In this document: in pieces, positions 1 through 64,000 of the stretch
Position numbering within the stretch: the stretch's first letter is position 1
Layout of the letters: every line of letters starts with the position of its first letter
Source of the DNA: a virus
Taxonomy: Duplodnaviria > Caudoviricetes
DNA length: 64,000 nucleotides
Virus record (IMG/VR): IMGVR_UViG_3300030055_000003
Reading direction: 5' to 3' (one strand)
Program-made: the position numbers and the translations under genes
Notes under the pieces: generated by a model
Databases searched by the model: none
What the model was told of the DNA's origin: nothing
The model's input: the letters and a program-made list of their open reading frames with translations, nothing else

Positions 1-43
1 TTAAATTGTCCTTTAAAATGTTTATATTAATCTTATCACTCAT
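1..43 (-). CDS. hypothetical protein, 5' part only (runs off left edge)
   Basis: GAGGAG RBS then ATG at 43; MSDKININILKDNL open to window edge. Confidence 0.55.
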   Translation of the reverse strand, partial: MSDKININILKDNL

Positions 44-205
44 TTATTTTCACTCCTCAAATATAATTAATCTATTTATTATATTTAAATTATATCACTA
101 TAATAAATTAAAAGCAATAAAAAATAGCCTTTATTTAAGACTATTTTTTAATTTATAGTTTAATATTACCATAAAAATATTTAGTTGTCCATATTTAACC
201 ATAAA

Positions 206-502
206 TTATAGCAGTTCCACTGTATATTTTTCATTATTTAGTAATGTAAAATAAAATTGATTTATTTTTATTTTATTATAATCATTATCTATGTAGCTTA
301 TTTTCTTTACTGTCTTATTATTAATTATTTCAAACAACTTATCTAAATTTTCTTCTTTAAAATATTTTTCTTTTTCTTGTTCATCAGTTAATACTATACC
401 TTCCCCCTCAGATTTTAACATAAGCATTTGTACCTCAAAATTTGAAAAGCTAATTTCTACTTGTCCCACTTCTTCATAATTATTTTTTACTCTCATTTCC
501 AT
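206..502 (-). CDS. hypothetical protein
   Basis: ORF track; GGGAGAG RBS; followed by hairpin at ~121-148. Confidence 0.7.
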   Translation of the reverse strand: MEMRVKNNYEEVGQVEISFSNFEVQMLMLKSEGEGIVLTDEQEKEKYFKEENLDKLFEIINNKTVKKISYIDNDYNKIKINQFYFTLLNNEKYTVELL

Positions 503-635
503 AAACGAATCTCTCCCTTTTATTTTTAATATTTATATAAACAAATTAATGTGTATAACGTTCTTACAATTTCATTTTATAACAAATTAACATAAATAGC
601 AATACATTGTTTATTTTTATTTCCATAATTTAATA

Positions 636-681
636 CGAATGTATGTTCTATATATTATTTTACTACCAAACGTATGTTTGG
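636..681 (-). promoter_or_regulatory. leftward sigmaA promoter overlapped by two Firmicute LexA/DinR (SOS)-like boxes
   Basis: cGAATgtatGTTCt (636-649) and ccAAACgtatGTTTgg (666-681); minus strand reads TTGACC-17-TAAAAT with box 2 in the spacer. Confidence 0.55.
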
Positions 682-857
682 TCAAGATGGTTTGTTGGAC
701 TTTAATAATATTTTACTGTTAAATTTTTATCAATTACATATGTCTATTATATATTAATTAGTATAAAATCCTCCAACACCATAGGTAAAGTTTTTCTTGT
801 ATTTTTTTAGTTTTACCATATTTTATGCATTGATTCGACATTCATATAATTGGTATA

Positions 858-1238
858 ATGTTTATGTATGTATTATATTGTCGAAAGGAGAGAGTGAAAA
901 TAAAAAAAAGAAAATTAAAAGAACCACAAAGAGGTCAATATATTTTATTGTTCAAAAAATATAGGAATTTTCGCCACATGACACAAGAAGAATTATCTTT
1001 TAGAATAGGGCTCACCCCTTCTTACCTGTCTTTTTTTGAACAAGATAATATTACTAGAACTCGCTCTCCTAAATTAAATTTGATTAGAGATATCGCTTAT
1101 GCTTTAAAAGTCTGTCCTAATAGCATTGTAATCTTTCCATGCAACCAATGTGAGCTAAGAGATAATTGTAGAAAAAGAAAAGATGTCAAAAATGATAATA
1201 AAAATTTTTTTGAAGACAATCTAGAATATTATATTTAA
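858..1238 (+). CDS. XRE-family HTH transcriptional regulator with C-terminal Cys cluster
   Basis: MTQEELSFRIGLTPSYLSFFEQ...PKLNLIRDIAYALKVCP HTH_3 pattern; CNQCELRDNC. Confidence 0.8.
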   Translation: MFMYVLYCRKERVKIKKRKLKEPQRGQYILLFKKYRNFRHMTQEELSFRIGLTPSYLSFFEQDNITRTRSPKLNLIRDIAYALKVCPNSIVIFPCNQCELRDNCRKRKDVKNDNKNFFEDNLEYYI

Positions 1239-1289
1239 TTTTATAAGCTAGGATAAGTAATTATTAATCCTAGCTTATTTTTTTGTACG

Positions 1290-2258
1290 TTAGTCAGTAA
1301 TTTCAACTTCATATTTATATAAAGCATCGTATAGTTTTTGTGGTATTTTGTTTTTATAATAATCTGCGACATCTTTTATATGTTTTTCTTTATTCTTTTT
1401 ATAAATACAAAAAGCTTCCTCTGGAGTATCAAAACATCCTAAATGAAATCTAGTTTCTAATATTGCGTCACTATACCTTGCTCTAAATTTCCCACTTTCT
1501 GTAATTCCAACACCTATTGGATATTCTCCTCGTACTTTTTTACAACTTATAATTAAAGCATTTATATTATTAGGCACAATAATACAATTTTCAGGACTGT
1601 AAACTTTATTCCCTTTATGTAGTATATCTTTATCCACTTCCATTCTTTGTCCTTCTATTTTATAATAATTTTCATCCCACCACTTAGCAAATACTTGGAA
1701 ATTATGCCACTCTTTATCTACACTACAACCAAAATATGTAGGTTGTTTTATTTGTTGTTTTTCATCATAACATCTCTTTATCATAGCAAGCCACGTATAA
1801 TATTGTGGTATATTTTTATTATTAATTGTTGGGACATGTTCACCCTCACCTAAATATCCAACACCACAAATGAGTCTATCGTAAGGTGATATTAGATTTC
1901 CTTTTTTAAATTCTGTGTATAATTTGTTTTTAAAAAAAGAACCATTATCAAATTTAACATCTATATCCTTACAATTTCTATACCCAACAATAGTCATTTT
2001 ACTTCCGTATTTATTATAATTTATTTCTCCTACTTTATCTTTAATTTGATTTTTATTTTTTCTAGCTATTCTACATTTTGGACATATTTGTCCTTTTAAT
2101 AATCTATTTGGATTGGAAGTATTCCATTCATGTCCACATATTTTATCCTTAACTAATATTTTTGTTGTATCATTTATATATTCTCCTAATACTTCAATAT
2201 TAGGATTTTTAACTTTCATCTCTTCCTTAAATTGTTCAGTCGTTTTAATTTTTCCCAT
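1290..2258 (-). CDS. putative homing-type endonuclease (N-terminal zinc-ribbon, HNH-variant core, C-terminal AP2-like domain)
   Basis: KTTEQFKEEM..NPNIEVLGEY..CGHEW..CPKC; MIKRCY..EWHNF..DKDIL..GNKVYSPENC; KFRARY..HLGCFDTPEEAF. Confidence 0.7.
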   Translation of the reverse strand: MGKIKTTEQFKEEMKVKNPNIEVLGEYINDTTKILVKDKICGHEWNTSNPNRLLKGQICPKCRIARKNKNQIKDKVGEINYNKYGSKMTIVGYRNCKDIDVKFDNGSFFKNKLYTEFKKGNLISPYDRLICGVGYLGEGEHVPTINNKNIPQYYTWLAMIKRCYDEKQQIKQPTYFGCSVDKEWHNFQVFAKWWDENYYKIEGQRMEVDKDILHKGNKVYSPENCIIVPNNINALIISCKKVRGEYPIGVGITESGKFRARYSDAILETRFHLGCFDTPEEAFCIYKKNKEKHIKDVADYYKNKIPQKLYDALYKYEVEITD

Positions 2259-2366
2259 TTAATATCTCCTTTATTATTTTAATTTATTATCTATATAATT
2301 AAGTTAGTATATAATAATTAATAAATCATATACCAACTTAATATAAAATATTCAATTTAAAATGTC

Positions 2367-2813
2367 CTATAGCTCCTTTATCATTTCTTTTATAATAGTA
2401 AGACATTCCTCTTTACTTTCATGATCTTTATTATCAGCTTCTTCTAAGTATTCACTATAAACTTCTTCAAAATAATCAATATCGTTCTCTAAGTCAAAAT
2501 CTTCAGCTTCTATTTCATTATCATATAAGTAATATCTAAAGAAATATCTTGTTTCTTCCCATATTCCAAAAGCTCTATCAAACCATTGTTCTGCATACAT
2601 TCTTTCATCAGAACCATTAGAATGATGGTCTGTTAAATCAGCGGTAAAACTACCTAATAATTCAGAAGCATTGTTAAAACCTACCTTTAAGGCATGTAAT
2701 GTCAGCATTGAATATTGTTTGTCAGTCATTTTAACATTAACGCCTTTATCTCCTAATGTTTTTAAATCCTCATTTTCTTCTTTAATTCTTTCCGCATAAA
2801 AATCTTTCATCAC
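2367..2813 (-). CDS. hypothetical protein
   Basis: ORF track; co-oriented with neighbours. Confidence 0.75.
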   Translation of the reverse strand: MMKDFYAERIKEENEDLKTLGDKGVNVKMTDKQYSMLTLHALKVGFNNASELLGSFTADLTDHHSNGSDERMYAEQWFDRAFGIWEETRYFFRYYLYDNEIEAEDFDLENDIDYFEEVYSEYLEEADNKDHESKEECLTIIKEMIKEL

Positions 2814-2983
2814 TCTTCAATCCTTTCTAACTTACTTGTATACGCTTCTGTAGTATTCAATCTATCAATCCCAGTTTTAATTATTGCCACTTGGAAAGCT
2901 TTCAATACGCTTACTACTTTAGCATTGTGAAATTCTTTCCCATTCATATCTGTACCATTCACTTTATCTCCAACTTCAATCAT
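2810..2983 (-). CDS. small hypothetical protein (57 aa, not in ORF track)
   Basis: AAGGTGG RBS, MIEVGDKVNGTDMNGKEFHNAKVV..., stop overlaps next start. Confidence 0.65.
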   Translation of the reverse strand: MIEVGDKVNGTDMNGKEFHNAKVVSVLKAFQVAIIKTGIDRLNTTEAYTSKLERIEE

Positions 2984-3014
2984 CCCATAACCACCTTAAC
3001 TGTTTTTCTATATT

Positions 3015-3278
3015 TTAACATAATTTAAATGACATTTCTCTACTTTCTTTATTAATACTACAAAACATTAAGTTCCACATACAATCACAGACACTAGAAA
3101 GTTCTATTAATTCTTTTGATTTATATTTCTTTTTAAATTTAAATAATTCTGAAATATGGTCTTCCAACTCATACTTATTCACACCTTTTATATTCCCTTT
3201 ATCTACCTTTACATTAATTCCATTATCCATTGTTAAACTTACTATATTATTATTTATCATTTTTATTTCCTCTTTCAC
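3015..3278 (-). CDS. hypothetical protein
   Basis: ORF track. Confidence 0.6.
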   Translation of the reverse strand: MKEEIKMINNNIVSLTMDNGINVKVDKGNIKGVNKYELEDHISELFKFKKKYKSKELIELSSVCDCMWNLMFCSINKESREMSFKLC

Positions 3279-3341
3279 ATAATGTTAATTTGTTTTAATT
3301 TATTATGTATTATTAAAAGTATGAAAGAAGCATTGATAATT

Positions 3342-3533
3342 TTAAATTAATCCTAATTTATTTAAAATATTATCACGCATTTTGATAAGCCTACATTCAT
3401 TACAATCTTTTTTATAATCTTGCATTTCAGGTAATGAGCATCCGCTAATACAAGGATTAGAATTTAAAAATATATCCATGACTATTATTTCATCATTTGT
3501 TAATTCTAATTTTTTCAATTTATTCACCTCCAA
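3342..3533 (-). CDS. hypothetical Cys-rich protein
   Basis: ORF track; GGAGG RBS; C..C....C..C. Confidence 0.65.
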   Translation of the reverse strand: MEVNKLKKLELTNDEIIVMDIFLNSNPCISGCSLPEMQDYKKDCNECRLIKMRDNILNKLGLI

Positions 3534-3554
3534 GGTTCAAATAAAAGTAACATT

Positions 3555-3881
3555 TTAAACTAAATTATATTTAGTTTCTATATCATATTTATATATTGAT
3601 AAGCTATAATCATCAATTTTCATAATATTCTTTATTAATTGTTTATTTAAAGAAATATATACTAAAACAGTGTCACATCTATATGAATAACCAGTGCTAT
3701 AAAATACTTGGTCGTCTTCTAATAGTTTTTCTAATATTTCTGTATTGCAGTTTTTTATACATTCAATTACTCTTTCATCTTTATTTACATAATCAAAAGT
3801 TCTGCCAACAAAATTATTGTTTGGAATCCATTTAGAACAAAAATATAATTTTTCAATACATCTATCTATAATATCATTCAT
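3555..3881 (-). CDS. hypothetical protein
   Basis: ORF track; AGGTG RBS. Confidence 0.7.
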   Translation of the reverse strand: MNDIIDRCIEKLYFCSKWIPNNNFVGRTFDYVNKDERVIECIKNCNTEILEKLLEDDQVFYSTGYSYRCDTVLVYISLNKQLIKNIMKIDDYSLSIYKYDIETKYNLV

Positions 3882-3909
3882 TTATTCACCTACTCCAGTC
3901 CTTTTAAAT

Positions 3910-4182
3910 CTAAGAATTTATCAAGTTTTCAACATTTTTAAACATAACACATCCACAACTATTTAAATATATATGTTTTCTTTCGTCTAGTTCTTTTAAA
4001 AGGTATTGTGATTCTCTTTCAAAATTTTCTCTTGATTCATAATCAATACTATAACAAAGCATTCTTTCTATATAAAGATATCTATCTAGTAAATATTTGG
4101 TTGTTTGATTTTTTATTGATTTTTCTAAAACTTCATTTTCTTGTTTTTCTTTTCTTCTCTTTTTTATCCAAAACCAATCCAT
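3910..4182 (-). CDS. hypothetical protein
   Basis: ORF track; GGAGG RBS. Confidence 0.7.
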   Translation of the reverse strand: MDWFWIKKRRKEKQENEVLEKSIKNQTTKYLLDRYLYIERMLCYSIDYESRENFERESQYLLKELDERKHIYLNSCGCVMFKNVENLINS

Positions 4183-4230
4183 TTTTATACACCTCCATCA
4201 ACATAAAATCAGATTTTTATAGTAAATATA

Positions 4231-4995
4231 TTATACATCTATTTGAGATGTGTTTTCTATATGTATTGAATTTTTTCTAGTATATTTTTGTTTAGGTTTA
4301 TGTTCTTGTATATGTAGTTTATATTCTTCGTTTAACCATTTATATATCTTGTCCAATTTTTCTTCACTAAAGAATTCTTGTTTCTTATACCACTCCTCTA
4401 TATCAAATTGATGTTTAGAAGTATTGCATCTTTTACAGGATGGTACACAATTTCCTAAATCATCTGAACCATTACAATCTACATGCTCCTTATGTAATTG
4501 TTGATTATATATTTCTTTATGTTCAATCTCACTCATTCCACAATAAGCACAACTATTATCAAAATACTCTTTACAATCAACCCATTCTTTATTATTTATC
4601 TTATGTGCTTTATTGGAATATGTATTATTATATTCTTTTAATTTATCTTTATTATTATGTTGCCATTGTTTTTGATATCCAGTTTCTCTTTGTCTTTTTG
4701 AATTTTCTCGTAATGCCTTGCTTTTTATTTCAGAATGATCATATTTATATTGAGCAATTTTAACCTTTTCTAGGTTATCATTTCTCCATGCTCTTGACAT
4801 TAATTTATTACATTCTTTACAATACGGAAATAACCCATCTGAAGATGTTTTATGTTTATAAAAATATTCCCCATTGCATGGAAACCATTGTTCTTCATTT
4901 GGACGTAATATTTTATGCTTGTTACATAGTTTATATAGTTCTCCTTCTATTAATTTATGAGATTTTTCATAAATTAAACCAATTTTATTTTCTAT
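4231..4995 (-). CDS. HNH endonuclease; true start appears upstream of the annotated 4800 ATG
   Basis: CAYCG..HKEHVD..GSDDLGNCVPSCKRCNTSKH; frame stays open to 5016 and encodes LC..H...WFPCNGEYFYKHKTSSDGLFPYCKEC; RBS AGAAAGAAGG sits 8 nt before ATA at 4995. Confidence 0.75.
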   Translation of the reverse strand: MENKIGLIYEKSHKLIEGELYKLCNKHKILRPNEEQWFPCNGEYFYKHKTSSDGLFPYCKECNKLMSRAWRNDNLEKVKIAQYKYDHSEIKSKALRENSKRQRETGYQKQWQHNNKDKLKEYNNTYSNKAHKINNKEWVDCKEYFDNSCAYCGMSEIEHKEIYNQQLHKEHVDCNGSDDLGNCVPSCKRCNTSKHQFDIEEWYKKQEFFSEEKLDKIYKWLNEEYKLHIQEHKPKQKYTRKNSIHIENTSQIDV

Positions 4996-5050
4996 ACTAA
5001 AAACCTTCTTTCTTTTTTAAATTTATTTATAATTTATTTTTATAATTAAT

Positions 5051-5097
5051 ACTTAGACTTATATTCTAATCACCTCCTATTTAAATTAAGTCTAAGT
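5051..5097. terminator. inverted repeat, probable terminator
   Basis: ACTTAGACTT ... AAGTCTAAGT perfect 10-bp arms. Confidence 0.5.
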
Positions 5098-5104
5098 TAG
5101 CTTC

Positions 5105-5434
5105 CTATTTTACTTTCTCTATATCTTCAATTAATTTTTCTAAATCTTCTAGATACTCTAACTTTGTATATTCATCATTGATGATTAATTCTTTTAAATT
5201 TGTTGCTAATTTAAACTTTTTAGTTTCCATCAATAATTTTCTTAATTCAATATAAATATTATTAACTTTTTGAATATATAACTTTTGATTCTTTTCATCT
5301 GAAAAATTAAGTTCATAATTGCTTAATGTATACCAATTTGTAATTTCTTTTAACTTTTTACTTGCATTATCTAAATCTTTATACAAAGTTTCTTCTTTCT
5401 TTGCTATATATTTAGCTTTCTCCATTTTATTCAT
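5105..5434 (-). CDS. hypothetical protein
   Basis: ORF track; GGAGG RBS. Confidence 0.7.
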   Translation of the reverse strand: MNKMEKAKYIAKKEETLYKDLDNASKKLKEITNWYTLSNYELNFSDEKNQKLYIQKVNNIYIELRKLLMETKKFKLATNLKELIINDEYTKLEYLEDLEKLIEDIEKVK

Positions 5435-5688
5435 ACCTCCACATATTCATATTCACCAATTTTAAACCATACTATATTTTTATTATATTCTATACCTACT
5501 TGATTTTCACATTTATATGCAACTATAAAACTTTTTCCAATTAAATCATCAAATCCATCATCTTTAACAGATATACAATCTAATATTCTAACTTTTTCAA
5601 TTTTCATACTTTTAGGATCACAATGTGGTATATTTAAATCTTTTAATATTCTTTCCATAAAATTTTCTGATTTACTCATTAAAATCAC
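5431..5688 (-). CDS. hypothetical protein
   Basis: ORF track; AGGAG RBS. Confidence 0.7.
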   Translation of the reverse strand: MILMSKSENFMERILKDLNIPHCDPKSMKIEKVRILDCISVKDDGFDDLIGKSFIVAYKCENQVGIEYNKNIVWFKIGEYEYVEV

Positions 5689-5748
5689 TCCTTAATTATT
5701 ATAATATTATACCATTTTACTAAATCTTAGTCACTTTTGATAAAAGAT

Positions 5749-5949
5749 TTATTTTAAGCTTTCTTTAGTTATGTCATATACTTGCAATAATGCATATCCT
5801 CCAATATAAGTTATTATTAAAGCAATGATTAATATATCCATTGTAGAATAATAATTTTGTATATTATTAATTTCTAAGAAGAATGCAACTGTAAACATTG
5901 TTGTAATAGAAACATATAATTGTTTGATTAATTCTTTTAAGAATTTCAT
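5749..5949 (-). CDS. small membrane protein
   Basis: two hydrophobic stretches; AAGGAG RBS. Confidence 0.65.
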   Translation of the reverse strand: MKFLKELIKQLYVSITTMFTVAFFLEINNIQNYYSTMDILIIALIITYIGGYALLQVYDITKESLK

Positions 5950-5963
5950 ATGATTCTCCTTTC

Positions 5964-6887
5964 TTATAAATTGTTCAATGGATTACTCTTTACAGCTTCA
6001 CGACTTTGTTCATCATCTACATGAGTATAAATTTGGGTATTAGATACTGATGAATGACCAAGAATACTCTGAAGTTGTCTTATATCTACTTTTCCGTATT
6101 TATACATAAGTGTAGCACTTGTATGCCTTAATTTATGCACAGTATACTTACTAGAGTCATTTATTCCAGAATTTTGTATATATTCTTTTACTAATACTTC
6201 TATTCTTCCTTTTTTAATATTAAACAATCTTCCATCTAAAATATTGTAATCATCTCTTATATTTAAATAATCATTTAATACTTTTAAACAAGTTTCATTC
6301 ATGTATATAGTCCTCTCCTTGTTCCCCTTACCAATAACAGTTAATACATCACCTTTAATATTATCAACCTTGATACCCTCTAGTTCAGAAAGTCTCATGC
6401 CTGTTTGTAGGAATAATGTCACAATACAATAATCTCTAGTATAATTTTCATTATTCTTATTCATTGAAGTTAATAATTGTTTGCTTTCATTTAAAGATAG
6501 ATAGATTGGATTTCTCTTTTGCTTTTTAGGGACTATTAGACCATAAGCTGGATTTACTGTGATAAGTTTTTCTATGTTTTGTAGATATTCAAAATAAGAT
6601 TTCAAAGTGTAAGTTTTTCTTGTTCTTGCAGATGCTCCACAACTTTTTTCTTTGTTTTCTAAATACATCATAAAAGCATTTAAATCTTTTAGTTCAACCT
6701 TTTTAATAACCATGTTAGTTATATCTTTCTTATTCTTATGTATTTTTAAAAAATCAAATAGTAAATGTAAATCACTTCTATAAGATTTTAAAGTATCTGT
6801 AGTTAATCCTTTCATTGTTCTACAATAGTTTAAAAAGTTTTCAGCATTTTCTATCAACTTATCTTCTCTAGCTTTCATATCAATCAA
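5964..6887 (-). CDS. tyrosine recombinase/integrase (XerC/D-like), catalytically intact
   Basis: SAM-like N-terminus (GLTTDTLKSYRSDL); TGMRLSEL, GKGNKER, HKLRH, LGH, TQIY; own TTGATT-17-TATAAT promoter at ~6925-6960. Confidence 0.93.
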   Translation of the reverse strand: MIDMKAREDKLIENAENFLNYCRTMKGLTTDTLKSYRSDLHLLFDFLKIHKNKKDITNMVIKKVELKDLNAFMMYLENKEKSCGASARTRKTYTLKSYFEYLQNIEKLITVNPAYGLIVPKKQKRNPIYLSLNESKQLLTSMNKNNENYTRDYCIVTLFLQTGMRLSELEGIKVDNIKGDVLTVIGKGNKERTIYMNETCLKVLNDYLNIRDDYNILDGRLFNIKKGRIEVLVKEYIQNSGINDSSKYTVHKLRHTSATLMYKYGKVDIRQLQSILGHSSVSNTQIYTHVDDEQSREAVKSNPLNNL

Positions 6888-6995
6888 TCCTTTCTTTGTT
6901 CTATTAATTTGTTTTATCTTGTAATTCTATTATATATCTATTTTATGGAAAAATCAATAGTTTTATTACTGATTTTTCTAAAAATATACATTAAT

Positions 6996-7152
6996 TTATT
7001 TCTCTTTATTATATTCTTGGATATCTGCACAAAACACAATAGTTTTTGCATTTTCTAATCTATTTGAGTATAAAGACTTTAAACCTTCTTGAATGTCTTT
7101 AGGTAATTCTTCAATATTTATTTCAACCAAAAGGAACCGTTCTTTTTTTCAT
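6996..7152 (-). pseudogene. small ORF frameshifted in an A7 run just after ATG
   Basis: ATG-A7-GAACGG; removing one A gives a clean 51-aa ORF MKKERFLLVEINIEELP... with GGAGTG RBS. Confidence 0.55.
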
Positions 7153-7188
7153 ACAATCACTCCTTTAATTTATAATGAAATGATAGTT

Positions 7189-7527
7189 TTAATCAATCTC
7201 CTCAAAACATTCACCACATATTAATGTATTACACTTAGGACACATATAATCTCCATCATATTTTACTCCTGTAATTGGTTCTATACCTTCTCCAAAATAC
7301 TTAATAGTCGCATTATTTATATCATCAGCAGAACTAATCTGTTCACATTCTTCACATTTATAATACTTTATGTTTCTTCTTTTGAATGTTTGCATAACCA
7401 TTAAGTTGTCTTTATTTTCAAGTGTTGTTTCTAGCCATAAATCTAATTCTTCCTGTTTATCAAAAGTAATCCATAAATCATACCTATGTAATTCTTCTGT
7501 CTTTTTAAATACTACTATATCCTTCAT
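7189..7527 (-). CDS. hypothetical protein with zinc-ribbon
   Basis: CEEC ... CPKC...CGEC. Confidence 0.7.
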   Translation of the reverse strand: MKDIVVFKKTEELHRYDLWITFDKQEELDLWLETTLENKDNLMVMQTFKRRNIKYYKCEECEQISSADDINNATIKYFGEGIEPITGVKYDGDYMCPKCNTLICGECFEEID

Positions 7528-7591
7528 TTTTATTAGCTCCTTTTTATATATTTATTTTATTATATCCAACTAAAACAATGTATTTAACGAC

Positions 7592-7780
7592 TTATTTTTT
7601 AATAATTAAATAACCCCATATTGGAAATAAAATTATTGCAGATATCAAATACCATTTAAAATCAATTATATCTGTAAATTTTAGTAATGTCATGCCCCAA
7701 GAGAATGATAATATACAAAATAAAAATATTAATACTTTTTTAAAACTTTTATATATATGTTTAATGTTCATATTATTCAA
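7592..7780 (-). CDS. small two-TM membrane protein
   Basis: two hydrophobic helices. Confidence 0.65.
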   Translation of the reverse strand: MNNMNIKHIYKSFKKVLIFLFCILSFSWGMTLLKFTDIIDFKWYLISAIILFPIWGYLIIKK

Positions 7781-7983
7781 CCTCCATAAACTCTAATTAA
7801 ACAATCTTTTCTTGCTCTTAATGGTCTGCTAGTATTAATATCTATTACATCTATGTAGCCACCAAAATCTTCTTCTAAAGATTCAATTCTATATATATCA
7901 AATGAAATTGCATATTTTCTACCATCTTCACATTTTCTTAATCTTAAATTGTTACTATACACTACTATATCCCCTACATTCAT
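7777..7983 (-). CDS. hypothetical protein
   Basis: ORF track; GGAGG RBS. Confidence 0.7.
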   Translation of the reverse strand: MNVGDIVVYSNNLRLRKCEDGRKYAISFDIYRIESLEEDFGGYIDVIDINTSRPLRARKDCLIRVYGG

Positions 7984-8021
7984 TTTACTACCTCCACTTC
8001 TAATGAAATTATTAATTTATC

Positions 8022-8273
8022 CTAATCTTCCCATCTTACTGCAATTTTCGTCTCAACATATTGAACAAACTCTAACATTTTAAGACTTTCTATATCGTCA
8101 TTATCAAATTCCCAATCATCTTCTATTGTAACATTGTGATATTCATTATTGTATTTCCATTTTAATTCTTCTAACAACTTATTGTTGTTTTCAGCATAAG
8201 CATATCCATCTGCCACAAATTCTCCATATTCTCCCAACTTAACAAACCATCTGAATAATCCCATATATTTCAC
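8022..8273 (-). CDS. hypothetical protein
   Basis: ORF track. Confidence 0.7.
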   Translation of the reverse strand: MKYMGLFRWFVKLGEYGEFVADGYAYAENNNKLLEELKWKYNNEYHNVTIEDDWEFDNDDIESLKMLEFVQYVETKIAVRWED

Positions 8274-8276
8274 TCC

Positions 8277-8519
8277 TTATTTATCAGCGTATAGTAAATT
8301 AAATAGCATTATATCTTCATCTTTAACAATACTATATATTTGTTCTGCAAGTGCTTTTACTTTAATATAACATTCATCACATAGAAATAATGAACCTCCG
8401 TCAACAGTCATAATAAATTTAAAATCAGTTTTATCATAAACATCACTAATTCTCAAACATTCACTATCTATATAATTACTATCTTTATTGCAATTTTTAC
8501 ATTTAATTGTTTCGCTCAT
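8277..8519 (-). CDS. hypothetical zinc-binding protein
   Basis: CKNC ... LCDEC. Confidence 0.7.
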   Translation of the reverse strand: MSETIKCKNCNKDSNYIDSECLRISDVYDKTDFKFIMTVDGGSLFLCDECYIKVKALAEQIYSIVKDEDIMLFNLLYADK

Positions 8520-8531
8520 TATTATGCTCCT

Positions 8532-8765
8532 CTATTTACTTATATTATTTAACTTAAAACTTTTTACAGAGTCTAATGGATATTGATTTAGGACTTGATT
8601 AATAAAATCTTCATAAGTCCATCCTTCAGCTTTAATTGCTTCCTTATTATCTATTATTTTATACCATATTCCATATTGATATTTAAATTCAATAAATTCT
8701 TCATTATCACATATAAATATTTCAACTCTTTTTAGTGAATCATCTATCTTTTCTTTAATTTTCAT
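8532..8765 (-). CDS. hypothetical protein
   Basis: ORF track; AAAGGAG RBS. Confidence 0.7.
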   Translation of the reverse strand: MKIKEKIDDSLKRVEIFICDNEEFIEFKYQYGIWYKIIDNKEAIKAEGWTYEDFINQVLNQYPLDSVKSFKLNNISK

Positions 8766-8802
8766 TTATTTCACTCCTTTTAAAATTATGATTTTAAATA
8801 AA

Positions 8803-8976
8803 TTAATTTAATTTCTCCAAGTATTCAATACATTTCTTTTTTGTTCCTTTAAATATTTCTGTGCCATTTTCATGCTTATCATTTACAATTCCGTAAGAAA
8901 ATCCATCGCTTTTATCTATTAAAGTTACACCTACTGCATAAAAACTATTCCCACTTTTGACCTTTATTACTTTCAT
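8803..8976 (-). CDS. small hypothetical protein (57 aa, not in ORF track)
   Basis: AGGTG RBS; MKVIKVKSGNSFYAVGVTLIDKSDGFSYGIV... Confidence 0.6.
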   Translation of the reverse strand: MKVIKVKSGNSFYAVGVTLIDKSDGFSYGIVNDKHENGTEIFKGTKKKCIEYLEKLN

Positions 8977-9008
8977 TATATCACCTACTTCATTATTCTA
9001 GAATTTAA

Positions 9009-9362
9009 TTATATCATATTCTTTTTAATTAATTCTACATCGTTCAATCCATATCTTTCAAAATATTTATACGGATATGCTCTAAACTTACTAAATAAAC
9101 AATTTAATAACTCATTATAATTTTCATATATTGTTAATTTATCTTTATGTACACCAACTGTTAATGTATGCTTTTGTTCTTCTAAATTCTTATCTAAAAA
9201 TAAAATATCCAATATTAAAAATCCTCCATTATTAAAACCTTTAATATAAATTGCCTCCATTATATCATGGTTATAATAATTCATCCAATCCATTATATTA
9301 TATTCAATAGTTTGTTCTATTTTTATCAATTCTGAAATTTCTTTAAATATTTCATATTTCAT
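9009..9362 (-). CDS. hypothetical protein
   Basis: ORF track; AAAGGAG RBS. Confidence 0.7.
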   Translation of the reverse strand: MKYEIFKEISELIKIEQTIEYNIMDWMNYYNHDIMEAIYIKGFNNGGFLILDILFLDKNLEEQKHTLTVGVHKDKLTIYENYNELLNCLFSKFRAYPYKYFERYGLNDVELIKKNMI

Positions 9363-9404
9363 ATTTATATTTCACTCCTTTTAAATTCAATATTTTAACT
9401 TAAA

Positions 9405-9743
9405 TTACCAATTATGTTTTCTTTCTCTGTTTTCATTCTGTTCTTCAAATGTATTTAAAATATCATAATAGTCTTTATTAAATATTCTATCTATGTCATG
9501 TTTACTATTAATTCTAACAAAACAATCAGGTCTATAATGATATAGATAACCATTATAAGTTAAAAACATACCCTTTTCTGTCATTTTTATAGTTTCTTCA
9601 AAACAATCTTTGCATATATAAATTCCTTCACTGCTATGACAAAATCCATCCCATTGATTAATTCTAAATGAATCTATATCTTCTTTATTATGTAGCTTAC
9701 CACATATTGAGCATTTTTTAGTTTCATCTTCCATAACTTTCAA
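9405..9743 (-). CDS. hypothetical zinc-binding protein
   Basis: CSICG ... ICKDC. Confidence 0.7.
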   Translation of the reverse strand: MKVMEDETKKCSICGKLHNKEDIDSFRINQWDGFCHSSEGIYICKDCFEETIKMTEKGMFLTYNGYLYHYRPDCFVRINSKHDIDRIFNKDYYDILNTFEEQNENRERKHNW

Positions 9744-9909
9744 CTCTCTTTCTATATTAATTTATTTCTAACTTTATGTATCAATTCAGCTATAAATGTG
9801 AATAGCTTCTTTAGTTACTGCCGAATGGCTTAGAACTTATCTGATAATATAATTATAGCATACTTTACCAACAAATCAATACTTTTTAAATAAATTAATA
9901 GAATTATTT

Positions 9910-10227
9910 TTACCTGTTTATTCTATTTAATTCCATTTCTAAAACAATACTAATTGTATGTTTGCCCATATCATCAAGACTATTGTATTTATTTAACAAC
10001 TCTATTTCATCTCTAGTTAAACAATCATTACTCCAACCCATTAAGTAACTAGGAGTAGTTTTTAATATATCTGCTAATCTTTCTATCTTGTCAAATGGTA
10101 CATTAGAAATTACACCACTTTCATATCTCTGTAGTGTTGGTTTGCTTACTCCTAGCTTGTTGGATACTTCATCTAATGTCATGTTTAATTTTAATCTTCT
10201 ATTTTTAATATTCTCTTTAAATCCCAT
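9910..10227 (-). CDS. XRE-family HTH repressor
   Basis: MGFKENIKNRRLKLNMTLDEVSNKLGVSKPTLQRYESG..PFDKIERLADILKTTPSYLMGW; GGAG RBS favours the ATG at 10227. Confidence 0.9.
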   Translation of the reverse strand: MGFKENIKNRRLKLNMTLDEVSNKLGVSKPTLQRYESGVISNVPFDKIERLADILKTTPSYLMGWSNDCLTRDEIELLNKYNSLDDMGKHTISIVLEMELNRINR

Positions 10228-10229
10228 TT

Positions 10230-10700
10230 TTATATCTCCATCCATGCAATAACATCTTCAATATTCGCTAAAGTAAATCCGTCTTTGATACTTCCTTCTT
10301 TTTCATATTTAATTCCACACAAACAACCCTGACCATATATTTTTTCTAATTTAAATATTTTATCATCTATTTTCAAATAACCTATATAGGTTTCAAAATA
10401 TTCACTTGAATCATAAATTGATTTTTCTAAAGATTCTATATAAGATATCGTATTTTCTACTATAATACCAACAACTTTATCTATTATTTGTAATTCAATT
10501 TTATTATTATAAGTGTTCTCTTCATCTGTCCAACTACCTTTTAGAATTACTAAATTACTCATATTTTTATATTCAGCTTTTATTAATTCTAAATCCACTT
10601 TATTATCCATAAATAATTCTCCTGTCATTACTTTATACTTGAAATTATATATTATCTTTAATATAAAAACAAATGAAAAAGGAAAGATACACATTATCAA
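10230..10700 (-). CDS. hypothetical protein (start probably MDNKVDL)
   Basis: ORF track. Confidence 0.65.
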   Translation of the reverse strand: MIMCIFPFSFVFILKIIYNFKYKVMTGELFMDNKVDLELIKAEYKNMSNLVILKGSWTDEENTYNNKIELQIIDKVVGIIVENTISYIESLEKSIYDSSEYFETYIGYLKIDDKIFKLEKIYGQGCLCGIKYEKEGSIKDGFTLANIEDVIAWMEI

Positions 10701-10878
10701 TTATCTTTCCTTTCCCATTTTCTTAACTTTTAAAATATAATAGAACGTAAGAATTTTGAGAAGAAATATCTTACATTAATATTATACTATATAATTCTCA
10801 AATTATTCCATTTATTTTTATCACTTAAAATACCGATTTGATTGTAATATGAAAAAGAGCATAGATTATTCTACACTC

Positions 10879-11034
10879 TTAATTTTCTCCTAATACTCTA
10901 CCAAAAACATCATCAATTTTCTTTTTAGCTATATTTTCAATTGTATTTTTGATTTCTTGATAATCTTCTTCATTCATGTCTTTATAATTTTCTTTAATTA
11001 ATTGTATAAGTCTATCTGCTCTCATATAATTCAT
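10879..11034 (-). CDS. small hypothetical protein (51 aa, not in ORF track)
   Basis: AAGGAGG RBS; MNYMRADRLIQLIKENY... Confidence 0.6.
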   Translation of the reverse strand: MNYMRADRLIQLIKENYKDMNEEDYQEIKNTIENIAKKKIDDVFGRVLGEN

Positions 11035-11101
11035 CTTAACACCTCCTTACTCTTAATGAAATAACTCTTTTAAATAATTCACCACAACTTAGAATTGCGA
11101 A

Positions 11102-11248
11102 TTAATCAACTCTTAACTTTTTAATTTCTTCTGAATTTAATTCTTTCTTTAAATCTCTTACTAATTCCTTAAGATGTTCACTATCTCTAGCATCTTTACA
11201 TTTCATTGAATAAGTCATTAATAACCCCGATACATCTAAATTATTCAT
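11102..11248 (-). CDS. small hypothetical protein (48 aa, not in ORF track)
   Basis: AAGGAAG RBS; MNNLDVSGLLMTYSMKCKDARD... Confidence 0.55.
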   Translation of the reverse strand: MNNLDVSGLLMTYSMKCKDARDSEHLKELVRDLKKELNSEEIKKLRVD

Positions 11249-11283
11249 ATTATCAACTTCCTTTCTTCGCACTTTTTACATTA

Positions 11284-11508
11284 TTATTGTTTTTCGTTAT
11301 CATTCGCAAATATATACCAAGTATTTTTAATTTCTCCAGTCCTAAATAAGTGATAATTGTCCTCACAAAGTTTCCATTCTGTGCGTTCCTCAAAAGAATA
11401 GTAATAATTATTTTGTATTTTCTTTATCTTTATATCAGACAAAGAACTTTGAATAATATAACCAGCTTCTAAATATTGAACAGCTTTAACAAAATTTTCT
11501 CCATTCAT
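11284..11508 (-). CDS. hypothetical protein
   Basis: ORF track. Confidence 0.65.
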   Translation of the reverse strand: MNGENFVKAVQYLEAGYIIQSSLSDIKIKKIQNNYYYSFEERTEWKLCEDNYHLFRTGEIKNTWYIFANDNEKQ

Positions 11509-11578
11509 ATTATACCAACTTTCTCAAATAACGTATTTTTATAATTGACAATCACTATTAATAAAACTCTTGATTTAC

Positions 11579-12145
11579 TTACTTTTGTGTTTTCAAATTT
11601 TCTAAAACTTTTAATTCTTTTTGACATGCTGATATCTTAGATTCTATATAATCTTTTCTGCTATTAATTGCTTCAATCAATTCAGTCTCATATTCTTCTT
11701 TGGTTGCAATCTCATATTCTTTTCCATCGTCTAATATATATTCAACTTTTAAACTGCAATTATTCTTTATTTTATATCCATCTTCATACTCATAATCTAA
11801 CCACAATCCACCGTAAAATTCTTTTGTTCTATTTAGTTTTAATATCTCGTTTTTATCTTTTATATATTCAGGTAACTCATCTAAAAATTTATACTCATCA
11901 TCTTCTAACCAAATTTCTTTGCCATTACATTCAATACAAATAATATCCTCATAATTTTTATAGTTACTTCTATATTTAATATTAAACGTTTTTCCTATTA
12001 GCTCTTTATATTGACTATTTATAATCGAATCTTTTTCTAATATTTTCGCTTTTCTAAATTTACATGACTTACTATCTTTAATCCATTCACCTTCAGCTAC
12101 TAATATTTTTATAAAATCTTTTTCACACTTTATCATTTTTATCAC
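11579..12145 (-). CDS. hypothetical protein
   Basis: ORF track; AAGGAG RBS. Confidence 0.7.
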   Translation of the reverse strand: MIKMIKCEKDFIKILVAEGEWIKDSKSCKFRKAKILEKDSIINSQYKELIGKTFNIKYRSNYKNYEDIICIECNGKEIWLEDDEYKFLDELPEYIKDKNEILKLNRTKEFYGGLWLDYEYEDGYKIKNNCSLKVEYILDDGKEYEIATKEEYETELIEAINSRKDYIESKISACQKELKVLENLKTQK

Positions 12146-12210
12146 TCCTTAATATTAACTATATTATACTTTCATTTACATATTATAACCAAGTAAAAGA
12201 ACTAATTTAC

Positions 12211-12519
12211 CTAAAACATAATAACTATTGTCTTTTCCCATTTTAATGAATTTATAATATCCTCTACTTGTTTATCTATTTCAATATCTTTTAGTCCACT
12301 ACCTTTTTTACTATAAAAAACATCATATTCAACTTGTCCTTTATCATAATATTTATCATCATAATAAGCAATATCTTTAATCATTACATCACTAGGCTCA
12401 TAATGTTCTATATCGTCATCATCCATAGTTGGCATAATTTTTATTGGTAAATTTGGATTTTCATTTATTACTTTTCTAATTTTATGTGATATATTCATAT
12501 CTATTAACACCATCCTCAT
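12211..12519 (-). CDS. hypothetical protein
   Basis: ORF track; NPNLPIKIM pattern. Confidence 0.7.
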   Translation of the reverse strand: MRMVLIDMNISHKIRKVINENPNLPIKIMPTMDDDDIEHYEPSDVMIKDIAYYDDKYYDKGQVEYDVFYSKKGSGLKDIEIDKQVEDIINSLKWEKTIVIMF

Positions 12520-12626
12520 AAATATTATTTTAACATTAATTTCCTTAACTTGATATGTATTTCCTTATTAATAATATATCATATTCCAGTTATAATTTTA
12601 AGCTTTCTTCTATTAATTTATTTATC

Positions 12627-12794
12627 TTATTCTAAGACTAGCACTTCCATATTCTCTTTAATCCAGCTTTCACTAGTTCCACGCTCTATGAGTTCATTAA
12701 TCTTTGTATTAACATCACCTACAAACTTTAAAGTTGCATTTATATTATAATTATCACAAACTTTCATTATCTGTTCAAAGAAATTATATTTCAT
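12627..12794 (-). CDS. small hypothetical protein (55 aa, not in ORF track)
   Basis: AGGAGG RBS; MKYNFFEQIMKVCDNYNINATLKFVG... Confidence 0.6.
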   Translation of the reverse strand: MKYNFFEQIMKVCDNYNINATLKFVGDVNTKINELIERGTSESWIKENMEVLVLE

Positions 12795-12806
12795 TTTCAA
12801 ATCCTC

Positions 12807-13226
12807 CTAACTTAATTGATTAACAAAAATATTCTCACCTAAATCAAACCAATTCATTTTATTTTCCCAGAAGCCTACAGCATCACAATGACTATAACAC
12901 CATATGATTTGGCTTTTATTCATTAGATAATTAATAATATCTTTACACACATTGTAACCACGCTTTAAGCTTGTAATAGCATCTAAATAGATTCCATTAC
13001 ATATTGTATCTTTGACATTATTTTGTTTATGTACATCTATGTATAACTCTAATTCCTCATCATCTAACTTACTGTACATTGCTATGGAAACTACTTCATT
13101 AGATTCATTAAGAACCTTTATTATATGCTTATTCTTTAAATCTTTCTCGGTTTCTCCAAACAGGAATAATTCATCTTTATACTTTTCTATAATTTGTTTA
13201 TTGATAGATTCTTCTACTATTTCCAT
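12807..13226 (-). CDS. putative GNAT-fold acetyltransferase
   Basis: VVSIAMY..IYLDAITSLKRGYNVCKDII...CYSHCDAVGFWENKMNW resembles GNAT motifs A/B. Confidence 0.45.
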   Translation of the reverse strand: MEIVEESINKQIIEKYKDELFLFGETEKDLKNKHIIKVLNESNEVVSIAMYSKLDDEELELYIDVHKQNNVKDTICNGIYLDAITSLKRGYNVCKDIINYLMNKSQIIWCYSHCDAVGFWENKMNWFDLGENIFVNQLS

Positions 13227-13239
13227 TACCTACATCCCC

Positions 13240-13605
13240 CTATTCTAATATGTCAATCTCTTTAAGTGTTAAATGTTTATACACATCTAAAGTTATATCA
13301 TCTTCATCAATATAGTTACAATATAATTGTGTTATTTCCTCACCATTAGAATTTTTATATCTAACAACTGGATTATTAATATAAATATATTTCTGTCCAA
13401 AATGATTCCATTCAAAATCTTTTAATACTTCTTTTTGAAATTGTTTATTTGATAATAATTTATAATCATCACTCTCTATAATTTCACTTATATATTTTTG
13501 TTCTATCTCATTTCTTTTATCGAGTATGATTTGTTCATTTATTGAAAATATTTCTGATATTTGTTCATATTGTACTTCACCTATTTTTAATTTATATCCT
13601 TTCAT
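13240..13605 (-). CDS. hypothetical protein
   Basis: ORF track; AGGAGG RBS. Confidence 0.7.
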   Translation of the reverse strand: MKGYKLKIGEVQYEQISEIFSINEQIILDKRNEIEQKYISEIIESDDYKLLSNKQFQKEVLKDFEWNHFGQKYIYINNPVVRYKNSNGEEITQLYCNYIDEDDITLDVYKHLTLKEIDILE

Positions 13606-13617
13606 TGTTACTCCTCC

Positions 13618-13854
13618 TTAAATCTCTTGATATCCTTGTTTCTCTAATTTATATTTGTATTTATCATATCTATAATTAGACATTTGCCCTATAATTTTTT
13701 CTTTAGTTACATTACCCTGCTTATCTAATATGATTTTATTTTCTTCATAGTATTGTGCATTATCTAATATCCAATTATTTGGATTATCAACTAATTTAAA
13801 TTCTCTTATAATGTCCGTTTGTTTACCTTCTAATTTTAGCCTTAACATTTCCAT
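13618..13854 (-). CDS. hypothetical protein
   Basis: ORF track; GGAGG RBS. Confidence 0.7.
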   Translation of the reverse strand: MEMLRLKLEGKQTDIIREFKLVDNPNNWILDNAQYYEENKIILDKQGNVTKEKIIGQMSNYRYDKYKYKLEKQGYQEI

Positions 13855-13897
13855 TCCTCCACATCTATTAAAATTTGATTTTTATAAGAATATTAAT

Positions 13898-14197
13898 TTA
13901 TTTCTTAATGCAATCTTCATAAGTTTCTAATCCGCTAACCATTCTTCCTTTATTAATTTCATGCATCTTTTTAAGCTTTTCTACATCTACTTTTTCTTTA
14001 GGATATTTAATATACCATCCTTGTTTAGCCCATTCATATGTTCCTAATTCTTCTATAAAATTAGTATGAGTTAGATTTGCTCCATCTTCATAATATAGAT
14101 TAAAATTATACTCATGCATACTTTCTCCTCGACCAAATGATTGATGAGATACAAAGCTTCCTTCTCTTGCTGATTGACATGCTTCTGATAAATTCAT
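13898..14197 (-). CDS. hypothetical protein
   Basis: ORF track; AGGAG RBS. Confidence 0.7.
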   Translation of the reverse strand: MNLSEACQSAREGSFVSHQSFGRGESMHEYNFNLYYEDGANLTHTNFIEELGTYEWAKQGWYIKYPKEKVDVEKLKKMHEINKGRMVSGLETYEDCIKK

Positions 14198-14198
14198 T

Positions 14199-14432
14199 TT
14201 ATTTCACTCCTATTATTTTATTTATTATTCTTTGTAATTCTAAATAATCTTTATTATATTCATCTTTGTCATAAATTACACTTCTATTACATTCATCAGT
14301 AAAATCTTTATCCCATCTTACTAAACTATCAACATCATCTTTTATTTGTTCTAATCGGTTAATAACTTTTGTCCTATATTCATTTCTTTTAAAATGACTT
14401 GATATAGTAGGAAAATAAAACATCTTTAACAC
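14199..14432 (-). CDS. hypothetical protein
   Basis: ORF track. Confidence 0.65.
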   Translation of the reverse strand: MLKMFYFPTISSHFKRNEYRTKVINRLEQIKDDVDSLVRWDKDFTDECNRSVIYDKDEYNKDYLELQRIINKIIGVK

Positions 14433-14483
14433 CCACTTTCTTTATTTAAATATTACTATTTATTACCAAGTAAATTAATACCT

Positions 14484-15095
14484 TTAATAGGTTTCCTTTA
14501 TTAATTTTCTTTTATATGCCTTATATTTTCTTTGATATATTTTTCTATATGTCTTTTTACACTCCGTCTCTCCGCATGTTTTTTGCTCCGCTCCTTTCTT
14601 GATAAATAGCCTTCTACACACTGCACAAGCTTGAATAAGCAATACCCTGTTAGCTTCTTTATATTTTTCTTTCTTTTCAGACATAACATTACGTTGTATT
14701 TTTTTAGACTTTCCTCTCTTTTGATAATATCTAATCTTATTTTGAGCCTTTTCAGCTTCTTTATTCTTTTCATAGTAAATTTTACGTCTATTACTAATCT
14801 TTTTCTTATTTTCTTTTCTGTAGGTGTCTGATAGATTTTTCATGTGTATTTTTTCGCATGATTCTTTTCCACATAGAATTTGTCTAGTTCTATATGTTTC
14901 AAATTCTTCGCCACATATAATACAATATTTTTCTTGAAGTGTAATTTTTTTATATTTTAACATATATTTTTTAGCCCTTTGATTATCTTTTACTTTTTTG
15001 GCTATATTTCTGCAATCTTCACTACATGTTTTTATATTTCCTTTAGCATCAAATTCCTTACTACAAATCATACATATTTTAATCATTCTATTCAC
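14484..15095 (-). CDS. basic protein with three zinc-ribbon repeats
   Basis: CMICSKEF..KTCSEDC / CIICGEEF..ILCGKESC / CAVCRRLF..KTCGETEC. Confidence 0.7.
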   Translation of the reverse strand: MNRMIKICMICSKEFDAKGNIKTCSEDCRNIAKKVKDNQRAKKYMLKYKKITLQEKYCIICGEEFETYRTRQILCGKESCEKIHMKNLSDTYRKENKKKISNRRKIYYEKNKEAEKAQNKIRYYQKRGKSKKIQRNVMSEKKEKYKEANRVLLIQACAVCRRLFIKKGAEQKTCGETECKKTYRKIYQRKYKAYKRKLIKETY

Positions 15096-15550
15096 TCCAT
15101 TTTTCTTCCTATACTTCTATGTTTGATTGTAACACTTTTTTGTATTTATTCCACTATTAAATAAACTTTTAATATTTCTTCTTTAATTTCCTTTTCAAAA
15201 GTCTTGGTTAAATATTTTAAATTTTCAATTGCTTCAATTCCGTCTTCTTTAGGATCATATTTACATATTTTATATTCTGGTTTAAATCTCTCCATAATTA
15301 TTATATATTTCATTTTAATACACCTTTACTTTCATGTTTTAATTTATTTATATTCTGTTAAAGTTCCTGTTTTAAAGTAACTCATCCTTTAATATCTTCC
15401 CTATATATTCTTATCATAGTTCCATCATCTTTTAAAACACTATATGTGCCATCTAAATTGATTTTAATTATCTCAACTGTTAATTCTATATTATTACCTA
15501 TAATTACTATTATCTCGCCTATCTGATACATTAAAATCAATCCTTTCTAT

Positions 15551-15739
15551 TTAAGCCACATCTATGAAATAGCTTTTCTTCTCTGTTTTTTTCGCTTTAT
15601 AATTGTTTTTTCTTTTCTTATGTAATATTTTATTAACTAATATACAACTTACTGCACCTATAAATATAGATAATACTAAAACTATTCCACAATATTCTAA
15701 TAATCCAATCCAATTAGATAATGGATAATTCATAAACAT
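15551..15739 (-). CDS. small membrane protein
   Basis: single TM helix followed by basic tail. Confidence 0.6.
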   Translation of the reverse strand: MFMNYPLSNWIGLLEYCGIVLVLSIFIGAVSCILVNKILHKKRKNNYKAKKTEKKSYFIDVA

Positions 15740-15762
15740 AACCTCTCACTCCTTATATAAAT

Positions 15763-15966
15763 TTATTCTACTACATATACATTCTTATCCTTATTGTTTA
15801 AAATCTCCTGTAATGAACCAAATACAACTGTTTTATCATATATCTCTGTCAACTCTTCTATTAAACTAATATCTTCATCTGACAATCTGTTTTTATGAAC
15901 CATAATTATATCTTCTTCTCTATTTTGCATAGCTGAATGAACCATTCTTACATAATCATTTATCAT
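15763..15966 (-). CDS. hypothetical protein
   Basis: ORF track. Confidence 0.65.
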   Translation of the reverse strand: MINDYVRMVHSAMQNREEDIIMVHKNRLSDEDISLIEELTEIYDKTVVFGSLQEILNNKDKNVYVVE

Positions 15967-16154
15967 TCTTATTAATACTTCCTTTTTTAAATATTTTTAT
16001 CTCTATTCATTATTATTGCAATTTTTGCAAGATTTTATAACTGGATTAATACTGATAATTTCTAATTGTTTAAAAGGACATTTATTACAGTTTTTATTGT
16101 TTAACTTAACAATTTCATTCATAATTAAAACCTCCTCTTTCCATTAATTTGTTT

Positions 16155-16403
16155 TTATTTTTCTAATAATTCTTTTAAGTCTTCAATATCATAAAACTTA
16201 TCTTCTTGAATATCATAATAATATTTATATCTAGTTTCTAATTGTTTTATGATTTCTTTTATTTTTAATTTATCAGCAACTATTTTATATGTATAACCTA
16301 ACTCTTTAATACCTTCATGATTTTGTTTTTCTATGAATACTTTTGTAAATGTTTCTGGTTGAGCATCTGTTAAAATACCATAGTAATTTTCAAAATTTTT
16401 CAT
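16155..16403 (-). CDS. hypothetical protein
   Basis: ORF track; strong upstream promoter TTGCAA-17-TATACT. Confidence 0.7.
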   Translation of the reverse strand: MKNFENYYGILTDAQPETFTKVFIEKQNHEGIKELGYTYKIVADKLKIKEIIKQLETRYKYYYDIQEDKFYDIEDLKELLEK

Positions 16404-16619
16404 TTAAATCAACTCCTTATATCTATTAATTTATTTAAACTATGCCTATCTCTTATCTATGTACTAAGTATAGCATAGTATTTTTACTATTGCAACAAAT
16501 TAATAGAATTAAACCTAATTATTTTTTAATTTTATATATAAGAAAAAGAACTGCATTTTACTACAATTCCATTAACTATTTTACATTTATTACCAAGTAA
16601 AATTTAGATTTTATGGTAA

Positions 16620-16931
16620 TTATACTATATCCCACGACTCTACTCTTTGACCATTTTCTACTAAATCATTATACGAGAATAATATTTCTGGCTTTCTTTT
16701 ACCTTTACTTCTTATAGATGCAAGTATATTACGTCTACTATATATTTTTAAATTTTCATTACAAATTATAATTGTATCATATGATTCAAATATATGAGAA
16801 TCTAAAGTAAGCATAACATCGTCATCATATAGACTATTTTGAGTATAATAAACAAAATAACCATTACCTTGTAGACTTTCAATAAACTCTTCATTGAGAA
16901 ATTCTATATTATTTTCATAAAACTTTAACAT
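16620..16931 (-). CDS. hypothetical protein
   Basis: ORF track. Confidence 0.65.
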   Translation of the reverse strand: MLKFYENNIEFLNEEFIESLQGNGYFVYYTQNSLYDDDVMLTLDSHIFESYDTIIICNENLKIYSRRNILASIRSKGKRKPEILFSYNDLVENGQRVESWDIV

Positions 16932-17056
16932 TTTTTATCACCATCCTAAATTGTTACTTTATAATAATATAAAAGTTGTATTTATTTCTATCTAATTATA
17001 AATAATTTTTGACTATTTTTCTATGTATTTCTTAATAATATATTTTTATATACAAT

Positions 17057-17093
17057 TTTGAAGTTATCTACATAATATAAATAACTTCAAAAT
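17057..17093. terminator. hairpin terminator
   Basis: TTTTGAAGTTAT ... ATAACTTCAAAA. Confidence 0.65.
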
Positions 17094-17119
17094 ATATTAA
17101 ATATACGACCATTTTATAT

Positions 17120-17332
17120 TTATTTATCTTGAACAGCTACTATATAACCTTCTGCTACTTGATATATTGAGTAAAATATATCTTCTTCGCTATCTTCTAT
17201 ACTATCTATTAATGTATCAAATTTTGTTACTGATTTTACAATTTCTATTTCTCCAAAATCTACAGTTTTTATTGTTTCGCCTTTTATTTCTTCACTCATA
17301 TCCATTACCATCATGTTTTTCATACCAATCAA
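17120..17332 (-). CDS. small acidic hypothetical protein
   Basis: ORF track. Confidence 0.6.
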   Translation of the reverse strand: MIGMKNMMVMDMSEEIKGETIKTVDFGEIEIVKSVTKFDTLIDSIEDSEEDIFYSIYQVAEGYIVAVQDK

Positions 17333-17439
17333 CCTCTCTTTGTTTTAATTTGTTTATGTATTTCTATGTTCTTATTATATCAAATTGACAGAGAATTACA
17401 AGTGCTTTTTAAAAATATTTTATTTTAATTTATTATATA

Positions 17440-18477
17440 TCAATCAAATTTATATTGTTTCAATATATCTACAATAATATCACCTGTCCAACCATTACCA
17501 ATAGCTTTAATTCTTGCTTTATCACTTAAACCATCAGCTTTAGTATAACCGTCTGGCAATGTTTGTAGCCTTTCTAATTCTACTATGGTAAATTTTCTAA
17601 TTATACCATCATAGTAAACACATATGTCACAACTACAATCTAAAGTATTAGATTTTTCTTTTATAACTCTTCCTCGTCTTGTTTTACTTGTTGGAAACTG
17701 AAGATTGACTCCATCTCCATTATTAGCAACTATGTATCCTTGTTTTGTAGCTTGACTTATTCTTACCTCGCCATCTACAACGTCAATTAGGTTATATGCT
17801 TTTTCACTTATACTAGGATCTATTTTGAGTCCTTTATAATCTATGTAATTGCTTGTATCAACATTTTCTAATATGTCTAATAATTTAATTTGTTTATCTT
17901 CTGGTGGTTCTATGTATGTACTTGTCCAATATAATCGAGGTCTATTTTGTGCTGAAAGGAGTTTGCTATTAATCGCAATAGGTTCACAATTCATATAATT
18001 ACTGATAGTATCTCTTGTCGCTTTTTTCATTTCAACATTTTCTAGTAAAAATTGTACATTAGGATTATTATTATCTCTTATCCAGTTTAATACTCTTAAA
18101 TATTCAAAGAATAATTTACTTTCAGTACCTTCTAATCCTTTATTATCTCCTGCTCTTGAATTATTTTGACAAGGACTACCTCCAATCAATAAATCAATTC
18201 TAGGTAATTTTTTTAATTCAGTTTCGTCTAATAAAGTAACATTACCTAATCTAATAATATCATCAAAATTCTTTTTACTAATTTTCATTGCATTCTCATC
18301 AATTTCACTTGCGAAATACTTATATACCTCAATTCCTGCTCTTTTTAGTACTAATCTTCCCGTACTATGTCCATCAAATAAACTTACTACATTTATATTC
18401 ATTTTATCTCTCCTTGCTTTTATTAATTTATTATGATTTGTAAAACCACTATATATAGTATGTCCAGTATAAGGCAA
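17440..18477 (-). CDS. DNA (cytosine-5)-methyltransferase, solitary
   Basis: motif I VSLFDGHSTG, motif IV IGGSPCQ, VI FLLENV, VIII QNRPRLYW, IX-X ERLQTLPDGY..AIGNGW; start probably MNINVVSLF. Confidence 0.92.
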   Translation of the reverse strand: MPYTGHTIYSGFTNHNKLIKARRDKMNINVVSLFDGHSTGRLVLKRAGIEVYKYFASEIDENAMKISKKNFDDIIRLGNVTLLDETELKKLPRIDLLIGGSPCQNNSRAGDNKGLEGTESKLFFEYLRVLNWIRDNNNPNVQFLLENVEMKKATRDTISNYMNCEPIAINSKLLSAQNRPRLYWTSTYIEPPEDKQIKLLDILENVDTSNYIDYKGLKIDPSISEKAYNLIDVVDGEVRISQATKQGYIVANNGDGVNLQFPTSKTRRGRVIKEKSNTLDCSCDICVYYDGIIRKFTIVELERLQTLPDGYTKADGLSDKARIKAIGNGWTGDIIVDILKQYKFD

Positions 18478-18571
18478 ACCACAATATATAGATTTAAGAC
18501 CTTTTAAAATATAAGTTTTAATTGAATTAATTTGTCATTATAATAGAAGAAGGTTAATTAACCTTCTTCTA

Positions 18572-18781
18572 TTAATCCTTATCTTTTAATATTGCATTTT
18601 TTAAATTTTCATACGCATAAATCATGCCTTTATATTGTTCAATTGACAATGTTCTAATAAATATAGACATTCCATAATTGTCTCCAGATTCATTTTTCTT
18701 CTTTTCTATATCTCTTTCGTGTTCTTCTATTGATTTGTCTATACGGAATAAAATATCTTCTATAGTCATAAAATAACACAC
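18572..18781 (-). CDS. hypothetical protein
   Basis: ORF track. Confidence 0.65.
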   Translation of the reverse strand: MCYFMTIEDILFRIDKSIEEHERDIEKKKNESGDNYGMSIFIRTLSIEQYKGMIYAYENLKNAILKDKD

Positions 18782-18802
18782 CTTTCAAATTAATATTAAA
18801 TA

Positions 18803-19534
18803 TTATAACATATTTTTATGGGCTACAACTTCTTTTTGAATTTTTCTTTGCAATCCATATCCTAGATCCTTAGAGCCATGTATTGGCACAGGAATCGTAT
18901 TTACTCCATCTGTATAATTAGCATGTCTTCCAGTATTTTTATATTCATAACCATTATCTTCTAAATATTTAATTAAATCTCTTTGCTTAAATATTTTATT
19001 ATACTTATTTTTAGCTTTCTCAAAATCTTTATTTACATTTTCAATAATATCATTAGACATATTCTCATTGTTTTCTTCCAATTCATCAACATTGAAAAAT
19101 CCATTTTGAAAATCTATGCAATCTTTTATAAGATTATCTCCTAATGTTTTTAATTCTGACATAGATTGTTTAAAGATATTAGTAGCTTTTATTTGTGATA
19201 CCTTAATTCTTTTATCAGCTATATTAAAATTTTGTATATTACTACTTTTTAATATTCTTCTAAGTTCCTCCATATAACAGTCATATAGCAAATGAAATCT
19301 TTTTGAACTTGTTATATATAAATATTTCATAATATCAAAACATTTATCAAAATCTTTAGTTATATCGTCTACTGTCATATTCCTATCCTTAGAAAACCTT
19401 ATTAATAATGCTTGGAAAATACCTATATTTTCCTTTATTGTTTCTTCCATTAGATATGTTGAAGTTATTGTTATATTAGCACATTCATCACAAAATTGTT
19501 TATCAGTTTCATTTAAAGCTTTAACCCAACTCAT
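18803..19534 (-). CDS. protein with C-terminal HicA-like (mRNA interferase fold) domain
   Basis: last ~55 aa KQRDLIKYLEDNGYEYKNTGRHANYTDGVNTIPVPIHGSKDLGYGLQRKIQK match the HicA pattern. Confidence 0.7.
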   Translation of the reverse strand: MSWVKALNETDKQFCDECANITITSTYLMEETIKENIGIFQALLIRFSKDRNMTVDDITKDFDKCFDIMKYLYITSSKRFHLLYDCYMEELRRILKSSNIQNFNIADKRIKVSQIKATNIFKQSMSELKTLGDNLIKDCIDFQNGFFNVDELEENNENMSNDIIENVNKDFEKAKNKYNKIFKQRDLIKYLEDNGYEYKNTGRHANYTDGVNTIPVPIHGSKDLGYGLQRKIQKEVVAHKNML

Positions 19535-19550
19535 ATTAATACCTCATTGC

Positions 19551-20048
19551 TTATTTAAATTCTTGTTCATCAATATTATCTAACAAATCTTGTATTTGCA
19601 TTCTTGCCTGTTCTCTACCAAAATCATTTAAATATTCAAACACTTTGTTATTAGGTTGTTCTGAATTATATATCTCTAATTTTATATCATCAGAAAACCA
19701 TTCTGATTCTTCGTCTTCAATCATTGTTAAAATTCTATTCATAGGTATGAGTATTTCATCTCTCCAATTATTTTCAATTTTTAGATTTTCATAAACATCC
19801 CCAAAATCATAATTTAACCACTCTATAAAGTCTTTTTCTTTTAGTTTATTATAGTCCTCACCTAAAATCTCTTTGACTGCATCAATGTTACTTTCTAATG
19901 CTATAAATTGAGGTCTATCTTTATCATCTGTATACTTTAACAAACCTTTTTCTAAGCATTTCTTTATTTCTAATGTTTCTTCACCTATTTCTTCTTCCAA
20001 CCAACTATAACCATTTAATATTTTTAACATTCTCAACACACCTTTCAA
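19551..20048 (-). CDS. hypothetical acidic protein
   Basis: ORF track. Confidence 0.7.
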   Translation of the reverse strand: MKGVLRMLKILNGYSWLEEEIGEETLEIKKCLEKGLLKYTDDKDRPQFIALESNIDAVKEILGEDYNKLKEKDFIEWLNYDFGDVYENLKIENNWRDEILIPMNRILTMIEDEESEWFSDDIKLEIYNSEQPNNKVFEYLNDFGREQARMQIQDLLDNIDEQEFK

Positions 20049-20123
20049 AATATTATATTACTATTATACCATTAATTTGAAAGAATATACCTATTATTAA
20101 AAGTATTTTATATTAATTTATTT

Positions 20124-20555
20124 TTATAAATAAATCTCATACCATCTTTCAGTAGTGCAACCAGAATATTCTGTTTTATACATTATATATAAGCATTTTA
20201 CTTGTTTAATTTTTTGTAATTTTAAACCTATTAAAAAATTCATGTATCCTTCATAAGTATGTTTATATTTCTTAATCAATTTATTTTTATTATTATAAAC
20301 ACTCATATTTACAAAAGGATAAACTTCTTCATATAATCCTTTTTCTCGTTGAATATCTTTGTACTCTTCTTTTATTGTAGTAATCAAATAATCCACACTG
20401 GCGTTTTTATCTTTAATTATATCATAGGATTCTCCTTCACAACTATAACAAGCACTTTCATAGGCATCTTTATAGCTTAATCCTTCGTTTAAATATGACT
20501 TAACCAATTTATTAAAATATTCTTTATCTCTTTCATATAATTCTTTTATATTCAT
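20124..20555 (-). CDS. hypothetical protein
   Basis: ORF track. Confidence 0.7.
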   Translation of the reverse strand: MNIKELYERDKEYFNKLVKSYLNEGLSYKDAYESACYSCEGESYDIIKDKNASVDYLITTIKEEYKDIQREKGLYEEVYPFVNMSVYNNKNKLIKKYKHTYEGYMNFLIGLKLQKIKQVKCLYIMYKTEYSGCTTERWYEIYL

Positions 20556-20577
20556 TCTTCATAATATCCTTTCAGTT

Positions 20578-21102
20578 TTAATCAAATATTTTTACATCCT
20601 CTAATAATTGCTTAACCTTATCATTATCAATCCAATCTAAATCAATGGTTACGTTCCTATCGGAATCCGTACATATACCCATTTTATTTCGATTACTAAC
20701 TTTAAAATTGATATCATATTTCTCAATATATTTTAGTGCGTCATCATTTTCACTCCAGTTTTCATCTTCTATAAATATATGAACTTTATTACTATTCTCA
20801 GATAAACTTTTATTGATATTCTCGCATAGCATTTTTATATCATATATTGTACCATTAGATATCTCTAATCCGTATTTTTCTAAATTATTTTTTCTATTAG
20901 TTTTATAGTCATAGTCCCTAACAAATCTCATAATATCTTGGTATATTCTATAATTTTCCATACACCTATAATCATTATTTAAAAAATTACTTAATTGTGA
21001 AGGGTTTTTATTTATTAATTTAGCAAATTGTGTTTTATTAATTTTATTTTCTTTTATATAGTCATTTATTCTTTTTATATAATATAATTGTTTATCTTCC
21101 AT
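20578..21102 (-). CDS. N-terminal XRE-like HTH protein
   Basis: INDYIKENKINKTQFAKLINKNPSQLSNFLN. Confidence 0.65.
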   Translation of the reverse strand: MEDKQLYYIKRINDYIKENKINKTQFAKLINKNPSQLSNFLNNDYRCMENYRIYQDIMRFVRDYDYKTNRKNNLEKYGLEISNGTIYDIKMLCENINKSLSENSNKVHIFIEDENWSENDDALKYIEKYDINFKVSNRNKMGICTDSDRNVTIDLDWIDNDKVKQLLEDVKIFD

Positions 21103-21171
21103 ATTAATCCTTCTTTCTTATTAAAACAGGGAAATCTAATGTTCCCCCGTTTTTAATTTTTATTATTTAAT

Positions 21172-21582
21172 TTATTTCTCAATCCAATGAAAAGCATCCA
21201 TCATAGATTCATATTCATAATCTGACACATCTATTTTATTATCACTTATGTATAAATGTATAGCAATGAATCCTCTTGTAAAGTAATCATCATATAATTC
21301 TTTTCCTTGTAAAACTACCCATGAAATAAAATCTAAATCCTTATCTTTGTTTACAAATCCCATATTTTCTTTATATAATAATTTAAATTCTTTATCACTT
21401 ATAAACTCATTCATTATTTCAGAAAATTCCATCATAAGCCAATCCATAGTATCTCTTATTTTACAATTTTCATTTAGTAATTTACATAAGTTTTCACATT
21501 GTTTAGCTGATTTAAAGTTAGCATTCTTCTTTGATTCTTCAATTAAAACCCATAATTTTTCTCTTAATTTTTTATCTAACAT
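21172..21582 (-). CDS. hypothetical protein
   Basis: ORF track; DFISWVVLQGKELYD. Confidence 0.7.
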   Translation of the reverse strand: MLDKKLREKLWVLIEESKKNANFKSAKQCENLCKLLNENCKIRDTMDWLMMEFSEIMNEFISDKEFKLLYKENMGFVNKDKDLDFISWVVLQGKELYDDYFTRGFIAIHLYISDNKIDVSDYEYESMMDAFHWIEK

Positions 21583-21620
21583 ACTTTTAATCTCCTTTAT
21601 ATTTGTTATATTAATTTATT

Positions 21621-23240
21621 TTATAATTCAAACATATCCATTCCTATGATAAATCTTTGTACTTTCCCAGTCTCTATACTCATAGGTGTTAAGATAGTAT
21701 TGATTTCATCTTCTGTAAAATCACCATAACACAAAACAACTCTACCTGTACAACCTAAATTACGTCTTGTAAATTTATCATCAAATTTCCTTATTTTTAT
21801 CTTAGCTCCACTATAAGTTAATGTAGCAGTTGCATAACTATAATTACTAGCATCTATTGTTGATTTATCAAATTGACATCTACATGAAATATCCTCAAAT
21901 ATTTCTTTTATATTATCATTTTTAGTTACTATTAATATAACATTGTTATACTTTAATTTTAAATCGTATTCTAACGCTTTTCTTACTATAAAATCCTTTA
22001 ATTTGTTTTCTACAAATGATTTTAAATCTACTTCTCCTTTATTGATTGTCATTATTTTTTCTAATTCATTGAAACAATTAAATTTTCGTTCTATCTTCAT
22101 TGTCTCAGTTTCTTTAATTACTATTAGGCTAAAACTTCTATTGGTTTTTCTTTGAGTAGTTACTTTAAACTCTTCAGATATAAATAAGTCTTTAATATTT
22201 TGTAAATTTTCTTTTATTATATCATTATATTCTTTTACCCTTTTATTTTTTACTTTTTGTTCTTGCATTATTGCACCTTTAAAATCAATAGTATTAGTGA
22301 AATTTATATCACCAGCACTTTCTTCATATAAATTAGCATTTCTCCTTTGACCTCTAATTGGTTTTTCATCAAACATCTCCTTATATTCATTACAAAGGTC
22401 GAATTCCTTGTCAAACATTAAATCTCCAATGTGTTTCTTAGTATCTACTATTTGTTCTCTAGTTAAATAACCAGATTCTATAAGCTTCTTAATTCCTATT
22501 ACATGATAACTAATATCTTTTCTGCAATTGAACAAATTCATTATAGGATGTTTAATGGTAAATACTGATACATACTTTTTAGCCTTAATATCTAATTGAG
22601 GTAATCCATCGTCAAACAAAACCATGTCAATTATTTCATCTTCATCAAATCTTTCATCTTTATCACATATAGTTATCGTTTCCCCTGTATCAAATTCAAT
22701 AAACAATTTCTTTCTAGAGAAATTATAATACCTAATTGATTCTCTTATAGTATCATCCAAAGCAAATATTTCTTCAAAATGGTCTTTTAAGATTCTTAAT
22801 TGCCCCATATTACTATTTATGTATAAGACTGTCTTTGGTTTCTCATACATTACTTTATTAGCTAATAGGAAAGTTTTGCTACCTTGTCGACTTATATTAG
22901 CCATTATTATTTTTGAGTCATCTCTCACAATGTCTGCTTGCCATTCAAATAATCTAAATTCTTTTTTCATTTTTACATCAATCTCCTTTGATTCTTCAAA
23001 TTTTTCAATATCTTCAATATAATATTTAATATATTTTATAAGGTCTTTTTCATCTGTTGTAAAATCTATGTCTAAAAAATAGTCACCATAATATAATCTA
23101 TCCTCGGAAAAATATAAATTTCTATTTTTTACATAATTCACAACTTCATCTATGTCCTTAAATACAAGAACACTATCTTTAGATATTGTGTTTTCTACAT
23201 TGCAATATTTTAAGCTTTTTAATTTAAAGTTATATTTCAT
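21621..23240 (-). CDS. protein with degenerate terminase-large-subunit-like ATPase domain
   Basis: LFEWQADIV..IIMANISRQGSKTFL (RQxGKT-like P-loop), MVLFDD, FDKEFDLC. Confidence 0.5.
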   Translation of the reverse strand: MKYNFKLKSLKYCNVENTISKDSVLVFKDIDEVVNYVKNRNLYFSEDRLYYGDYFLDIDFTTDEKDLIKYIKYYIEDIEKFEESKEIDVKMKKEFRLFEWQADIVRDDSKIIMANISRQGSKTFLLANKVMYEKPKTVLYINSNMGQLRILKDHFEEIFALDDTIRESIRYYNFSRKKLFIEFDTGETITICDKDERFDEDEIIDMVLFDDGLPQLDIKAKKYVSVFTIKHPIMNLFNCRKDISYHVIGIKKLIESGYLTREQIVDTKKHIGDLMFDKEFDLCNEYKEMFDEKPIRGQRRNANLYEESAGDINFTNTIDFKGAIMQEQKVKNKRVKEYNDIIKENLQNIKDLFISEEFKVTTQRKTNRSFSLIVIKETETMKIERKFNCFNELEKIMTINKGEVDLKSFVENKLKDFIVRKALEYDLKLKYNNVILIVTKNDNIKEIFEDISCRCQFDKSTIDASNYSYATATLTYSGAKIKIRKFDDKFTRRNLGCTGRVVLCYGDFTEDEINTILTPMSIETGKVQRFIIGMDMFEL

Positions 23241-23281
23241 TTTATTCGTTCCTTTCTTTTATTATATTAATTTATTATGTA

Positions 23282-24274
23282 TTAACAAGCTTTCTTCTTG
23301 GCTCTTTTATTATTATCTGCTACTAATAAATCTCTATTTCTTTTTCTAACTTCATTATACATATTGTAGAATGATTCTTTTAGTTGTGCATTTTCTATTA
23401 GTAATCTATTGTATTCTTTTTCTATATAGTTAAAAGCATCTATGTATTTAAGTTTAAATTCTAACAAATCATTTTTCTTATTTCCTTGTGCTGATAAATC
23501 CATTAAATAGAAAAATAACATATCTTTATATATTCTACTTGTAACTTGTTTTTTATTTTGAGAATTTATATATGTATCTTCTAAAGTGTTGAAATTACTA
23601 TGTTTTAAAGGACGGTCGAGACTTCGACACTCCAAAAACTCATTCAATTTCTTTATTTTTTCTCTAATATGTTTGGGTTCTACGTTTATAAGTTGTCCTA
23701 ATTCATGACTCAAAACATATGGTAAATTGCCTTCATCAAAATACACTTTTATACCTAGTTCTTCAATTATTTTAACTTGTAAACTATCATAAAAACTTTC
23801 TTTATCTTCATCTTTAAAACTTGTACACTTATAAAATTTATTTTTAGATACTTCCTGTAAAACTTCTTTTTGTTCATCTGTTAATGGTTTAATTATTTCT
23901 GGAATATTATCAAAGTAATTCTCAAATATGTAGTTCATACCACCCATGACATTAAAATAAATATTTTCACGATAACTTTTAGTTCCCTCATTTTCTATAT
24001 TATCATTATTGTACATTCCATCGCATACAAACTCAAAACAAAGTTTATTTATGTCTATGGCTCTGATTCTTTTCTTTTTATCTCCTAATCTTGATCTATC
24101 AAGATATACATAGAAGTCTAAAATATTTTTAATTTTTCTTTCAATAGTCTTTTCAGCTAATTTCTTCCTTTCTAAAACCAATTCCCAAGAATACAATTGT
24201 GTTATAATCATTTCTTTAAAGTGATTCTCTCCTATAGATTTTTCAAACAGTTTTTTAATTTTTTCTTTCTCCAT
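23282..24274 (-). CDS. Rha-family regulatory protein with N-terminal integrase SAM-like domain
   Basis: SHELGQLINVEPKHIREKIKKL..EDTYINSQNKKQ..FKLKYIDAFNYIE (Rha); LAEKTIERKIKNILDFYVYL (SAM-like). Confidence 0.65.
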   Translation of the reverse strand: MEKEKIKKLFEKSIGENHFKEMIITQLYSWELVLERKKLAEKTIERKIKNILDFYVYLDRSRLGDKKKRIRAIDINKLCFEFVCDGMYNNDNIENEGTKSYRENIYFNVMGGMNYIFENYFDNIPEIIKPLTDEQKEVLQEVSKNKFYKCTSFKDEDKESFYDSLQVKIIEELGIKVYFDEGNLPYVLSHELGQLINVEPKHIREKIKKLNEFLECRSLDRPLKHSNFNTLEDTYINSQNKKQVTSRIYKDMLFFYLMDLSAQGNKKNDLLEFKLKYIDAFNYIEKEYNRLLIENAQLKESFYNMYNEVRKRNRDLLVADNNKRAKKKAC

Positions 24275-24372
24275 TCTCTTCTCTCCTTTTATTTTGATTT
24301 ATTCACATATTATTTTTTAATATGCCCACATAAGGATACCTTAATTAGATATCCTTAAATTCACATACTACA

Positions 24373-24723
24373 TTAATATACATCTAATACTGATTCATAA
24401 GCATCATTTACTATAAAACCGTATAAACACCATGCTACCTGTTCTATAGATTTGCAAGTAGTGTATAGAATTTTATCTCCAATACTTCCTTGATATTCAA
24501 GATTACCAGTAGCTACAACTGTTATTGTATCTTTATTTTTCAATCTTTCTATTTTACTTGAAAATTCTTCTTCCGTAATTGGAATAGTTTTAATTATTTT
24601 TTTATTTTCTTTTAATTTATCATCTTTTGTAAATTTTAATTGATTATTTATTTTATCTAACTCCTGTAGTAATTCTCTTTTTCTTTTTAATAAAAATTCT
24701 TCATTATCATAATATTTTTCCAT
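24373..24723 (-). CDS. hypothetical protein
   Basis: ORF track. Confidence 0.7.
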   Translation of the reverse strand: MEKYYDNEEFLLKRKRELLQELDKINNQLKFTKDDKLKENKKIIKTIPITEEEFSSKIERLKNKDTITVVATGNLEYQGSIGDKILYTTCKSIEQVAWCLYGFIVNDAYESVLDVY

Positions 24724-24747
24724 AATATCGTAAACTCCTTTAATTTA

Positions 24748-25368
24748 TTAAACAACTTTAACTGGAATCCATTTCTCTTTTTGTTCTTTAAGCCATAAAT
24801 AACTGATATATCCATCCACTAGAGCATATTTCCCATCAGGTCTTTGTCTTACAGTTATAGCACTTTCTACACCTTTGTTATTCCCAAATATATCAAACTT
24901 AGCTAATTTCTTTTCACGTTTAGGTTGTCTTATTTTCATTATGTCTAATATCACTAAATCTTTATAATTCAAAAAATATTCAGTATCTTTTGGTTGTTTT
25001 GTATGCTTTTGAATTATTCCAATATTCTTTTCAAAATTACAATGAGATAATTTACTATCTACAACAATACATTTAATATTTACATTTAATAATTGTGCTA
25101 GCCTATACCATTTTAAACCTGAAACTAACACATAACCTTTGTTGCTAAGTTTTCTAACAATAATAGTTTTATTAAGTTCTAATTGTTTTTCTCTAAATGC
25201 TCTTAAAGCATATCCAAGGTCTTTGTTAAATCTTGTAGTTCTTGCTCCTTTAATATGTATATCATCTCTTAAACCAATTTCTTTTGGTGATAATTCAATA
25301 ACTGAATCCTTATTGTCCTCATAAAATTTTTCAATTATTTCTTGATTCTGTTTTCCTACATTTATCAT
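24748..25368 (-). CDS. tandem ParB/Srx-like domain protein
   Basis: TIIVRKLSNKGYVLVSGLKWYRLA and AITVRQRPDGKYALVDGYISYLWL..IPVKV. Confidence 0.6.
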   Translation of the reverse strand: MINVGKQNQEIIEKFYEDNKDSVIELSPKEIGLRDDIHIKGARTTRFNKDLGYALRAFREKQLELNKTIIVRKLSNKGYVLVSGLKWYRLAQLLNVNIKCIVVDSKLSHCNFEKNIGIIQKHTKQPKDTEYFLNYKDLVILDIMKIRQPKREKKLAKFDIFGNNKGVESAITVRQRPDGKYALVDGYISYLWLKEQKEKWIPVKVV

Positions 25369-25567
25369 TTTAATACAACTCCTTCTATGTAATTATTATT
25401 AATTTATTTCTTAACCTTATATTATCATATCACCTAAATCATGTCAATAATTCTTTTCATATTTATCTTAATTTGTTTTAATGGATTTTTAACCTTCCAT
25501 ATACTCTTAAATACTCGTTTATACTCTGTTTTTCAAAACCAACTTTACCATAAAATAGATATTTTAT

Positions 25568-25807
25568 CTACCCTTTATTTTTTAGTAAATTTTCAACTAA
25601 ATTATTTAATTTTTCAAATGCTTTAATTGATTCTATATATTCTTCTTCATCGTCTGAGTCAGTTTTATACTCTATTTTTATTCCGGTTGGTTTATGTTTT
25701 AATTTCACTTTATAATAATTGCAATATGCTCCATAATCACTGTCACTTGCACTTATCGTACCACCTATTTTTACTTTAGTTATCTTTACATCTTTAAATT
25801 TAATCAT
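25568..25807 (-). CDS. hypothetical protein
   Basis: ORF track. Confidence 0.65.
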   Translation of the reverse strand: MIKFKDVKITKVKIGGTISASDSDYGAYCNYYKVKLKHKPTGIKIEYKTDSDDEEEYIESIKAFEKLNNLVENLLKNKG

Positions 25808-25822
25808 CTCATCATCTCCAAT

Positions 25823-26029
25823 TTAGTCATAATCATAGTTTTGAATAGCGTCATAGTATTTGTTTTTATATCTTTCACTTTCAGATAACTTACTTTTACA
25901 ATACTCCAATTTACTTTGTAAATTATCTGTTGTTTTTTGATGATACAATACTGCAATAATTATACTGATTCCTCCTACTACTAATCCTCTAGTGTTTTTA
26001 TTAATATTATTTTTATTAAAATTTGTCAT
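25823..26029 (-). CDS. small single-TM coiled-coil protein
   Basis: GLVVGGISIIIAVLY; AAAGGAGG RBS. Confidence 0.65.
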   Translation of the reverse strand: MTNFNKNNINKNTRGLVVGGISIIIAVLYHQKTTDNLQSKLEYCKSKLSESERYKNKYYDAIQNYDYD

Positions 26030-26194
26030 AATGTAACTATCCTCCTTTTATGTTGCTTATTTATACTCTATTTATGTAACTAGCATTGCACTAGTGTTTT
26101 AAATTCTGTCTTACTTAATTGTCTTGAAATGTTTTTGTAAGCGACTAGCCTGTCAGCTAGTTTCGGCGACTCTCACGTTCCTTATCAAACTTAC

Positions 26195-26530
26195 TTATAA
26201 TACTTCATTAATTCTTTCTTGCATTCTTGTAGCAATTTTATTAACAATGGATTGAGCAAATTTTTGTATTTCTAAATAATCGAATACCTCAGATAATAAT
26301 TTTGAATCATCTTCTTTTCCATCATCACATAAATCACAAAATTTTTCATATTCATATTTAGTATCTTTTAATGCTTAAAATTTTTCATCTATATCTTTTA
26401 AACCAATTCCAAAAAATTTTCCGATACCTTCAATCTCCATAACATCTATAAACCTTGTATTTCCTAATTCTATGTTTACATATTCACTATTTAACTTTGC
26501 AACTGCTTTTAATAATTTTTCATTTAACAT
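26195..26530 (-). pseudogene. 111-codon ORF with one in-frame TAA (codon 52, 26375-26377)
   Basis: RBS, MLNEKLLKAVAKL...DEKF*ALKDTKYEYEKF...INEVL; frame intact on both sides. Confidence 0.7.
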
Positions 26531-27148
26531 AATCCCCAATCTCCTTTTATGCCTTAACCTCCAACTGGTAGGTGGCTTTAATTTTTATTTATATTCTATT
26601 TCAAACTTTCCATATCCTAAATATTTAATATTATTATTTGGTAAATTTTCAACACCATTATCTATATAATCTTTTGCTCTCTCAAAGGTACAAAAACTAT
26701 TTTTTGCTATGTACTTTGCACATTTATCTCTAGTAACTATTCTCTTCATAACTTCCAACCCCTTAAATTTATTTTTATCTGTTACTTAACTTCTGATATA
26801 AGTATAACATATCATCTAAAATAATACAATACTATTTCTGTTAATTTGTTTAAATATTTAAAATTATTTTATTATTGCTGAAAATACTGGATTTATCAAC
26901 ACTATATAGAATCTAATACAAATACAACTCATATCGACTATATAAGCGTTTTAAATTTCATAGGTCTTAGTATATGTCTATGTGTCTTAAAATTGATTCT
27001 GGTGCATTGTGGTGAGTAAGTTTTATTGTTTATGGGTTCTAAAACCTCAGTAGATAAAATTATAGTTTTAAGTTAATATTGATTATTGTTTTCAATTAAA
27101 TATGGATAAAAAAGAAAGCTACCTTCTACAGTAGCAATAATAGTTTTT

Positions 27149-27412
27149 TTATTTGATTAATTTTAGTTTTGTGACTTCTTCCCAGTTACTTGCCGTTATA
27201 AGTTCTACTTTGCTCATATCTTTTCTCAGTGCTGATACTTCCTTAACAATGTCTTTTGTATCTGTCGGAATGTCTGACATGCTATCTTTTAAGCTTTTAA
27301 CGTCTTCTTTAATTATTTTTACATCTGCTTTTAATTCTTTGATGTCAGCCTTTATTGGTTCTAGTTCTTCTTTTAACATTGTCCTTATTGCTTTTAATGT
27401 TTCATTATCCAT
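27149..27412 (-). CDS. small coiled-coil protein
   Basis: heptads IKADIKELKADVKIIKEDVKSLK. Confidence 0.7.
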   Translation of the reverse strand: MDNETLKAIRTMLKEELEPIKADIKELKADVKIIKEDVKSLKDSMSDIPTDTKDIVKEVSALRKDMSKVELITASNWEEVTKLKLIK

Positions 27413-27819
27413 ACTTTAAAGCACCTCTCTTATAATAATTATATCAGATTCTATAGCAATTACAATTTAATTATTTTGCAACTTATTCCCATCTGATAAA
27501 TATAATTATACTCTTTTAATTTATTGTTGTATATAAATTTTAAAATAAATTAATAGAATTTTTTATTAAAATAAGTTTTTTAATTGGTTATTAAAACAAG
27601 TGTTTACGGTTCACCTGTTTTTAATACAAGAAAAAATTCTCTTTATAGGCTCATAACTGAATTTTATTTCTATAGGTGCAATTGTATTCCTTATGATTCA
27701 ATATAGCCTTGGAATCCATTCTGACGCTATAATATTGTGGTAAAATTATTTTTTCTTATGAAAATATAACAAAAGGAACTATAAAATTTTTTCTTATAGT
27801 TCCTTAAATATTTTTTTAA

Positions 27820-28536
27820 TTAGCTAAATGACCAGTTACTAACATAAGTGACAGCATTGCTATAATTCAATGGATTCAAATCACGATATTCAGAAACATT
27901 AAATGTATCACATAACCCTAACCACAAATTTTTAAAATACGTTCTTGAATTGTCTTTATACTTTTTAGAATGTGCTCCACCTAACATCGTACTAACTCTT
28001 TCTCTTGCGTGTTTATTTATTTGTTTTGCTTGATATGAATTGATTGTAGCTGAATTTATTAATGTCCCCATAGTTTTGTCCATATCTTCTATTTTTACTT
28101 TTAAATCTTTTATTTCACCTTCTAAACCTAAGTCATTATAAGTTTGTTGTCTTTTTTCCTCAGTTCCAAAGAAGGCTTCATGCAATACATCTTTGCATTG
28201 AAATTGATACTTAACTAATTTTTCAACTGTTTTTGGGTTCTCTTTTTGCATAGTTGGAGTCAATGAAATCTTAGCAAGCCAAAGTGTAACAAAATCTTCT
28301 CTAATAAAATACATTTCTTTAGTTGCTTGCATAGTGCCATATTTGGCACTCATCATTTTATAACCTTGTGATAATACAATATCATTCTTAATATTTCTAG
28401 CTTGCTTCTTACATTGATCTTCTGAAAGTCCTATGTCTTGCATAGTTTTATTTGCAGACATCCAAACAATTTCATTTTCATCCTTTACTCCTAATAGTTC
28501 ATCATCATAAAACTTAATTAATTTTTCTTTTAACAT
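27820..28536 (-). CDS. phage antirepressor (P22_AR_N-like plus ORF6C-like C-terminus)
   Basis: FYDDELLGVKD..VWMSANKTMQDIGL..LWLAKISLTPTM..YQFQCKDVLHEAF; QAKQIN..RV...LW..LCDTFNVSEYRDL. Confidence 0.8.
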   Translation of the reverse strand: MLKEKLIKFYDDELLGVKDENEIVWMSANKTMQDIGLSEDQCKKQARNIKNDIVLSQGYKMMSAKYGTMQATKEMYFIREDFVTLWLAKISLTPTMQKENPKTVEKLVKYQFQCKDVLHEAFFGTEEKRQQTYNDLGLEGEIKDLKVKIEDMDKTMGTLINSATINSYQAKQINKHARERVSTMLGGAHSKKYKDNSRTYFKNLWLGLCDTFNVSEYRDLNPLNYSNAVTYVSNWSFS

Positions 28537-28624
28537 TTTAATCTCTCCCTTTATGTATTAATTTATTAGCATTTAATATGCTTATACAAAGGAACTTATT
28601 TTAATTCCCTTGAATCTACATACT

Positions 28625-28984
28625 TTAAAACGATTGACTGTTGGTATTTAATTGTAAGAATATATTTAATACTTTGTCAGTATCTTTTATTTTAGTATCT
28701 TCTAGTTTATTAATTTTCTTTAATAGTTTTTCATTACTTTTATAAATATAATCAAAGTAATCTAATTGAGTTTCATCCATACCGTCCCAATCAATAGCTC
28801 CAACTTCATTTCTTTTAACAGTTTTATAAAAATTATCTAAGTCTTTACTTGATTGCTCTTGTTTCTTAACTGTCTTTATGTATGTTACCTCATCTTTTAA
28901 TAATCCGTCATATCTTACTTTTTTATTTTGAGATGCACTTGTTTTCGCAAATCTTATATTTTGTTTATTTTTATCTGTAGCCAT
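28625..28984 (-). CDS. hypothetical protein
   Basis: ORF track; GAGG RBS; promoter at ~29125-29150. Confidence 0.7.
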   Translation of the reverse strand: MATDKNKQNIRFAKTSASQNKKVRYDGLLKDEVTYIKTVKKQEQSSKDLDNFYKTVKRNEVGAIDWDGMDETQLDYFDYIYKSNEKLLKKINKLEDTKIKDTDKVLNIFLQLNTNSQSF

Positions 28985-29248
28985 ATTATCACGCTTCCTC
29001 TATTCTGTTAATTTGTTTATTATGTATTTACTATCTACTATAGTTCGTCTAGCGTTGCACTAGATTTATTTTTATGTCTTAACTTGATTGCTTGAATTGT
29101 TTGTTCCTTATCTATGTATTAAGTATATAATAAATTAATAGAAATATCAATAGAAACCATTCGACAAATTTTGATAAAACTTATGTTTTATTTTAAGTTT
29201 TATATAAAAATTTATTTGACTTTAATTTAATATCTATATATAATTAAG

Positions 29249-29368
29249 ATGCTTAGTGCTACGAACACTAAGTTTTATTCATTGGTACTTGAATACTATC
29301 ATAGCTATTGGATGATTTGTTTCTTAAAAGAGTGTTTGTTATGTCTAAATCATTAAGCACTCTTTTTG
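29249..29368 (+). ncRNA. candidate small RNA (or leaderless 35-aa peptide)
   Basis: TTGACT(29216)-17-TATAAT(29239); 5' hairpin CTTAGTG-ctacgaa-CACTAAG; terminator AAAAGAGTG..CACTCTTTTT. Confidence 0.5.
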
Positions 29369-29448
29369 TGTTTCTTTCACAATCTAATATGTAATTTTAT
29401 TGTAACTTTTGTTTTTGTAAGTAAGTCCCTAATATTTTACAATTCAAA

Positions 29449-30246
29449 TTATATTCTTTCATTATCATATTCTTCCAATTCTTGTACTGTTTTAATTGCC
29501 TGTTTTATATCTATATCTTTTGGTTGTTTTACAAAGAATAATCTTTGCATTAACATTCCTATTACATATAATGGATATGTTATACAATACAAAATCTTAC
29601 TATCACTTGAACTAATTTCATAAACTAATGAAGTCATTATAAAATATCTAATCATATAATCATCAATAAGAAATTTTAACAGTAATAATATAATTATTTG
29701 CATTCCATAAAAATTACTGCCACATCTACTATGCACTACACTAGATTTTTTAATTTTATTTATATCATTTATACTAATTTTATGAAACTTATTATAATAA
29801 TTACTTATCATATGTTCTGCTCCATGAAGTTCTGCAATATTTTTATCAAACAATACTGAAAACCCGTGAATTAACATAAATAAAATATATACATAATCCA
29901 TTAGAGATATTCTAAAAATAATATTATCTAAAAGATATAAAAACAAAGCCATAATATCAAATATATTTATTGTTATTTTTCTCTTTTTCTTATCACCTTT
30001 ACTTACCTTTTGCATAAAGAAAATATAAATTCCTCTTATAAATGGTATTTGTGTATATTTATTATTTTCAGTCATTTTATTAGAAGTAACTTTTATTTCT
30101 AATTCATTATCTTTAAATATAGATTCTGCTTTATAATGGTCTGAATATAAAATTAGTTTCTTACCATCCGCTTCTCCACCCAAAATGTCCATTTTTACCA
30201 CCTTATTTTTAATAATATTATTTGTATTCTTTGGCAATTTCTTCAA
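29449..30246 (-). CDS. DUF1385-like (YqhQ-like) membrane protein
   Basis: GGEA, PFIRGIY, HGAEHMI, HSRCGSNF; several TM helices. Confidence 0.75.
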   Translation of the reverse strand: MKKLPKNTNNIIKNKVVKMDILGGEADGKKLILYSDHYKAESIFKDNELEIKVTSNKMTENNKYTQIPFIRGIYIFFMQKVSKGDKKKRKITINIFDIMALFLYLLDNIIFRISLMDYVYILFMLIHGFSVLFDKNIAELHGAEHMISNYYNKFHKISINDINKIKKSSVVHSRCGSNFYGMQIIILLLLKFLIDDYMIRYFIMTSLVYEISSSDSKILYCITYPLYVIGMLMQRLFFVKQPKDIDIKQAIKTVQELEEYDNERI

Positions 30247-30391
30247 TTGAAAATCACTCCTTAATTATAATATTATATATCATTATTGAATATTTCTCTA
30301 TATATTTAATATTTATTTATAATTTTTATCCATACTTTCCTTTGATTAATTTATTAAATTTCAAAATAAAAATACTAATTTTAACAATTCA

Positions 30392-30574
30392 TTATTTGAT
30401 ATATTTTCTATACTCTTTATAAAAGTCTTTACCTTTTTCTTTTAATATATCTTCTAAGGCTCTTTGTTGATCTGTTCCAATCATCATATGTAAACTACAA
30501 GTAAAATATACTTGTCTGCATTGTCCACTAAAATTACCTCCACATCTTAAATTATTGCAATTATGAGTAATCAT
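30392..30574 (-). CDS. small Cys-rich hypothetical protein
   Basis: CNNLRC..QC...C. Confidence 0.6.
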   Translation of the reverse strand: MITHNCNNLRCGGNFSGQCRQVYFTCSLHMMIGTDQQRALEDILKEKGKDFYKEYRKYIK

Positions 30575-30598
30575 TTTTCACCTTCTTTTTATATTATT

Positions 30599-31258
30599 CT
30601 AAATTCCTAGTAACATATTAGATTTTTTATACAAATCCATTAGTTTATTATATAACTCATCTCCATATTGAGTTTTAATAATACCATTTTGAACAACTTT
30701 ATAAAATAATTTTGGATGAACCGCTCCACAACTTTCAAAACAATCATCGTCTTTATATTCTTCCCATTTCTTAGAATCAATACGTTTTATATGTCCTTGT
30801 TTAACTTTGTATCGTCCACAATCAAAAGGTGTAATACATTCTAATATAATTGTATTGAATCCAGTTCCTTCAATTAATTTATTTAATCTGACTTCTTTTA
30901 ATAATTCTTTTTCAATTATTTCTATTTCAGCTTCGACACTTTCAAAAGTTTCAGTAATTTCTATTGATTCTATAGTTTCTTTTTTAACTTCTTCAACTAA
31001 TTTAGATACTGGAACTATTCTATCTTTTTTAATTTTCTTCTCAGCAACTTCTGTTTTATGTGTACAAATTGATTCATATTCAAGAGTAACTAATATATAT
31101 GATTTACTTATATCTTCAATTTTAACTATCTTTTCTGAATATCCAAAAGAACAAGCTAATATATCACCAACAATTAACTTTTCTGCTTTTATTCCATCTG
31201 CATAACCTACACCAGTTAATTTTACTTTTCCATCAAATTCTCTTTTCATATAAATCAA
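30599..31258 (-). CDS. hypothetical protein
   Basis: ORF track; AAAGGAG RBS. Confidence 0.7.
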   Translation of the reverse strand: MIYMKREFDGKVKLTGVGYADGIKAEKLIVGDILACSFGYSEKIVKIEDISKSYILVTLEYESICTHKTEVAEKKIKKDRIVPVSKLVEEVKKETIESIEITETFESVEAEIEIIEKELLKEVRLNKLIEGTGFNTIILECITPFDCGRYKVKQGHIKRIDSKKWEEYKDDDCFESCGAVHPKLFYKVVQNGIIKTQYGDELYNKLMDLYKKSNMLLGI

Positions 31259-31366
31259 TCTCCTTTATTCTTTTTAATTTGTTTTACTTCTTATATATAG
31301 TATACCAAGTAATTTATGATATTGCAATATATATTTTAAATAAATTAATATAATAATAAAATATAT

Positions 31367-31903
31367 TTATCTCTCAGCAAGTGGAATCGGTCTAACTTCT
31401 AATAGTTTACCATCTTGAATAATAACCTTGCATTTTTCACCTACATTCCAGCCGTCAGAACCTTCTTCATTTTCAAACGTGTATTTATTACCATTCACAT
31501 CTAAAGTCGCTATATTGCCCTGTATTGAGTCTATAGTGGTATTATATATAGTCGGTTGATTATCAACTACACAATCTACTATTTTATTATTATTATTGTT
31601 AAAAGTAATGTTAATAGCTTCATTCAAGTAATATTCTCTTGGCTCGTCTACATAAAACTTATATAAATGGCTATCTTTTTCAATTGTAACAGAATTATCT
31701 AAATAATCTAAGGATTGAATATTTACATCACTATTAATATACGTTGTCTTATCTTTATATACTGTTACTACATCGCCTTTAGAGTTAGTATAATGATTTA
31801 ATATACTTGAATCGTTTGTATCTGCCATAGTTGGTATAACTGTCATTATTGTGATTACTCCTGTTATTACTGCACTTTTAATTAATCCTCTTATTGTTCT
31901 CAT
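31367..31903 (-). CDS. putative secreted protein (true start MRTIRG at 31903)
   Basis: GAAAGGAAG RBS before ATG 31903; signal-peptide-like MRTIRGLIKSAVITGVITIMTVIPTMA. Confidence 0.65.
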   Translation of the reverse strand: MRTIRGLIKSAVITGVITIMTVIPTMADTNDSSILNHYTNSKGDVVTVYKDKTTYINSDVNIQSLDYLDNSVTIEKDSHLYKFYVDEPREYYLNEAINITFNNNNNKIVDCVVDNQPTIYNTTIDSIQGNIATLDVNGNKYTFENEEGSDGWNVGEKCKVIIQDGKLLEVRPIPLAER

Positions 31904-32185
31904 ATTATTACTTCCTTTCAAATTTGTTTTATTTTGGTTTTGTTGTTCTTGTATTACGGTCAAAGATTCTATTTGTAATTGTGATTGCATTTTATACATT
32001 GCTAAGTCAAAATTTTTACGTTCTGAAACTTCTCTTGATATTTTTCTAAATGTATTTTCTGCTTCTGTCTCTTCATCAGTTCCTAATTCAGCTCTGAAAA
32101 AATTGTTTCTAGCTTCTTGATATTGTATAGATTATTCATCATTAGTTAATGTTGAATAATCTATATTTGTATTTATATTTTCCAT
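31904..32185 (-). pseudogene. ORF with in-frame TAA at codon 18 (32132-32134) that runs in frame into the secreted-protein gene
   Basis: GGAG RBS, MENINTNIDYSTLTNDE*SIQYQEARNNFFRAELG... Confidence 0.6.
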
Positions 32186-32641
32186 AATTAATCAAACTCC
32201 TTCATTCTATATTATTTTATTATTATTTAGCACTATTTCTTTTTAAGTTGCTCCGCTAATTTGCTATTTTTATCTAGTAATCTATTTGTTATATCCTCAA
32301 AACTTACTTCACTTGCTTTTTTCTTTTTGCTGAATATTGATTTAAACATAAGATACAACTCCTTTTAAGTCTTAAAGACTTTCTATTTACTATTAATTTG
32401 TTTTATGTAAGTTACAACTTTAAACTATTTAAATTTTATACTCTTACTATCCTACCATGTATTCTAGCAGTTAGATTCAAAAGACTTTGTTAAGTTGTAA
32501 CTCTTAACTGGTATAATTTATTATAACATAGATTTTTATGGTATGTCAACAAATTAATATAAAGAAATATCAATTTTACCATTTATTTTTTAGGTTGTTA
32601 GTATGTAAATAATAGTTAAATACTAACAACCGTTATTTAAT

Positions 32642-34486
32642 TTAGAATATTGGTCTATAAGTATTTATTACTGGTAGAATATTATTTTTTTCAAAGTATG
32701 TCAATATATCTTCTAATGCTTTTTCGTCATAGCTTCCAAACTTTGTTATACTTCCACCGTCTGTAGCTTCAAATAATACAGCTTGTGGTAACTCAAACCA
32801 ACCTTTATATATTAATAGTTTGGTATTTTCTAAATTAGTTCCATATAGTTTATTTTTACTTTCATATATAACTTTTATATTATCAGTATATTGTGCATAT
32901 TCTTCCTGTTTCCATTCCTTAAATGTTATATGAGTTGCTGAAGCTCCTCCTATCATTGATGGTCTAATTATTGTTAGCTTTTCGCCTTCTTGTATATCTA
33001 CATTTATAAATTGTTCTTGAGTTGGTTCGCACTCTCTTATTAATCTATACATTGAAGTTTTAATATATTCATTATCCTTAATTTGTTGAATAATATCTTT
33101 ATTAAGTTTTATTTTATTATCTCTTATTGATTGAGAAATTTCTTTTCTGAATACATTCCAGTTATCAGTTAAATAAATTTTTTCTTTTTCAATATTATTA
33201 TTTTCTATTACTACATTATTTAATTCAATAACCTTCTCAGCTACTTCTGTACGCTCTTGAACTTCTTCAGGTGTTAATAGTTGCTTATACTCAACTTTCT
33301 TTGTAATAGTTGTATTCTCGTCTATTAATCCAACATATCTAGCATATGAATAGCCTTGAGCATCAATTACAAATTGTATTTTATCATTTAAATATACTGC
33401 TATTCCTTGTGAATTAAATTTTACTGTTTTTCTTTCTAACTCTGTCATATTATCATAGTCAGTCATAGAATTGATTCTGTTATCGTCTGTATAACTTCCA
33501 CTTGTTCCAGTAATAAATTCAAAGTCAACTAATAATAAGTTATTAAAGTTTTCTAATGATTCAGCATTGTTAAAATGTACTTCTCTTGTTATTTTAACAG
33601 TTTGGTTATAACAAGCCCCTTTTAAAACTTCTTCTTCATATTGTGATAGTGTACAATTTTTATTTAAATTTGCAAATTTTGAGTTAATAACGAAATATTG
33701 TTTTTCTTCTTCAATTTCTACAACTTCAATATTATTATTAACATTTTTAATTTCTTTCTTTTCTTCTTCTTGTCTGATTAAATATTGTTTGTGTTCTTCA
33801 TCTCTTTGTGCTTGGGAAACTTCAAAATCTGCTTTTTCTTTAGCTTTGTCAATTTCAAATTGTTCAACTTTTTTCACGTCAAAATCTTTCATAGCTTCAA
33901 TAATTGTTTCATTTGCTTCTGTTTGTGTATAGTCCAATAAATCAGCACCAAAGAAATATAAATTATAACTTGAACCGTAATCACCATAAGGATCATCAGA
34001 AGTGCAAAAATTATGACTTTCAACAACTTTTTTACAATACTCTTGAATAGCTTTTATATAAATACTTTCTTTTTCAAATGGTGCTGATTTTATATCAATA
34101 CTTATTCTATCACTATAAGGATTTGTTATAGAAAATTTAACAAATGAAAATCTAGCTTTTAATTCTGCTCTTATTGATTTAGTTATTTCTTTTACATTAT
34201 AACTCTTTTCTCTTTTAACTTCTGTATAAGTTGTTAAGCTCCATAAATCAATTTTATTTGTTTTATTTTGTTTAACTGTTTTAACTTCTTCTGTATGTAT
34301 TTCACTATCTGAATATTTTTGAGCTTCTGCAATTGTTTCTATTGATTGTTTAGCATACCAACATTTCTTAATTTTATTCCATCTGAATTTTAAATCTTTT
34401 AAACTATCTATAACTGTTTGTACTGGCTTTCCTTCAAAATACATTTCTACACCGTTTAATTCACTATTTAATACTACTTTACACAT
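32642..34486 (-). CDS. large protein with polyvalent-protein-associated (LPD29-like) domain
   Basis: NGVEMYFEGKP..FRWNKIKKCWYAK; KEITKSIRAELKARF..KFSI..Y..ISI. Confidence 0.5.
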   Translation of the reverse strand: MCKVVLNSELNGVEMYFEGKPVQTVIDSLKDLKFRWNKIKKCWYAKQSIETIAEAQKYSDSEIHTEEVKTVKQNKTNKIDLWSLTTYTEVKREKSYNVKEITKSIRAELKARFSFVKFSITNPYSDRISIDIKSAPFEKESIYIKAIQEYCKKVVESHNFCTSDDPYGDYGSSYNLYFFGADLLDYTQTEANETIIEAMKDFDVKKVEQFEIDKAKEKADFEVSQAQRDEEHKQYLIRQEEEKKEIKNVNNNIEVVEIEEEKQYFVINSKFANLNKNCTLSQYEEEVLKGACYNQTVKITREVHFNNAESLENFNNLLLVDFEFITGTSGSYTDDNRINSMTDYDNMTELERKTVKFNSQGIAVYLNDKIQFVIDAQGYSYARYVGLIDENTTITKKVEYKQLLTPEEVQERTEVAEKVIELNNVVIENNNIEKEKIYLTDNWNVFRKEISQSIRDNKIKLNKDIIQQIKDNEYIKTSMYRLIRECEPTQEQFINVDIQEGEKLTIIRPSMIGGASATHITFKEWKQEEYAQYTDNIKVIYESKNKLYGTNLENTKLLIYKGWFELPQAVLFEATDGGSITKFGSYDEKALEDILTYFEKNNILPVINTYRPIF

Positions 34487-34542
34487 TTTACATTACCTCG
34501 CTTCATTTATTTAATTTGTTTACTTGTTCTCTATGTATCTAT

Positions 34543-34560
34543 TATAAGTCATGACTTATA
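34543..34560. promoter_or_regulatory. 18-bp perfect palindromic operator in promoter spacer
   Basis: TATAAGTCATGACTTATA between TTGACA and TATAAT (minus strand). Confidence 0.7.
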
Positions 34561-34617
34561 TATCTGTCAATAACTTTTTAATAAATTAATAGGATTATTT
34601 AATATATTTTTTATTAC

Positions 34618-34815
34618 TTAAAGATTATTATATTTACTTGCTTTGACTTCTTTTATTAATTTCTCGATATCTTCTATATCTTCAAACGTTGCTTTATTCT
34701 TAATAAAACTTTTACATGATGATTTACTTTTAGTATAAGTAACTTTATCTTTGTTCTTGTCTTCCCATGTCTTAACAGCTTGTAATTGTGCCTTAGATGT
34801 TTTTATACCTTCCAT
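34618..34815 (-). CDS. small basic putative DNA-binding protein
   Basis: SKAQLQAVKTWEDKNKDK..Y..SKSSCKSFIKNKATFEDIEDIEKLI; own TTTACA-17-TATAAT promoter. Confidence 0.55.
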   Translation of the reverse strand: MEGIKTSKAQLQAVKTWEDKNKDKVTYTKSKSSCKSFIKNKATFEDIEDIEKLIKEVKASKYNNL

Positions 34816-34927
34816 TGTTTAACCCTCCTTAAACGTTCTTATATAGCTTCTATATGCTGAATATAATTATAATGGTATTGAGTATTATTGTAAATAAAAA
34901 GAGCTTTTCAGCCCCTATTATTATTTA

Positions 34928-35512
34928 TTAATACAATTTATATTCAACCGCTTTATTAATGTTATTTATCAATGATACATAACCCTCATTTTTTACATAC
35001 TCTTTTAATGTATTTACATTGTATTTTACTAGCAATGATTTAATATAGCTTATATAGTTTTCATTGATTCCAGCTTCATAACCTTTGATATTGTTATTGA
35101 TTAAATAATCGGCTGTAACATCAATGAAACAATCAAAATTATCATTAACATTAAATTCTTCTTTAAAATCATGATAATATACTAATGTTTTATCATCCTT
35201 TAAATCATTATATGTCCATCTATGAAGTAATGAATGAGTAATTGTTTTAGTATCTTTTATAACTTCTTTCCTGTGTATTTCTTTAAAATCACCTTTAAAT
35301 ATAAAACACTTTTCTATTGATATTATTATTTCGTCAACTCTTTTTACTCTTGGTCTTTGTATGTAGATATATAAACAGTTTTCATATTGTGCCCATTTAT
35401 CAAAATGATATCCTTTTAAGATGCCACATATTCTAAGTGGAACTAATTCATCTGTTTTTAATACTGTATATTTTTCACCTATTATTAAATTTAATTCTTT
35501 TACATTTTTCAT
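34928..35512 (-). CDS. hypothetical protein
   Basis: ORF track; AAGGAG RBS. Confidence 0.7.
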   Translation of the reverse strand: MKNVKELNLIIGEKYTVLKTDELVPLRICGILKGYHFDKWAQYENCLYIYIQRPRVKRVDEIIISIEKCFIFKGDFKEIHRKEVIKDTKTITHSLLHRWTYNDLKDDKTLVYYHDFKEEFNVNDNFDCFIDVTADYLINNNIKGYEAGINENYISYIKSLLVKYNVNTLKEYVKNEGYVSLINNINKAVEYKLY

Positions 35513-35740
35513 TTTAATCGACTCCTTTAATTTTATTAATCTATTATGTATGTAAGTTACTAAAGTTTATTTAACATATAACCATGAGAATATTTTAGCT
35601 TTAGCAACTTGGTCTTTTAACATCTTTTGTAATTCCTCAGACTTAACTTCCTTAACTGTTCTGTCCGTGTATACCACTACTGCCATTTAAATCAACCGCC
35701 CTTTTATTTATTATTAATTTGTTTTACTTGTTATATTTAG

Positions 35741-35756
35741 TATAAGTCATGACTTA
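35741..35756. promoter_or_regulatory. second copy of the AAGTCATGACTT palindromic operator
   Basis: TATAAGTCATGACTTA between TTGACT and TATACT (minus strand). Confidence 0.7.
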
Positions 35757-35849
35757 GATTTAGTCAAGCGTTTTTCTAAATAAATTAAAAGAAATAGTAA
35801 ATATATTTTAAATCATAAAAAGAACCCTATTTCTAGAGTCCTTAATTTA

Positions 35850-36671
35850 TTATATTACATTGCTATACCAATTAGTTAAAAATGTTTTTAGTTGCTTTTC
35901 ATCCTTCACACCTGACATAATTAAATTACACATAAAATCTTCTGCTTTGGATATATGGTTAAGTTCTGTTGACATATCTTTATCTTTTAAATAATCTCTA
36001 AGGTTGTCCTTTTCTTCTGCTCCAATTAAAATTTTATATGGTTTACAATCCAATCCAAACAATACATTATAGACTATATTCGTAAACCCTCCATAGTATC
36101 TATCGCTTTCATATGGTGCTGGATTAATATACTTCTTAATAGTATCTGTTAATGACTTTCTAATGTTTATACCATGCTTTCTTAATATATACGCCTCGGT
36201 TCTTTCCTTTACTGCAATTTCAATTTCTGATGCTGACATATTCTCCATGTTAGTTATGTATATACCATATTCTCTTAAACAAGGTAATACAACTGTAGCC
36301 AACCATTCTCTGAATTTCTTTCCTTGTTCTCCATCAACTCTAAAACTCCACAAGTACAATTCAGATTCAGAAATAGTCATTTGTTTTAATTTATTTCTTA
36401 TCTCTTTTTTGGTGTCATTATCAAGTTTTTTAAAATCCCCACTATTGGGGATTCTGTCTATACCTACTAAATCACTATAAACTCTTTCCCATCTTATTGT
36501 TATAGAATCACCATTTTGTGTATTTTTAGTTTGTGTAATTCCTAAAGACTTTGCACAATCTTCAACATATAATTGCAGTTTCTTATCTTCTGTGACCTCA
36601 TATTTAATAGGTATATTACAGTATGTAAATTCATCTGAAAACCCTATTTGTGATATTTTTTCATTTTTCAT
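35850..36671 (-). CDS. BRO-N-like antirepressor-type protein
   Basis: LYVEDCAKSLG..ISESELYLWSFRVDGEQGKKFREWLATVVLPCLREYGIY. Confidence 0.75.
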   Translation of the reverse strand: MKNEKISQIGFSDEFTYCNIPIKYEVTEDKKLQLYVEDCAKSLGITQTKNTQNGDSITIRWERVYSDLVGIDRIPNSGDFKKLDNDTKKEIRNKLKQMTISESELYLWSFRVDGEQGKKFREWLATVVLPCLREYGIYITNMENMSASEIEIAVKERTEAYILRKHGINIRKSLTDTIKKYINPAPYESDRYYGGFTNIVYNVLFGLDCKPYKILIGAEEKDNLRDYLKDKDMSTELNHISKAEDFMCNLIMSGVKDEKQLKTFLTNWYSNVI

Positions 36672-37040
36672 TTTAAATCCTTCTTTCTTCTATTAATTTG
36701 TTTCACAACCTTATATTATCACATAGCTTGTACTATTTCAAGAAAAAGTTAATAAATTAATAGAAATATTAATTAATTTTCACCTTAAAAGAGTTGTTTT
36801 AAGTGGTATTGATTGTTATTGTCAATTATATTTAGATTATAAAAAAGAACTCTAATTTATAGAGTTCTACAATTATATTATTCTCCAAATTCATTTTCTA
36901 AATTCTTAAGAGTTTGTTCCATTGATTTTCTCATAGTTTTAAATTCATTCTTTTGATATTGTTCTTTACTTGTTTGTTCTAATCTCTCATACTCTTCTAT
37001 ACAGTTTCTTAATGCTAATATACAATTGTCTGCATCTGCT

Positions 37041-37529
37041 TTACACATCCTCTGTCACCTCCTTGTCATCTGTTAAAATTATTTCTATATGCCCTATTGA
37101 TCCATATACAGGTTGTGTATTAATCTTATATCTTTTTAATAAACAATCACTAACTCTATGCCAACTAAAAATTTCTTTACTAAATTCATTATTAAGTAAA
37201 TATAATGAGAATGAAAATGTCCCTTCTCCTATACTCCATCCTTTACAAGCTATTTTATTTATAAAAGGAAAAGTCTTTTCGCCAGTATCATTATATAATT
37301 TTAACGTTAGTTTTATTGAATTATGAGTTATATTGCACTTTTTACGATTATATTTGCAATCATGATATAATTGTCTGAATATTTCTGATTCTTCTTTAGA
37401 TAAAGTATCAATATAGTTATCAATCAATTCATGATCTTTATTTGTAACACTATCTGTATATAATCTTTGTATGTCTATCTTTAAATATATCTTGAATAAC
37501 TCTAAATCATTAATATTAATATTAACCAC
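37041..37529 (-). CDS. hypothetical protein
   Basis: ORF track; GAGGTG RBS. Confidence 0.65.
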   Translation of the reverse strand: MVNININDLELFKIYLKIDIQRLYTDSVTNKDHELIDNYIDTLSKEESEIFRQLYHDCKYNRKKCNITHNSIKLTLKLYNDTGEKTFPFINKIACKGWSIGEGTFSFSLYLLNNEFSKEIFSWHRVSDCLLKRYKINTQPVYGSIGHIEIILTDDKEVTEDV

Positions 37530-37577
37530 CTCATTTCTTGATTATATTATAATAAGGTGGAATAATCCACCTTGTAA

Positions 37578-38147
37578 TTATGCTAATGTTTCAATTACTA
37601 AGTTTAATAATTCAATTTGTTTTGCATTTAATATATTTTGATTTTGTATTAAACTTTCAACTATTTGATTATTTTCAATTTTTAATACTGCTACCATTCC
37701 GTTATCTTCAAAGTTGTTAAATTCTTTATTAAATTTACTTCCTTCTTGTTTATAGCTTTCAAATCTATCTATACTATAGCTGTTGAATTGTTTGTTATCC
37801 CAAACTATTAAAGTTAAGTTATTGTTATCTTTTAATTCTGCATTTAACCTCTTTAATACTAATTCGTTTCCTGAAGCTCTTTTCTTGCCGTTATCTAATG
37901 TTATTTTACTATTCTTATTTACCCAATCCCATAATCCATTATTTTGAATAGTGATATATGAAACATATAATTTATTATCTATATTTTGAACTAATGATTT
38001 TGGAATCCATTTAATATTGTCTTGCATTGATCCATATACTGTTATTTTACTATTATATCCATTATCTAATCCATAAGCTTTTTCAGTTTCTTGTATTATG
38101 TAGTCTTTTACCAATTCCATACATGTTATTTTCATATTAACAACCAC
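37578..38147 (-). CDS. hypothetical protein
   Basis: ORF track. Confidence 0.7.
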   Translation of the reverse strand: MVVNMKITCMELVKDYIIQETEKAYGLDNGYNSKITVYGSMQDNIKWIPKSLVQNIDNKLYVSYITIQNNGLWDWVNKNSKITLDNGKKRASGNELVLKRLNAELKDNNNLTLIVWDNKQFNSYSIDRFESYKQEGSKFNKEFNNFEDNGMVAVLKIENNQIVESLIQNQNILNAKQIELLNLVIETLA

Positions 38148-38360
38148 CTTTATATATTAATTTGTTTCGTTATGTATTAACTACCTTCTATACTTATTAT
38201 TATACTCTTATTCTATCCTAAGTCAAGAACTTTTAAATAAATTAATATAATAATATTCTGTTAAAAGGTGGTTTTTATATGGTTATTTTTTACATTTAAA
38301 TATAGGTACATTAGTTCCAATTATAAAGAAAAGGATATATTTCTATATCCTCAATTCCTT

Positions 38361-39974
38361 TTAATTAGCTAGATTTTTAAATGCAAAATATAGTGATTTA
38401 CTCTTAAAATATTTGTGACAATCAAATTTAGTATATACTTTCCAGTTCCCTTTAATACATGCTATTTGCTTCTCTGTTGGCTTGTCTTTCTTCCATTTAG
38501 CATTCTTATCTATAAAACTACTTCCATATGTATAAGCCATATTATCAATGTTATCTACTATTTCTTTTAGATTTTCATTTCTTTCATGCTCTATTAATTG
38601 CTTATCTTCATATTTATATGTAATAAATTCATCATCAACTTTAGTTAATACTATATCTAATTTATCATTTAAACTCAATATATAATATATGTTTTTATTA
38701 TAATACCATTCAAACCAATCAAGGCTGGAATATTCATATATATTACTAATATTGGAGTTAAACAAATCTATTTCTTCAGCTTCAAGTCTTAATTGTTCAA
38801 TCTTTTGTTTTTCTCTCTCTTCTTGTTCTAATCTTAATAATTCCTTTTCGTCTTCGTCTGCTTTTCTTATTCTTTCCTCAGCTTCTGATAAAGTTTCATC
38901 ATCTTTAAAAGTTATATTAAAAATACTATCTATATTAACCAATGAAAACTTTTTTGTTATATCACCTATATCAATTATAAGTGCATTTTCTTTCCCTTCT
39001 GATAACCTTAAAACTCTTCCTAAACATTGCATATATAAAATTCTAGACTTAGTGCTACGTGCCATTATAACGCAATCTAAAGCAGGAAAGTCAAAACCCG
39101 TTGTTAATATACTAACATTTACTAATATTTTGAATTTTCCTTTTTTAAAATCTTCTAAAGTGTTTTTGCGTTCTGTTGAATCTATTGTACTATCAATTGA
39201 TCTTGCATCTATTCCGTTATCTTGAAAACATTGCGTTATTGCATTAGCATGATTTATTCCACTTGCAAATATTATCGTGTGCTTTCTATCTTGTGCATAA
39301 TCTAAATAAGATTTTACTATTATATTATTTCTATCATCATTATTAATAGCTTCTTCTAAATGTTTTTGAATGAATTCTCCTCCAATAGTTTTAACATTTG
39401 ATATATCAGTATTACTATATACTTTCTTTGCTTTTGGTTCAACTAAGTAACCACTTTTGATAGCTTTTAATAAAGTCATTTCATATATTATATTATCAAA
39501 TATTTCTACCATTTTTGGATTATAAGGAGTTGCAGTTACTCCAATAACAATAGAATTTTGTCCTATAGCATCAATTATTTTTTTAATTTGTTCAACTGCT
39601 ACATGACATTCATCGAATATAATATATTTAAAATCACCACTAACAGTTATATCCTTCAATCTACTACTTCTTACATGGGTTAAACTTTGTCTTGTTGCTA
39701 CAATAATATTATTATCACACTCATTTAATTTTCCTTGTATACTTCCAACATCAACATTTTCTCCGCATACAAATTTTAGTTTATCAATTGTCTGCTCTCT
39801 TAACTCTGTACTCATAACAACTATCAATATTCTTTCTGTTGCTTCCTCCTTAACAAGACCACTCATTACAATAGTTTTTCCAGTTCCAGTTGGTAAAGAT
39901 ATTATACCCTTATCACCTATCTTTAATTCTTTTATTTTATTAATACTTTCTTGTTGATATTCTCTTAATTCCAT
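38361..39974 (-). CDS. SF2 DEAD/DEAH-box helicase (ResIII/IRC3-like)
   Basis: ELREYQ, LPTGTGKT, FDECH, GVTATP, LTTGFDFP, YMQCLGRVLR. Confidence 0.92.
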   Translation of the reverse strand: MELREYQQESINKIKELKIGDKGIISLPTGTGKTIVMSGLVKEEATERILIVVMSTELREQTIDKLKFVCGENVDVGSIQGKLNECDNNIIVATRQSLTHVRSSRLKDITVSGDFKYIIFDECHVAVEQIKKIIDAIGQNSIVIGVTATPYNPKMVEIFDNIIYEMTLLKAIKSGYLVEPKAKKVYSNTDISNVKTIGGEFIQKHLEEAINNDDRNNIIVKSYLDYAQDRKHTIIFASGINHANAITQCFQDNGIDARSIDSTIDSTERKNTLEDFKKGKFKILVNVSILTTGFDFPALDCVIMARSTKSRILYMQCLGRVLRLSEGKENALIIDIGDITKKFSLVNIDSIFNITFKDDETLSEAEERIRKADEDEKELLRLEQEEREKQKIEQLRLEAEEIDLFNSNISNIYEYSSLDWFEWYYNKNIYYILSLNDKLDIVLTKVDDEFITYKYEDKQLIEHERNENLKEIVDNIDNMAYTYGSSFIDKNAKWKKDKPTEKQIACIKGNWKVYTKFDCHKYFKSKSLYFAFKNLAN

Positions 39975-40072
39975 TATTATATCTTCCTCTCTTATTCAAA
40001 ATTATTTTAATTTATTTCAACTCTAAATTCATTTGCATATGCTCACGCACTTTTTTAAATTTTACTGTATGT

Positions 40073-40257
40073 CACCAACGCACCTTTTTAAAAAAAGTTG
40101 TATGAGCTTGACCACTTTTAAAGTAAATGTGCGTTGGTGTTGACCACTATTGACTATGTACATGTTCAAATATTAAGCACGATTGAAGTGTATCAATATA
40201 GACTAACTATCAAGATAAATTAATTAAACAGATAGACTAACAAGCCAGATAGACTAA
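40073..40257. repeat. non-coding repeat cluster downstream of wHTH gene
   Basis: inverted CACCAACGCAC (40073)/GTGCGTTGGTG (40129); TTGACCACT x2 (40108, 40140); ATAGACTAA x3 (40198, 40232, 40249). Confidence 0.7.
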
Positions 40258-40288
40258 GGTCAAGAGAGAATCTACAAATAGCAAAAAG

Positions 40289-41212
40289 CTATTTAACGGG
40301 TTTTTCTTTTTTCTCTCTTTCTTCTTTTTGTTGTTCTTCTATTTTCTTATATTCTTCTTGTAGCAAATCAAGTCTTATTTGTTCTACATCAGTAATAGTG
40401 TTTTTATCTATTTTGTCATTTAATTTATTTATCATTTGTTTTAAGCTTCTTTTCATATTTGATTTATTTTTACTTAATTTATTTTGTTTTATAAATCCTT
40501 CTTTCTCTCTATAGTTATTTATTCTAGTGATTAATAATTCTTTATCTTGATATCTACAATAAAACATTTTACTATTTCTTATTCTTCCTTTTGTAGTTTC
40601 TTTATATCCTGCATAATCACATTCTATTATTTTATTTTCTTGAAGGATATCAATATATTTTGTAATTGTTGATTCACTCAATCCAATATCCTCATTTATC
40701 TTATTGTAAGATGGATAACATAACTTATAATCTTCGTCTTGTTCATTGTTATCTATAAATGAATATATGTATACAATAAAGTTTATTAATGAATATGTAT
40801 CTAGTCTATTTATATGAGCTATATTTATTAATTCTAAAAATTCCCTATCATATATTAATGTGAAATTTTCAGGTTCTTCCACATAGCAATATAATAAATC
40901 ATTTCTATCTACATTTGTTATATCTGTTATTATATTATCCTCATTCAATACCGTATCATATACTTTAATAGTTTTATCATTTATAAACTGTTGCAATATA
41001 GCTTTGATATCTTTTATTTTTCTATTGTTACTTCTAGCGTGATTTAAAGTATCTAATAACCATGTAATAGAGAATATACAACCTCCTTTACAACTTAAAT
41101 TCATAGTCATTAATGCTAATATAGTTAATTGCTCACTGGATAATATGTATTCAACATCTCTTATATATTTATTGTCAATTCTTATGTAAGTATCATTTTC
41201 TTTCATTCTCAT
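40289..41212 (-). CDS. winged-HTH (replication-initiator-like) protein
   Basis: CYPSYNKINEDIGLSESTITKYIDILQENKII; similar to 57399..58364. Confidence 0.65.
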   Translation of the reverse strand: MRMKENDTYIRIDNKYIRDVEYILSSEQLTILALMTMNLSCKGGCIFSITWLLDTLNHARSNNRKIKDIKAILQQFINDKTIKVYDTVLNEDNIITDITNVDRNDLLYCYVEEPENFTLIYDREFLELINIAHINRLDTYSLINFIVYIYSFIDNNEQDEDYKLCYPSYNKINEDIGLSESTITKYIDILQENKIIECDYAGYKETTKGRIRNSKMFYCRYQDKELLITRINNYREKEGFIKQNKLSKNKSNMKRSLKQMINKLNDKIDKNTITDVEQIRLDLLQEEYKKIEEQQKEEREKKEKPVK

Positions 41213-41245
41213 ATAGTTTTTAATTCCTCTCTTATTTTGTATTTT

Positions 41246-41437
41246 TTAATTTTGTTCAAATCTCATGTTTTGGAATATTCTCCACTTCTTTAAAATACTA
41301 TCAAGCTTATCACCTCTTTCAAATATCCAAAATTCTTTATTAGTTGTATAATGTTTTCCAGTATCAATATATACTTGTCCCATGTTGCAAATGAAGTCTT
41401 TCTTTACTGGATTATAACAATAATAATTATTTGTCAT
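41246..41437 (-). CDS. small DUF5659-like protein
   Basis: YYCYNP..FI..G..Y...GKHYTTNKEFWIFER..KL..IL..W. Confidence 0.5.
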   Translation of the reverse strand: MTNNYYCYNPVKKDFICNMGQVYIDTGKHYTTNKEFWIFERGDKLDSILKKWRIFQNMRFEQN

Positions 41438-41690
41438 AATTAATCATTCCTTTACTTTTGATTTTTGATTAAGTTTTATTCTCTATTAATTTATTCAATA
41501 TCTCAGCATCTTATCAAGCCACCTTTCAATATTATTCATTAATGCACTTTAAGACTAACTTTCTAATTATTTTTAAAAAGCTAGTCTTTATCTATATTAA
41601 CCACTTGTTTGTGGATTGTATTATACTCTATCTATATTAAACAATCATTTCAGATTGTAATAATTTTTTATTAATATTATTTTTTTATTT

Positions 41691-42119
41691 TTAATCTTCA
41701 TATTTACATTTATTAATAGCTAAATTCAATCCTTTTAACAGTTTTGCATCTTGGTTTATTTCTTCTCTAGTATATCCCAAACACTCTAAAGTGTCGCTAA
41801 TATCTCCAGTATAACAATATTCATGGTTTGACAACTCATAACTAAACATATCTAATATATAGCCAGTTCCGTCTGTATCGTTGTTTACTTCTTCTTTTCT
41901 TTCTACCTCGTGTCTTGCTAATATATCATCAAAAGCTTTTTCGTCTGATTTTTTCATATATCCACCAGCACCTATAGAAATTATTTTATCGGTGTCATTT
42001 TCTTTTAATCCTAACTTTTCCATACCCTCAGCAAATTGTTTGTTACTGAATGCAAACATTAGTGGAAAGTCGTTTATTTCCTTTTGATGTTGTTCCTTTA
42101 ATACTGAATACTTATTCAT
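41691..42119 (-). CDS. hypothetical protein
   Basis: ORF track; AGGAG RBS. Confidence 0.7.
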   Translation of the reverse strand: MNKYSVLKEQHQKEINDFPLMFAFSNKQFAEGMEKLGLKENDTDKIISIGAGGYMKKSDEKAFDDILARHEVERKEEVNNDTDGTGYILDMFSYELSNHEYCYTGDISDTLECLGYTREEINQDAKLLKGLNLAINKCKYED

Positions 42120-42180
42120 TTTAAAATCACTCCTATTAATTTATTTTGTTTTTAGTTTGTTTAACTTGATAATATTATAT

Positions 42181-42741
42181 TTAACTTACTTTTAATAGCT
42201 CAAATTTTTCAATCATTTCTTTATAGGAATCTTCTAGTTGTTTCTCTTTAAACATAACCATATTTAATTTTGCATCATTTAACGCTTCTTCTTCAGTTGA
42301 TCCATGAGCAATTGAAATTCCTGATTTCAAATCTATTATAAACCATTTATTTTGTTTTTCATATGTATCTTCAGTATTCTCATATATTCCAAAAATCATA
42401 TTTTCTATTTCAACTTCTTTTCCTTCAACGGTTTAAACATACATTCCTTTATTATATTTAACAACTTCAATTTTAATTTCTTCTACAGTTTCTTCTTCAA
42501 CTTTATTTTCTTCTATTATATTAACTCCTTGTAACATAAAATGTTTATTTAGATAGTACTTTTGTAATTCGTCTAAACTTTCAAAAATCTCTTGAGATAT
42601 TTTTCCACCATCTTTAATTCCGTTAATTACATATTCAAACCATTCACCTTCAAATTGATTTTTTATAATGTCAGAGAATTCAATTCTTGCTTCAATACAT
42701 TCTTTTTCTATTTCACTTACATATTATTGTTTAGTTTTCAT
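42181..42741 (-). pseudogene. 186-codon ORF with two in-frame TAA codons (codons 6 and 103)
   Basis: MKTKQ*YVSEIEKEC...KGMYV*TVEGKEVEIENMIFGIY...; TAA at 42724-42726 and 42433-42435; the ORF-track 42181..42399 is its 3' fragment. Confidence 0.7.
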
Positions 42742-42901
42742 AATTATAACTTCCTTTCGTTCTATTAATTTGTTCATGTACTTCTTATCTCTTATATTAC
42801 ACTTGTTGCATATTAAAGTCAAGAAGTATTTGTGTTAATTTGTTAATATTTCTATTAGATGATTTTATTATCAATTATGTACTGGATTGCATAAAGCAAC
42901 C

Positions 42902-42988
42902 CTATTTGTATATTAAATTTATGATTGATAATATTATACTTATTACTATTAAGATTATTGTTATATTCTGCTTAGTATCTTTATTCAT
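42902..42988 (-). CDS. 28-aa hydrophobic peptide
   Basis: AAAGGAGG RBS; MNKDTKQNITIILIVISIILSIINLIYK; followed by GGTTGC-tttat-GCAATCC hairpin. Confidence 0.6.
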   Translation of the reverse strand: MNKDTKQNITIILIVISIILSIINLIYK

Positions 42989-43121
42989 ATTCTTTATACC
43001 TCCTTTATTAAATAGATATTATTAACTATTGATTAGTTTATATTTATATATTATAATGATATCAAAGAATTTTAAGAGTGGAAACCACTTTTTAAGTGAT
43101 TCCCAAAAGGTTTGAGGTTTA

Positions 43122-43241
43122 TTACTTTTTGAATATATTATTAATTATAAATGTTATGACTCCAATCAACGTATTTATAATTGCTAATATGAAAAGTATT
43201 GAACCTCTTTTGTCGTTCCTTTGTTGTTTCCTTCTCTCCAT
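43122..43241 (-). CDS. 39-aa hydrophobic peptide with basic ends
   Basis: MERRKQQRNDKRGSILFILAIINTLIGVITFIINNIFKK; TTGACT-17-TATAAT promoter at ~43315-43345. Confidence 0.6.
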   Translation of the reverse strand: MERRKQQRNDKRGSILFILAIINTLIGVITFIINNIFKK

Positions 43242-43796
43242 TCTTTTTATCACATTTTACCACCCACTTATATTTATTTGGTAAAGTTGTAATCCCTTAC
43301 CACATCTTTAATTATACTCTTATTCTTATGTAAAGTCAATAAATTAATATAAGTAAATAAAATTATTATAAGTATATGTACTCTATTATATCCAATACAA
43401 TGACGTTCTTAGAGTCTGTATATTGTTGTATCTATATGCTAGTGTAATTGCATTGTTATTATTAGTTGCTTATATAAGATGTATTGACGTATTCATTCCA
43501 GTTATTGAGTTGTTATATCTATTGTATAAGATGATTTAGTATATCTGTTATATGTTTATGGCATTGTTAGTTATTCATATGTTGTGCTTCATATTGACAC
43601 TGTGTTGAGTCTTATTAATAGTAGTAATGCAATTGGATGTGTTGATTGTTTGGTTTTGTATGAGGTTGTTTAGTTGGTTATAATAGTATTTTATCATATC
43701 TTTAATAAATTAACAAAATCATTGCAAACTAATTCTAAATATGATAAAATTAATTTGACAATAAATTAATATAAATAAGAAAGGAATTGATAAATT

Positions 43797-44759
43797 ATGA
43801 AAGAAAAACAAATTTGTAAAAACTGCGGAAAGGAGAAAGTTATTCATGCTCGTGGATATTGTAGTGGTTGCTATCAAAAGTTACTTTACAATGGTGAACT
43901 TAAAAAAGATACTCCAAAATGTAAAGTTGAAGGATGTGAAAAATTTTCTCGTGCTAATGGATATTGTATGAGGCATATTAATCAGCTTAGATATAATGGT
44001 AAAATAACTGATTCTAATCCTAATAGAAGTCATTATGATTCTAATGAAATAGTATTGTATGAAGATTATGCAGAGATAGTAATGTATGATACTAAGTGTT
44101 ATGAAAAAGCTAGAGCAATTATTGATATTGAAGATGTTGATAAATTAAAAGAATATAAATGGAATTGTGAAGTTAATTTACATGTGCATTCTGGAAATAC
44201 TTGGCTACATAGATTACTAATGAATTGTAATGATGATAATCTAGTTGTTGATCATATTAACCATAATCCTTTAGATAATAGAAAGGGAAATCTTAGAATC
44301 TGTACACCACAAGAAAATGGAATGAATAATAGTTTATCTAAAACAAATACTACTGGAATAATAGGAATATGCTATATTAAACAGAGAGATACTTGGCAAG
44401 CAAATATAACTGTTAAAAGTAAAGTAATATCATTAGGTGAATATAATAATAAAGAAGATGCAATAAAAGAAAGATTAAAAGCTGAGGTTTATTATATGAA
44501 AGAGTTTGCACCTCAACGTCATCTATATACACAGTATGGTACACAGTATGGAATTGATGAACATGGAGAATATGAAGTTAAACAATATACACCTAGAAAG
44601 AAAGGCAATGAGCATGGTGTCAAAGGTGTATTTAAAGGAAGTGGAAATAATAAAGACAGATGGAAAGTTGAATTTCAAATTAATGGTAAGCATATTTATT
44701 TAGGACATTATGATACAATTGAAAAAGCCATTGAAGTTAGACAAGCATATCAAGGTTAA
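43797..44759 (+). CDS. HNH endonuclease with AP2-like domain(s)
   Basis: LHRLLM..VVDHINHNPLDNRKGNLRICTPQEN; WQANI..SLGEY..KEDAIKER; WKVEF..HIYLGHYDTIEKAIEVR. Confidence 0.85.
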   Translation: MKEKQICKNCGKEKVIHARGYCSGCYQKLLYNGELKKDTPKCKVEGCEKFSRANGYCMRHINQLRYNGKITDSNPNRSHYDSNEIVLYEDYAEIVMYDTKCYEKARAIIDIEDVDKLKEYKWNCEVNLHVHSGNTWLHRLLMNCNDDNLVVDHINHNPLDNRKGNLRICTPQENGMNNSLSKTNTTGIIGICYIKQRDTWQANITVKSKVISLGEYNNKEDAIKERLKAEVYYMKEFAPQRHLYTQYGTQYGIDEHGEYEVKQYTPRKKGNEHGVKGVFKGSGNNKDRWKVEFQINGKHIYLGHYDTIEKAIEVRQAYQG

Positions 44760-45181
44760 TACATAATAAATTAATATAATATTATATGAGAGTAGTTGAA
44801 ACATACTACTCTATTTTATTTGCTTATATTTAGGATGTTATTATATGTATATTAACATCATGTAGTTATTAAAACTATGTGCTATTATAGTTATATTTAT
44901 GTATTGATAATAGTGTACTACTTGATATAGTACAGATAGAACACATTGCAGTAGCTTTTAAACTTTAAAACGAAAAATAAACAACTATATACAAAAAGTG
45001 TTCGTGTTTTGAAAATGTCACCAGTTTTCAGTAATCCAATATAAGTTGATATGAAATTGATTTTAAGATGCTAATTGGATAATATTAAAGTATCTGCAAC
45101 TCATAAAAGCAGTAAATTAGTTACCAATTATTAGGATATGTTTATATATGAAATATGTATTTCACACTGTTAAGCTGAAAC

Positions 45182-45433
45182 CGTTGGTATGACTTGGTTT
45201 CATAGGTTTGATGGTGTAAAAAATGGTATATTTATGTTTGTTGGTTCAATTGGATGGAATTGGAATGAGCGTATTGCTTGGATGGGGGCGTATAATACAT
45301 ATTTTGGTAAGTCATGTTCAGAGATTGAACGCTGATGTGTTGTACTCGTCTATATGGACAATTTTGGTAACGAAGGCTAAAAACACGAACATTAACATCG
45401 TAAGAGTGATCGTCAACCCCAGTAATACCAACG
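45182..45433. other. GC-enriched (~38%) non-coding element closed by a 13-bp inverted repeat; candidate structured RNA or DNA site
   Basis: CGTTGGTATGACT (45182) / AGTAATACCAACG (45421); internal GTTCA-gagat-TGAAC hairpin; ATTTTGGTAA x2 (45301, 45361). Confidence 0.45.
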
Positions 45434-45620
45434 TCTGACATAAAATAAATAAACTATAATTACCAAATAATTAAACCTAATAACCCTCAAACCTAGTGAC
45501 ACTAACCTATTGAACGATACGTACTATGTAACACCGATTAACCACTACTATTCTACGCTATATAAACATCTTTAAACCATTGGTATTACTACTCTAACAC
45601 CTATTTTAATCCACTCAAAA

Positions 45621-45660
45621 AATAGGCATTACGAAAGGCTTTATTCGCAATGCCTATTTG
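45621..45660. terminator. hairpin terminator
   Basis: AATAGGCATT ... AATGCCTATT. Confidence 0.7.
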
Positions 45661-45683
45661 CATTAATTTATTAAATATGTATT

Positions 45684-46466
45684 TTAATCAGTAATTTCCA
45701 CTTTCCAATTGTACATAGCATTAAATAACTTATTTGGTATCTTATCTTTGTATTCATCAGCAATTTCTTTTATATATTTTTCTTTAAATGGTTTGTAACC
45801 TTTATAAAAAGCATCATCAGTATTATTAAACAAACCTATTGTTATATTTCCTTTTTTATCACAATTACATTGTGCTCTATACTTGTTTTCTATTTTAAAA
45901 TAATTAACTCCTATTGGATATATTCCTCTTGTCCTATTACATTTAGTAAATAATACATTTATTCTTTGTGGTACAAAAACACAAGTTTCTGGACTGTATA
46001 TTTTATTACCCTTAACCAAAATATCTTTATCTAGAGCCATTCTTTGTCCTTCTACTTCGTAATGATTATCATTATACCACTCTTTAAAGTTTTTATAACA
46101 TAACCATTCATCACAACAAGTTACATTTTTATATGTCAAATGTTTATCTTTATATTTTTTACTATAACAACGTTCTATCATACCATGCCAAATGGTATAA
46201 CTATTATAAAAAACATCATTCCCATTTTTAGTTTTCTCTAGTCCAACTATTCCTACTTCATAAACTGTTGGTGAAAAGTGACTTTTTATTGATCCATTTT
46301 TAAAACATCCATAAGTCGTGTTTTTTAATTCTCCTGTTTCCTTGAACATAACTACTATATCAATAGCTGAATTATATTCAATTATTGTAGCCTCCTTTTC
46401 ACAGCATCTCATTATTTTACTCATACCCATTCTTTCTAGCTTGTCCTTTTCTAATTTGTTTCCCAT
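45684..46466 (-). CDS. putative homing-type endonuclease, paralogue of 1290..2258
   Basis: WHGMIERCY..EWLCYKNFKEWY..LDKDILVKGNKIYSPETCVFVP; AP2-like YRAQC..IGLF..TDDAF. Confidence 0.7.
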   Translation of the reverse strand: MGNKLEKDKLERMGMSKIMRCCEKEATIIEYNSAIDIVVMFKETGELKNTTYGCFKNGSIKSHFSPTVYEVGIVGLEKTKNGNDVFYNSYTIWHGMIERCYSKKYKDKHLTYKNVTCCDEWLCYKNFKEWYNDNHYEVEGQRMALDKDILVKGNKIYSPETCVFVPQRINVLFTKCNRTRGIYPIGVNYFKIENKYRAQCNCDKKGNITIGLFNNTDDAFYKGYKPFKEKYIKEIADEYKDKIPNKLFNAMYNWKVEITD

Positions 46467-47117
46467 AAAACCACTCTCTTTCTTCTATTAATTTGTTTCA
46501 CTGTAAACCCTTTTGAACAAATAGAAACACTTGTCCAACTCCTATATTATAACTTTTAATAATGATTGTCAACTTGATTCTATTAATTTATTTAAATGTT
46601 GATATCGTGAATTATAATTCCAAACTAAAAATACTAAATTCTAAAAATTAAATATAACAACTTTCACATCAATTCTAATACTACTCTCCTATCACACAAC
46701 TACTATTTACCTAAAAACTAAAATACCCTATTAAAAATCTACACATGGAGCTTGTACAATCAATAATAACTATAAAATATCAACAGTTAAAAATAAACAT
46801 AAAAATAAGACTGTCCTTTTACAGACAATCTTACTATAAGGGTAAAAGATTAAATTTATTAAAAATAAAGATTAATAAATAATCAAAAAACTTTACACAA
46901 CTGAATTATATACTAAACTACTAATTATTTATAGATGTAAATTATGGTAAATAGAATTTGCAATAATAGAAGCATAGGGAGGGGGCGTACTTTTTAAATC
47001 TAAAATATAAGTACCTACATACTACCCTAGCCTTATATAAATGTAGAATAAATAATATAACAAGTTATTAAAAACCCTTTAACTACTTCAAGTAATAAAG
47101 TATTAAAAACCATATAT

Positions 47118-47670
47118 CTATTCTACATTTTGCATTTGTCTTGTTTCTTTCTTAATATTATATCTAACCAATTCTATTTTCTTTTTAGTCTTGCCTACAA
47201 TAACATATTTTTCTCCTAAACAATCCACTACATCATAGATAGTATACATATACCATTTGAACATTATTAGATTGATTATACTATCCTTATTTAGTTTATT
47301 TAATGTATCAATGTTTATATTCTTAATAGTGTATAGTGCAATAGCAAAGTGTAACAAAACGCAATGATTTTTCTATTAAGATATTTCCAATAGTTATAGA
47401 ATATTTTGAAGGTTCTTAATTACCGTCTGGCATATGTATTATTAGGTTAAGAGTGAAACCACGGAGTATAAGCATTCTTTCTCCTTGAGCTCTTAATAAA
47501 TATGCCACAATCCATTTCTTAACCTGCAAATGCAAAGATGATAATTCCAATTAGTTGTATTGCATAATGTTACACTTTTACTTTGCAAAAAACAATAGTC
47601 AGCTCTACATCATTATCTAAAATAAAACTTGTGTTAACTACTAATTTATAATCTTCCTCATCACTCATAA
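47118..47670 (-). pseudogene. probable degraded ORF
   Basis: GAGG RBS and MSDEEDYKLVV start near 47670, then several stops/frameshifts; 47118..47357 is the longest fragment. Confidence 0.3.
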
Positions 47671-48199
47671 TTTATACCTCAAATCAATCATTTTATATAT
47701 TATATGCCAGTCCTTAAAAATAATTTACAAATTAATAATATTTAATGTATAGAAATTTATCTAATGGTTAATACTATTAATGTATACAATCTCAAATAGA
47801 ATATAGAACGCAAGTCGCAATTCAATTCCTTAGGTGAATGATTCCGTTTTTCGGTCTTATTACTTCTATTCTCTCTCCCCCTATTACTTTTATTATCTTA
47901 TTGAATAAATTCAAGTCGGCTATGACTGGTTTTAAACCCTTCAATAGTCAATGAGTCAATGATATATAATACTACAAATAAAAATACAATTGAAATAGAC
48001 TACTAAAACATATTATAAATAAGTACAAAATAAAAGGACTAGTTTAACTGATATATTAAACATAATCCTCAAACTAACTATATGTAGGATAAAAGTAAGG
48101 AGAAGAATAGAATATAAATGCTAGTGGATAATCCAAAAATCAAATACAATAATCTATTTCTCACCTACTTGAAGTAATATCTGCTAGACCAAAGAAAAA

Positions 48200-48787
48200 C
48201 TAAGCTTCTTTTGGTAAAATCAAATTATTACTTATGAAGTTTGTTAAATACAAATAATCGTCTTTAGTTAATACAGAGCTTTTACTCAAAGTATAAATGT
48301 AATGCATATCATTCTTAAATTCAAAATTCTTATAAACTTCTATATGAACACCAAGTCTATAGTTTAATTCGTATTTAAGTCTTAATATACAATCTCTATT
48401 CATTAGTTTGTTTTTTACACTAGCTTTAAGTATATTATTAAACTCCATATAACCATCAGTAGTCACAACCTTAAGTTCATGCTTGTCTGCTACTGTATTA
48501 GGCTTTGAGATTGACTTAGATATATTTGTATTAAACTCATTACAAGTACCATTAGAATCCAATCCTATTAGTTTAAGACTACCAAGAACAATATTGAACA
48601 AAAATACAACTATAATAGGTATCATTGGTATTAATAAACCCACTCCTAATATAGCAACTGCCATTCTTTCAAATATATTGTCCATAGAGTTATATAACAT
48701 AAGAACATTAATTGCTAAGAATCCTAATATACCACTAAATATTAATGATTGTTTAATACTTTTCTTAAATATACTTTGTTTTTTCAT
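48200..48787 (-). CDS. membrane protein (two N-terminal TM helices)
   Basis: LIFSGILGFLAINVLMLY; VAILGVGLLIPMIPIIVVFLFNIVL. Confidence 0.7.
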   Translation of the reverse strand: MKKQSIFKKSIKQSLIFSGILGFLAINVLMLYNSMDNIFERMAVAILGVGLLIPMIPIIVVFLFNIVLGSLKLIGLDSNGTCNEFNTNISKSISKPNTVADKHELKVVTTDGYMEFNNILKASVKNKLMNRDCILRLKYELNYRLGVHIEVYKNFEFKNDMHYIYTLSKSSVLTKDDYLYLTNFISNNLILPKEA

Positions 48788-48819
48788 TTCTTTCTCTCCT
48801 TTTGTAATTTAAATTATTT

Positions 48820-49008
48820 TTAATATATTTCTATAATGTTATTTTCCCAATCAAATTCGTAATTGTCGGTATCATATAAATCGCTCATAGTAATTTCCAT
48901 CTCATCTTCTGTTTTTATTACTATAAGTTTTTCTTTATAATACTTTTCAAAATCAGATTTAAATTGTTTAAAAGTTACAGTTGTCATTAGTTTGTTCTCC
49001 TTTCTCAA
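48820..49008 (-). CDS. small acidic hypothetical protein
   Basis: ORF track. Confidence 0.55.
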   Translation of the reverse strand: MRKENKLMTTVTFKQFKSDFEKYYKEKLIVIKTEDEMEITMSDLYDTDNYEFDWENNIIEIY

Positions 49009-49071
49009 TTAATTATTCATATATAAATATATGTACTGGGACTACAACAAACATTCATAGTCCCATTTAAC

Positions 49072-49698
49072 TCATGGCAATACTATCTTTTGTAGTAAAT
49101 CAGTAAAATTATAATCAAGTCCTATTATCTTGTATTCAGCTCTATCACTTTTGATACATTGTCCATTATAATTTATAATAATTACATCTGGAAAGTAATC
49201 TTCTTCGTCTTGATTTTCCTTATACCATTCTTGAACTTCTTCTGTATCATAAATTGAATTATATTTTTCAGTTGGATTAGTTTTATGATATTTATCAAAC
49301 TCTATTAAATAAGAATTAAAATCAAGTTTTCCATTTACATTATTGTGAAAAATTATATGTGCATCACTTCTTCTTTTAGATAAAGACCATGTCTCTTCTA
49401 ATTTAAAATAATCTATCTGAGTTACTATATTGTTTATTTCTGCATAAAGATTTAATAAATAATATTTATGATCTGATACTGTATTCTTTTTGAATTGATA
49501 AATCAACTCTCTACCATAGCTATTTTTATTAGCTACAATATCTTTATTATCAACTAATCTATTAAGAACTCTTCTTGCTACATCTAATTTACATTTATCT
49601 TCTTTATAAAATAAATTGGCACAAATCCTAGTAGTAATAAATCCATATGTTTCTATAAAATTAAGTATATTTCTAATCTTTTGAGTATACCTAATCAT
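49072..49698 (-). CDS. Replic_Relax-like (replication-relaxation) protein
   Basis: N-terminal wHTH (ILNFIETYGFITTR..ARRVLNRLV) plus RSDAHI..YLIEFDK nuclease-like motif; directly after FtsK gene. Confidence 0.55.
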   Translation of the reverse strand: MIRYTQKIRNILNFIETYGFITTRICANLFYKEDKCKLDVARRVLNRLVDNKDIVANKNSYGRELIYQFKKNTVSDHKYYLLNLYAEINNIVTQIDYFKLEETWSLSKRRSDAHIIFHNNVNGKLDFNSYLIEFDKYHKTNPTEKYNSIYDTEEVQEWYKENQDEEDYFPDVIIINYNGQCIKSDRAEYKIIGLDYNFTDLLQKIVLP

Positions 49699-49700
49699 TA

Positions 49701-51365
49701 TTATTCACTCCTTTGTTTCTTAAACTTAGACCATCTTTTTTCAGATTTATCAGGTTTTTTAGTAAAATCAATAACTTTTTTATCTTTTTCTTCTGTTTTT
49801 TGTTCATTTTCATTGATTTCTTGTAGTTTTTCTTGATTTTTTTGAACTATATTTCCTTTATTATCTAATGTCATAAATTCTTTGTTTATATTTATTAATG
49901 GCTTTAAAAATTTTATCATCATTTCTGTAGTTAAATAAAGTGTCTTACCATTATATACTTGATCTGCAACACAAATAAATTCCCTTTGTGGTTTTTGTCT
50001 TATTGCTAGAGTAGCTAGTTCTCCATCACCTAGTATAGTCATTGCTGAAGGTATATTAGAAAAATGAAAACATATTTGATTTCCAAGATTACTCTTAATT
50101 TCAGGTGACAGATTTGCTACACTTCCACGCTGAGTTGCAAGTAAACAATATACACCAGCACTACGTCCTTCTCTATTAATTTGCCACATTATACTACTTG
50201 ATAATTCTTTCATTCTCTTTTCATTTTTATCATTTTCTGTTCCGTTTACTGAAAAGGACGCTATTTCATCTATACAAAAATAAATTAGTGGAAGTTTTTT
50301 ACTTGGGAATCTATCATTATATTCATATATATTAACTATTCCACCGTACTCATCTGCGTTATCAAACAGTTTATTTCTCCTTGTAACTTCATTGCTTAAG
50401 AATAACAATTCTTTTAATGCATCTTGATAAGTATTAGCATAATATTTACATTGTTTTATCTTTTTAAAAACTTTAAGGTCTTGTTTTGAACTCAGCATAG
50501 TTACAAATAGCTGAACTGATTTTTCATCATTATGCAATACTAAGTTCAAAACAGACATTATCATAGAAACTGTCTTTCCACTTCCTGCTTGTCCTCCCCA
50601 AATAGCATTAGGAGATATAGAGAAGTCTAAAATTATAGGCTTATAATAATGAGTCATACCACAATATAATTCATAAGGTTTTACTTTAATAGGTTCAAAT
50701 TTTTCTTTATCAGGTAATTTAGTTATCATTATTTCTATAGTAGTTTGATTTCCAGTATCATTAAAATGCAAAGAACAGATTCCAAATACCTTATTCAAAT
50801 CTACTATGCTCCCTTCTAACAAATCGTAACTAAGTCCATTAGGAATAGAAACTTTAAATCTATAACCTATTAATATTTTGTTATTCTTTTTATCTATTTG
50901 GGTAGGATGATATATTTTTTCAGATTCTCCTAGCGAAAAGGTTTCTCCATTATAATTTCTTTGCTTAGAATCACTAAACATTTGATACCATTTAAATTTT
51001 ATATCATTCATTTCACTAATATCCAATCCTTCAAGATGGTATCTCATATAAATACTAGATTTTGTAGAACTATATTCTGCTATTACTTCTCCCCTATAAA
51101 TAACACTTATAGCTGGTAATAGTTTTCTAAAATCATTTAAGCTTTTTCCATAAGGTAGCACTATAATTACATCAAAGCCATAATGTTTTATAAAAATATC
51201 TTCTAATACGTAATAATTAGCCTTTTTATTAAAGTCACTAACTCCTTTATTTTTTGCAACATCTTTAGTTATATCAACATTGTTTGTACGTTCCATTAAT
51301 ATTTTCCATTTATTTTTTATACCTTTTTTAATTTGGTATTCAGTATATATACTACTTAATTCCAT
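49701..51365 (-). CDS. FtsK/SpoIIIE-family ATPase
   Basis: Walker A GGQAGSGKT; Walker B FCIDEIASF; GRSAGVYCLLATQR. Confidence 0.88.
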   Translation of the reverse strand: MELSSIYTEYQIKKGIKNKWKILMERTNNVDITKDVAKNKGVSDFNKKANYYVLEDIFIKHYGFDVIIVLPYGKSLNDFRKLLPAISVIYRGEVIAEYSSTKSSIYMRYHLEGLDISEMNDIKFKWYQMFSDSKQRNYNGETFSLGESEKIYHPTQIDKKNNKILIGYRFKVSIPNGLSYDLLEGSIVDLNKVFGICSLHFNDTGNQTTIEIMITKLPDKEKFEPIKVKPYELYCGMTHYYKPIILDFSISPNAIWGGQAGSGKTVSMIMSVLNLVLHNDEKSVQLFVTMLSSKQDLKVFKKIKQCKYYANTYQDALKELLFLSNEVTRRNKLFDNADEYGGIVNIYEYNDRFPSKKLPLIYFCIDEIASFSVNGTENDKNEKRMKELSSSIMWQINREGRSAGVYCLLATQRGSVANLSPEIKSNLGNQICFHFSNIPSAMTILGDGELATLAIRQKPQREFICVADQVYNGKTLYLTTEMMIKFLKPLININKEFMTLDNKGNIVQKNQEKLQEINENEQKTEEKDKKVIDFTKKPDKSEKRWSKFKKQRSE

Positions 51366-51675
51366 TAGTTATCTCCTTCTTTTTATTATTCAATTTCTTT
51401 ATTAAATTTGCTAATTCACTATTATCAACTACTCTACCATTCTTATAAGTGTTAGTTATTAATTTAAAAAGCAATGGTGCAATTACAATCATAGAACCTT
51501 CAATTACTAACCAATAAGGAACAATTGGAATTCCACCAATATAAACCATTGCATCATTTTTAAATATAGTATAAAACTTAGAAACAACTATAACTGATTC
51601 AGTACCTATAAAACCATATATACAACCATACAAAACTTTATTCATCATTGAATATCTCCTGTCGTTTTTGTTCAT
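51352..51675 (-). CDS. membrane protein, first gene of FtsK operon
   Basis: two hydrophobic segments; overlaps FtsK start. Confidence 0.7.
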   Translation of the reverse strand: MNKNDRRYSMMNKVLYGCIYGFIGTESVIVVSKFYTIFKNDAMVYIGGIPIVPYWLVIEGSMIVIAPLLFKLITNTYKNGRVVDNSELANLIKKLNNKKKEITNGIK

Positions 51676-51728
51676 ACTATATTTATATTCAGATATTTTT
51701 AAAATGTGATTAAAAGGAGGTAATTTTT

Positions 51729-52301
51729 ATGTATTTAATTTTAGGAATTATAAGTGTATTTATATTAGTATGTTGGATTGCTTCAGAGTGGATTATACGT
51801 GGCAACTATAAAGATAGTCATGATGTAGTTAAATATAGTATAAACAGACAATTAAAACTTATATCTGATGCAATAGATAAACTTGATGGATTTCAATTTG
51901 AGAGTTTTTGTTGTCATATGTTCAATTTAGGTGGTTTAAATGCAAAAGTAACTCCTCGTACCCGAGATGGAGGAAAAGATATTATAATTAAAGATAAAGA
52001 TGGAATAATGTATGTTGAATGTAAACATTACGCTGAAGGTAATAAGATTTCAACTAACTTTATTCATAAATTGATAAGTGCTTGCGTTGTCGATAGTGTT
52101 AATAGAGCTATATTTATTACTACTTCAAGCTTTAATAAGGATAGTATAGCTTTAATAAAGAAATGTAAGGTAGTTGATATAGATATTTGGTATAAAGATG
52201 ACGTACTTGATTTTTGTAGGAATATTGATAGATTAGAATTATTAGATTGGCTAGGATATGATAGAGATGAGGTATTGAAATATTGTATGATAAGTATTTA
52301 A
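51729..52301 (+). CDS. Mrr-like (type IV-type) restriction endonuclease domain with N-terminal TM anchor
   Basis: FQFESFCCHMF..VTPRTRDGGKDIII..VECKHY..AIFITTSSF. Confidence 0.85.
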   Translation: MYLILGIISVFILVCWIASEWIIRGNYKDSHDVVKYSINRQLKLISDAIDKLDGFQFESFCCHMFNLGGLNAKVTPRTRDGGKDIIIKDKDGIMYVECKHYAEGNKISTNFIHKLISACVVDSVNRAIFITTSSFNKDSIALIKKCKVVDIDIWYKDDVLDFCRNIDRLELLDWLGYDRDEVLKYCMISI

Positions 52302-52339
52302 TAAATAGGTATTTATCATACAATATTACCTATTTTTTA

Positions 52340-52600
52340 GTTAAAACTAGTAAAAAACCAACTAAAGAGGTGATTTTATTGGAATTTTAATAATTCCTTA
52401 TATGTATATGTTAAATATTACAAACTAGTAGACTTTATTAGTATTCAGTAGTAACTATTAGTAATTCTTATAAATACTAATAGTTATATCGTAATTATAA
52501 GATACTATTATAGTTTCTGATTATATATTATTATTTATTAGCAACTAGTAAATATACTAATTAAAAACAATAAACTAAAATAACTTGTAATAGTTTATAA
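52340..52600. repeat. short degenerate ACTAGTA/ACTAWTAG repeats, candidate tubS/tubC centromere
   Basis: AAACTAGTA 52344 and 52422, CAACTAGTA 52542, AACTATTAGTA 52453, TACTAATAGTT 52475, TACTATTATAGTTT 52503; directly upstream of tubR-like gene. Confidence 0.5.
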
Positions 52601-52648
52601 CAAATGATAATATAATATTATAGAATCTATAAAAGGAGGTTTTTTGCT

Positions 52649-53005
52649 ATGGATAATGATATTGAAATACTTTCAGAATCAGAATATAAAGATAAAACAA
52701 TTAAACCAATAGAAATTGATAAATTTGATATTGAGATTTTATACGTATTATTTGTAAATGATAAAACTACACCATTAGAATCATTTAAAATAAAAGAAAT
52801 AATTCAAAATACTGATTCAGATTTGTCTTACTACACATACGTCACAAGAGTACAAAAGAAAATGATGTCTTTGAATTATATAAAAGAAGGCTATAAAGAT
52901 GGGAATGCAAAATGTTTTTATATAACGGATTTTGGAATTAAATATTTAAAAGACAATATTTTAAATACAGAAAATATATATGGGGAGGAAAATGATAATG
53001 AATAG
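52649..53005 (+). CDS. tubR: TubR-like winged-helix adaptor
   Basis: wHTH pattern FDIEILYVL..FKIKEII..YYTYVTRVQK.M..NYIKEGYKDGNAKCFYITDFG; overlaps tubZ start. Confidence 0.6.
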   Translation: MDNDIEILSESEYKDKTIKPIEIDKFDIEILYVLFVNDKTTPLESFKIKEIIQNTDSDLSYYTYVTRVQKKMMSLNYIKEGYKDGNAKCFYITDFGIKYLKDNILNTENIYGEENDNE

Positions 53006-54194
53006 AGGAGATATGCTTTTTGTTGGACTAGGGGGAGCTGGAGGTAGATTAGTTGATAATTTAATGGATTATGACGGAATGTATCAAGGATTTTTTATAA
53101 ATACAAGTATAGGAGATATAAAAAGCCTTACAAATTCTACTGAAGAAACCCATAATTATTATTGTATTTCTACTTTAAATGGCGTTGGTAGGAATAGAAA
53201 ATTAGGAAAAGCTTTTGCAGATCAAAGTGGATATAATATGATTGATATACTAACTAAATATCAACAAGAAGTAATATATTTAGTTGCTAGTCTAGGTGGA
53301 GGTAGTGGCAGTTCAATATTAAGTGTTCTTTTAGAAGCTATTGAAGAATTGAAATCAGATGAAGATGGAAGTTTTAATAAAATTATAAACGTTATAGCTA
53401 TATTACCTAGTTTGAATTCTCCAGATGTTATTTTAAATAATGCACTTGAAACATGGGACGAAATTATTGATAATAAAGGTATTAACGGAATAATGTTTAT
53501 TGATAATGGTTCTAATATAATTAAAGCTAAAAATATACCAGAATCTCAAAGAGATACAATAATTAATAGTAATTTCATTGAATTATTTGATTCAATATTT
53601 GATATTCCTGAAAATAATAGCATCAGATTTGATAATGGTAATTTAGGCAATATATTAAGAGATAAGGGGTGTCTATATATTTATGATATTCCAAATGATT
53701 GTACAAGTATAGATATTGCTATGAGTAAATCTGAAGCAAATAGTGTTTTTGCTAAAATGTACAAAGAGGATAATATTGTTACTGAAAGTAATAAACTTAT
53801 CCAAAAAGATAATAGCGAAAACAACTATATAGAATGTGGATATTTAGGTATGTCTTTTTTAAATCAAACATATAATAAAGATTATTTTTATCAAAAATTT
53901 TCATTTAGAGAAGAAGATTACGATGGAGTAAATGCAAATAAAAATTTATTCTTAATAAGCGGATGTAAACCACCAATAAACTCTATGAAACTAATACAAC
54001 ATGAAATAAAAGATAGAAAGAAAAACGGGAATACTCATACTAAGTCAGATAATAATAGTTCATTTAAAATTAATAAAGAAACTAATGAGAATAATAATTA
54101 TACCTCAGAAACTAATGAAAATAATGCTTCAGATGGTAATGCTAATTTAGTAAAGAAAGCTATGAAAAAGAATTTATTTAGAAAGAAAAGATAA
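52980..54194 (+). CDS. tubZ: tubulin/FtsZ-family GTPase TubZ
   Basis: FVGLGGAGGRLVD, FFINTS, NGVGRNRKLG, ASLGGGSGSS; basic C-tail KKNLFRKKR. Confidence 0.9.
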   Translation: MGRKMIMNRGDMLFVGLGGAGGRLVDNLMDYDGMYQGFFINTSIGDIKSLTNSTEETHNYYCISTLNGVGRNRKLGKAFADQSGYNMIDILTKYQQEVIYLVASLGGGSGSSILSVLLEAIEELKSDEDGSFNKIINVIAILPSLNSPDVILNNALETWDEIIDNKGINGIMFIDNGSNIIKAKNIPESQRDTIINSNFIELFDSIFDIPENNSIRFDNGNLGNILRDKGCLYIYDIPNDCTSIDIAMSKSEANSVFAKMYKEDNIVTESNKLIQKDNSENNYIECGYLGMSFLNQTYNKDYFYQKFSFREEDYDGVNANKNLFLISGCKPPINSMKLIQHEIKDRKKNGNTHTKSDNNSSFKINKETNENNNYTSETNENNASDGNANLVKKAMKKNLFRKKR

Positions 54195-54230
54195 TACTAA
54201 AGGGATGAAATACTCCCTTTAGTATTTATA

Positions 54231-55055
54231 ATGTGGAGGATTATATTTATGAACGATAAATCAATTGATGTTCATTTTGAAGATATAAATAAAAAATACT
54301 ACACTATAGATGAAGTTGCAAATATTTTAAATATTGAACAATCTACAATTGCATATTATTTTGAAAAACTAAATGATTTCTTAAATATAACGTCTGTAGG
54401 AATGTATCAATTATTTGATAATACTGATATTGAAAATTTAAAAAAAATAAAAGATTTAGAACAAGTAAATAATATGAGTATGAATGAAATAAGAAAATTT
54501 CTAACTCAAAATAAACAGGAAGTCTTACTTAGAAAAGAATCAAATAATAAGGTAGACCAATCAGTATTAAATATATTTCAAACATTTGCAAATGCTATGA
54601 TAGAACAGAACAATAAGATAGAAAAAATGTATAATACTAATGTTCAGTTAACCGAGACTATAAATATAATATCTAATAATCAAAAAGATATTAAGCAAGA
54701 ATTACAAGAACAAAGAGGAATCCATCAAGAGCTTTTAAAAGAATATAAAGAGAAAACTAATGAGCAGTCTACACAATTAATTTTAATTCAAAAAGAATTA
54801 TCTATTACCAAGGAAGAAAATAAAAAAGTGTCACAAAAATTATATAAACAAGAGAAAAATACACAAACTAATTTTAATAATATCAGCCAAAAAATAGATG
54901 AAGATATAACTTTAGTTAAGAATCTGAGAGAAAAAGCTGAAAATAATAAGGTTAAAGCACAGGAGAAAGAGATTGAAGAATTAAAAAGACAATTAGAGAA
55001 TAAACATCAAGGATTATTTGGAAATATATCAAAAATATTTTACAAAAAGAATTAA
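54231..55055 (+). CDS. tubY: TubY-like MerR-type HTH plus coiled-coil protein
   Basis: YYTIDEVANILNIEQSTIAYY..LFDNTDIENLKKIK..MSMNEIRK; long coiled coil; amphipathic end GLFGNISKIF. Confidence 0.75.
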   Translation: MWRIIFMNDKSIDVHFEDINKKYYTIDEVANILNIEQSTIAYYFEKLNDFLNITSVGMYQLFDNTDIENLKKIKDLEQVNNMSMNEIRKFLTQNKQEVLLRKESNNKVDQSVLNIFQTFANAMIEQNNKIEKMYNTNVQLTETINIISNNQKDIKQELQEQRGIHQELLKEYKEKTNEQSTQLILIQKELSITKEENKKVSQKLYKQEKNTQTNFNNISQKIDEDITLVKNLREKAENNKVKAQEKEIEELKRQLENKHQGLFGNISKIFYKKN

Positions 55056-55211
55056 CAACTCAACATAAAGATAATAATGTCGATAAAGGAATTAATTTCT
55101 GATAGCCTAACAGGTCATAAGAACAGAGATATAAGTTTTATAATAATAGTTGTTGTCTTTAAATTTAGATTGTCTATGGACGTCTTAGACGGGTTATATT
55201 TACAAATAGAT

Positions 55212-55796
55212 AAAATGTAGGTTTCTAGGGTGAATAGGTAGCATTTTTCTTCTACGAAAATTAAAATGTAGGAAAGTAGGGTATAATAAAAATTATGATA
55301 TTAGTTTTTGCTTCTAATTCTTAAAAATGTACTTTTCTAGGGTATGAACATTATAATTTAAAAGTAATATCCACCTGTTTTTGTTATAGAATCAGTTTTA
55401 ACCCTACTTCACTACATTTTATAACCTAGTAAGATACATTTTATGACCTACTATTAAACATATTACACCCTACTGTAATACATTTAATTACTCAACAACG
55501 TTACTATAAGCTATTTAAGGCATCACAGTATTATAATAAAAAATAAGTTGTTGTGAACACAACAACAAATATATTTATATTAATAGCTAGATTTAAATGT
55601 ATGATAATAGGGTTAAAAATGTACTACAGTAGGGTATATGATTATTAAAATGTAATCTTCTAGGGTGAAGATGCTTATTTATCACCAAAATTTAATAATA
55701 AATATTGAAATTTTGTAATTTAAACCCATATAATACCCTACTAAAGTACATTTTAATTATCATAAGGTATATAGTAACCCTACAAGACTACATTTT
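55212..55796. repeat. iteron array / plasmid-type origin: 11 copies of AAAATGTA-N5-(C/G)TAGGGT
   Basis: forward 55212, 55263, 55324; reverse 55401, 55423, 55467; forward 55594, 55616, 55647; reverse 55735, 55777. Confidence 0.88.
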
Positions 55797-55860
55797 AATA
55801 ATAAGTTATTGTTTCTATTTAAATAAGATGTTATATTAAATTTATTGAGGTGAAGAATAC

Positions 55861-57111
55861 ATGGGATATCAACAACTTTCTATTTTAGATGATATAGATG
55901 GACTTAAACCACTTAATAATACTAAATACACATATAAATCTCCAAGCCTTATAGCAACTTCTTATGAATTATCTTTTACGCAACAAAGAATAATTGCTTT
56001 AGCTTGTAAAAAGATGCAACCAATTTATATTGAAAAAAGAATGACACCAAATAATCTCACAAAAGTATTGGGTGCTATGCAATTTAGATTAATAGAAATA
56101 TCTGTTTCAGAATTCAAAGATGAATATGATATTGCTGGAAAGGGTATTTATGAGTATTTAAGTAAAGAAGTAGATGATTTATACGAAGCAGGTTTTTATT
56201 ATTATGATGAACATTCTAAATTAAGTAAAAGAAGATGGGTTTCTTCATGTGACTATGATGGGAAAAATGGTGTAATATCAATAACTTTCAATATAGATAT
56301 TTTATTAGATTTGTTGATATTTAAAGGAAAATATGTAGCTTTATTTTTTGATTTATCCCAAGATATTAGAAGTAAATATGCATATAGAATTTATGAAATA
56401 TTAAAAAGCAAAGCTTATCTTGGAATATATAAAATGACTGTTGATGAATTTAAATTTATGCTTGCTATACAGAATAAGTATGATAATTTTGCTGAATTAA
56501 ATAGAAATATTATAAAACCCAATTTAAATATAATTAATAAAATTAGTGATATTGATGTTGTATTTAAACCAATTAGAAGTGGTAGAATAATTACTTTATT
56601 GCAATTTAATATTACTAAAAAAACAAATATTGAATTTTTAGCAGACGATGATTTTAAAAATAAAATTCCATCAGCATTTAAAGAAGTTTCAGATGCTTTA
56701 TTAAAATATAATGTAAAATTATCTTCCAAAGATACTCAAAATTTATTTGATACAGCTATGGAAATAACTAAAGAAAAATATAGAGATACTGATCCGGTAG
56801 CTTATTTGATTGAAAAAATAAAAGTATTAGATAATTATATAAAGAATAATGATGTAATATCTCCAATTGGATTCTTATTGGATGCAATGACAAGAGAATT
56901 TTCAAACAGTAATTCTATATCAAAACAACTAAATAAAAAAGGATTCAATAATTTTGAAGGTAGACCTGAAGCAAAAGATGAAAAACATATGCGATCTGTA
57001 GAACATAGGTTGCTAGGTTGGGATGATAATGAATCAGAAGAAGAAATAGTAGTTGATGTTGAAGATAATAATAGTGTTGCATCAAATTTACTTAAAGAAA
57101 TGCAAAAATAA
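55861..57111 (+). CDS. Rep_3 (RepB-type) plasmid replication initiator
   Basis: SPSLIATSYELSFTQQRIIALA; SKYAYRIYEIL; MTVDEFKFML; YDNFAELNRNIIKP..IN; directly after iterons. Confidence 0.88.
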   Translation: MGYQQLSILDDIDGLKPLNNTKYTYKSPSLIATSYELSFTQQRIIALACKKMQPIYIEKRMTPNNLTKVLGAMQFRLIEISVSEFKDEYDIAGKGIYEYLSKEVDDLYEAGFYYYDEHSKLSKRRWVSSCDYDGKNGVISITFNIDILLDLLIFKGKYVALFFDLSQDIRSKYAYRIYEILKSKAYLGIYKMTVDEFKFMLAIQNKYDNFAELNRNIIKPNLNIINKISDIDVVFKPIRSGRIITLLQFNITKKTNIEFLADDDFKNKIPSAFKEVSDALLKYNVKLSSKDTQNLFDTAMEITKEKYRDTDPVAYLIEKIKVLDNYIKNNDVISPIGFLLDAMTREFSNSNSISKQLNKKGFNNFEGRPEAKDEKHMRSVEHRLLGWDDNESEEEIVVDVEDNNSVASNLLKEMQK

Positions 57112-57113
57112 GC

Positions 57114-57151
57114 CACTATTTGACCTTATATAACATTAAAGGTCAAAGTAG
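57114..57151 (+). terminator. terminator after rep
   Basis: ACTATTTGACCTT ... AAGGTCAAAGTAGT. Confidence 0.6.
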
Positions 57152-57398
57152 TCACCTAAAAATAGAACGTCTGTGTGGAGCTTATAATGGCATTGTACCC
57201 TATATATAATTATATGTGAGAAGTTATAGTAATATGACTTCTTTTTTCATGTCTAATATTATAAATTTAAAATACAGTAAGTTTATAGTAATTAATAATA
57301 AAAATGTTTTTGACAGAAGTGGTGTTACACAAAAATATATTCGTAAACATTATATATTAATAAATTAATAGAAACACTATTGCAACAATTAGAATATT

Positions 57399-58364
57399 AT
57401 GGTAGGATATAAATTAAGGAAGGAGGGGAGAGTTTTGGATGAAAGTTTTTATAGTAAAATAACAAATGAGTTATTCTATCTAAAAGAAGGTAAGTCAACA
57501 ACAGAAAAAGGTAGTATATTAAACTTATTAAAAGATGATAAAGTAATAATTATATTACATGAGTTATATTCAAATACATCATTCAAAAGAACTTATCAAG
57601 TAAATTTAGATTATTTAATAGAACAATGTCGTTACCAAGTAAATCAAAAATCTAGAAAGAGCTTTGAAATAACATTAAATCAATTAAGAAAAATAAAAAT
57701 AATTAATTTTGATGGAAATTTTAAAGATAAAGTAGTAGTTATAGATACTGAACAATTAATATTGATGTCTTCAAATGAATATTTTCAAATACATAACTTA
57801 GAATTAAAAATATTAAATACAATTAATGATATAAGATTAAGAAATACATTGATTAAATTATATTTTTATTTAAAAGCTAGAACAAAGAAAAGAAGTAGAA
57901 ATAGTAAAACAGGAAAAATATTTAATATTCAAGCTGACCCAACACCACAAGTAACATGGCAAAGCTATGAATATATTGAAAGATACACAAATATAGGGCA
58001 GTCACATATAAAAGAATACATAAATAAATTAAAGGAATTAGGATTAATAGATTATACTAATTGTGGGAAGAAATATCACTCTAATGATAAAAATAAGAAA
58101 TTAAGCGAATGTCCTAATATATATACTATGAGTAATTTAAATCTAGAAGGAAATAAACAAGAATTAGAATTAGGATTAAAACAATGCAAAGATAGTTTAG
58201 AAAAAGATGGATGGATAGTTATAAAAGCAAGTTATAAAAATAACGATAGACAATTGAATGGTAAAAAAGGAGGATTGACCAAAAAATTAAACAATGGAAC
58301 TATAACAGAAGAACAATTAAAAGAACTTGAAACCTTAACAAAAGAAAAAGAACAAGAAGAATAA
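57399..58364 (+). CDS. winged-HTH protein, paralogue of 40289..41212
   Basis: TWQSYEYIERYTNIGQSHIKEYINKLKELGLIDY..PNIY. Confidence 0.65.
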   Translation: MVGYKLRKEGRVLDESFYSKITNELFYLKEGKSTTEKGSILNLLKDDKVIIILHELYSNTSFKRTYQVNLDYLIEQCRYQVNQKSRKSFEITLNQLRKIKIINFDGNFKDKVVVIDTEQLILMSSNEYFQIHNLELKILNTINDIRLRNTLIKLYFYLKARTKKRSRNSKTGKIFNIQADPTPQVTWQSYEYIERYTNIGQSHIKEYINKLKELGLIDYTNCGKKYHSNDKNKKLSECPNIYTMSNLNLEGNKQELELGLKQCKDSLEKDGWIVIKASYKNNDRQLNGKKGGLTKKLNNGTITEEQLKELETLTKEKEQEE

Positions 58365-58918
58365 ATTCTGTGAAGTTTTAAAACGAACAGAGAGTCTTAT
58401 TCTTCTTTTATTTAAAACTTATTATATATTATTGCACCTACACAAGGTATAGGATATTGATACTCTACGTGTAGCCAAATACTACATTTAAGGTATAGAA
58501 TTTTGAACCCTAAATATTTTACTACAAAATATTTAAAAGTTTGAAAAGTAAATTTTGTATATTAGAAAATACATTTAAACAAATTAATAGAATAATAGTT
58601 GACAACATATTAATATTATGGTAAGATAAGTCTTGTAAGGAGGAAATAGAAAATTTAGTAATTTAACACATTTAAATAAATTAATAGAACTAAACGATAT
58701 AAGGAGGATATAAAAAAGTGGTATTAGAATTTAAAACAAAGAAAGAAGGGATTTTACAAAAGAAAATAAAGCGATTTGAAGAACTAAAGGTAAAGAATTT
58801 TAGTGATACAATGGATAAGAAAGAAGAAATTGAATTTGATAAATTAGAAGAATGGCTAAAAATACATAATAATACTTATAAAGTAGCGAATTAATAAAAA
58901 TAAAAAAGGAGATTAAAA

Positions 58919-59545
58919 ATGAAAAATACTTATATTATAGATTTGGATTCAACAATAATAGATACTTGTAAATCAATAATAAATTTACATAATAAACTGA
59001 ATGATAAAAAGATTAAATATCAAGAAAACTATTCATGGAACTTCTACCCTATGATAAAAACTAAAGAAGAATTGAGTGAATTATTTAAGTTATTTGACCA
59101 TGAAGAGTTTTATGATGATACATTAGTTGTATTTGATAAAGCTATTGAAGTAATAAATGAATTATCTAAAGATAATATTGTAAAAATAGCAACAAAACAT
59201 GACATGTTAAGAAGACCAATAACTCAAAAATGGATAGAAGAAACTTTTCCGAATGTAGAGTTAATATTTTTAGATAGTTTCGACAAATCAAGTGTAGGTA
59301 AATGCAATATATTCATAGATGATAAACTAGAAGCAATTGAAAGTATGGATAGTTTAGCTGATTATAGAATTTGTTATGGAGAATATGACTGGAATAAAGA
59401 CTACAATGATTTAAGAGTAAATGATTGGAGTGAATTATATAAAATGGTTAAAAATATAGAAAATACAAAAGACAGTAATAATAAATTAATAGAATTAAAA
59501 AATAATAATGAAGAAAAGGATGGTATAAAGAGATGGGAATTTTAG
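58919..59545 (+). CDS. HAD-family 5'(3')-deoxyribonucleotidase (NT5C-like)
   Basis: IDLDSTIIDT, KIATKH, IFIDDKLE, YDWN. Confidence 0.85.
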   Translation: MKNTYIIDLDSTIIDTCKSIINLHNKLNDKKIKYQENYSWNFYPMIKTKEELSELFKLFDHEEFYDDTLVVFDKAIEVINELSKDNIVKIATKHDMLRRPITQKWIEETFPNVELIFLDSFDKSSVGKCNIFIDDKLEAIESMDSLADYRICYGEYDWNKDYNDLRVNDWSELYKMVKNIENTKDSNNKLIELKNNNEEKDGIKRWEF

Positions 59546-59733
59546 AAGGGTTTTTAAACAAAAGAGAAAGAGAAACGATAGAAAGAGATAAAATGAATAG
59601 AATGTATTATAGTGCAGACTATCGTGATGAATGGTGTAAAGGAAATGATTTTTTAAATGAAATACAAACGGAAACACAATTATTTAATGATTCTTACCAT
59701 CTAGAATGGGGCAGAGATAGTTATAATGACTAA
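59533..59733 (+). CDS. hypothetical protein
   Basis: ORF track. Confidence 0.55.
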   Translation: MGILEGFLNKRERETIERDKMNRMYYSADYRDEWCKGNDFLNEIQTETQLFNDSYHLEWGRDSYND

Positions 59734-59979
59734 ATACATATTAAACAGTGGACAAGTAATACATATAGGTTAGAATTGATTTTAGAGTATATATTAGGCT
59801 TGTAGTGAGGTTTTAGAATAATAGTAATACAAGTTGTTGTCTTGAAATTGGACAAGATAGTGAAGCTGATAAATGGATTTAAATGAAATGTTAATAAATT
59901 AATAGAAGAACGAAAGTTTAAAATGCGTGTTTTATTGGGTTTTAGAGTGAGATGAAGATTAAAATTAAGGAGTGAGAGA

Positions 59980-61557
59980 ATGGATAATATAAATATTTGG
60001 TTTGCTAGAAATAAAGATGGAAATATAGTAACCATAGACAAAATTAATGAAGATAATAGATATGAGGAATATAGTTGCCCTATATGTGAAAGTAAACTTA
60101 TTCCAAAGTTAGGTGATATAAACGCCCATCATCTAGCACACAAAGATGTCAGTAAATGTAGTAGGGAAACTCAGATACATTTCTTTGTTAAAAATGAATT
60201 ATTAAAACAAGGAGATAAATTTACTGTAAAATTAGATAATGAAAGTAGAGAATTTGTTTGTAAGGAAATACTAATAGAACAAGAATATAAAACTGAATTT
60301 GGAGTGTATAAGCCTGATATAACAATAATAACTGAGAATAATAAAACTATTTATTTTGAAGTTGCTCATACCAATAAAAAGAAAATAGAAGATTATTTAG
60401 ATATTTGGGTAGAGTTAAATAATATAGTTGTAGAGATTGAAACAAAAGAAATGATTGAAGGTAAAATTATAAAAGAGTTCGAAGCAAAATTTTATGAAGG
60501 AAAATGTTTCAATATTAGACAAGAAGATAAAGACTACTATGAATTAGTAGGTAAAGTAAAGTTAAACAATACTAAATATCCTAAAGAACAAATTGAAAAA
60601 TTAAACTGGCTTTGGAAGGATATTAATAGATATTTACTAGGAGAAGTTGAAATTTCAGAAATTAGTGATTTAATTCAAGTCATTGAAGATAAAGAACTTC
60701 AAGAAATAGTAGTTAATATACTAAGAAAAAATAAATGTACAAGAATTATGAATGAGTATATTAGGTTTAATGTTGACTATATAAAAAATGAATTAAATAT
60801 AGAGATAAATGAAATAATAATAGAAATTCCAAGATTAATTTATGATAGAATTTATGGTAAATATAGTATATGTGGAAATAAAATAGAAGAATATGTTAAT
60901 TTAACTGAAAAAAATTATGATATAAAAAGAATTAAAAGGAATATAAAAAATCAAATCCTTTATATTAAATGCAATGCCTGTATAAATTATATAGAAACAG
61001 AGATTAGGAATTACTTTAAAAACACAAATAATTTTTATTCAATAAACTTATATAATTCAAATAATATAATAAAAGGAAGTATAAATTATAATTGTAATCA
61101 TGTACTCAATTTAGATAATTATTATTATAATGAAAACAATGATTATATAAAAAACAATATAATGGATAAAATAGACAATTATAGAAAATCATTGGACGTA
61201 TTAAAAACAGATAATGTATTAAAGCTTGATTATATGTGTGATAAAATCAGTATAATATTAAAGAAAGTATATGCTATAAAATATACTTATTATACTAAGG
61301 TATCTAGTTGGCATCCGAAAAAACATAATGAAGATCATTATTATAGATTGATAAATAATAAGTGTATTAATGAGGAAAATTACAATGTAAAAATATCAAT
61401 GTTAAATACTGATATAATTATAAACATAACTAATCAAATTATAGATATAAATAATGATGAAAAAATATTAGTTAATAATAAGGATTATGAATATATTCAA
61501 AAAGAAATTATGAATTTTATTTCAGATAAGATAAGAAATGAAAGATATGGGAGGTGA
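59980..61557 (+). CDS. CoiA-like PD-(D/E)XK nuclease domain protein
   Basis: YSCPICESKLIPKLGDINAHHLAH; ETQIHFFVK; YKPDITI; YFEVAHTNKK. Confidence 0.7.
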   Translation: MDNINIWFARNKDGNIVTIDKINEDNRYEEYSCPICESKLIPKLGDINAHHLAHKDVSKCSRETQIHFFVKNELLKQGDKFTVKLDNESREFVCKEILIEQEYKTEFGVYKPDITIITENNKTIYFEVAHTNKKKIEDYLDIWVELNNIVVEIETKEMIEGKIIKEFEAKFYEGKCFNIRQEDKDYYELVGKVKLNNTKYPKEQIEKLNWLWKDINRYLLGEVEISEISDLIQVIEDKELQEIVVNILRKNKCTRIMNEYIRFNVDYIKNELNIEINEIIIEIPRLIYDRIYGKYSICGNKIEEYVNLTEKNYDIKRIKRNIKNQILYIKCNACINYIETEIRNYFKNTNNFYSINLYNSNNIIKGSINYNCNHVLNLDNYYYNENNDYIKNNIMDKIDNYRKSLDVLKTDNVLKLDYMCDKISIILKKVYAIKYTYYTKVSSWHPKKHNEDHYYRLINNKCINEENYNVKISMLNTDIIINITNQIIDINNDEKILVNNKDYEYIQKEIMNFISDKIRNERYGR

Positions 61558-61736
61558 TAATAATGAAGATATTTAAAGTATTTAAAAAATCTATAGCTTT
61601 AAAACTCATCTCCCAAGGATACATATTAGAAGATATACAACCACTAAGTTATAAACCTTGGTTTAGTGTATTTCTATTTAAAGATAGCAACGAAATAAGA
61701 AATGATTTTGAAAGAATACAAAAAGAAGAAAAATAA
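61554..61736 (+). CDS. small DUF5659-like protein
   Basis: KSIALKLISQGY.LEDI.P....PWFSVFLFKDS.EI. Confidence 0.5.
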   Translation: MIIMKIFKVFKKSIALKLISQGYILEDIQPLSYKPWFSVFLFKDSNEIRNDFERIQKEEK

Positions 61737-61775
61737 ATTAATGCAATCTAATACAAATATCGAAAGGAGAATTTT

Positions 61776-64000
61776 ATGAAAATCATAAAAGAACTAAAAG
61801 TTGGAGAAGGTATAAATATAATTCAAAGAGAAGGTAAGGACTTTGTATTATCAAAGAAAAGTGGTTATAGAACAATGTTTACAGATAAAAAAGAAAAAGA
61901 GCATAGAAAAAACATATGGAATGCAACTATGGATTGGTGTTTTGATTCAGTAAAAATGAATGAAATAAAAATTAACAAAGATATGTCCAAGCCTTTTTAT
62001 ATGATTGATGGTAAACAATATTCAGACGCTATAATAAGCGTAAAATTTAAATGTGCAATAAAAGAATCAGAAGAAATAAATGGATTTAATGAACAATTAC
62101 TAGGATTAAGTAAAACGAATAAAGAAATAGAATTAAAGTTAGTAGAACTTAGAAAACAAGGAGTATCATTAAGACAATGTAAACATAAAGGAGAATATAA
62201 AACTAATCTTACACAGGAGCAACAATTATATATTGAATTATATAAAAGACAACAAAATATTATTGAAGAAAAGAGAGATAAGGTAAAAAAACTAAAAGAG
62301 CAGAAAAAAAATGATATACAAAATACAGAACAAATCAGAAAAGAATTATACAAAAATGGATTTGATATTATAGATAGTCAAGGTAAAAAATCTCATATGG
62401 TTAGATATAAACGTTCTAGTGGTTCTAGTAGAGTTGGAAAATGTTTATTTATTAGAGAAGATTTATATAAACCTATGATGGATTGGACTATGATGGACTT
62501 ATGTATAAAAGATGGAGATGAAATTGATTTAGCTAGTTATGAAGCATATATAAGTTTAACATTAAGTTCTATGATAGATACTATTAATATAAAACCAGAA
62601 AATATATTAATACTTAAAGATGAAGAATCAAAAATAAGAGAAGAATGTATGGTTACTGAACAAGTAATAGATAAGGATGGAAAAGCAGTATTATGCACAA
62701 CAAAAAAATATACTGATGTAATTAATAAAATTTGGGATGGAGAAAGCTTGGCAGATAGTAGTTTGTTTGGTGATAAATATAAGAATAAGGGAATGTTATT
62801 GTTAAGAAATCAAATGATAAAAACTTGTGCCTTTAACACAGAAATCCAAAAAAATTATAAAGATTACAATATAACAATGGAAGATATAAAAAATAGTGAA
62901 TATTATCTTTATACAAAAGCTAAAAAAGTTGAAGATATATTATTAATAACAACTCCGTCTAGTCTAAAATATTATAAATTCGGTTTAATTGAAAATTATT
63001 TAAATAATATGGATGAAAAATGGGGGATAGTTAAGTATGATAAACCAACACATTATTTTGATGGAGAACTAGTTCAAACACATTATCAGTTGTTAAACTC
63101 TCTTAATTGCAATAAAAAAGATATCTCGGAAATATTAAAAGAAACAAAAGAATATGTTAGTTTATTAAAAAATGATATGGCTGTATTAAGAAAACATTTA
63201 AAAATGCAAATAGAACAAAATGAAGAATGCAAATTGTCAGATGAAGAGATTATGAATAGAGAAATAGAAGGATTTTATAATGAAGATCATTTAAATATAA
63301 ATAAAGATAATCATACAAAAGATATGATGTATACTCTATTAACATTAAATGATAAAATTAAATTTACTACTGAATTTATTAATTTTCAGAAAGATGTTAT
63401 AAGGGCATATAAAGATAATGCTAGACTAGGACATATTTTAATTCATGGTAATTATAGTGTATTATGTGGAAATGGAATAGAAATGTTAAAAGGTTCTTGT
63501 GGAAAATGGAACATTAAAGATGGTTCAATTATCAAAAAAGGAACAATATACTGCAATAACTTTGAAGAAGTGAAACTTATAGGATCAAGGAGTCCTCACC
63601 CTTCTCCTAGTTGTATATTCGTTTCTAAAAACACTATATATAATGAAATAGATAAATATTTTAATAGTAGTAAACAAATAGTACATATAAATGCAATAGA
63701 AGAGAATAACTTAGAAAAATTATCATCAGCAGATTATGATAGTGACCAAATGCTTCTTAGTGATAATGAAAAACTTATTGAAATTGCAGAAAGACATTCC
63801 AAAGATTATCCTGTATCAGTAAATTGTGTGATTGGAAAGAAGACTCCTAGATATTATACTAATGAAGATAAATGTGATTTAGATGTGAAAACTAGCAAGA
63901 ATTTTATAGGACAAATAATAAATCAAGCACAAATATTAGAAAGTCATTTAAATGACATTAGATTTAAAATAAAAAAAACAAAGGATAAAAGTATAAAACA
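61776..64000 (+). CDS. yonO: YonO-like single-subunit (double-psi beta-barrel) DNA-dependent RNA polymerase, truncated by window end
   Basis: GAAAGGAG RBS, ATG 61776, open to 64000; RYKRSSGSSRVGKCLFI, IWDGESL, QTHYQLLNSL, SRSPH, catalytic ADYDSDQ (63729-63749). Confidence 0.85.
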   Translation, partial: MKIIKELKVGEGINIIQREGKDFVLSKKSGYRTMFTDKKEKEHRKNIWNATMDWCFDSVKMNEIKINKDMSKPFYMIDGKQYSDAIISVKFKCAIKESEEINGFNEQLLGLSKTNKEIELKLVELRKQGVSLRQCKHKGEYKTNLTQEQQLYIELYKRQQNIIEEKRDKVKKLKEQKKNDIQNTEQIRKELYKNGFDIIDSQGKKSHMVRYKRSSGSSRVGKCLFIREDLYKPMMDWTMMDLCIKDGDEIDLASYEAYISLTLSSMIDTINIKPENILILKDEESKIREECMVTEQVIDKDGKAVLCTTKKYTDVINKIWDGESLADSSLFGDKYKNKGMLLLRNQMIKTCAFNTEIQKNYKDYNITMEDIKNSEYYLYTKAKKVEDILLITTPSSLKYYKFGLIENYLNNMDEKWGIVKYDKPTHYFDGELVQTHYQLLNSLNCNKKDISEILKETKEYVSLLKNDMAVLRKHLKMQIEQNEECKLSDEEIMNREIEGFYNEDHLNINKDNHTKDMMYTLLTLNDKIKFTTEFINFQKDVIRAYKDNARLGHILIHGNYSVLCGNGIEMLKGSCGKWNIKDGSIIKKGTIYCNNFEEVKLIGSRSPHPSPSCIFVSKNTIYNEIDKYFNSSKQIVHINAIEENNLEKLSSADYDSDQMLLSDNEKLIEIAERHSKDYPVSVNCVIGKKTPRYYTNEDKCDLDVKTSKNFIGQIINQAQILESHLNDIRFKIKKTKDKSIK

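Follow-up and report, generated by a model that had tools for sequence, protein, structure and literature searches.

Dyads with junction-specific six-base centres as candidate dif-like exchange joints in SPbeta-like phages

Repeated short sequences at the borders of exchangeable genes have been described in several settings, of which the closest to the element examined here are the pdif/dif modules of Acinetobacter plasmids and the promoter-early stem-loop (PeSL) cassettes of T4-type phages. The pdif/dif sites, on which XerC/XerD act, bound accessory modules and, like our element, have a 6-bp centre between arms of ~11 bp; modules are replaced between relatives at identical or near-identical centres, with the crossovers falling within the site (PMC13141974; PMC6449649), and these crossovers require 6-bp spacers that match exactly or nearly so (PMC13141974). 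PeSLs resemble our element in that repeated motifs stand where small accessory genes meet, in hyperplastic regions, and mark the breakpoints at which related phages differ by insertion, deletion or replacement (PMC2839356; PMC4122927). In SPbeta-like phages themselves, the SPBRE and Phi3TRE boxes, bound by the integrase-fold repressor MrpR (YopR, SroF), are likewise repeated and intergenic; they are recognised by a protein of tyrosine-recombinase fold and often lie adjacent to the element described below (PMC10516654; bioRxiv 10.1101/2025.11.27.690993). Integrons (attC/attI with IntI) also combine a tyrosine recombinase with short co-oriented genes and sites at gene ends.

The window analysed here, i.e., the whole 64,000-nt stretch of IMG/VR record IMGVR_UViG_3300030055_000003, belongs to a phage from a peat metagenome that is related to Bacillus phage SPbeta; its relatives are YonO-encoding SPbeta-like phages. 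An initial annotation had listed 19 copies of a TAAAA-N6-TTTTA dyad at gene junctions between 2344 and 18520, and all 19 of these 16-mers are present where listed. Between 2300 and 18560, exact copies number 7 against 0.6 +/- 0.8 expected from dinucleotide shuffles, while the other spacings from N0 to N12 occur 0-2 times each; the window as a whole has 14 exact copies at N6 versus 1-4 for the other spacings from N3 to N9, making N6 the sole enriched spacing. Each of the 14 lies between genes, none in coding sequence, a bias that the other spacings do not share. Copies with one mismatch show only weak enrichment between 2300 and 18560 (21 versus 14.7) and are split 38 intergenic to 22 coding over the window, so the 12 imperfect copies on the list are not all trustworthy from the window alone, and some may be chance matches. 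The junction geometry is as originally claimed: in most cases the distance to the upstream stop codon is -3 to 13 nt and that to the following start 8-53 nt. The dyad sits between stop codon and ribosome-binding site (RBS), co-oriented with the operons, and its left arm often begins with the TAA stop codon itself. Some dyads precede promoters, follow terminators or separate divergent genes.

The element is not the recombinase-centred array first envisaged; it occurs genome-wide and family-wide. Further exact copies lie at 25551..25566, 27055..27070, 27567..27582, 29175..29190, 36786..36801, 38262..38277 and 59919..59934, the last within a block of + strand genes. SPbeta (35% GC, versus 24% for the window) carries 34 exact N6 dyads and 0-3 copies at any other spacing from N2 to N10, and its sequenced Bacillus relatives phi3T, Goe14, SPbetaL6 and SPbetaL3 carry 30-43 each against 1-3 matches to a reversed control pattern; SPP1, which infects the same host as SPbeta, has 1. 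The dyads are genuine, tied to the N6 spacing, intergenic and spread across the family.

Comparison with two relatives, G001 and G002, revealed that the six-base centres are specific to individual junctions. Eleven of the 19 listed sites are matched, centre for centre and in unchanged order, in one or both relatives (centres on the + strand): the exact dyads at 3542..3557 (GTAACA; G002 59412, G001 44763), 4204..4219 (TCAGAT; identical 16-mers amid unrelated flanks at G002 60651 and G001 45527), 5741..5756 (GATTTA; identical at G002 61700), 13869..13884 (TTTGAT; identical 16-mers at G002 68159 and G001 53725, with neither DNA nor tblastx homology in the adjoining 700 nt to either side) and 16598..16613 (TTTAGA; G002 71265), and the one-mismatch dyads at 7176..7191 (TGATAG; G001 47393), 7571..7586 (CAATGT; G002 63446), 9382..9397 (TCAATA; G002 64249 and G001 48277, flanks without homology), 10826..10841 (TACCGA; a perfect dyad at G002 64862), 11562..11577 (CTCTTG; perfect in G002) and 12194..12209 (GAACTA; G001 51874, and identical at G002 66814 with both flanks unrelated). 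Beyond the listed range, identical copies in G002 match 27567 (TAAGTT; 72194), 36786 (GAGTTG; 82695, flanks unrelated) and 38262 (GGTGGT; 83849), and the centre of 29175 (CTTATG) recurs at 76257. For the dyad at 15359, the G002 copy with the same centre lies within a homologous block. Same-centre collinear support in G001 and G002 was not found for seven listed sites: the putative one-mismatch copies at 2344..2359, 3905, 8004, 11057 and 14471, the exact dyad at 8781..8796 (TTATGA), which adjoins an AT box and an RBS and had no orthologue in the compared stretches of the relatives, and the exact dyad at 18505..18520, upstream of a C5 methylase gene, which had no collinear orthologue in the related contigs.

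Common centres form a collinear chain of 16 members with G002 (permuted maximum, 10) and of 9/9 with G001 (permuted maximum, 6). Around them, the genes have changed. Within the trio of peat phages, homology across most orthologous dyads reaches only 0-2 nt past the 16-mer, and often there is no tblastx match within 700 nt on either side; orthologous dyads themselves differ at ~4% of positions, versus 12-34% in the best-conserved blocks. At some sites homology is one-sided: against G001, it stops at the dyad at 5741 (G001 46317), which forms the lower edge of the slot holding the recombinase gene; it is confined to one side at 10826 (G001 50181); and it covers 306 nt to one side of the dyad at 11562 and 2 nt to the other (G001 51266). 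Orthologous slots differ in length up to 12-fold, as in the 11-kb slot that has 16598 at its lower edge and runs to 27567 (10969 nt in the window, 929 nt in G002). No same-centre pair was found among the exact dyads of any of 8 genomes, nor any same-centre duplicates flanking a gene. As judged from these comparisons, the dyads are ordered junction markers, the centres of which stay in order in related phages, Bacillus phage SPbeta among them, while the intervening genes are swapped.

Where relatives have gained, lost or replaced genes, the breakpoints do coincide with dyads. Of 208 ends of homology blocks in the SPbeta family of Bacillus phages, 24 are no more than 5 nt away from one of the 34 exact dyads (1.4 at random, with a maximum of 5), and 18 of those 34 dyads serve as a block end. 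Dyad-bearing junctions are used as breakpoints in 8/9 cases versus 7/22 for dyad-free junctions (P=0.006), while ~85% of SPbeta mosaic breakpoints lie away from dyads. Arm differences favour the arm on the non-homologous side (12 versus 3, P=0.018; 2 versus 0 in the peat phages); each arm variant thus travels with the flank on its own side, which places the crossovers between the arms, inside the dyad. The dyads are preferred joints for module exchange, although short-homology recombination within 16 bp of identity would leave the same crossover pattern. Laboratory hybrids of phi3Ts and SPbeta arose almost exclusively inside long stretches of homology (bioRxiv 10.1101/2020.05.06.055103). Gene shuffling at the dyads, the core of the original interpretation, is therefore upheld by both the breakpoints and the exclusive enrichment of N6; its integron picture, its driver and its recombinase-centred array are not.

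We favour, at a probability slightly above one-half (roughly 0.55), an explanation in which the dyads serve as dif-like recombination joints, partitioning the accessory/early regions of SPbeta-like phages into exchangeable gene slots. Each joint would comprise the constant inner arms TAAAA/TTTTA, weaker outer-arm preferences and a 6-nt centre found once per genome and recurring in relatives at the corresponding rank of the gene order. With related phages in one cell, a crossover inside joints of matching centre would swap the DNA on either side, and two such crossovers would replace the contents of a slot without disturbing gene order. As all centres in a genome differ, its own joints would not recombine with one another, thus avoiding deletions and inversions. 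The exchange would be catalysed by a tyrosine recombinase with a requirement for centre matching, as at dif, lox or pdif sites. The flanks are consistent with such a layout: at position -6, 82% of copies have T, as do 72% at -4, and neither G nor C occurs at -1 in any Bacillus copy, preferences which suggest a roughly 11-6-11, dif-like architecture. Strong conservation is limited to 5 bases per arm, which is short for a recombinase arm. The arms are conserved as sequence and not by covariation, predicted hairpins are negligible (0 to -3.4 kcal/mol), and no promoter or terminator features were found in the dyads.

We infer that a tyrosine recombinase of Xer type acts on the dyads, and their symmetric arms suggest a single-recombinase (XerA/XerH-like) homodimer; candidates are the phage product of 5964-6887 or the host Xer system. 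The gene at 5964..6887 (minus strand) is intact, as initially annotated, and encodes a XerA/XerD-like tyrosine recombinase of 307 aa (Pfam Phage_integrase, 1e-31), with PDB matches to XerA (8e-29) and XerD (3e-26) in which R, K, HxxR, H and Y are all aligned. Its proposed role as driver is unsupported: its orthologues in G001, G002 and G003 are 36-50% identical while the dyads of those phages are identical, the G001 orthologue has an in-frame stop, and this type of recombinase is absent from phi3T and from the complete dyad-bearing genome G004. The tyrosine-recombinase-like SPbeta proteins YopP and YomM apparently have Lys at the second catalytic Arg (in a low-identity alignment), and neither gave a useful PDB match.

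A tentative alternative, possible but on balance doubtful, is that the dyad is primarily the site of a dimeric DNA-binding protein (a regulator, a "stoperator"-like roadblock or an architectural protein) and only secondarily a Botstein-type linker, a function it would acquire because dyads are the sole conserved sequences between fast-changing genes; modules would then be exchanged by short-homology recombination, mediated by RecA or by a phage annealing protein of Sak4/YorG type, as has been proposed for T4 PeSLs. Helix-turn-helix dimers typically bind palindromes of this kind (5-N6-5), whose half-sites are spaced by one helical turn, SPbeta encodes an annealing protein resembling Sak4, and no recombinase is universal among the dyad-bearing phages examined. 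Dyads also adjoin a repressor box in both phage groups, the SPbeta PaimR dyad lying 8 nt upstream of SPBRE and a window dyad pairing with the AT box. A protein reading only the arms, however, leaves unexplained why 6-nt centres are identical amid replaced or saturated genes. At 16 bp, a dyad also falls well short of the homology required for efficient recombination by RecA or annealing proteins. PeSLs show that shuffling via regulatory motifs is possible (PMC2839356). MrpR ChAP-seq peaks were reported at SPBRE sites only and not at the ~24 SPBRE-free dyads (PMC10516654).

The position between stop codon and RBS in co-oriented operons, often with TAA opening the left arm, would also suit RNA-level punctuation of polycistronic early transcripts, i.e., a small hairpin or a protein site that would couple translation or affect processing or stability; we consider this very improbable given the negligible hairpins, the lack of covariation, the copies that precede promoters, follow terminators or separate divergent genes, and its silence on junction-specific centres and dyad-edge breakpoints. 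An integron-like system, in which the recombinase inserts circular cassettes, each a mobile gene equipped with an attC-like dyad, would account for the tyrosine recombinase among short, co-oriented, unrelated genes and for stop codons at the sites, yet is hardly credible: dyads persist where both neighbouring genes differ and are thus backbone rather than cassette-borne, the missing same-centre duplicates leave nothing to point to circle insertion, sites of 16-28 bp with negligible folding are unlike attC, and the recombinase is closest to XerA/XerD (IntI4, 1e-9). That the dyads are chance matches picked by eye from AT-rich intergenic DNA has some appeal at 24% GC and with a one-mismatch class near background, but its probability is virtually nil; it was rejected for the exact and orthology-backed copies on account of the N6-specific excess (~10-fold over shuffles, and likewise present in the less AT-rich SPbeta) and the collinear centres.

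Compared with the known systems, dyads differ from integron sites in being neither cassette-borne nor long folded palindromes, in lacking circle-insertion duplications and in accompanying a recombinase that is Xer-like, not IntI-like. PeSLs are longer promoter-plus-terminator units that undergo homologous recombination between near-identical copies in the same genome to yield mini-circles, whereas dyads are 16 bp long, without such features, and their unique centres come with no sign of intragenomic exchange. The SPBRE/Phi3TRE boxes are asymmetric, phage-specific, monomer-bound elements of 15-26 bp, with ~10 per genome; dyads are symmetric, three to four times more numerous and identical in their arms from Bacillus to peat phages, and in the window the separate AT box AAAYAAATTAATAGAA is a likelier equivalent of the SPBRE than the dyad. 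As for pdif, those sites occupy small plasmids, are built from half-sites that differ for XerC and XerD, and change orientation from one to the next (C and D modules), unlike dyads, which have symmetric inner arms, populate large temperate Firmicutes phages at 30-43 sites per genome and have a candidate enzyme only. Finally, pdif centres recur within a plasmid, leading to inversions and excisions, whereas each dyad centre is unique in its genome and holds its rank order among relatives.

The dyads, TAAAA-N6-TTTTA, are real, specific to the 6-nt spacing, intergenic and conserved across a phage family, and their centres (the N6) are junction specific. All 19 copies listed in the initial annotation were found at their positions between 2344 and 18520, and the proposed enrichment of this spacing was borne out: exact dyads number 7 in 2300-18560 against 0.6 expected from dinucleotide shuffles, with at most 2 at any other spacing from N0 to N12. 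Over the whole window, 14 exact copies occur at N6 versus 1-4 at the other spacings from N3 to N9; all 14 are intergenic, though intergenic DNA makes up 27% of the window, whereas copies with other spacings are evenly split between coding and intergenic DNA. Dyads with one mismatch are only slightly in excess (21 versus 14.7 in 2300-18560), so that the imperfect copies among the 19 require outside support. Comparison with relatives supported 11 of the 19 and left seven without such support; at 10826 and 11562, where the copies are imperfect, one of two related mosaic contigs, G002, has perfect dyads of identical centre.

The window (GC of ~24%) carries a long series of short ORFs, mostly on the minus strand, few of which belong to a recognizable family; i.e., HNH endonucleases, a C5 cytosine methylase, HicA, Rha/antirepressor/Bro-N proteins, a helicase, an FtsK-like ATPase and one tyrosine recombinase. 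Two of the HNH endonuclease genes are free-standing (4231-4800 and 43797-44759). Stretches at 1284-1684 and 45678-46081, 44 kb apart, are ~73% identical and lie within paralogous genes (1290-2258 and 45684-46466) whose products have a weakly zinc-ribbon/CapR-like N-terminus. The complete window sequence is present in 24 peat-metagenome DNA runs, with no RNA run among those listed; a megablast search with the array found nothing in the phage collection, and related IMG/VR contigs were recovered via the helicase and methylase. The relative G001 (the other mosaic contig) and a more distant complete genome, G004, both encode clear YonO homologues; this single-chain RNA polymerase is a hallmark of SPbeta-like phages. 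The early region of SPbeta likewise consists of runs of short genes that share an orientation and have no known function, interspersed with HNH and antirepressor genes; the "cassette-like" organization is thus the normal early/accessory region of this family.

The same N6-only excess was found in the related contigs and in SPbeta itself, which has 34 exact dyads at N6 versus 0-3 at the other spacings from N2 to N10. Its relatives phi3T, Goe14, SPbetaL6 and SPbetaL3 (with SPbeta, the Bacillus set) have 30, 31, 43 and 36 exact N6 copies, respectively, against 1-3 for a reversed control pattern; SPP1, from the same host as SPbeta, has one copy with all spacings pooled. SPbeta-like phages and prophages account for at least 43 matching sequence records. 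SPbeta dyads lie between early-operon genes, 10-25 nt ahead of the next RBS, and the left arm often begins with the upstream TAA stop, matching the junction geometry (stop codon overlap, RBS downstream) first described for the window. No mention of the dyad was found in the MrpR paper (PMC10516654), the YonO paper (PMC5467207), the SPbeta review (PMC8270828), the SPbeta-relatives preprint or the SroF-DNA structure preprint (bioRxiv 10.1101/2025.11.27.690993); the 1999 genome paper may mention it.

Although collinear with the window, both contigs (G002 and G001) are strongly mosaic: short blocks with 66-88% identity alternate with DNA that is unrelated. Across this mosaic, identical 6-nt centres recur in the same order: the collinear chain shared with G002 comprises 16 centres (permuted mean 6.3, maximum 10), and all nine centres shared with G001 are collinear (permuted maximum 6). 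For most orthologous dyad pairs, homology detected by sensitive blastn extends just 0-2 nt past the 16-mer. With up to 700 nt on either side, tblastx found no match to G002 around the dyads at 10826, 11562, 12194, 13869 and 36786, nor to G001 around those at 4204, 9382 and 13869. Where homology is one-sided, it ends at the dyad: against G001, the two flanks match over 306 and 2 nt at 11562, and over 42 and 0 nt at 5741. Dyads differ at ~4% of positions, compared with 12-34% in the best-conserved neighbouring blocks. Intervals between consecutive shared dyads vary widely, one spanning 10,969 nt in the window versus 929 nt in G002, which indicates that slot contents (the DNA between neighbouring dyads) have been replaced and have not just diverged. 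The slot at 16598-27582, between the dyads at 16598 and 27567, holds 11 kb in the window, encoding the C5 methylase, a HicA-domain protein and a Rha-domain protein, versus 0.9 kb in G002. That methylase alone is common to the window and contigs L007-L009, as an isolated block of ~80% DNA identity. A scan for shared 14-mer words was uninformative in such AT-rich DNA.

Replacement breakpoints between relatives coincide with dyads in the SPbeta family as they do in the peat contigs, a check proposed in the initial annotation. Between 80 and 94.5 kb of SPbeta, homology blocks with the four relatives have 35 distinct ends, of which 16 are at most 12 nt from a dyad (1.2 at random). Since phage breakpoints favour gene boundaries anyway, junctions with and without a dyad were compared directly: breakpoints occur at 8 of 9 junctions that carry a dyad and at 7 of 22 that lack one (Fisher P = 0.006). 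Of the 208 distinct block ends in the whole genome, 24 are no more than 5 nt from one of the 34 exact dyads (mean 1.4 and maximum 5 at random), including 17 no more than 2 nt away; with just four comparisons, 18 of the 34 dyads coincide with a block end at least once. Approximately 85% of SPbeta block ends lie away from dyads, which are thus strong breakpoint hot spots among other breakpoints.

The position of the crossover was examined using orthologous dyads that share a centre, differ by no more than one mismatch and have homology on exactly one side. In 56 distinct pairs from the Bacillus set, arm differences numbered 12 on the nonhomologous side and 3 on the homologous side (P = 0.018); in the peat set (the window, G001 and G002), the respective counts were 2 and 0. 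Arms thus appear to be passed on together with the adjoining flank, which places crossovers inside the dyad, and this distribution excludes a dyad that moves as a whole with one of its neighbouring genes. A pooled form of the test allowing up to two mismatches was swamped by chance pairs and is superseded by the restricted one. Laboratory hybrids of phi3Ts and SPbeta arose in long homology and are uninformative on dyad use (bioRxiv 10.1101/2020.05.06.055103). Taken together, these comparisons show the dyads to be preferred sites of module exchange, with crossover apparently occurring within the site.

The architecture of the site is that of a perfect inverted repeat in which the inner 5 nt of each arm (TAAAA/TTTTA) are invariant. 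Outer-arm conservation is weak. Symmetrized flanks yield a single consensus, with T at -6 in 82% of Bacillus copies, C or T at -5, T at -4 in 72%, and never G or C at -1; peat copies have a different outer preference ("TTGGT"). The conserved unit spans 16-28 bp, and these flank biases extend the arms past five bases, so that the unit approximates 11-6-11, as in dif and pdif sites. As for promoter functions, "TTGGT" was rejected as a promoter element, being the outer arm read on the opposite strand; readings of the dyad itself as -35/-10 boxes of a sigma-A promoter, as an extended -10 or as an UP element against a TTGG-type -35 were likewise dropped, since inspection by eye gave spacings that were inconsistent among copies. 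In none of eight genomes do two exact dyads share a centre in either orientation, nor is any gene flanked by a same-centre pair. Because centres are never repeated, each genome constitutes a set of unique addresses, with no hint of circle insertion. Shared centres are avoided within genomes and palindromic ones are absent, both as would be expected, but neither trend reaches statistical significance.

The initial annotation had suggested the recombinase gene at 5964-6887 as a possible driver of shuffling. Its product matches Phage_integrase (1e-31) and aligns full-length with XerA and XerD, with the catalytic Arg, Lys, His-x-x-Arg, His and Tyr all present, and its slot is bounded by the dyads at 5741 and 7176. 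In a genome search, orthologues of 36-50% identity were found in the same slot of G002 and G001, as well as in the relative G003; none was found in phi3T or in the complete genome G004, and the related-locus search among viral contigs returned no relatives. The role assigned to this gene is thus unsupported, as the recombinase is not universal among dyad-bearing phages. The G001 orthologue (G001:C1:46328-47239) contains an in-frame TAA and may be inactive; dyads are intact there. Remote similarity links the recombinase to SPbeta YopP, YomM and YopR. By low-identity alignment, YopP and YomM have Lys in place of the second catalytic Arg, and YopR is without the first Arg, as published; against the PDB, YopP had no match and YomM gave weak Cre matches alone. 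Candidates for an exchange enzyme are this phage enzyme (in the peat group), the host Xer system, or none at all.

A second element of the window is an asymmetric AT box, AAAYAAATTAATAGAA, with 55 copies at up to two mismatches versus 5.4 expected (maximum 12); examples lie at 6899-6914(-), 9888-9903(+), 12608-12623(-), 27543-27558(+), 36688-36703(-), 46483-46498(-), 46578-46593(-), 58577-58592(+) and 58674-58689(+). The motif AATAAATTA is its core. The box sits either ~5 nt upstream of a TTGACA-type -35, in either orientation, or directly against an RBS, the same two positions occupied by SPBRE, the SPbeta repressor box that we derived from MrpR-bound promoters. MrpR/SroF is a repressor whose monomer recognises a long and asymmetric box that differs from phage to phage (bioRxiv 10.1101/2025.11.27.690993). 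Given this and the shared positions, the AT box, rather than the dyad, is the likely operator of an MrpR-type repressor in this phage. At 36665-36800(-), two inverted AT boxes bracket a sigma-A-type promoter (TTGAAA, 17 nt, TAATAT, with TG before the -10), a dyad lies just upstream, and the second box abuts the RBS; the box/promoter/box/RBS layout is similar at 46480-46600 and 58570-58700. Dyad and AT box are frequently paired, in variable spacing and order. They adjoin in SPbeta too: at the aimR promoter (record 76171-76218; L006, i.e., SPbeta 50001-100000), a dyad is followed after 8 nt by SPBRE and after 4 nt by the -35 TTGACT, and at yosX (129297) an SPBRE-like box immediately precedes the dyad and RBS.

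We consider site-specific recombination of the dif/pdif type to be the best-supported mechanism, with a probability of roughly 0.55. The constant arms would bind a recombinase, and the 6-nt centre would have to match between partners; unique centres would then prevent intragenomic deletions while leaving exchange at the same position between relatives possible. Such logic resembles that of heterospecific lox sites in cassette exchange. The main rival, which we hold to be less likely, is that the dyad is primarily a protein-binding regulatory site and only secondarily a short-homology linker, as in the T4 PeSLs, regulatory motifs that double as shuffling linkers (PMC2839356). The frequent pairing of dyad and repressor box speaks for it; however, it leaves the conservation of centres unexplained and must depend on 16 bp of homology. 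Explanations at the RNA level, of integron type or by chance are poorly supported; predicted dyad hairpins are negligible (0 to -3.4 kcal/mol). Shuffling at these sites, as proposed in the initial annotation, is thus retained without its integron-like mechanics and named driver.

Extending the dif-type reading, we tentatively propose, at slightly less than even odds, that SPbeta-like phages carry a natural form of recombinase-mediated cassette exchange. An ordered, genome-wide set of 30-40 heterospecific dif-like sites, their centres acting as addresses, would allow one tyrosine recombinase (phage or host) to swap accessory genes slot by slot between co-infecting relatives, leaving gene order and the phage's own genome intact. 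If true, dyads would be the physical form of the "linkers" postulated by the modular theory of phage evolution. Whether phage mosaicism reflects rare illegitimate joins filtered by selection or recombination directed at conserved linkers is an old question, for which clean linker examples are, to our knowledge, scarce. In both uncultured peat phages and SPbeta, module boundaries are marked to the nucleotide by a 16-bp element whose centre is specific to each junction; as SPbeta is genetically tractable, the question is directly testable in B. subtilis. Involvement of a site-specific enzyme would mean that the logic of dif modules applies to large temperate phages as well as to plasmids, and would explain rapid turnover of anti-defence and accessory genes with synteny kept. 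Dyads would also provide practical landmarks for annotating and comparing SPbeta-like genomes.

Ultimately, the dyad can be set against four known systems. SPBRE-type operators (MrpR/SroF) are long, asymmetric, phage-specific, monomer-bound and located at early promoters or RBSs, whereas the dyad is symmetric and common to phages whose repressor boxes differ. T4 PeSLs combine a sigma-70 early promoter with a stem-loop terminator; in contrast, the dyad is without a stable stem, and many copies abut an RBS with no -10 element following. Integron attC sites are folding imperfect palindromes of ~60-140 bp that are borne by the cassette, and circle insertion leaves a site at each cassette end. The dyad unit is instead 16-28 bp with negligible folding (0 to -3.4 kcal/mol), persists though both neighbouring genes differ, and forms no same-centre pairs in the eight genomes, all of which argues against integron-like mechanics. 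The dif/pdif sites, the latter bounding the dif modules of Acinetobacter plasmids, come closest in layout, with two ~11-bp arms around a 6-bp centre, and N6 is the sole enriched spacing of the dyad. Crossover in dif/pdif takes place inside the site between matching centres, pdif crossovers requiring identical or near-identical spacers (PMC13141974), and the dyads appear to agree, judging from the comparison of relatives. Binding and cleavage there are by Xer-family tyrosine recombinases; the dyad array contains an intact XerA/XerD-like gene, a candidate by its sequence. Distinct XerC and XerD half-sites give dif/pdif polarity, whereas the dyad is symmetric, a feature incompatible with classical XerC/XerD sites but compatible with single-recombinase XerA, XerH or XerS systems.
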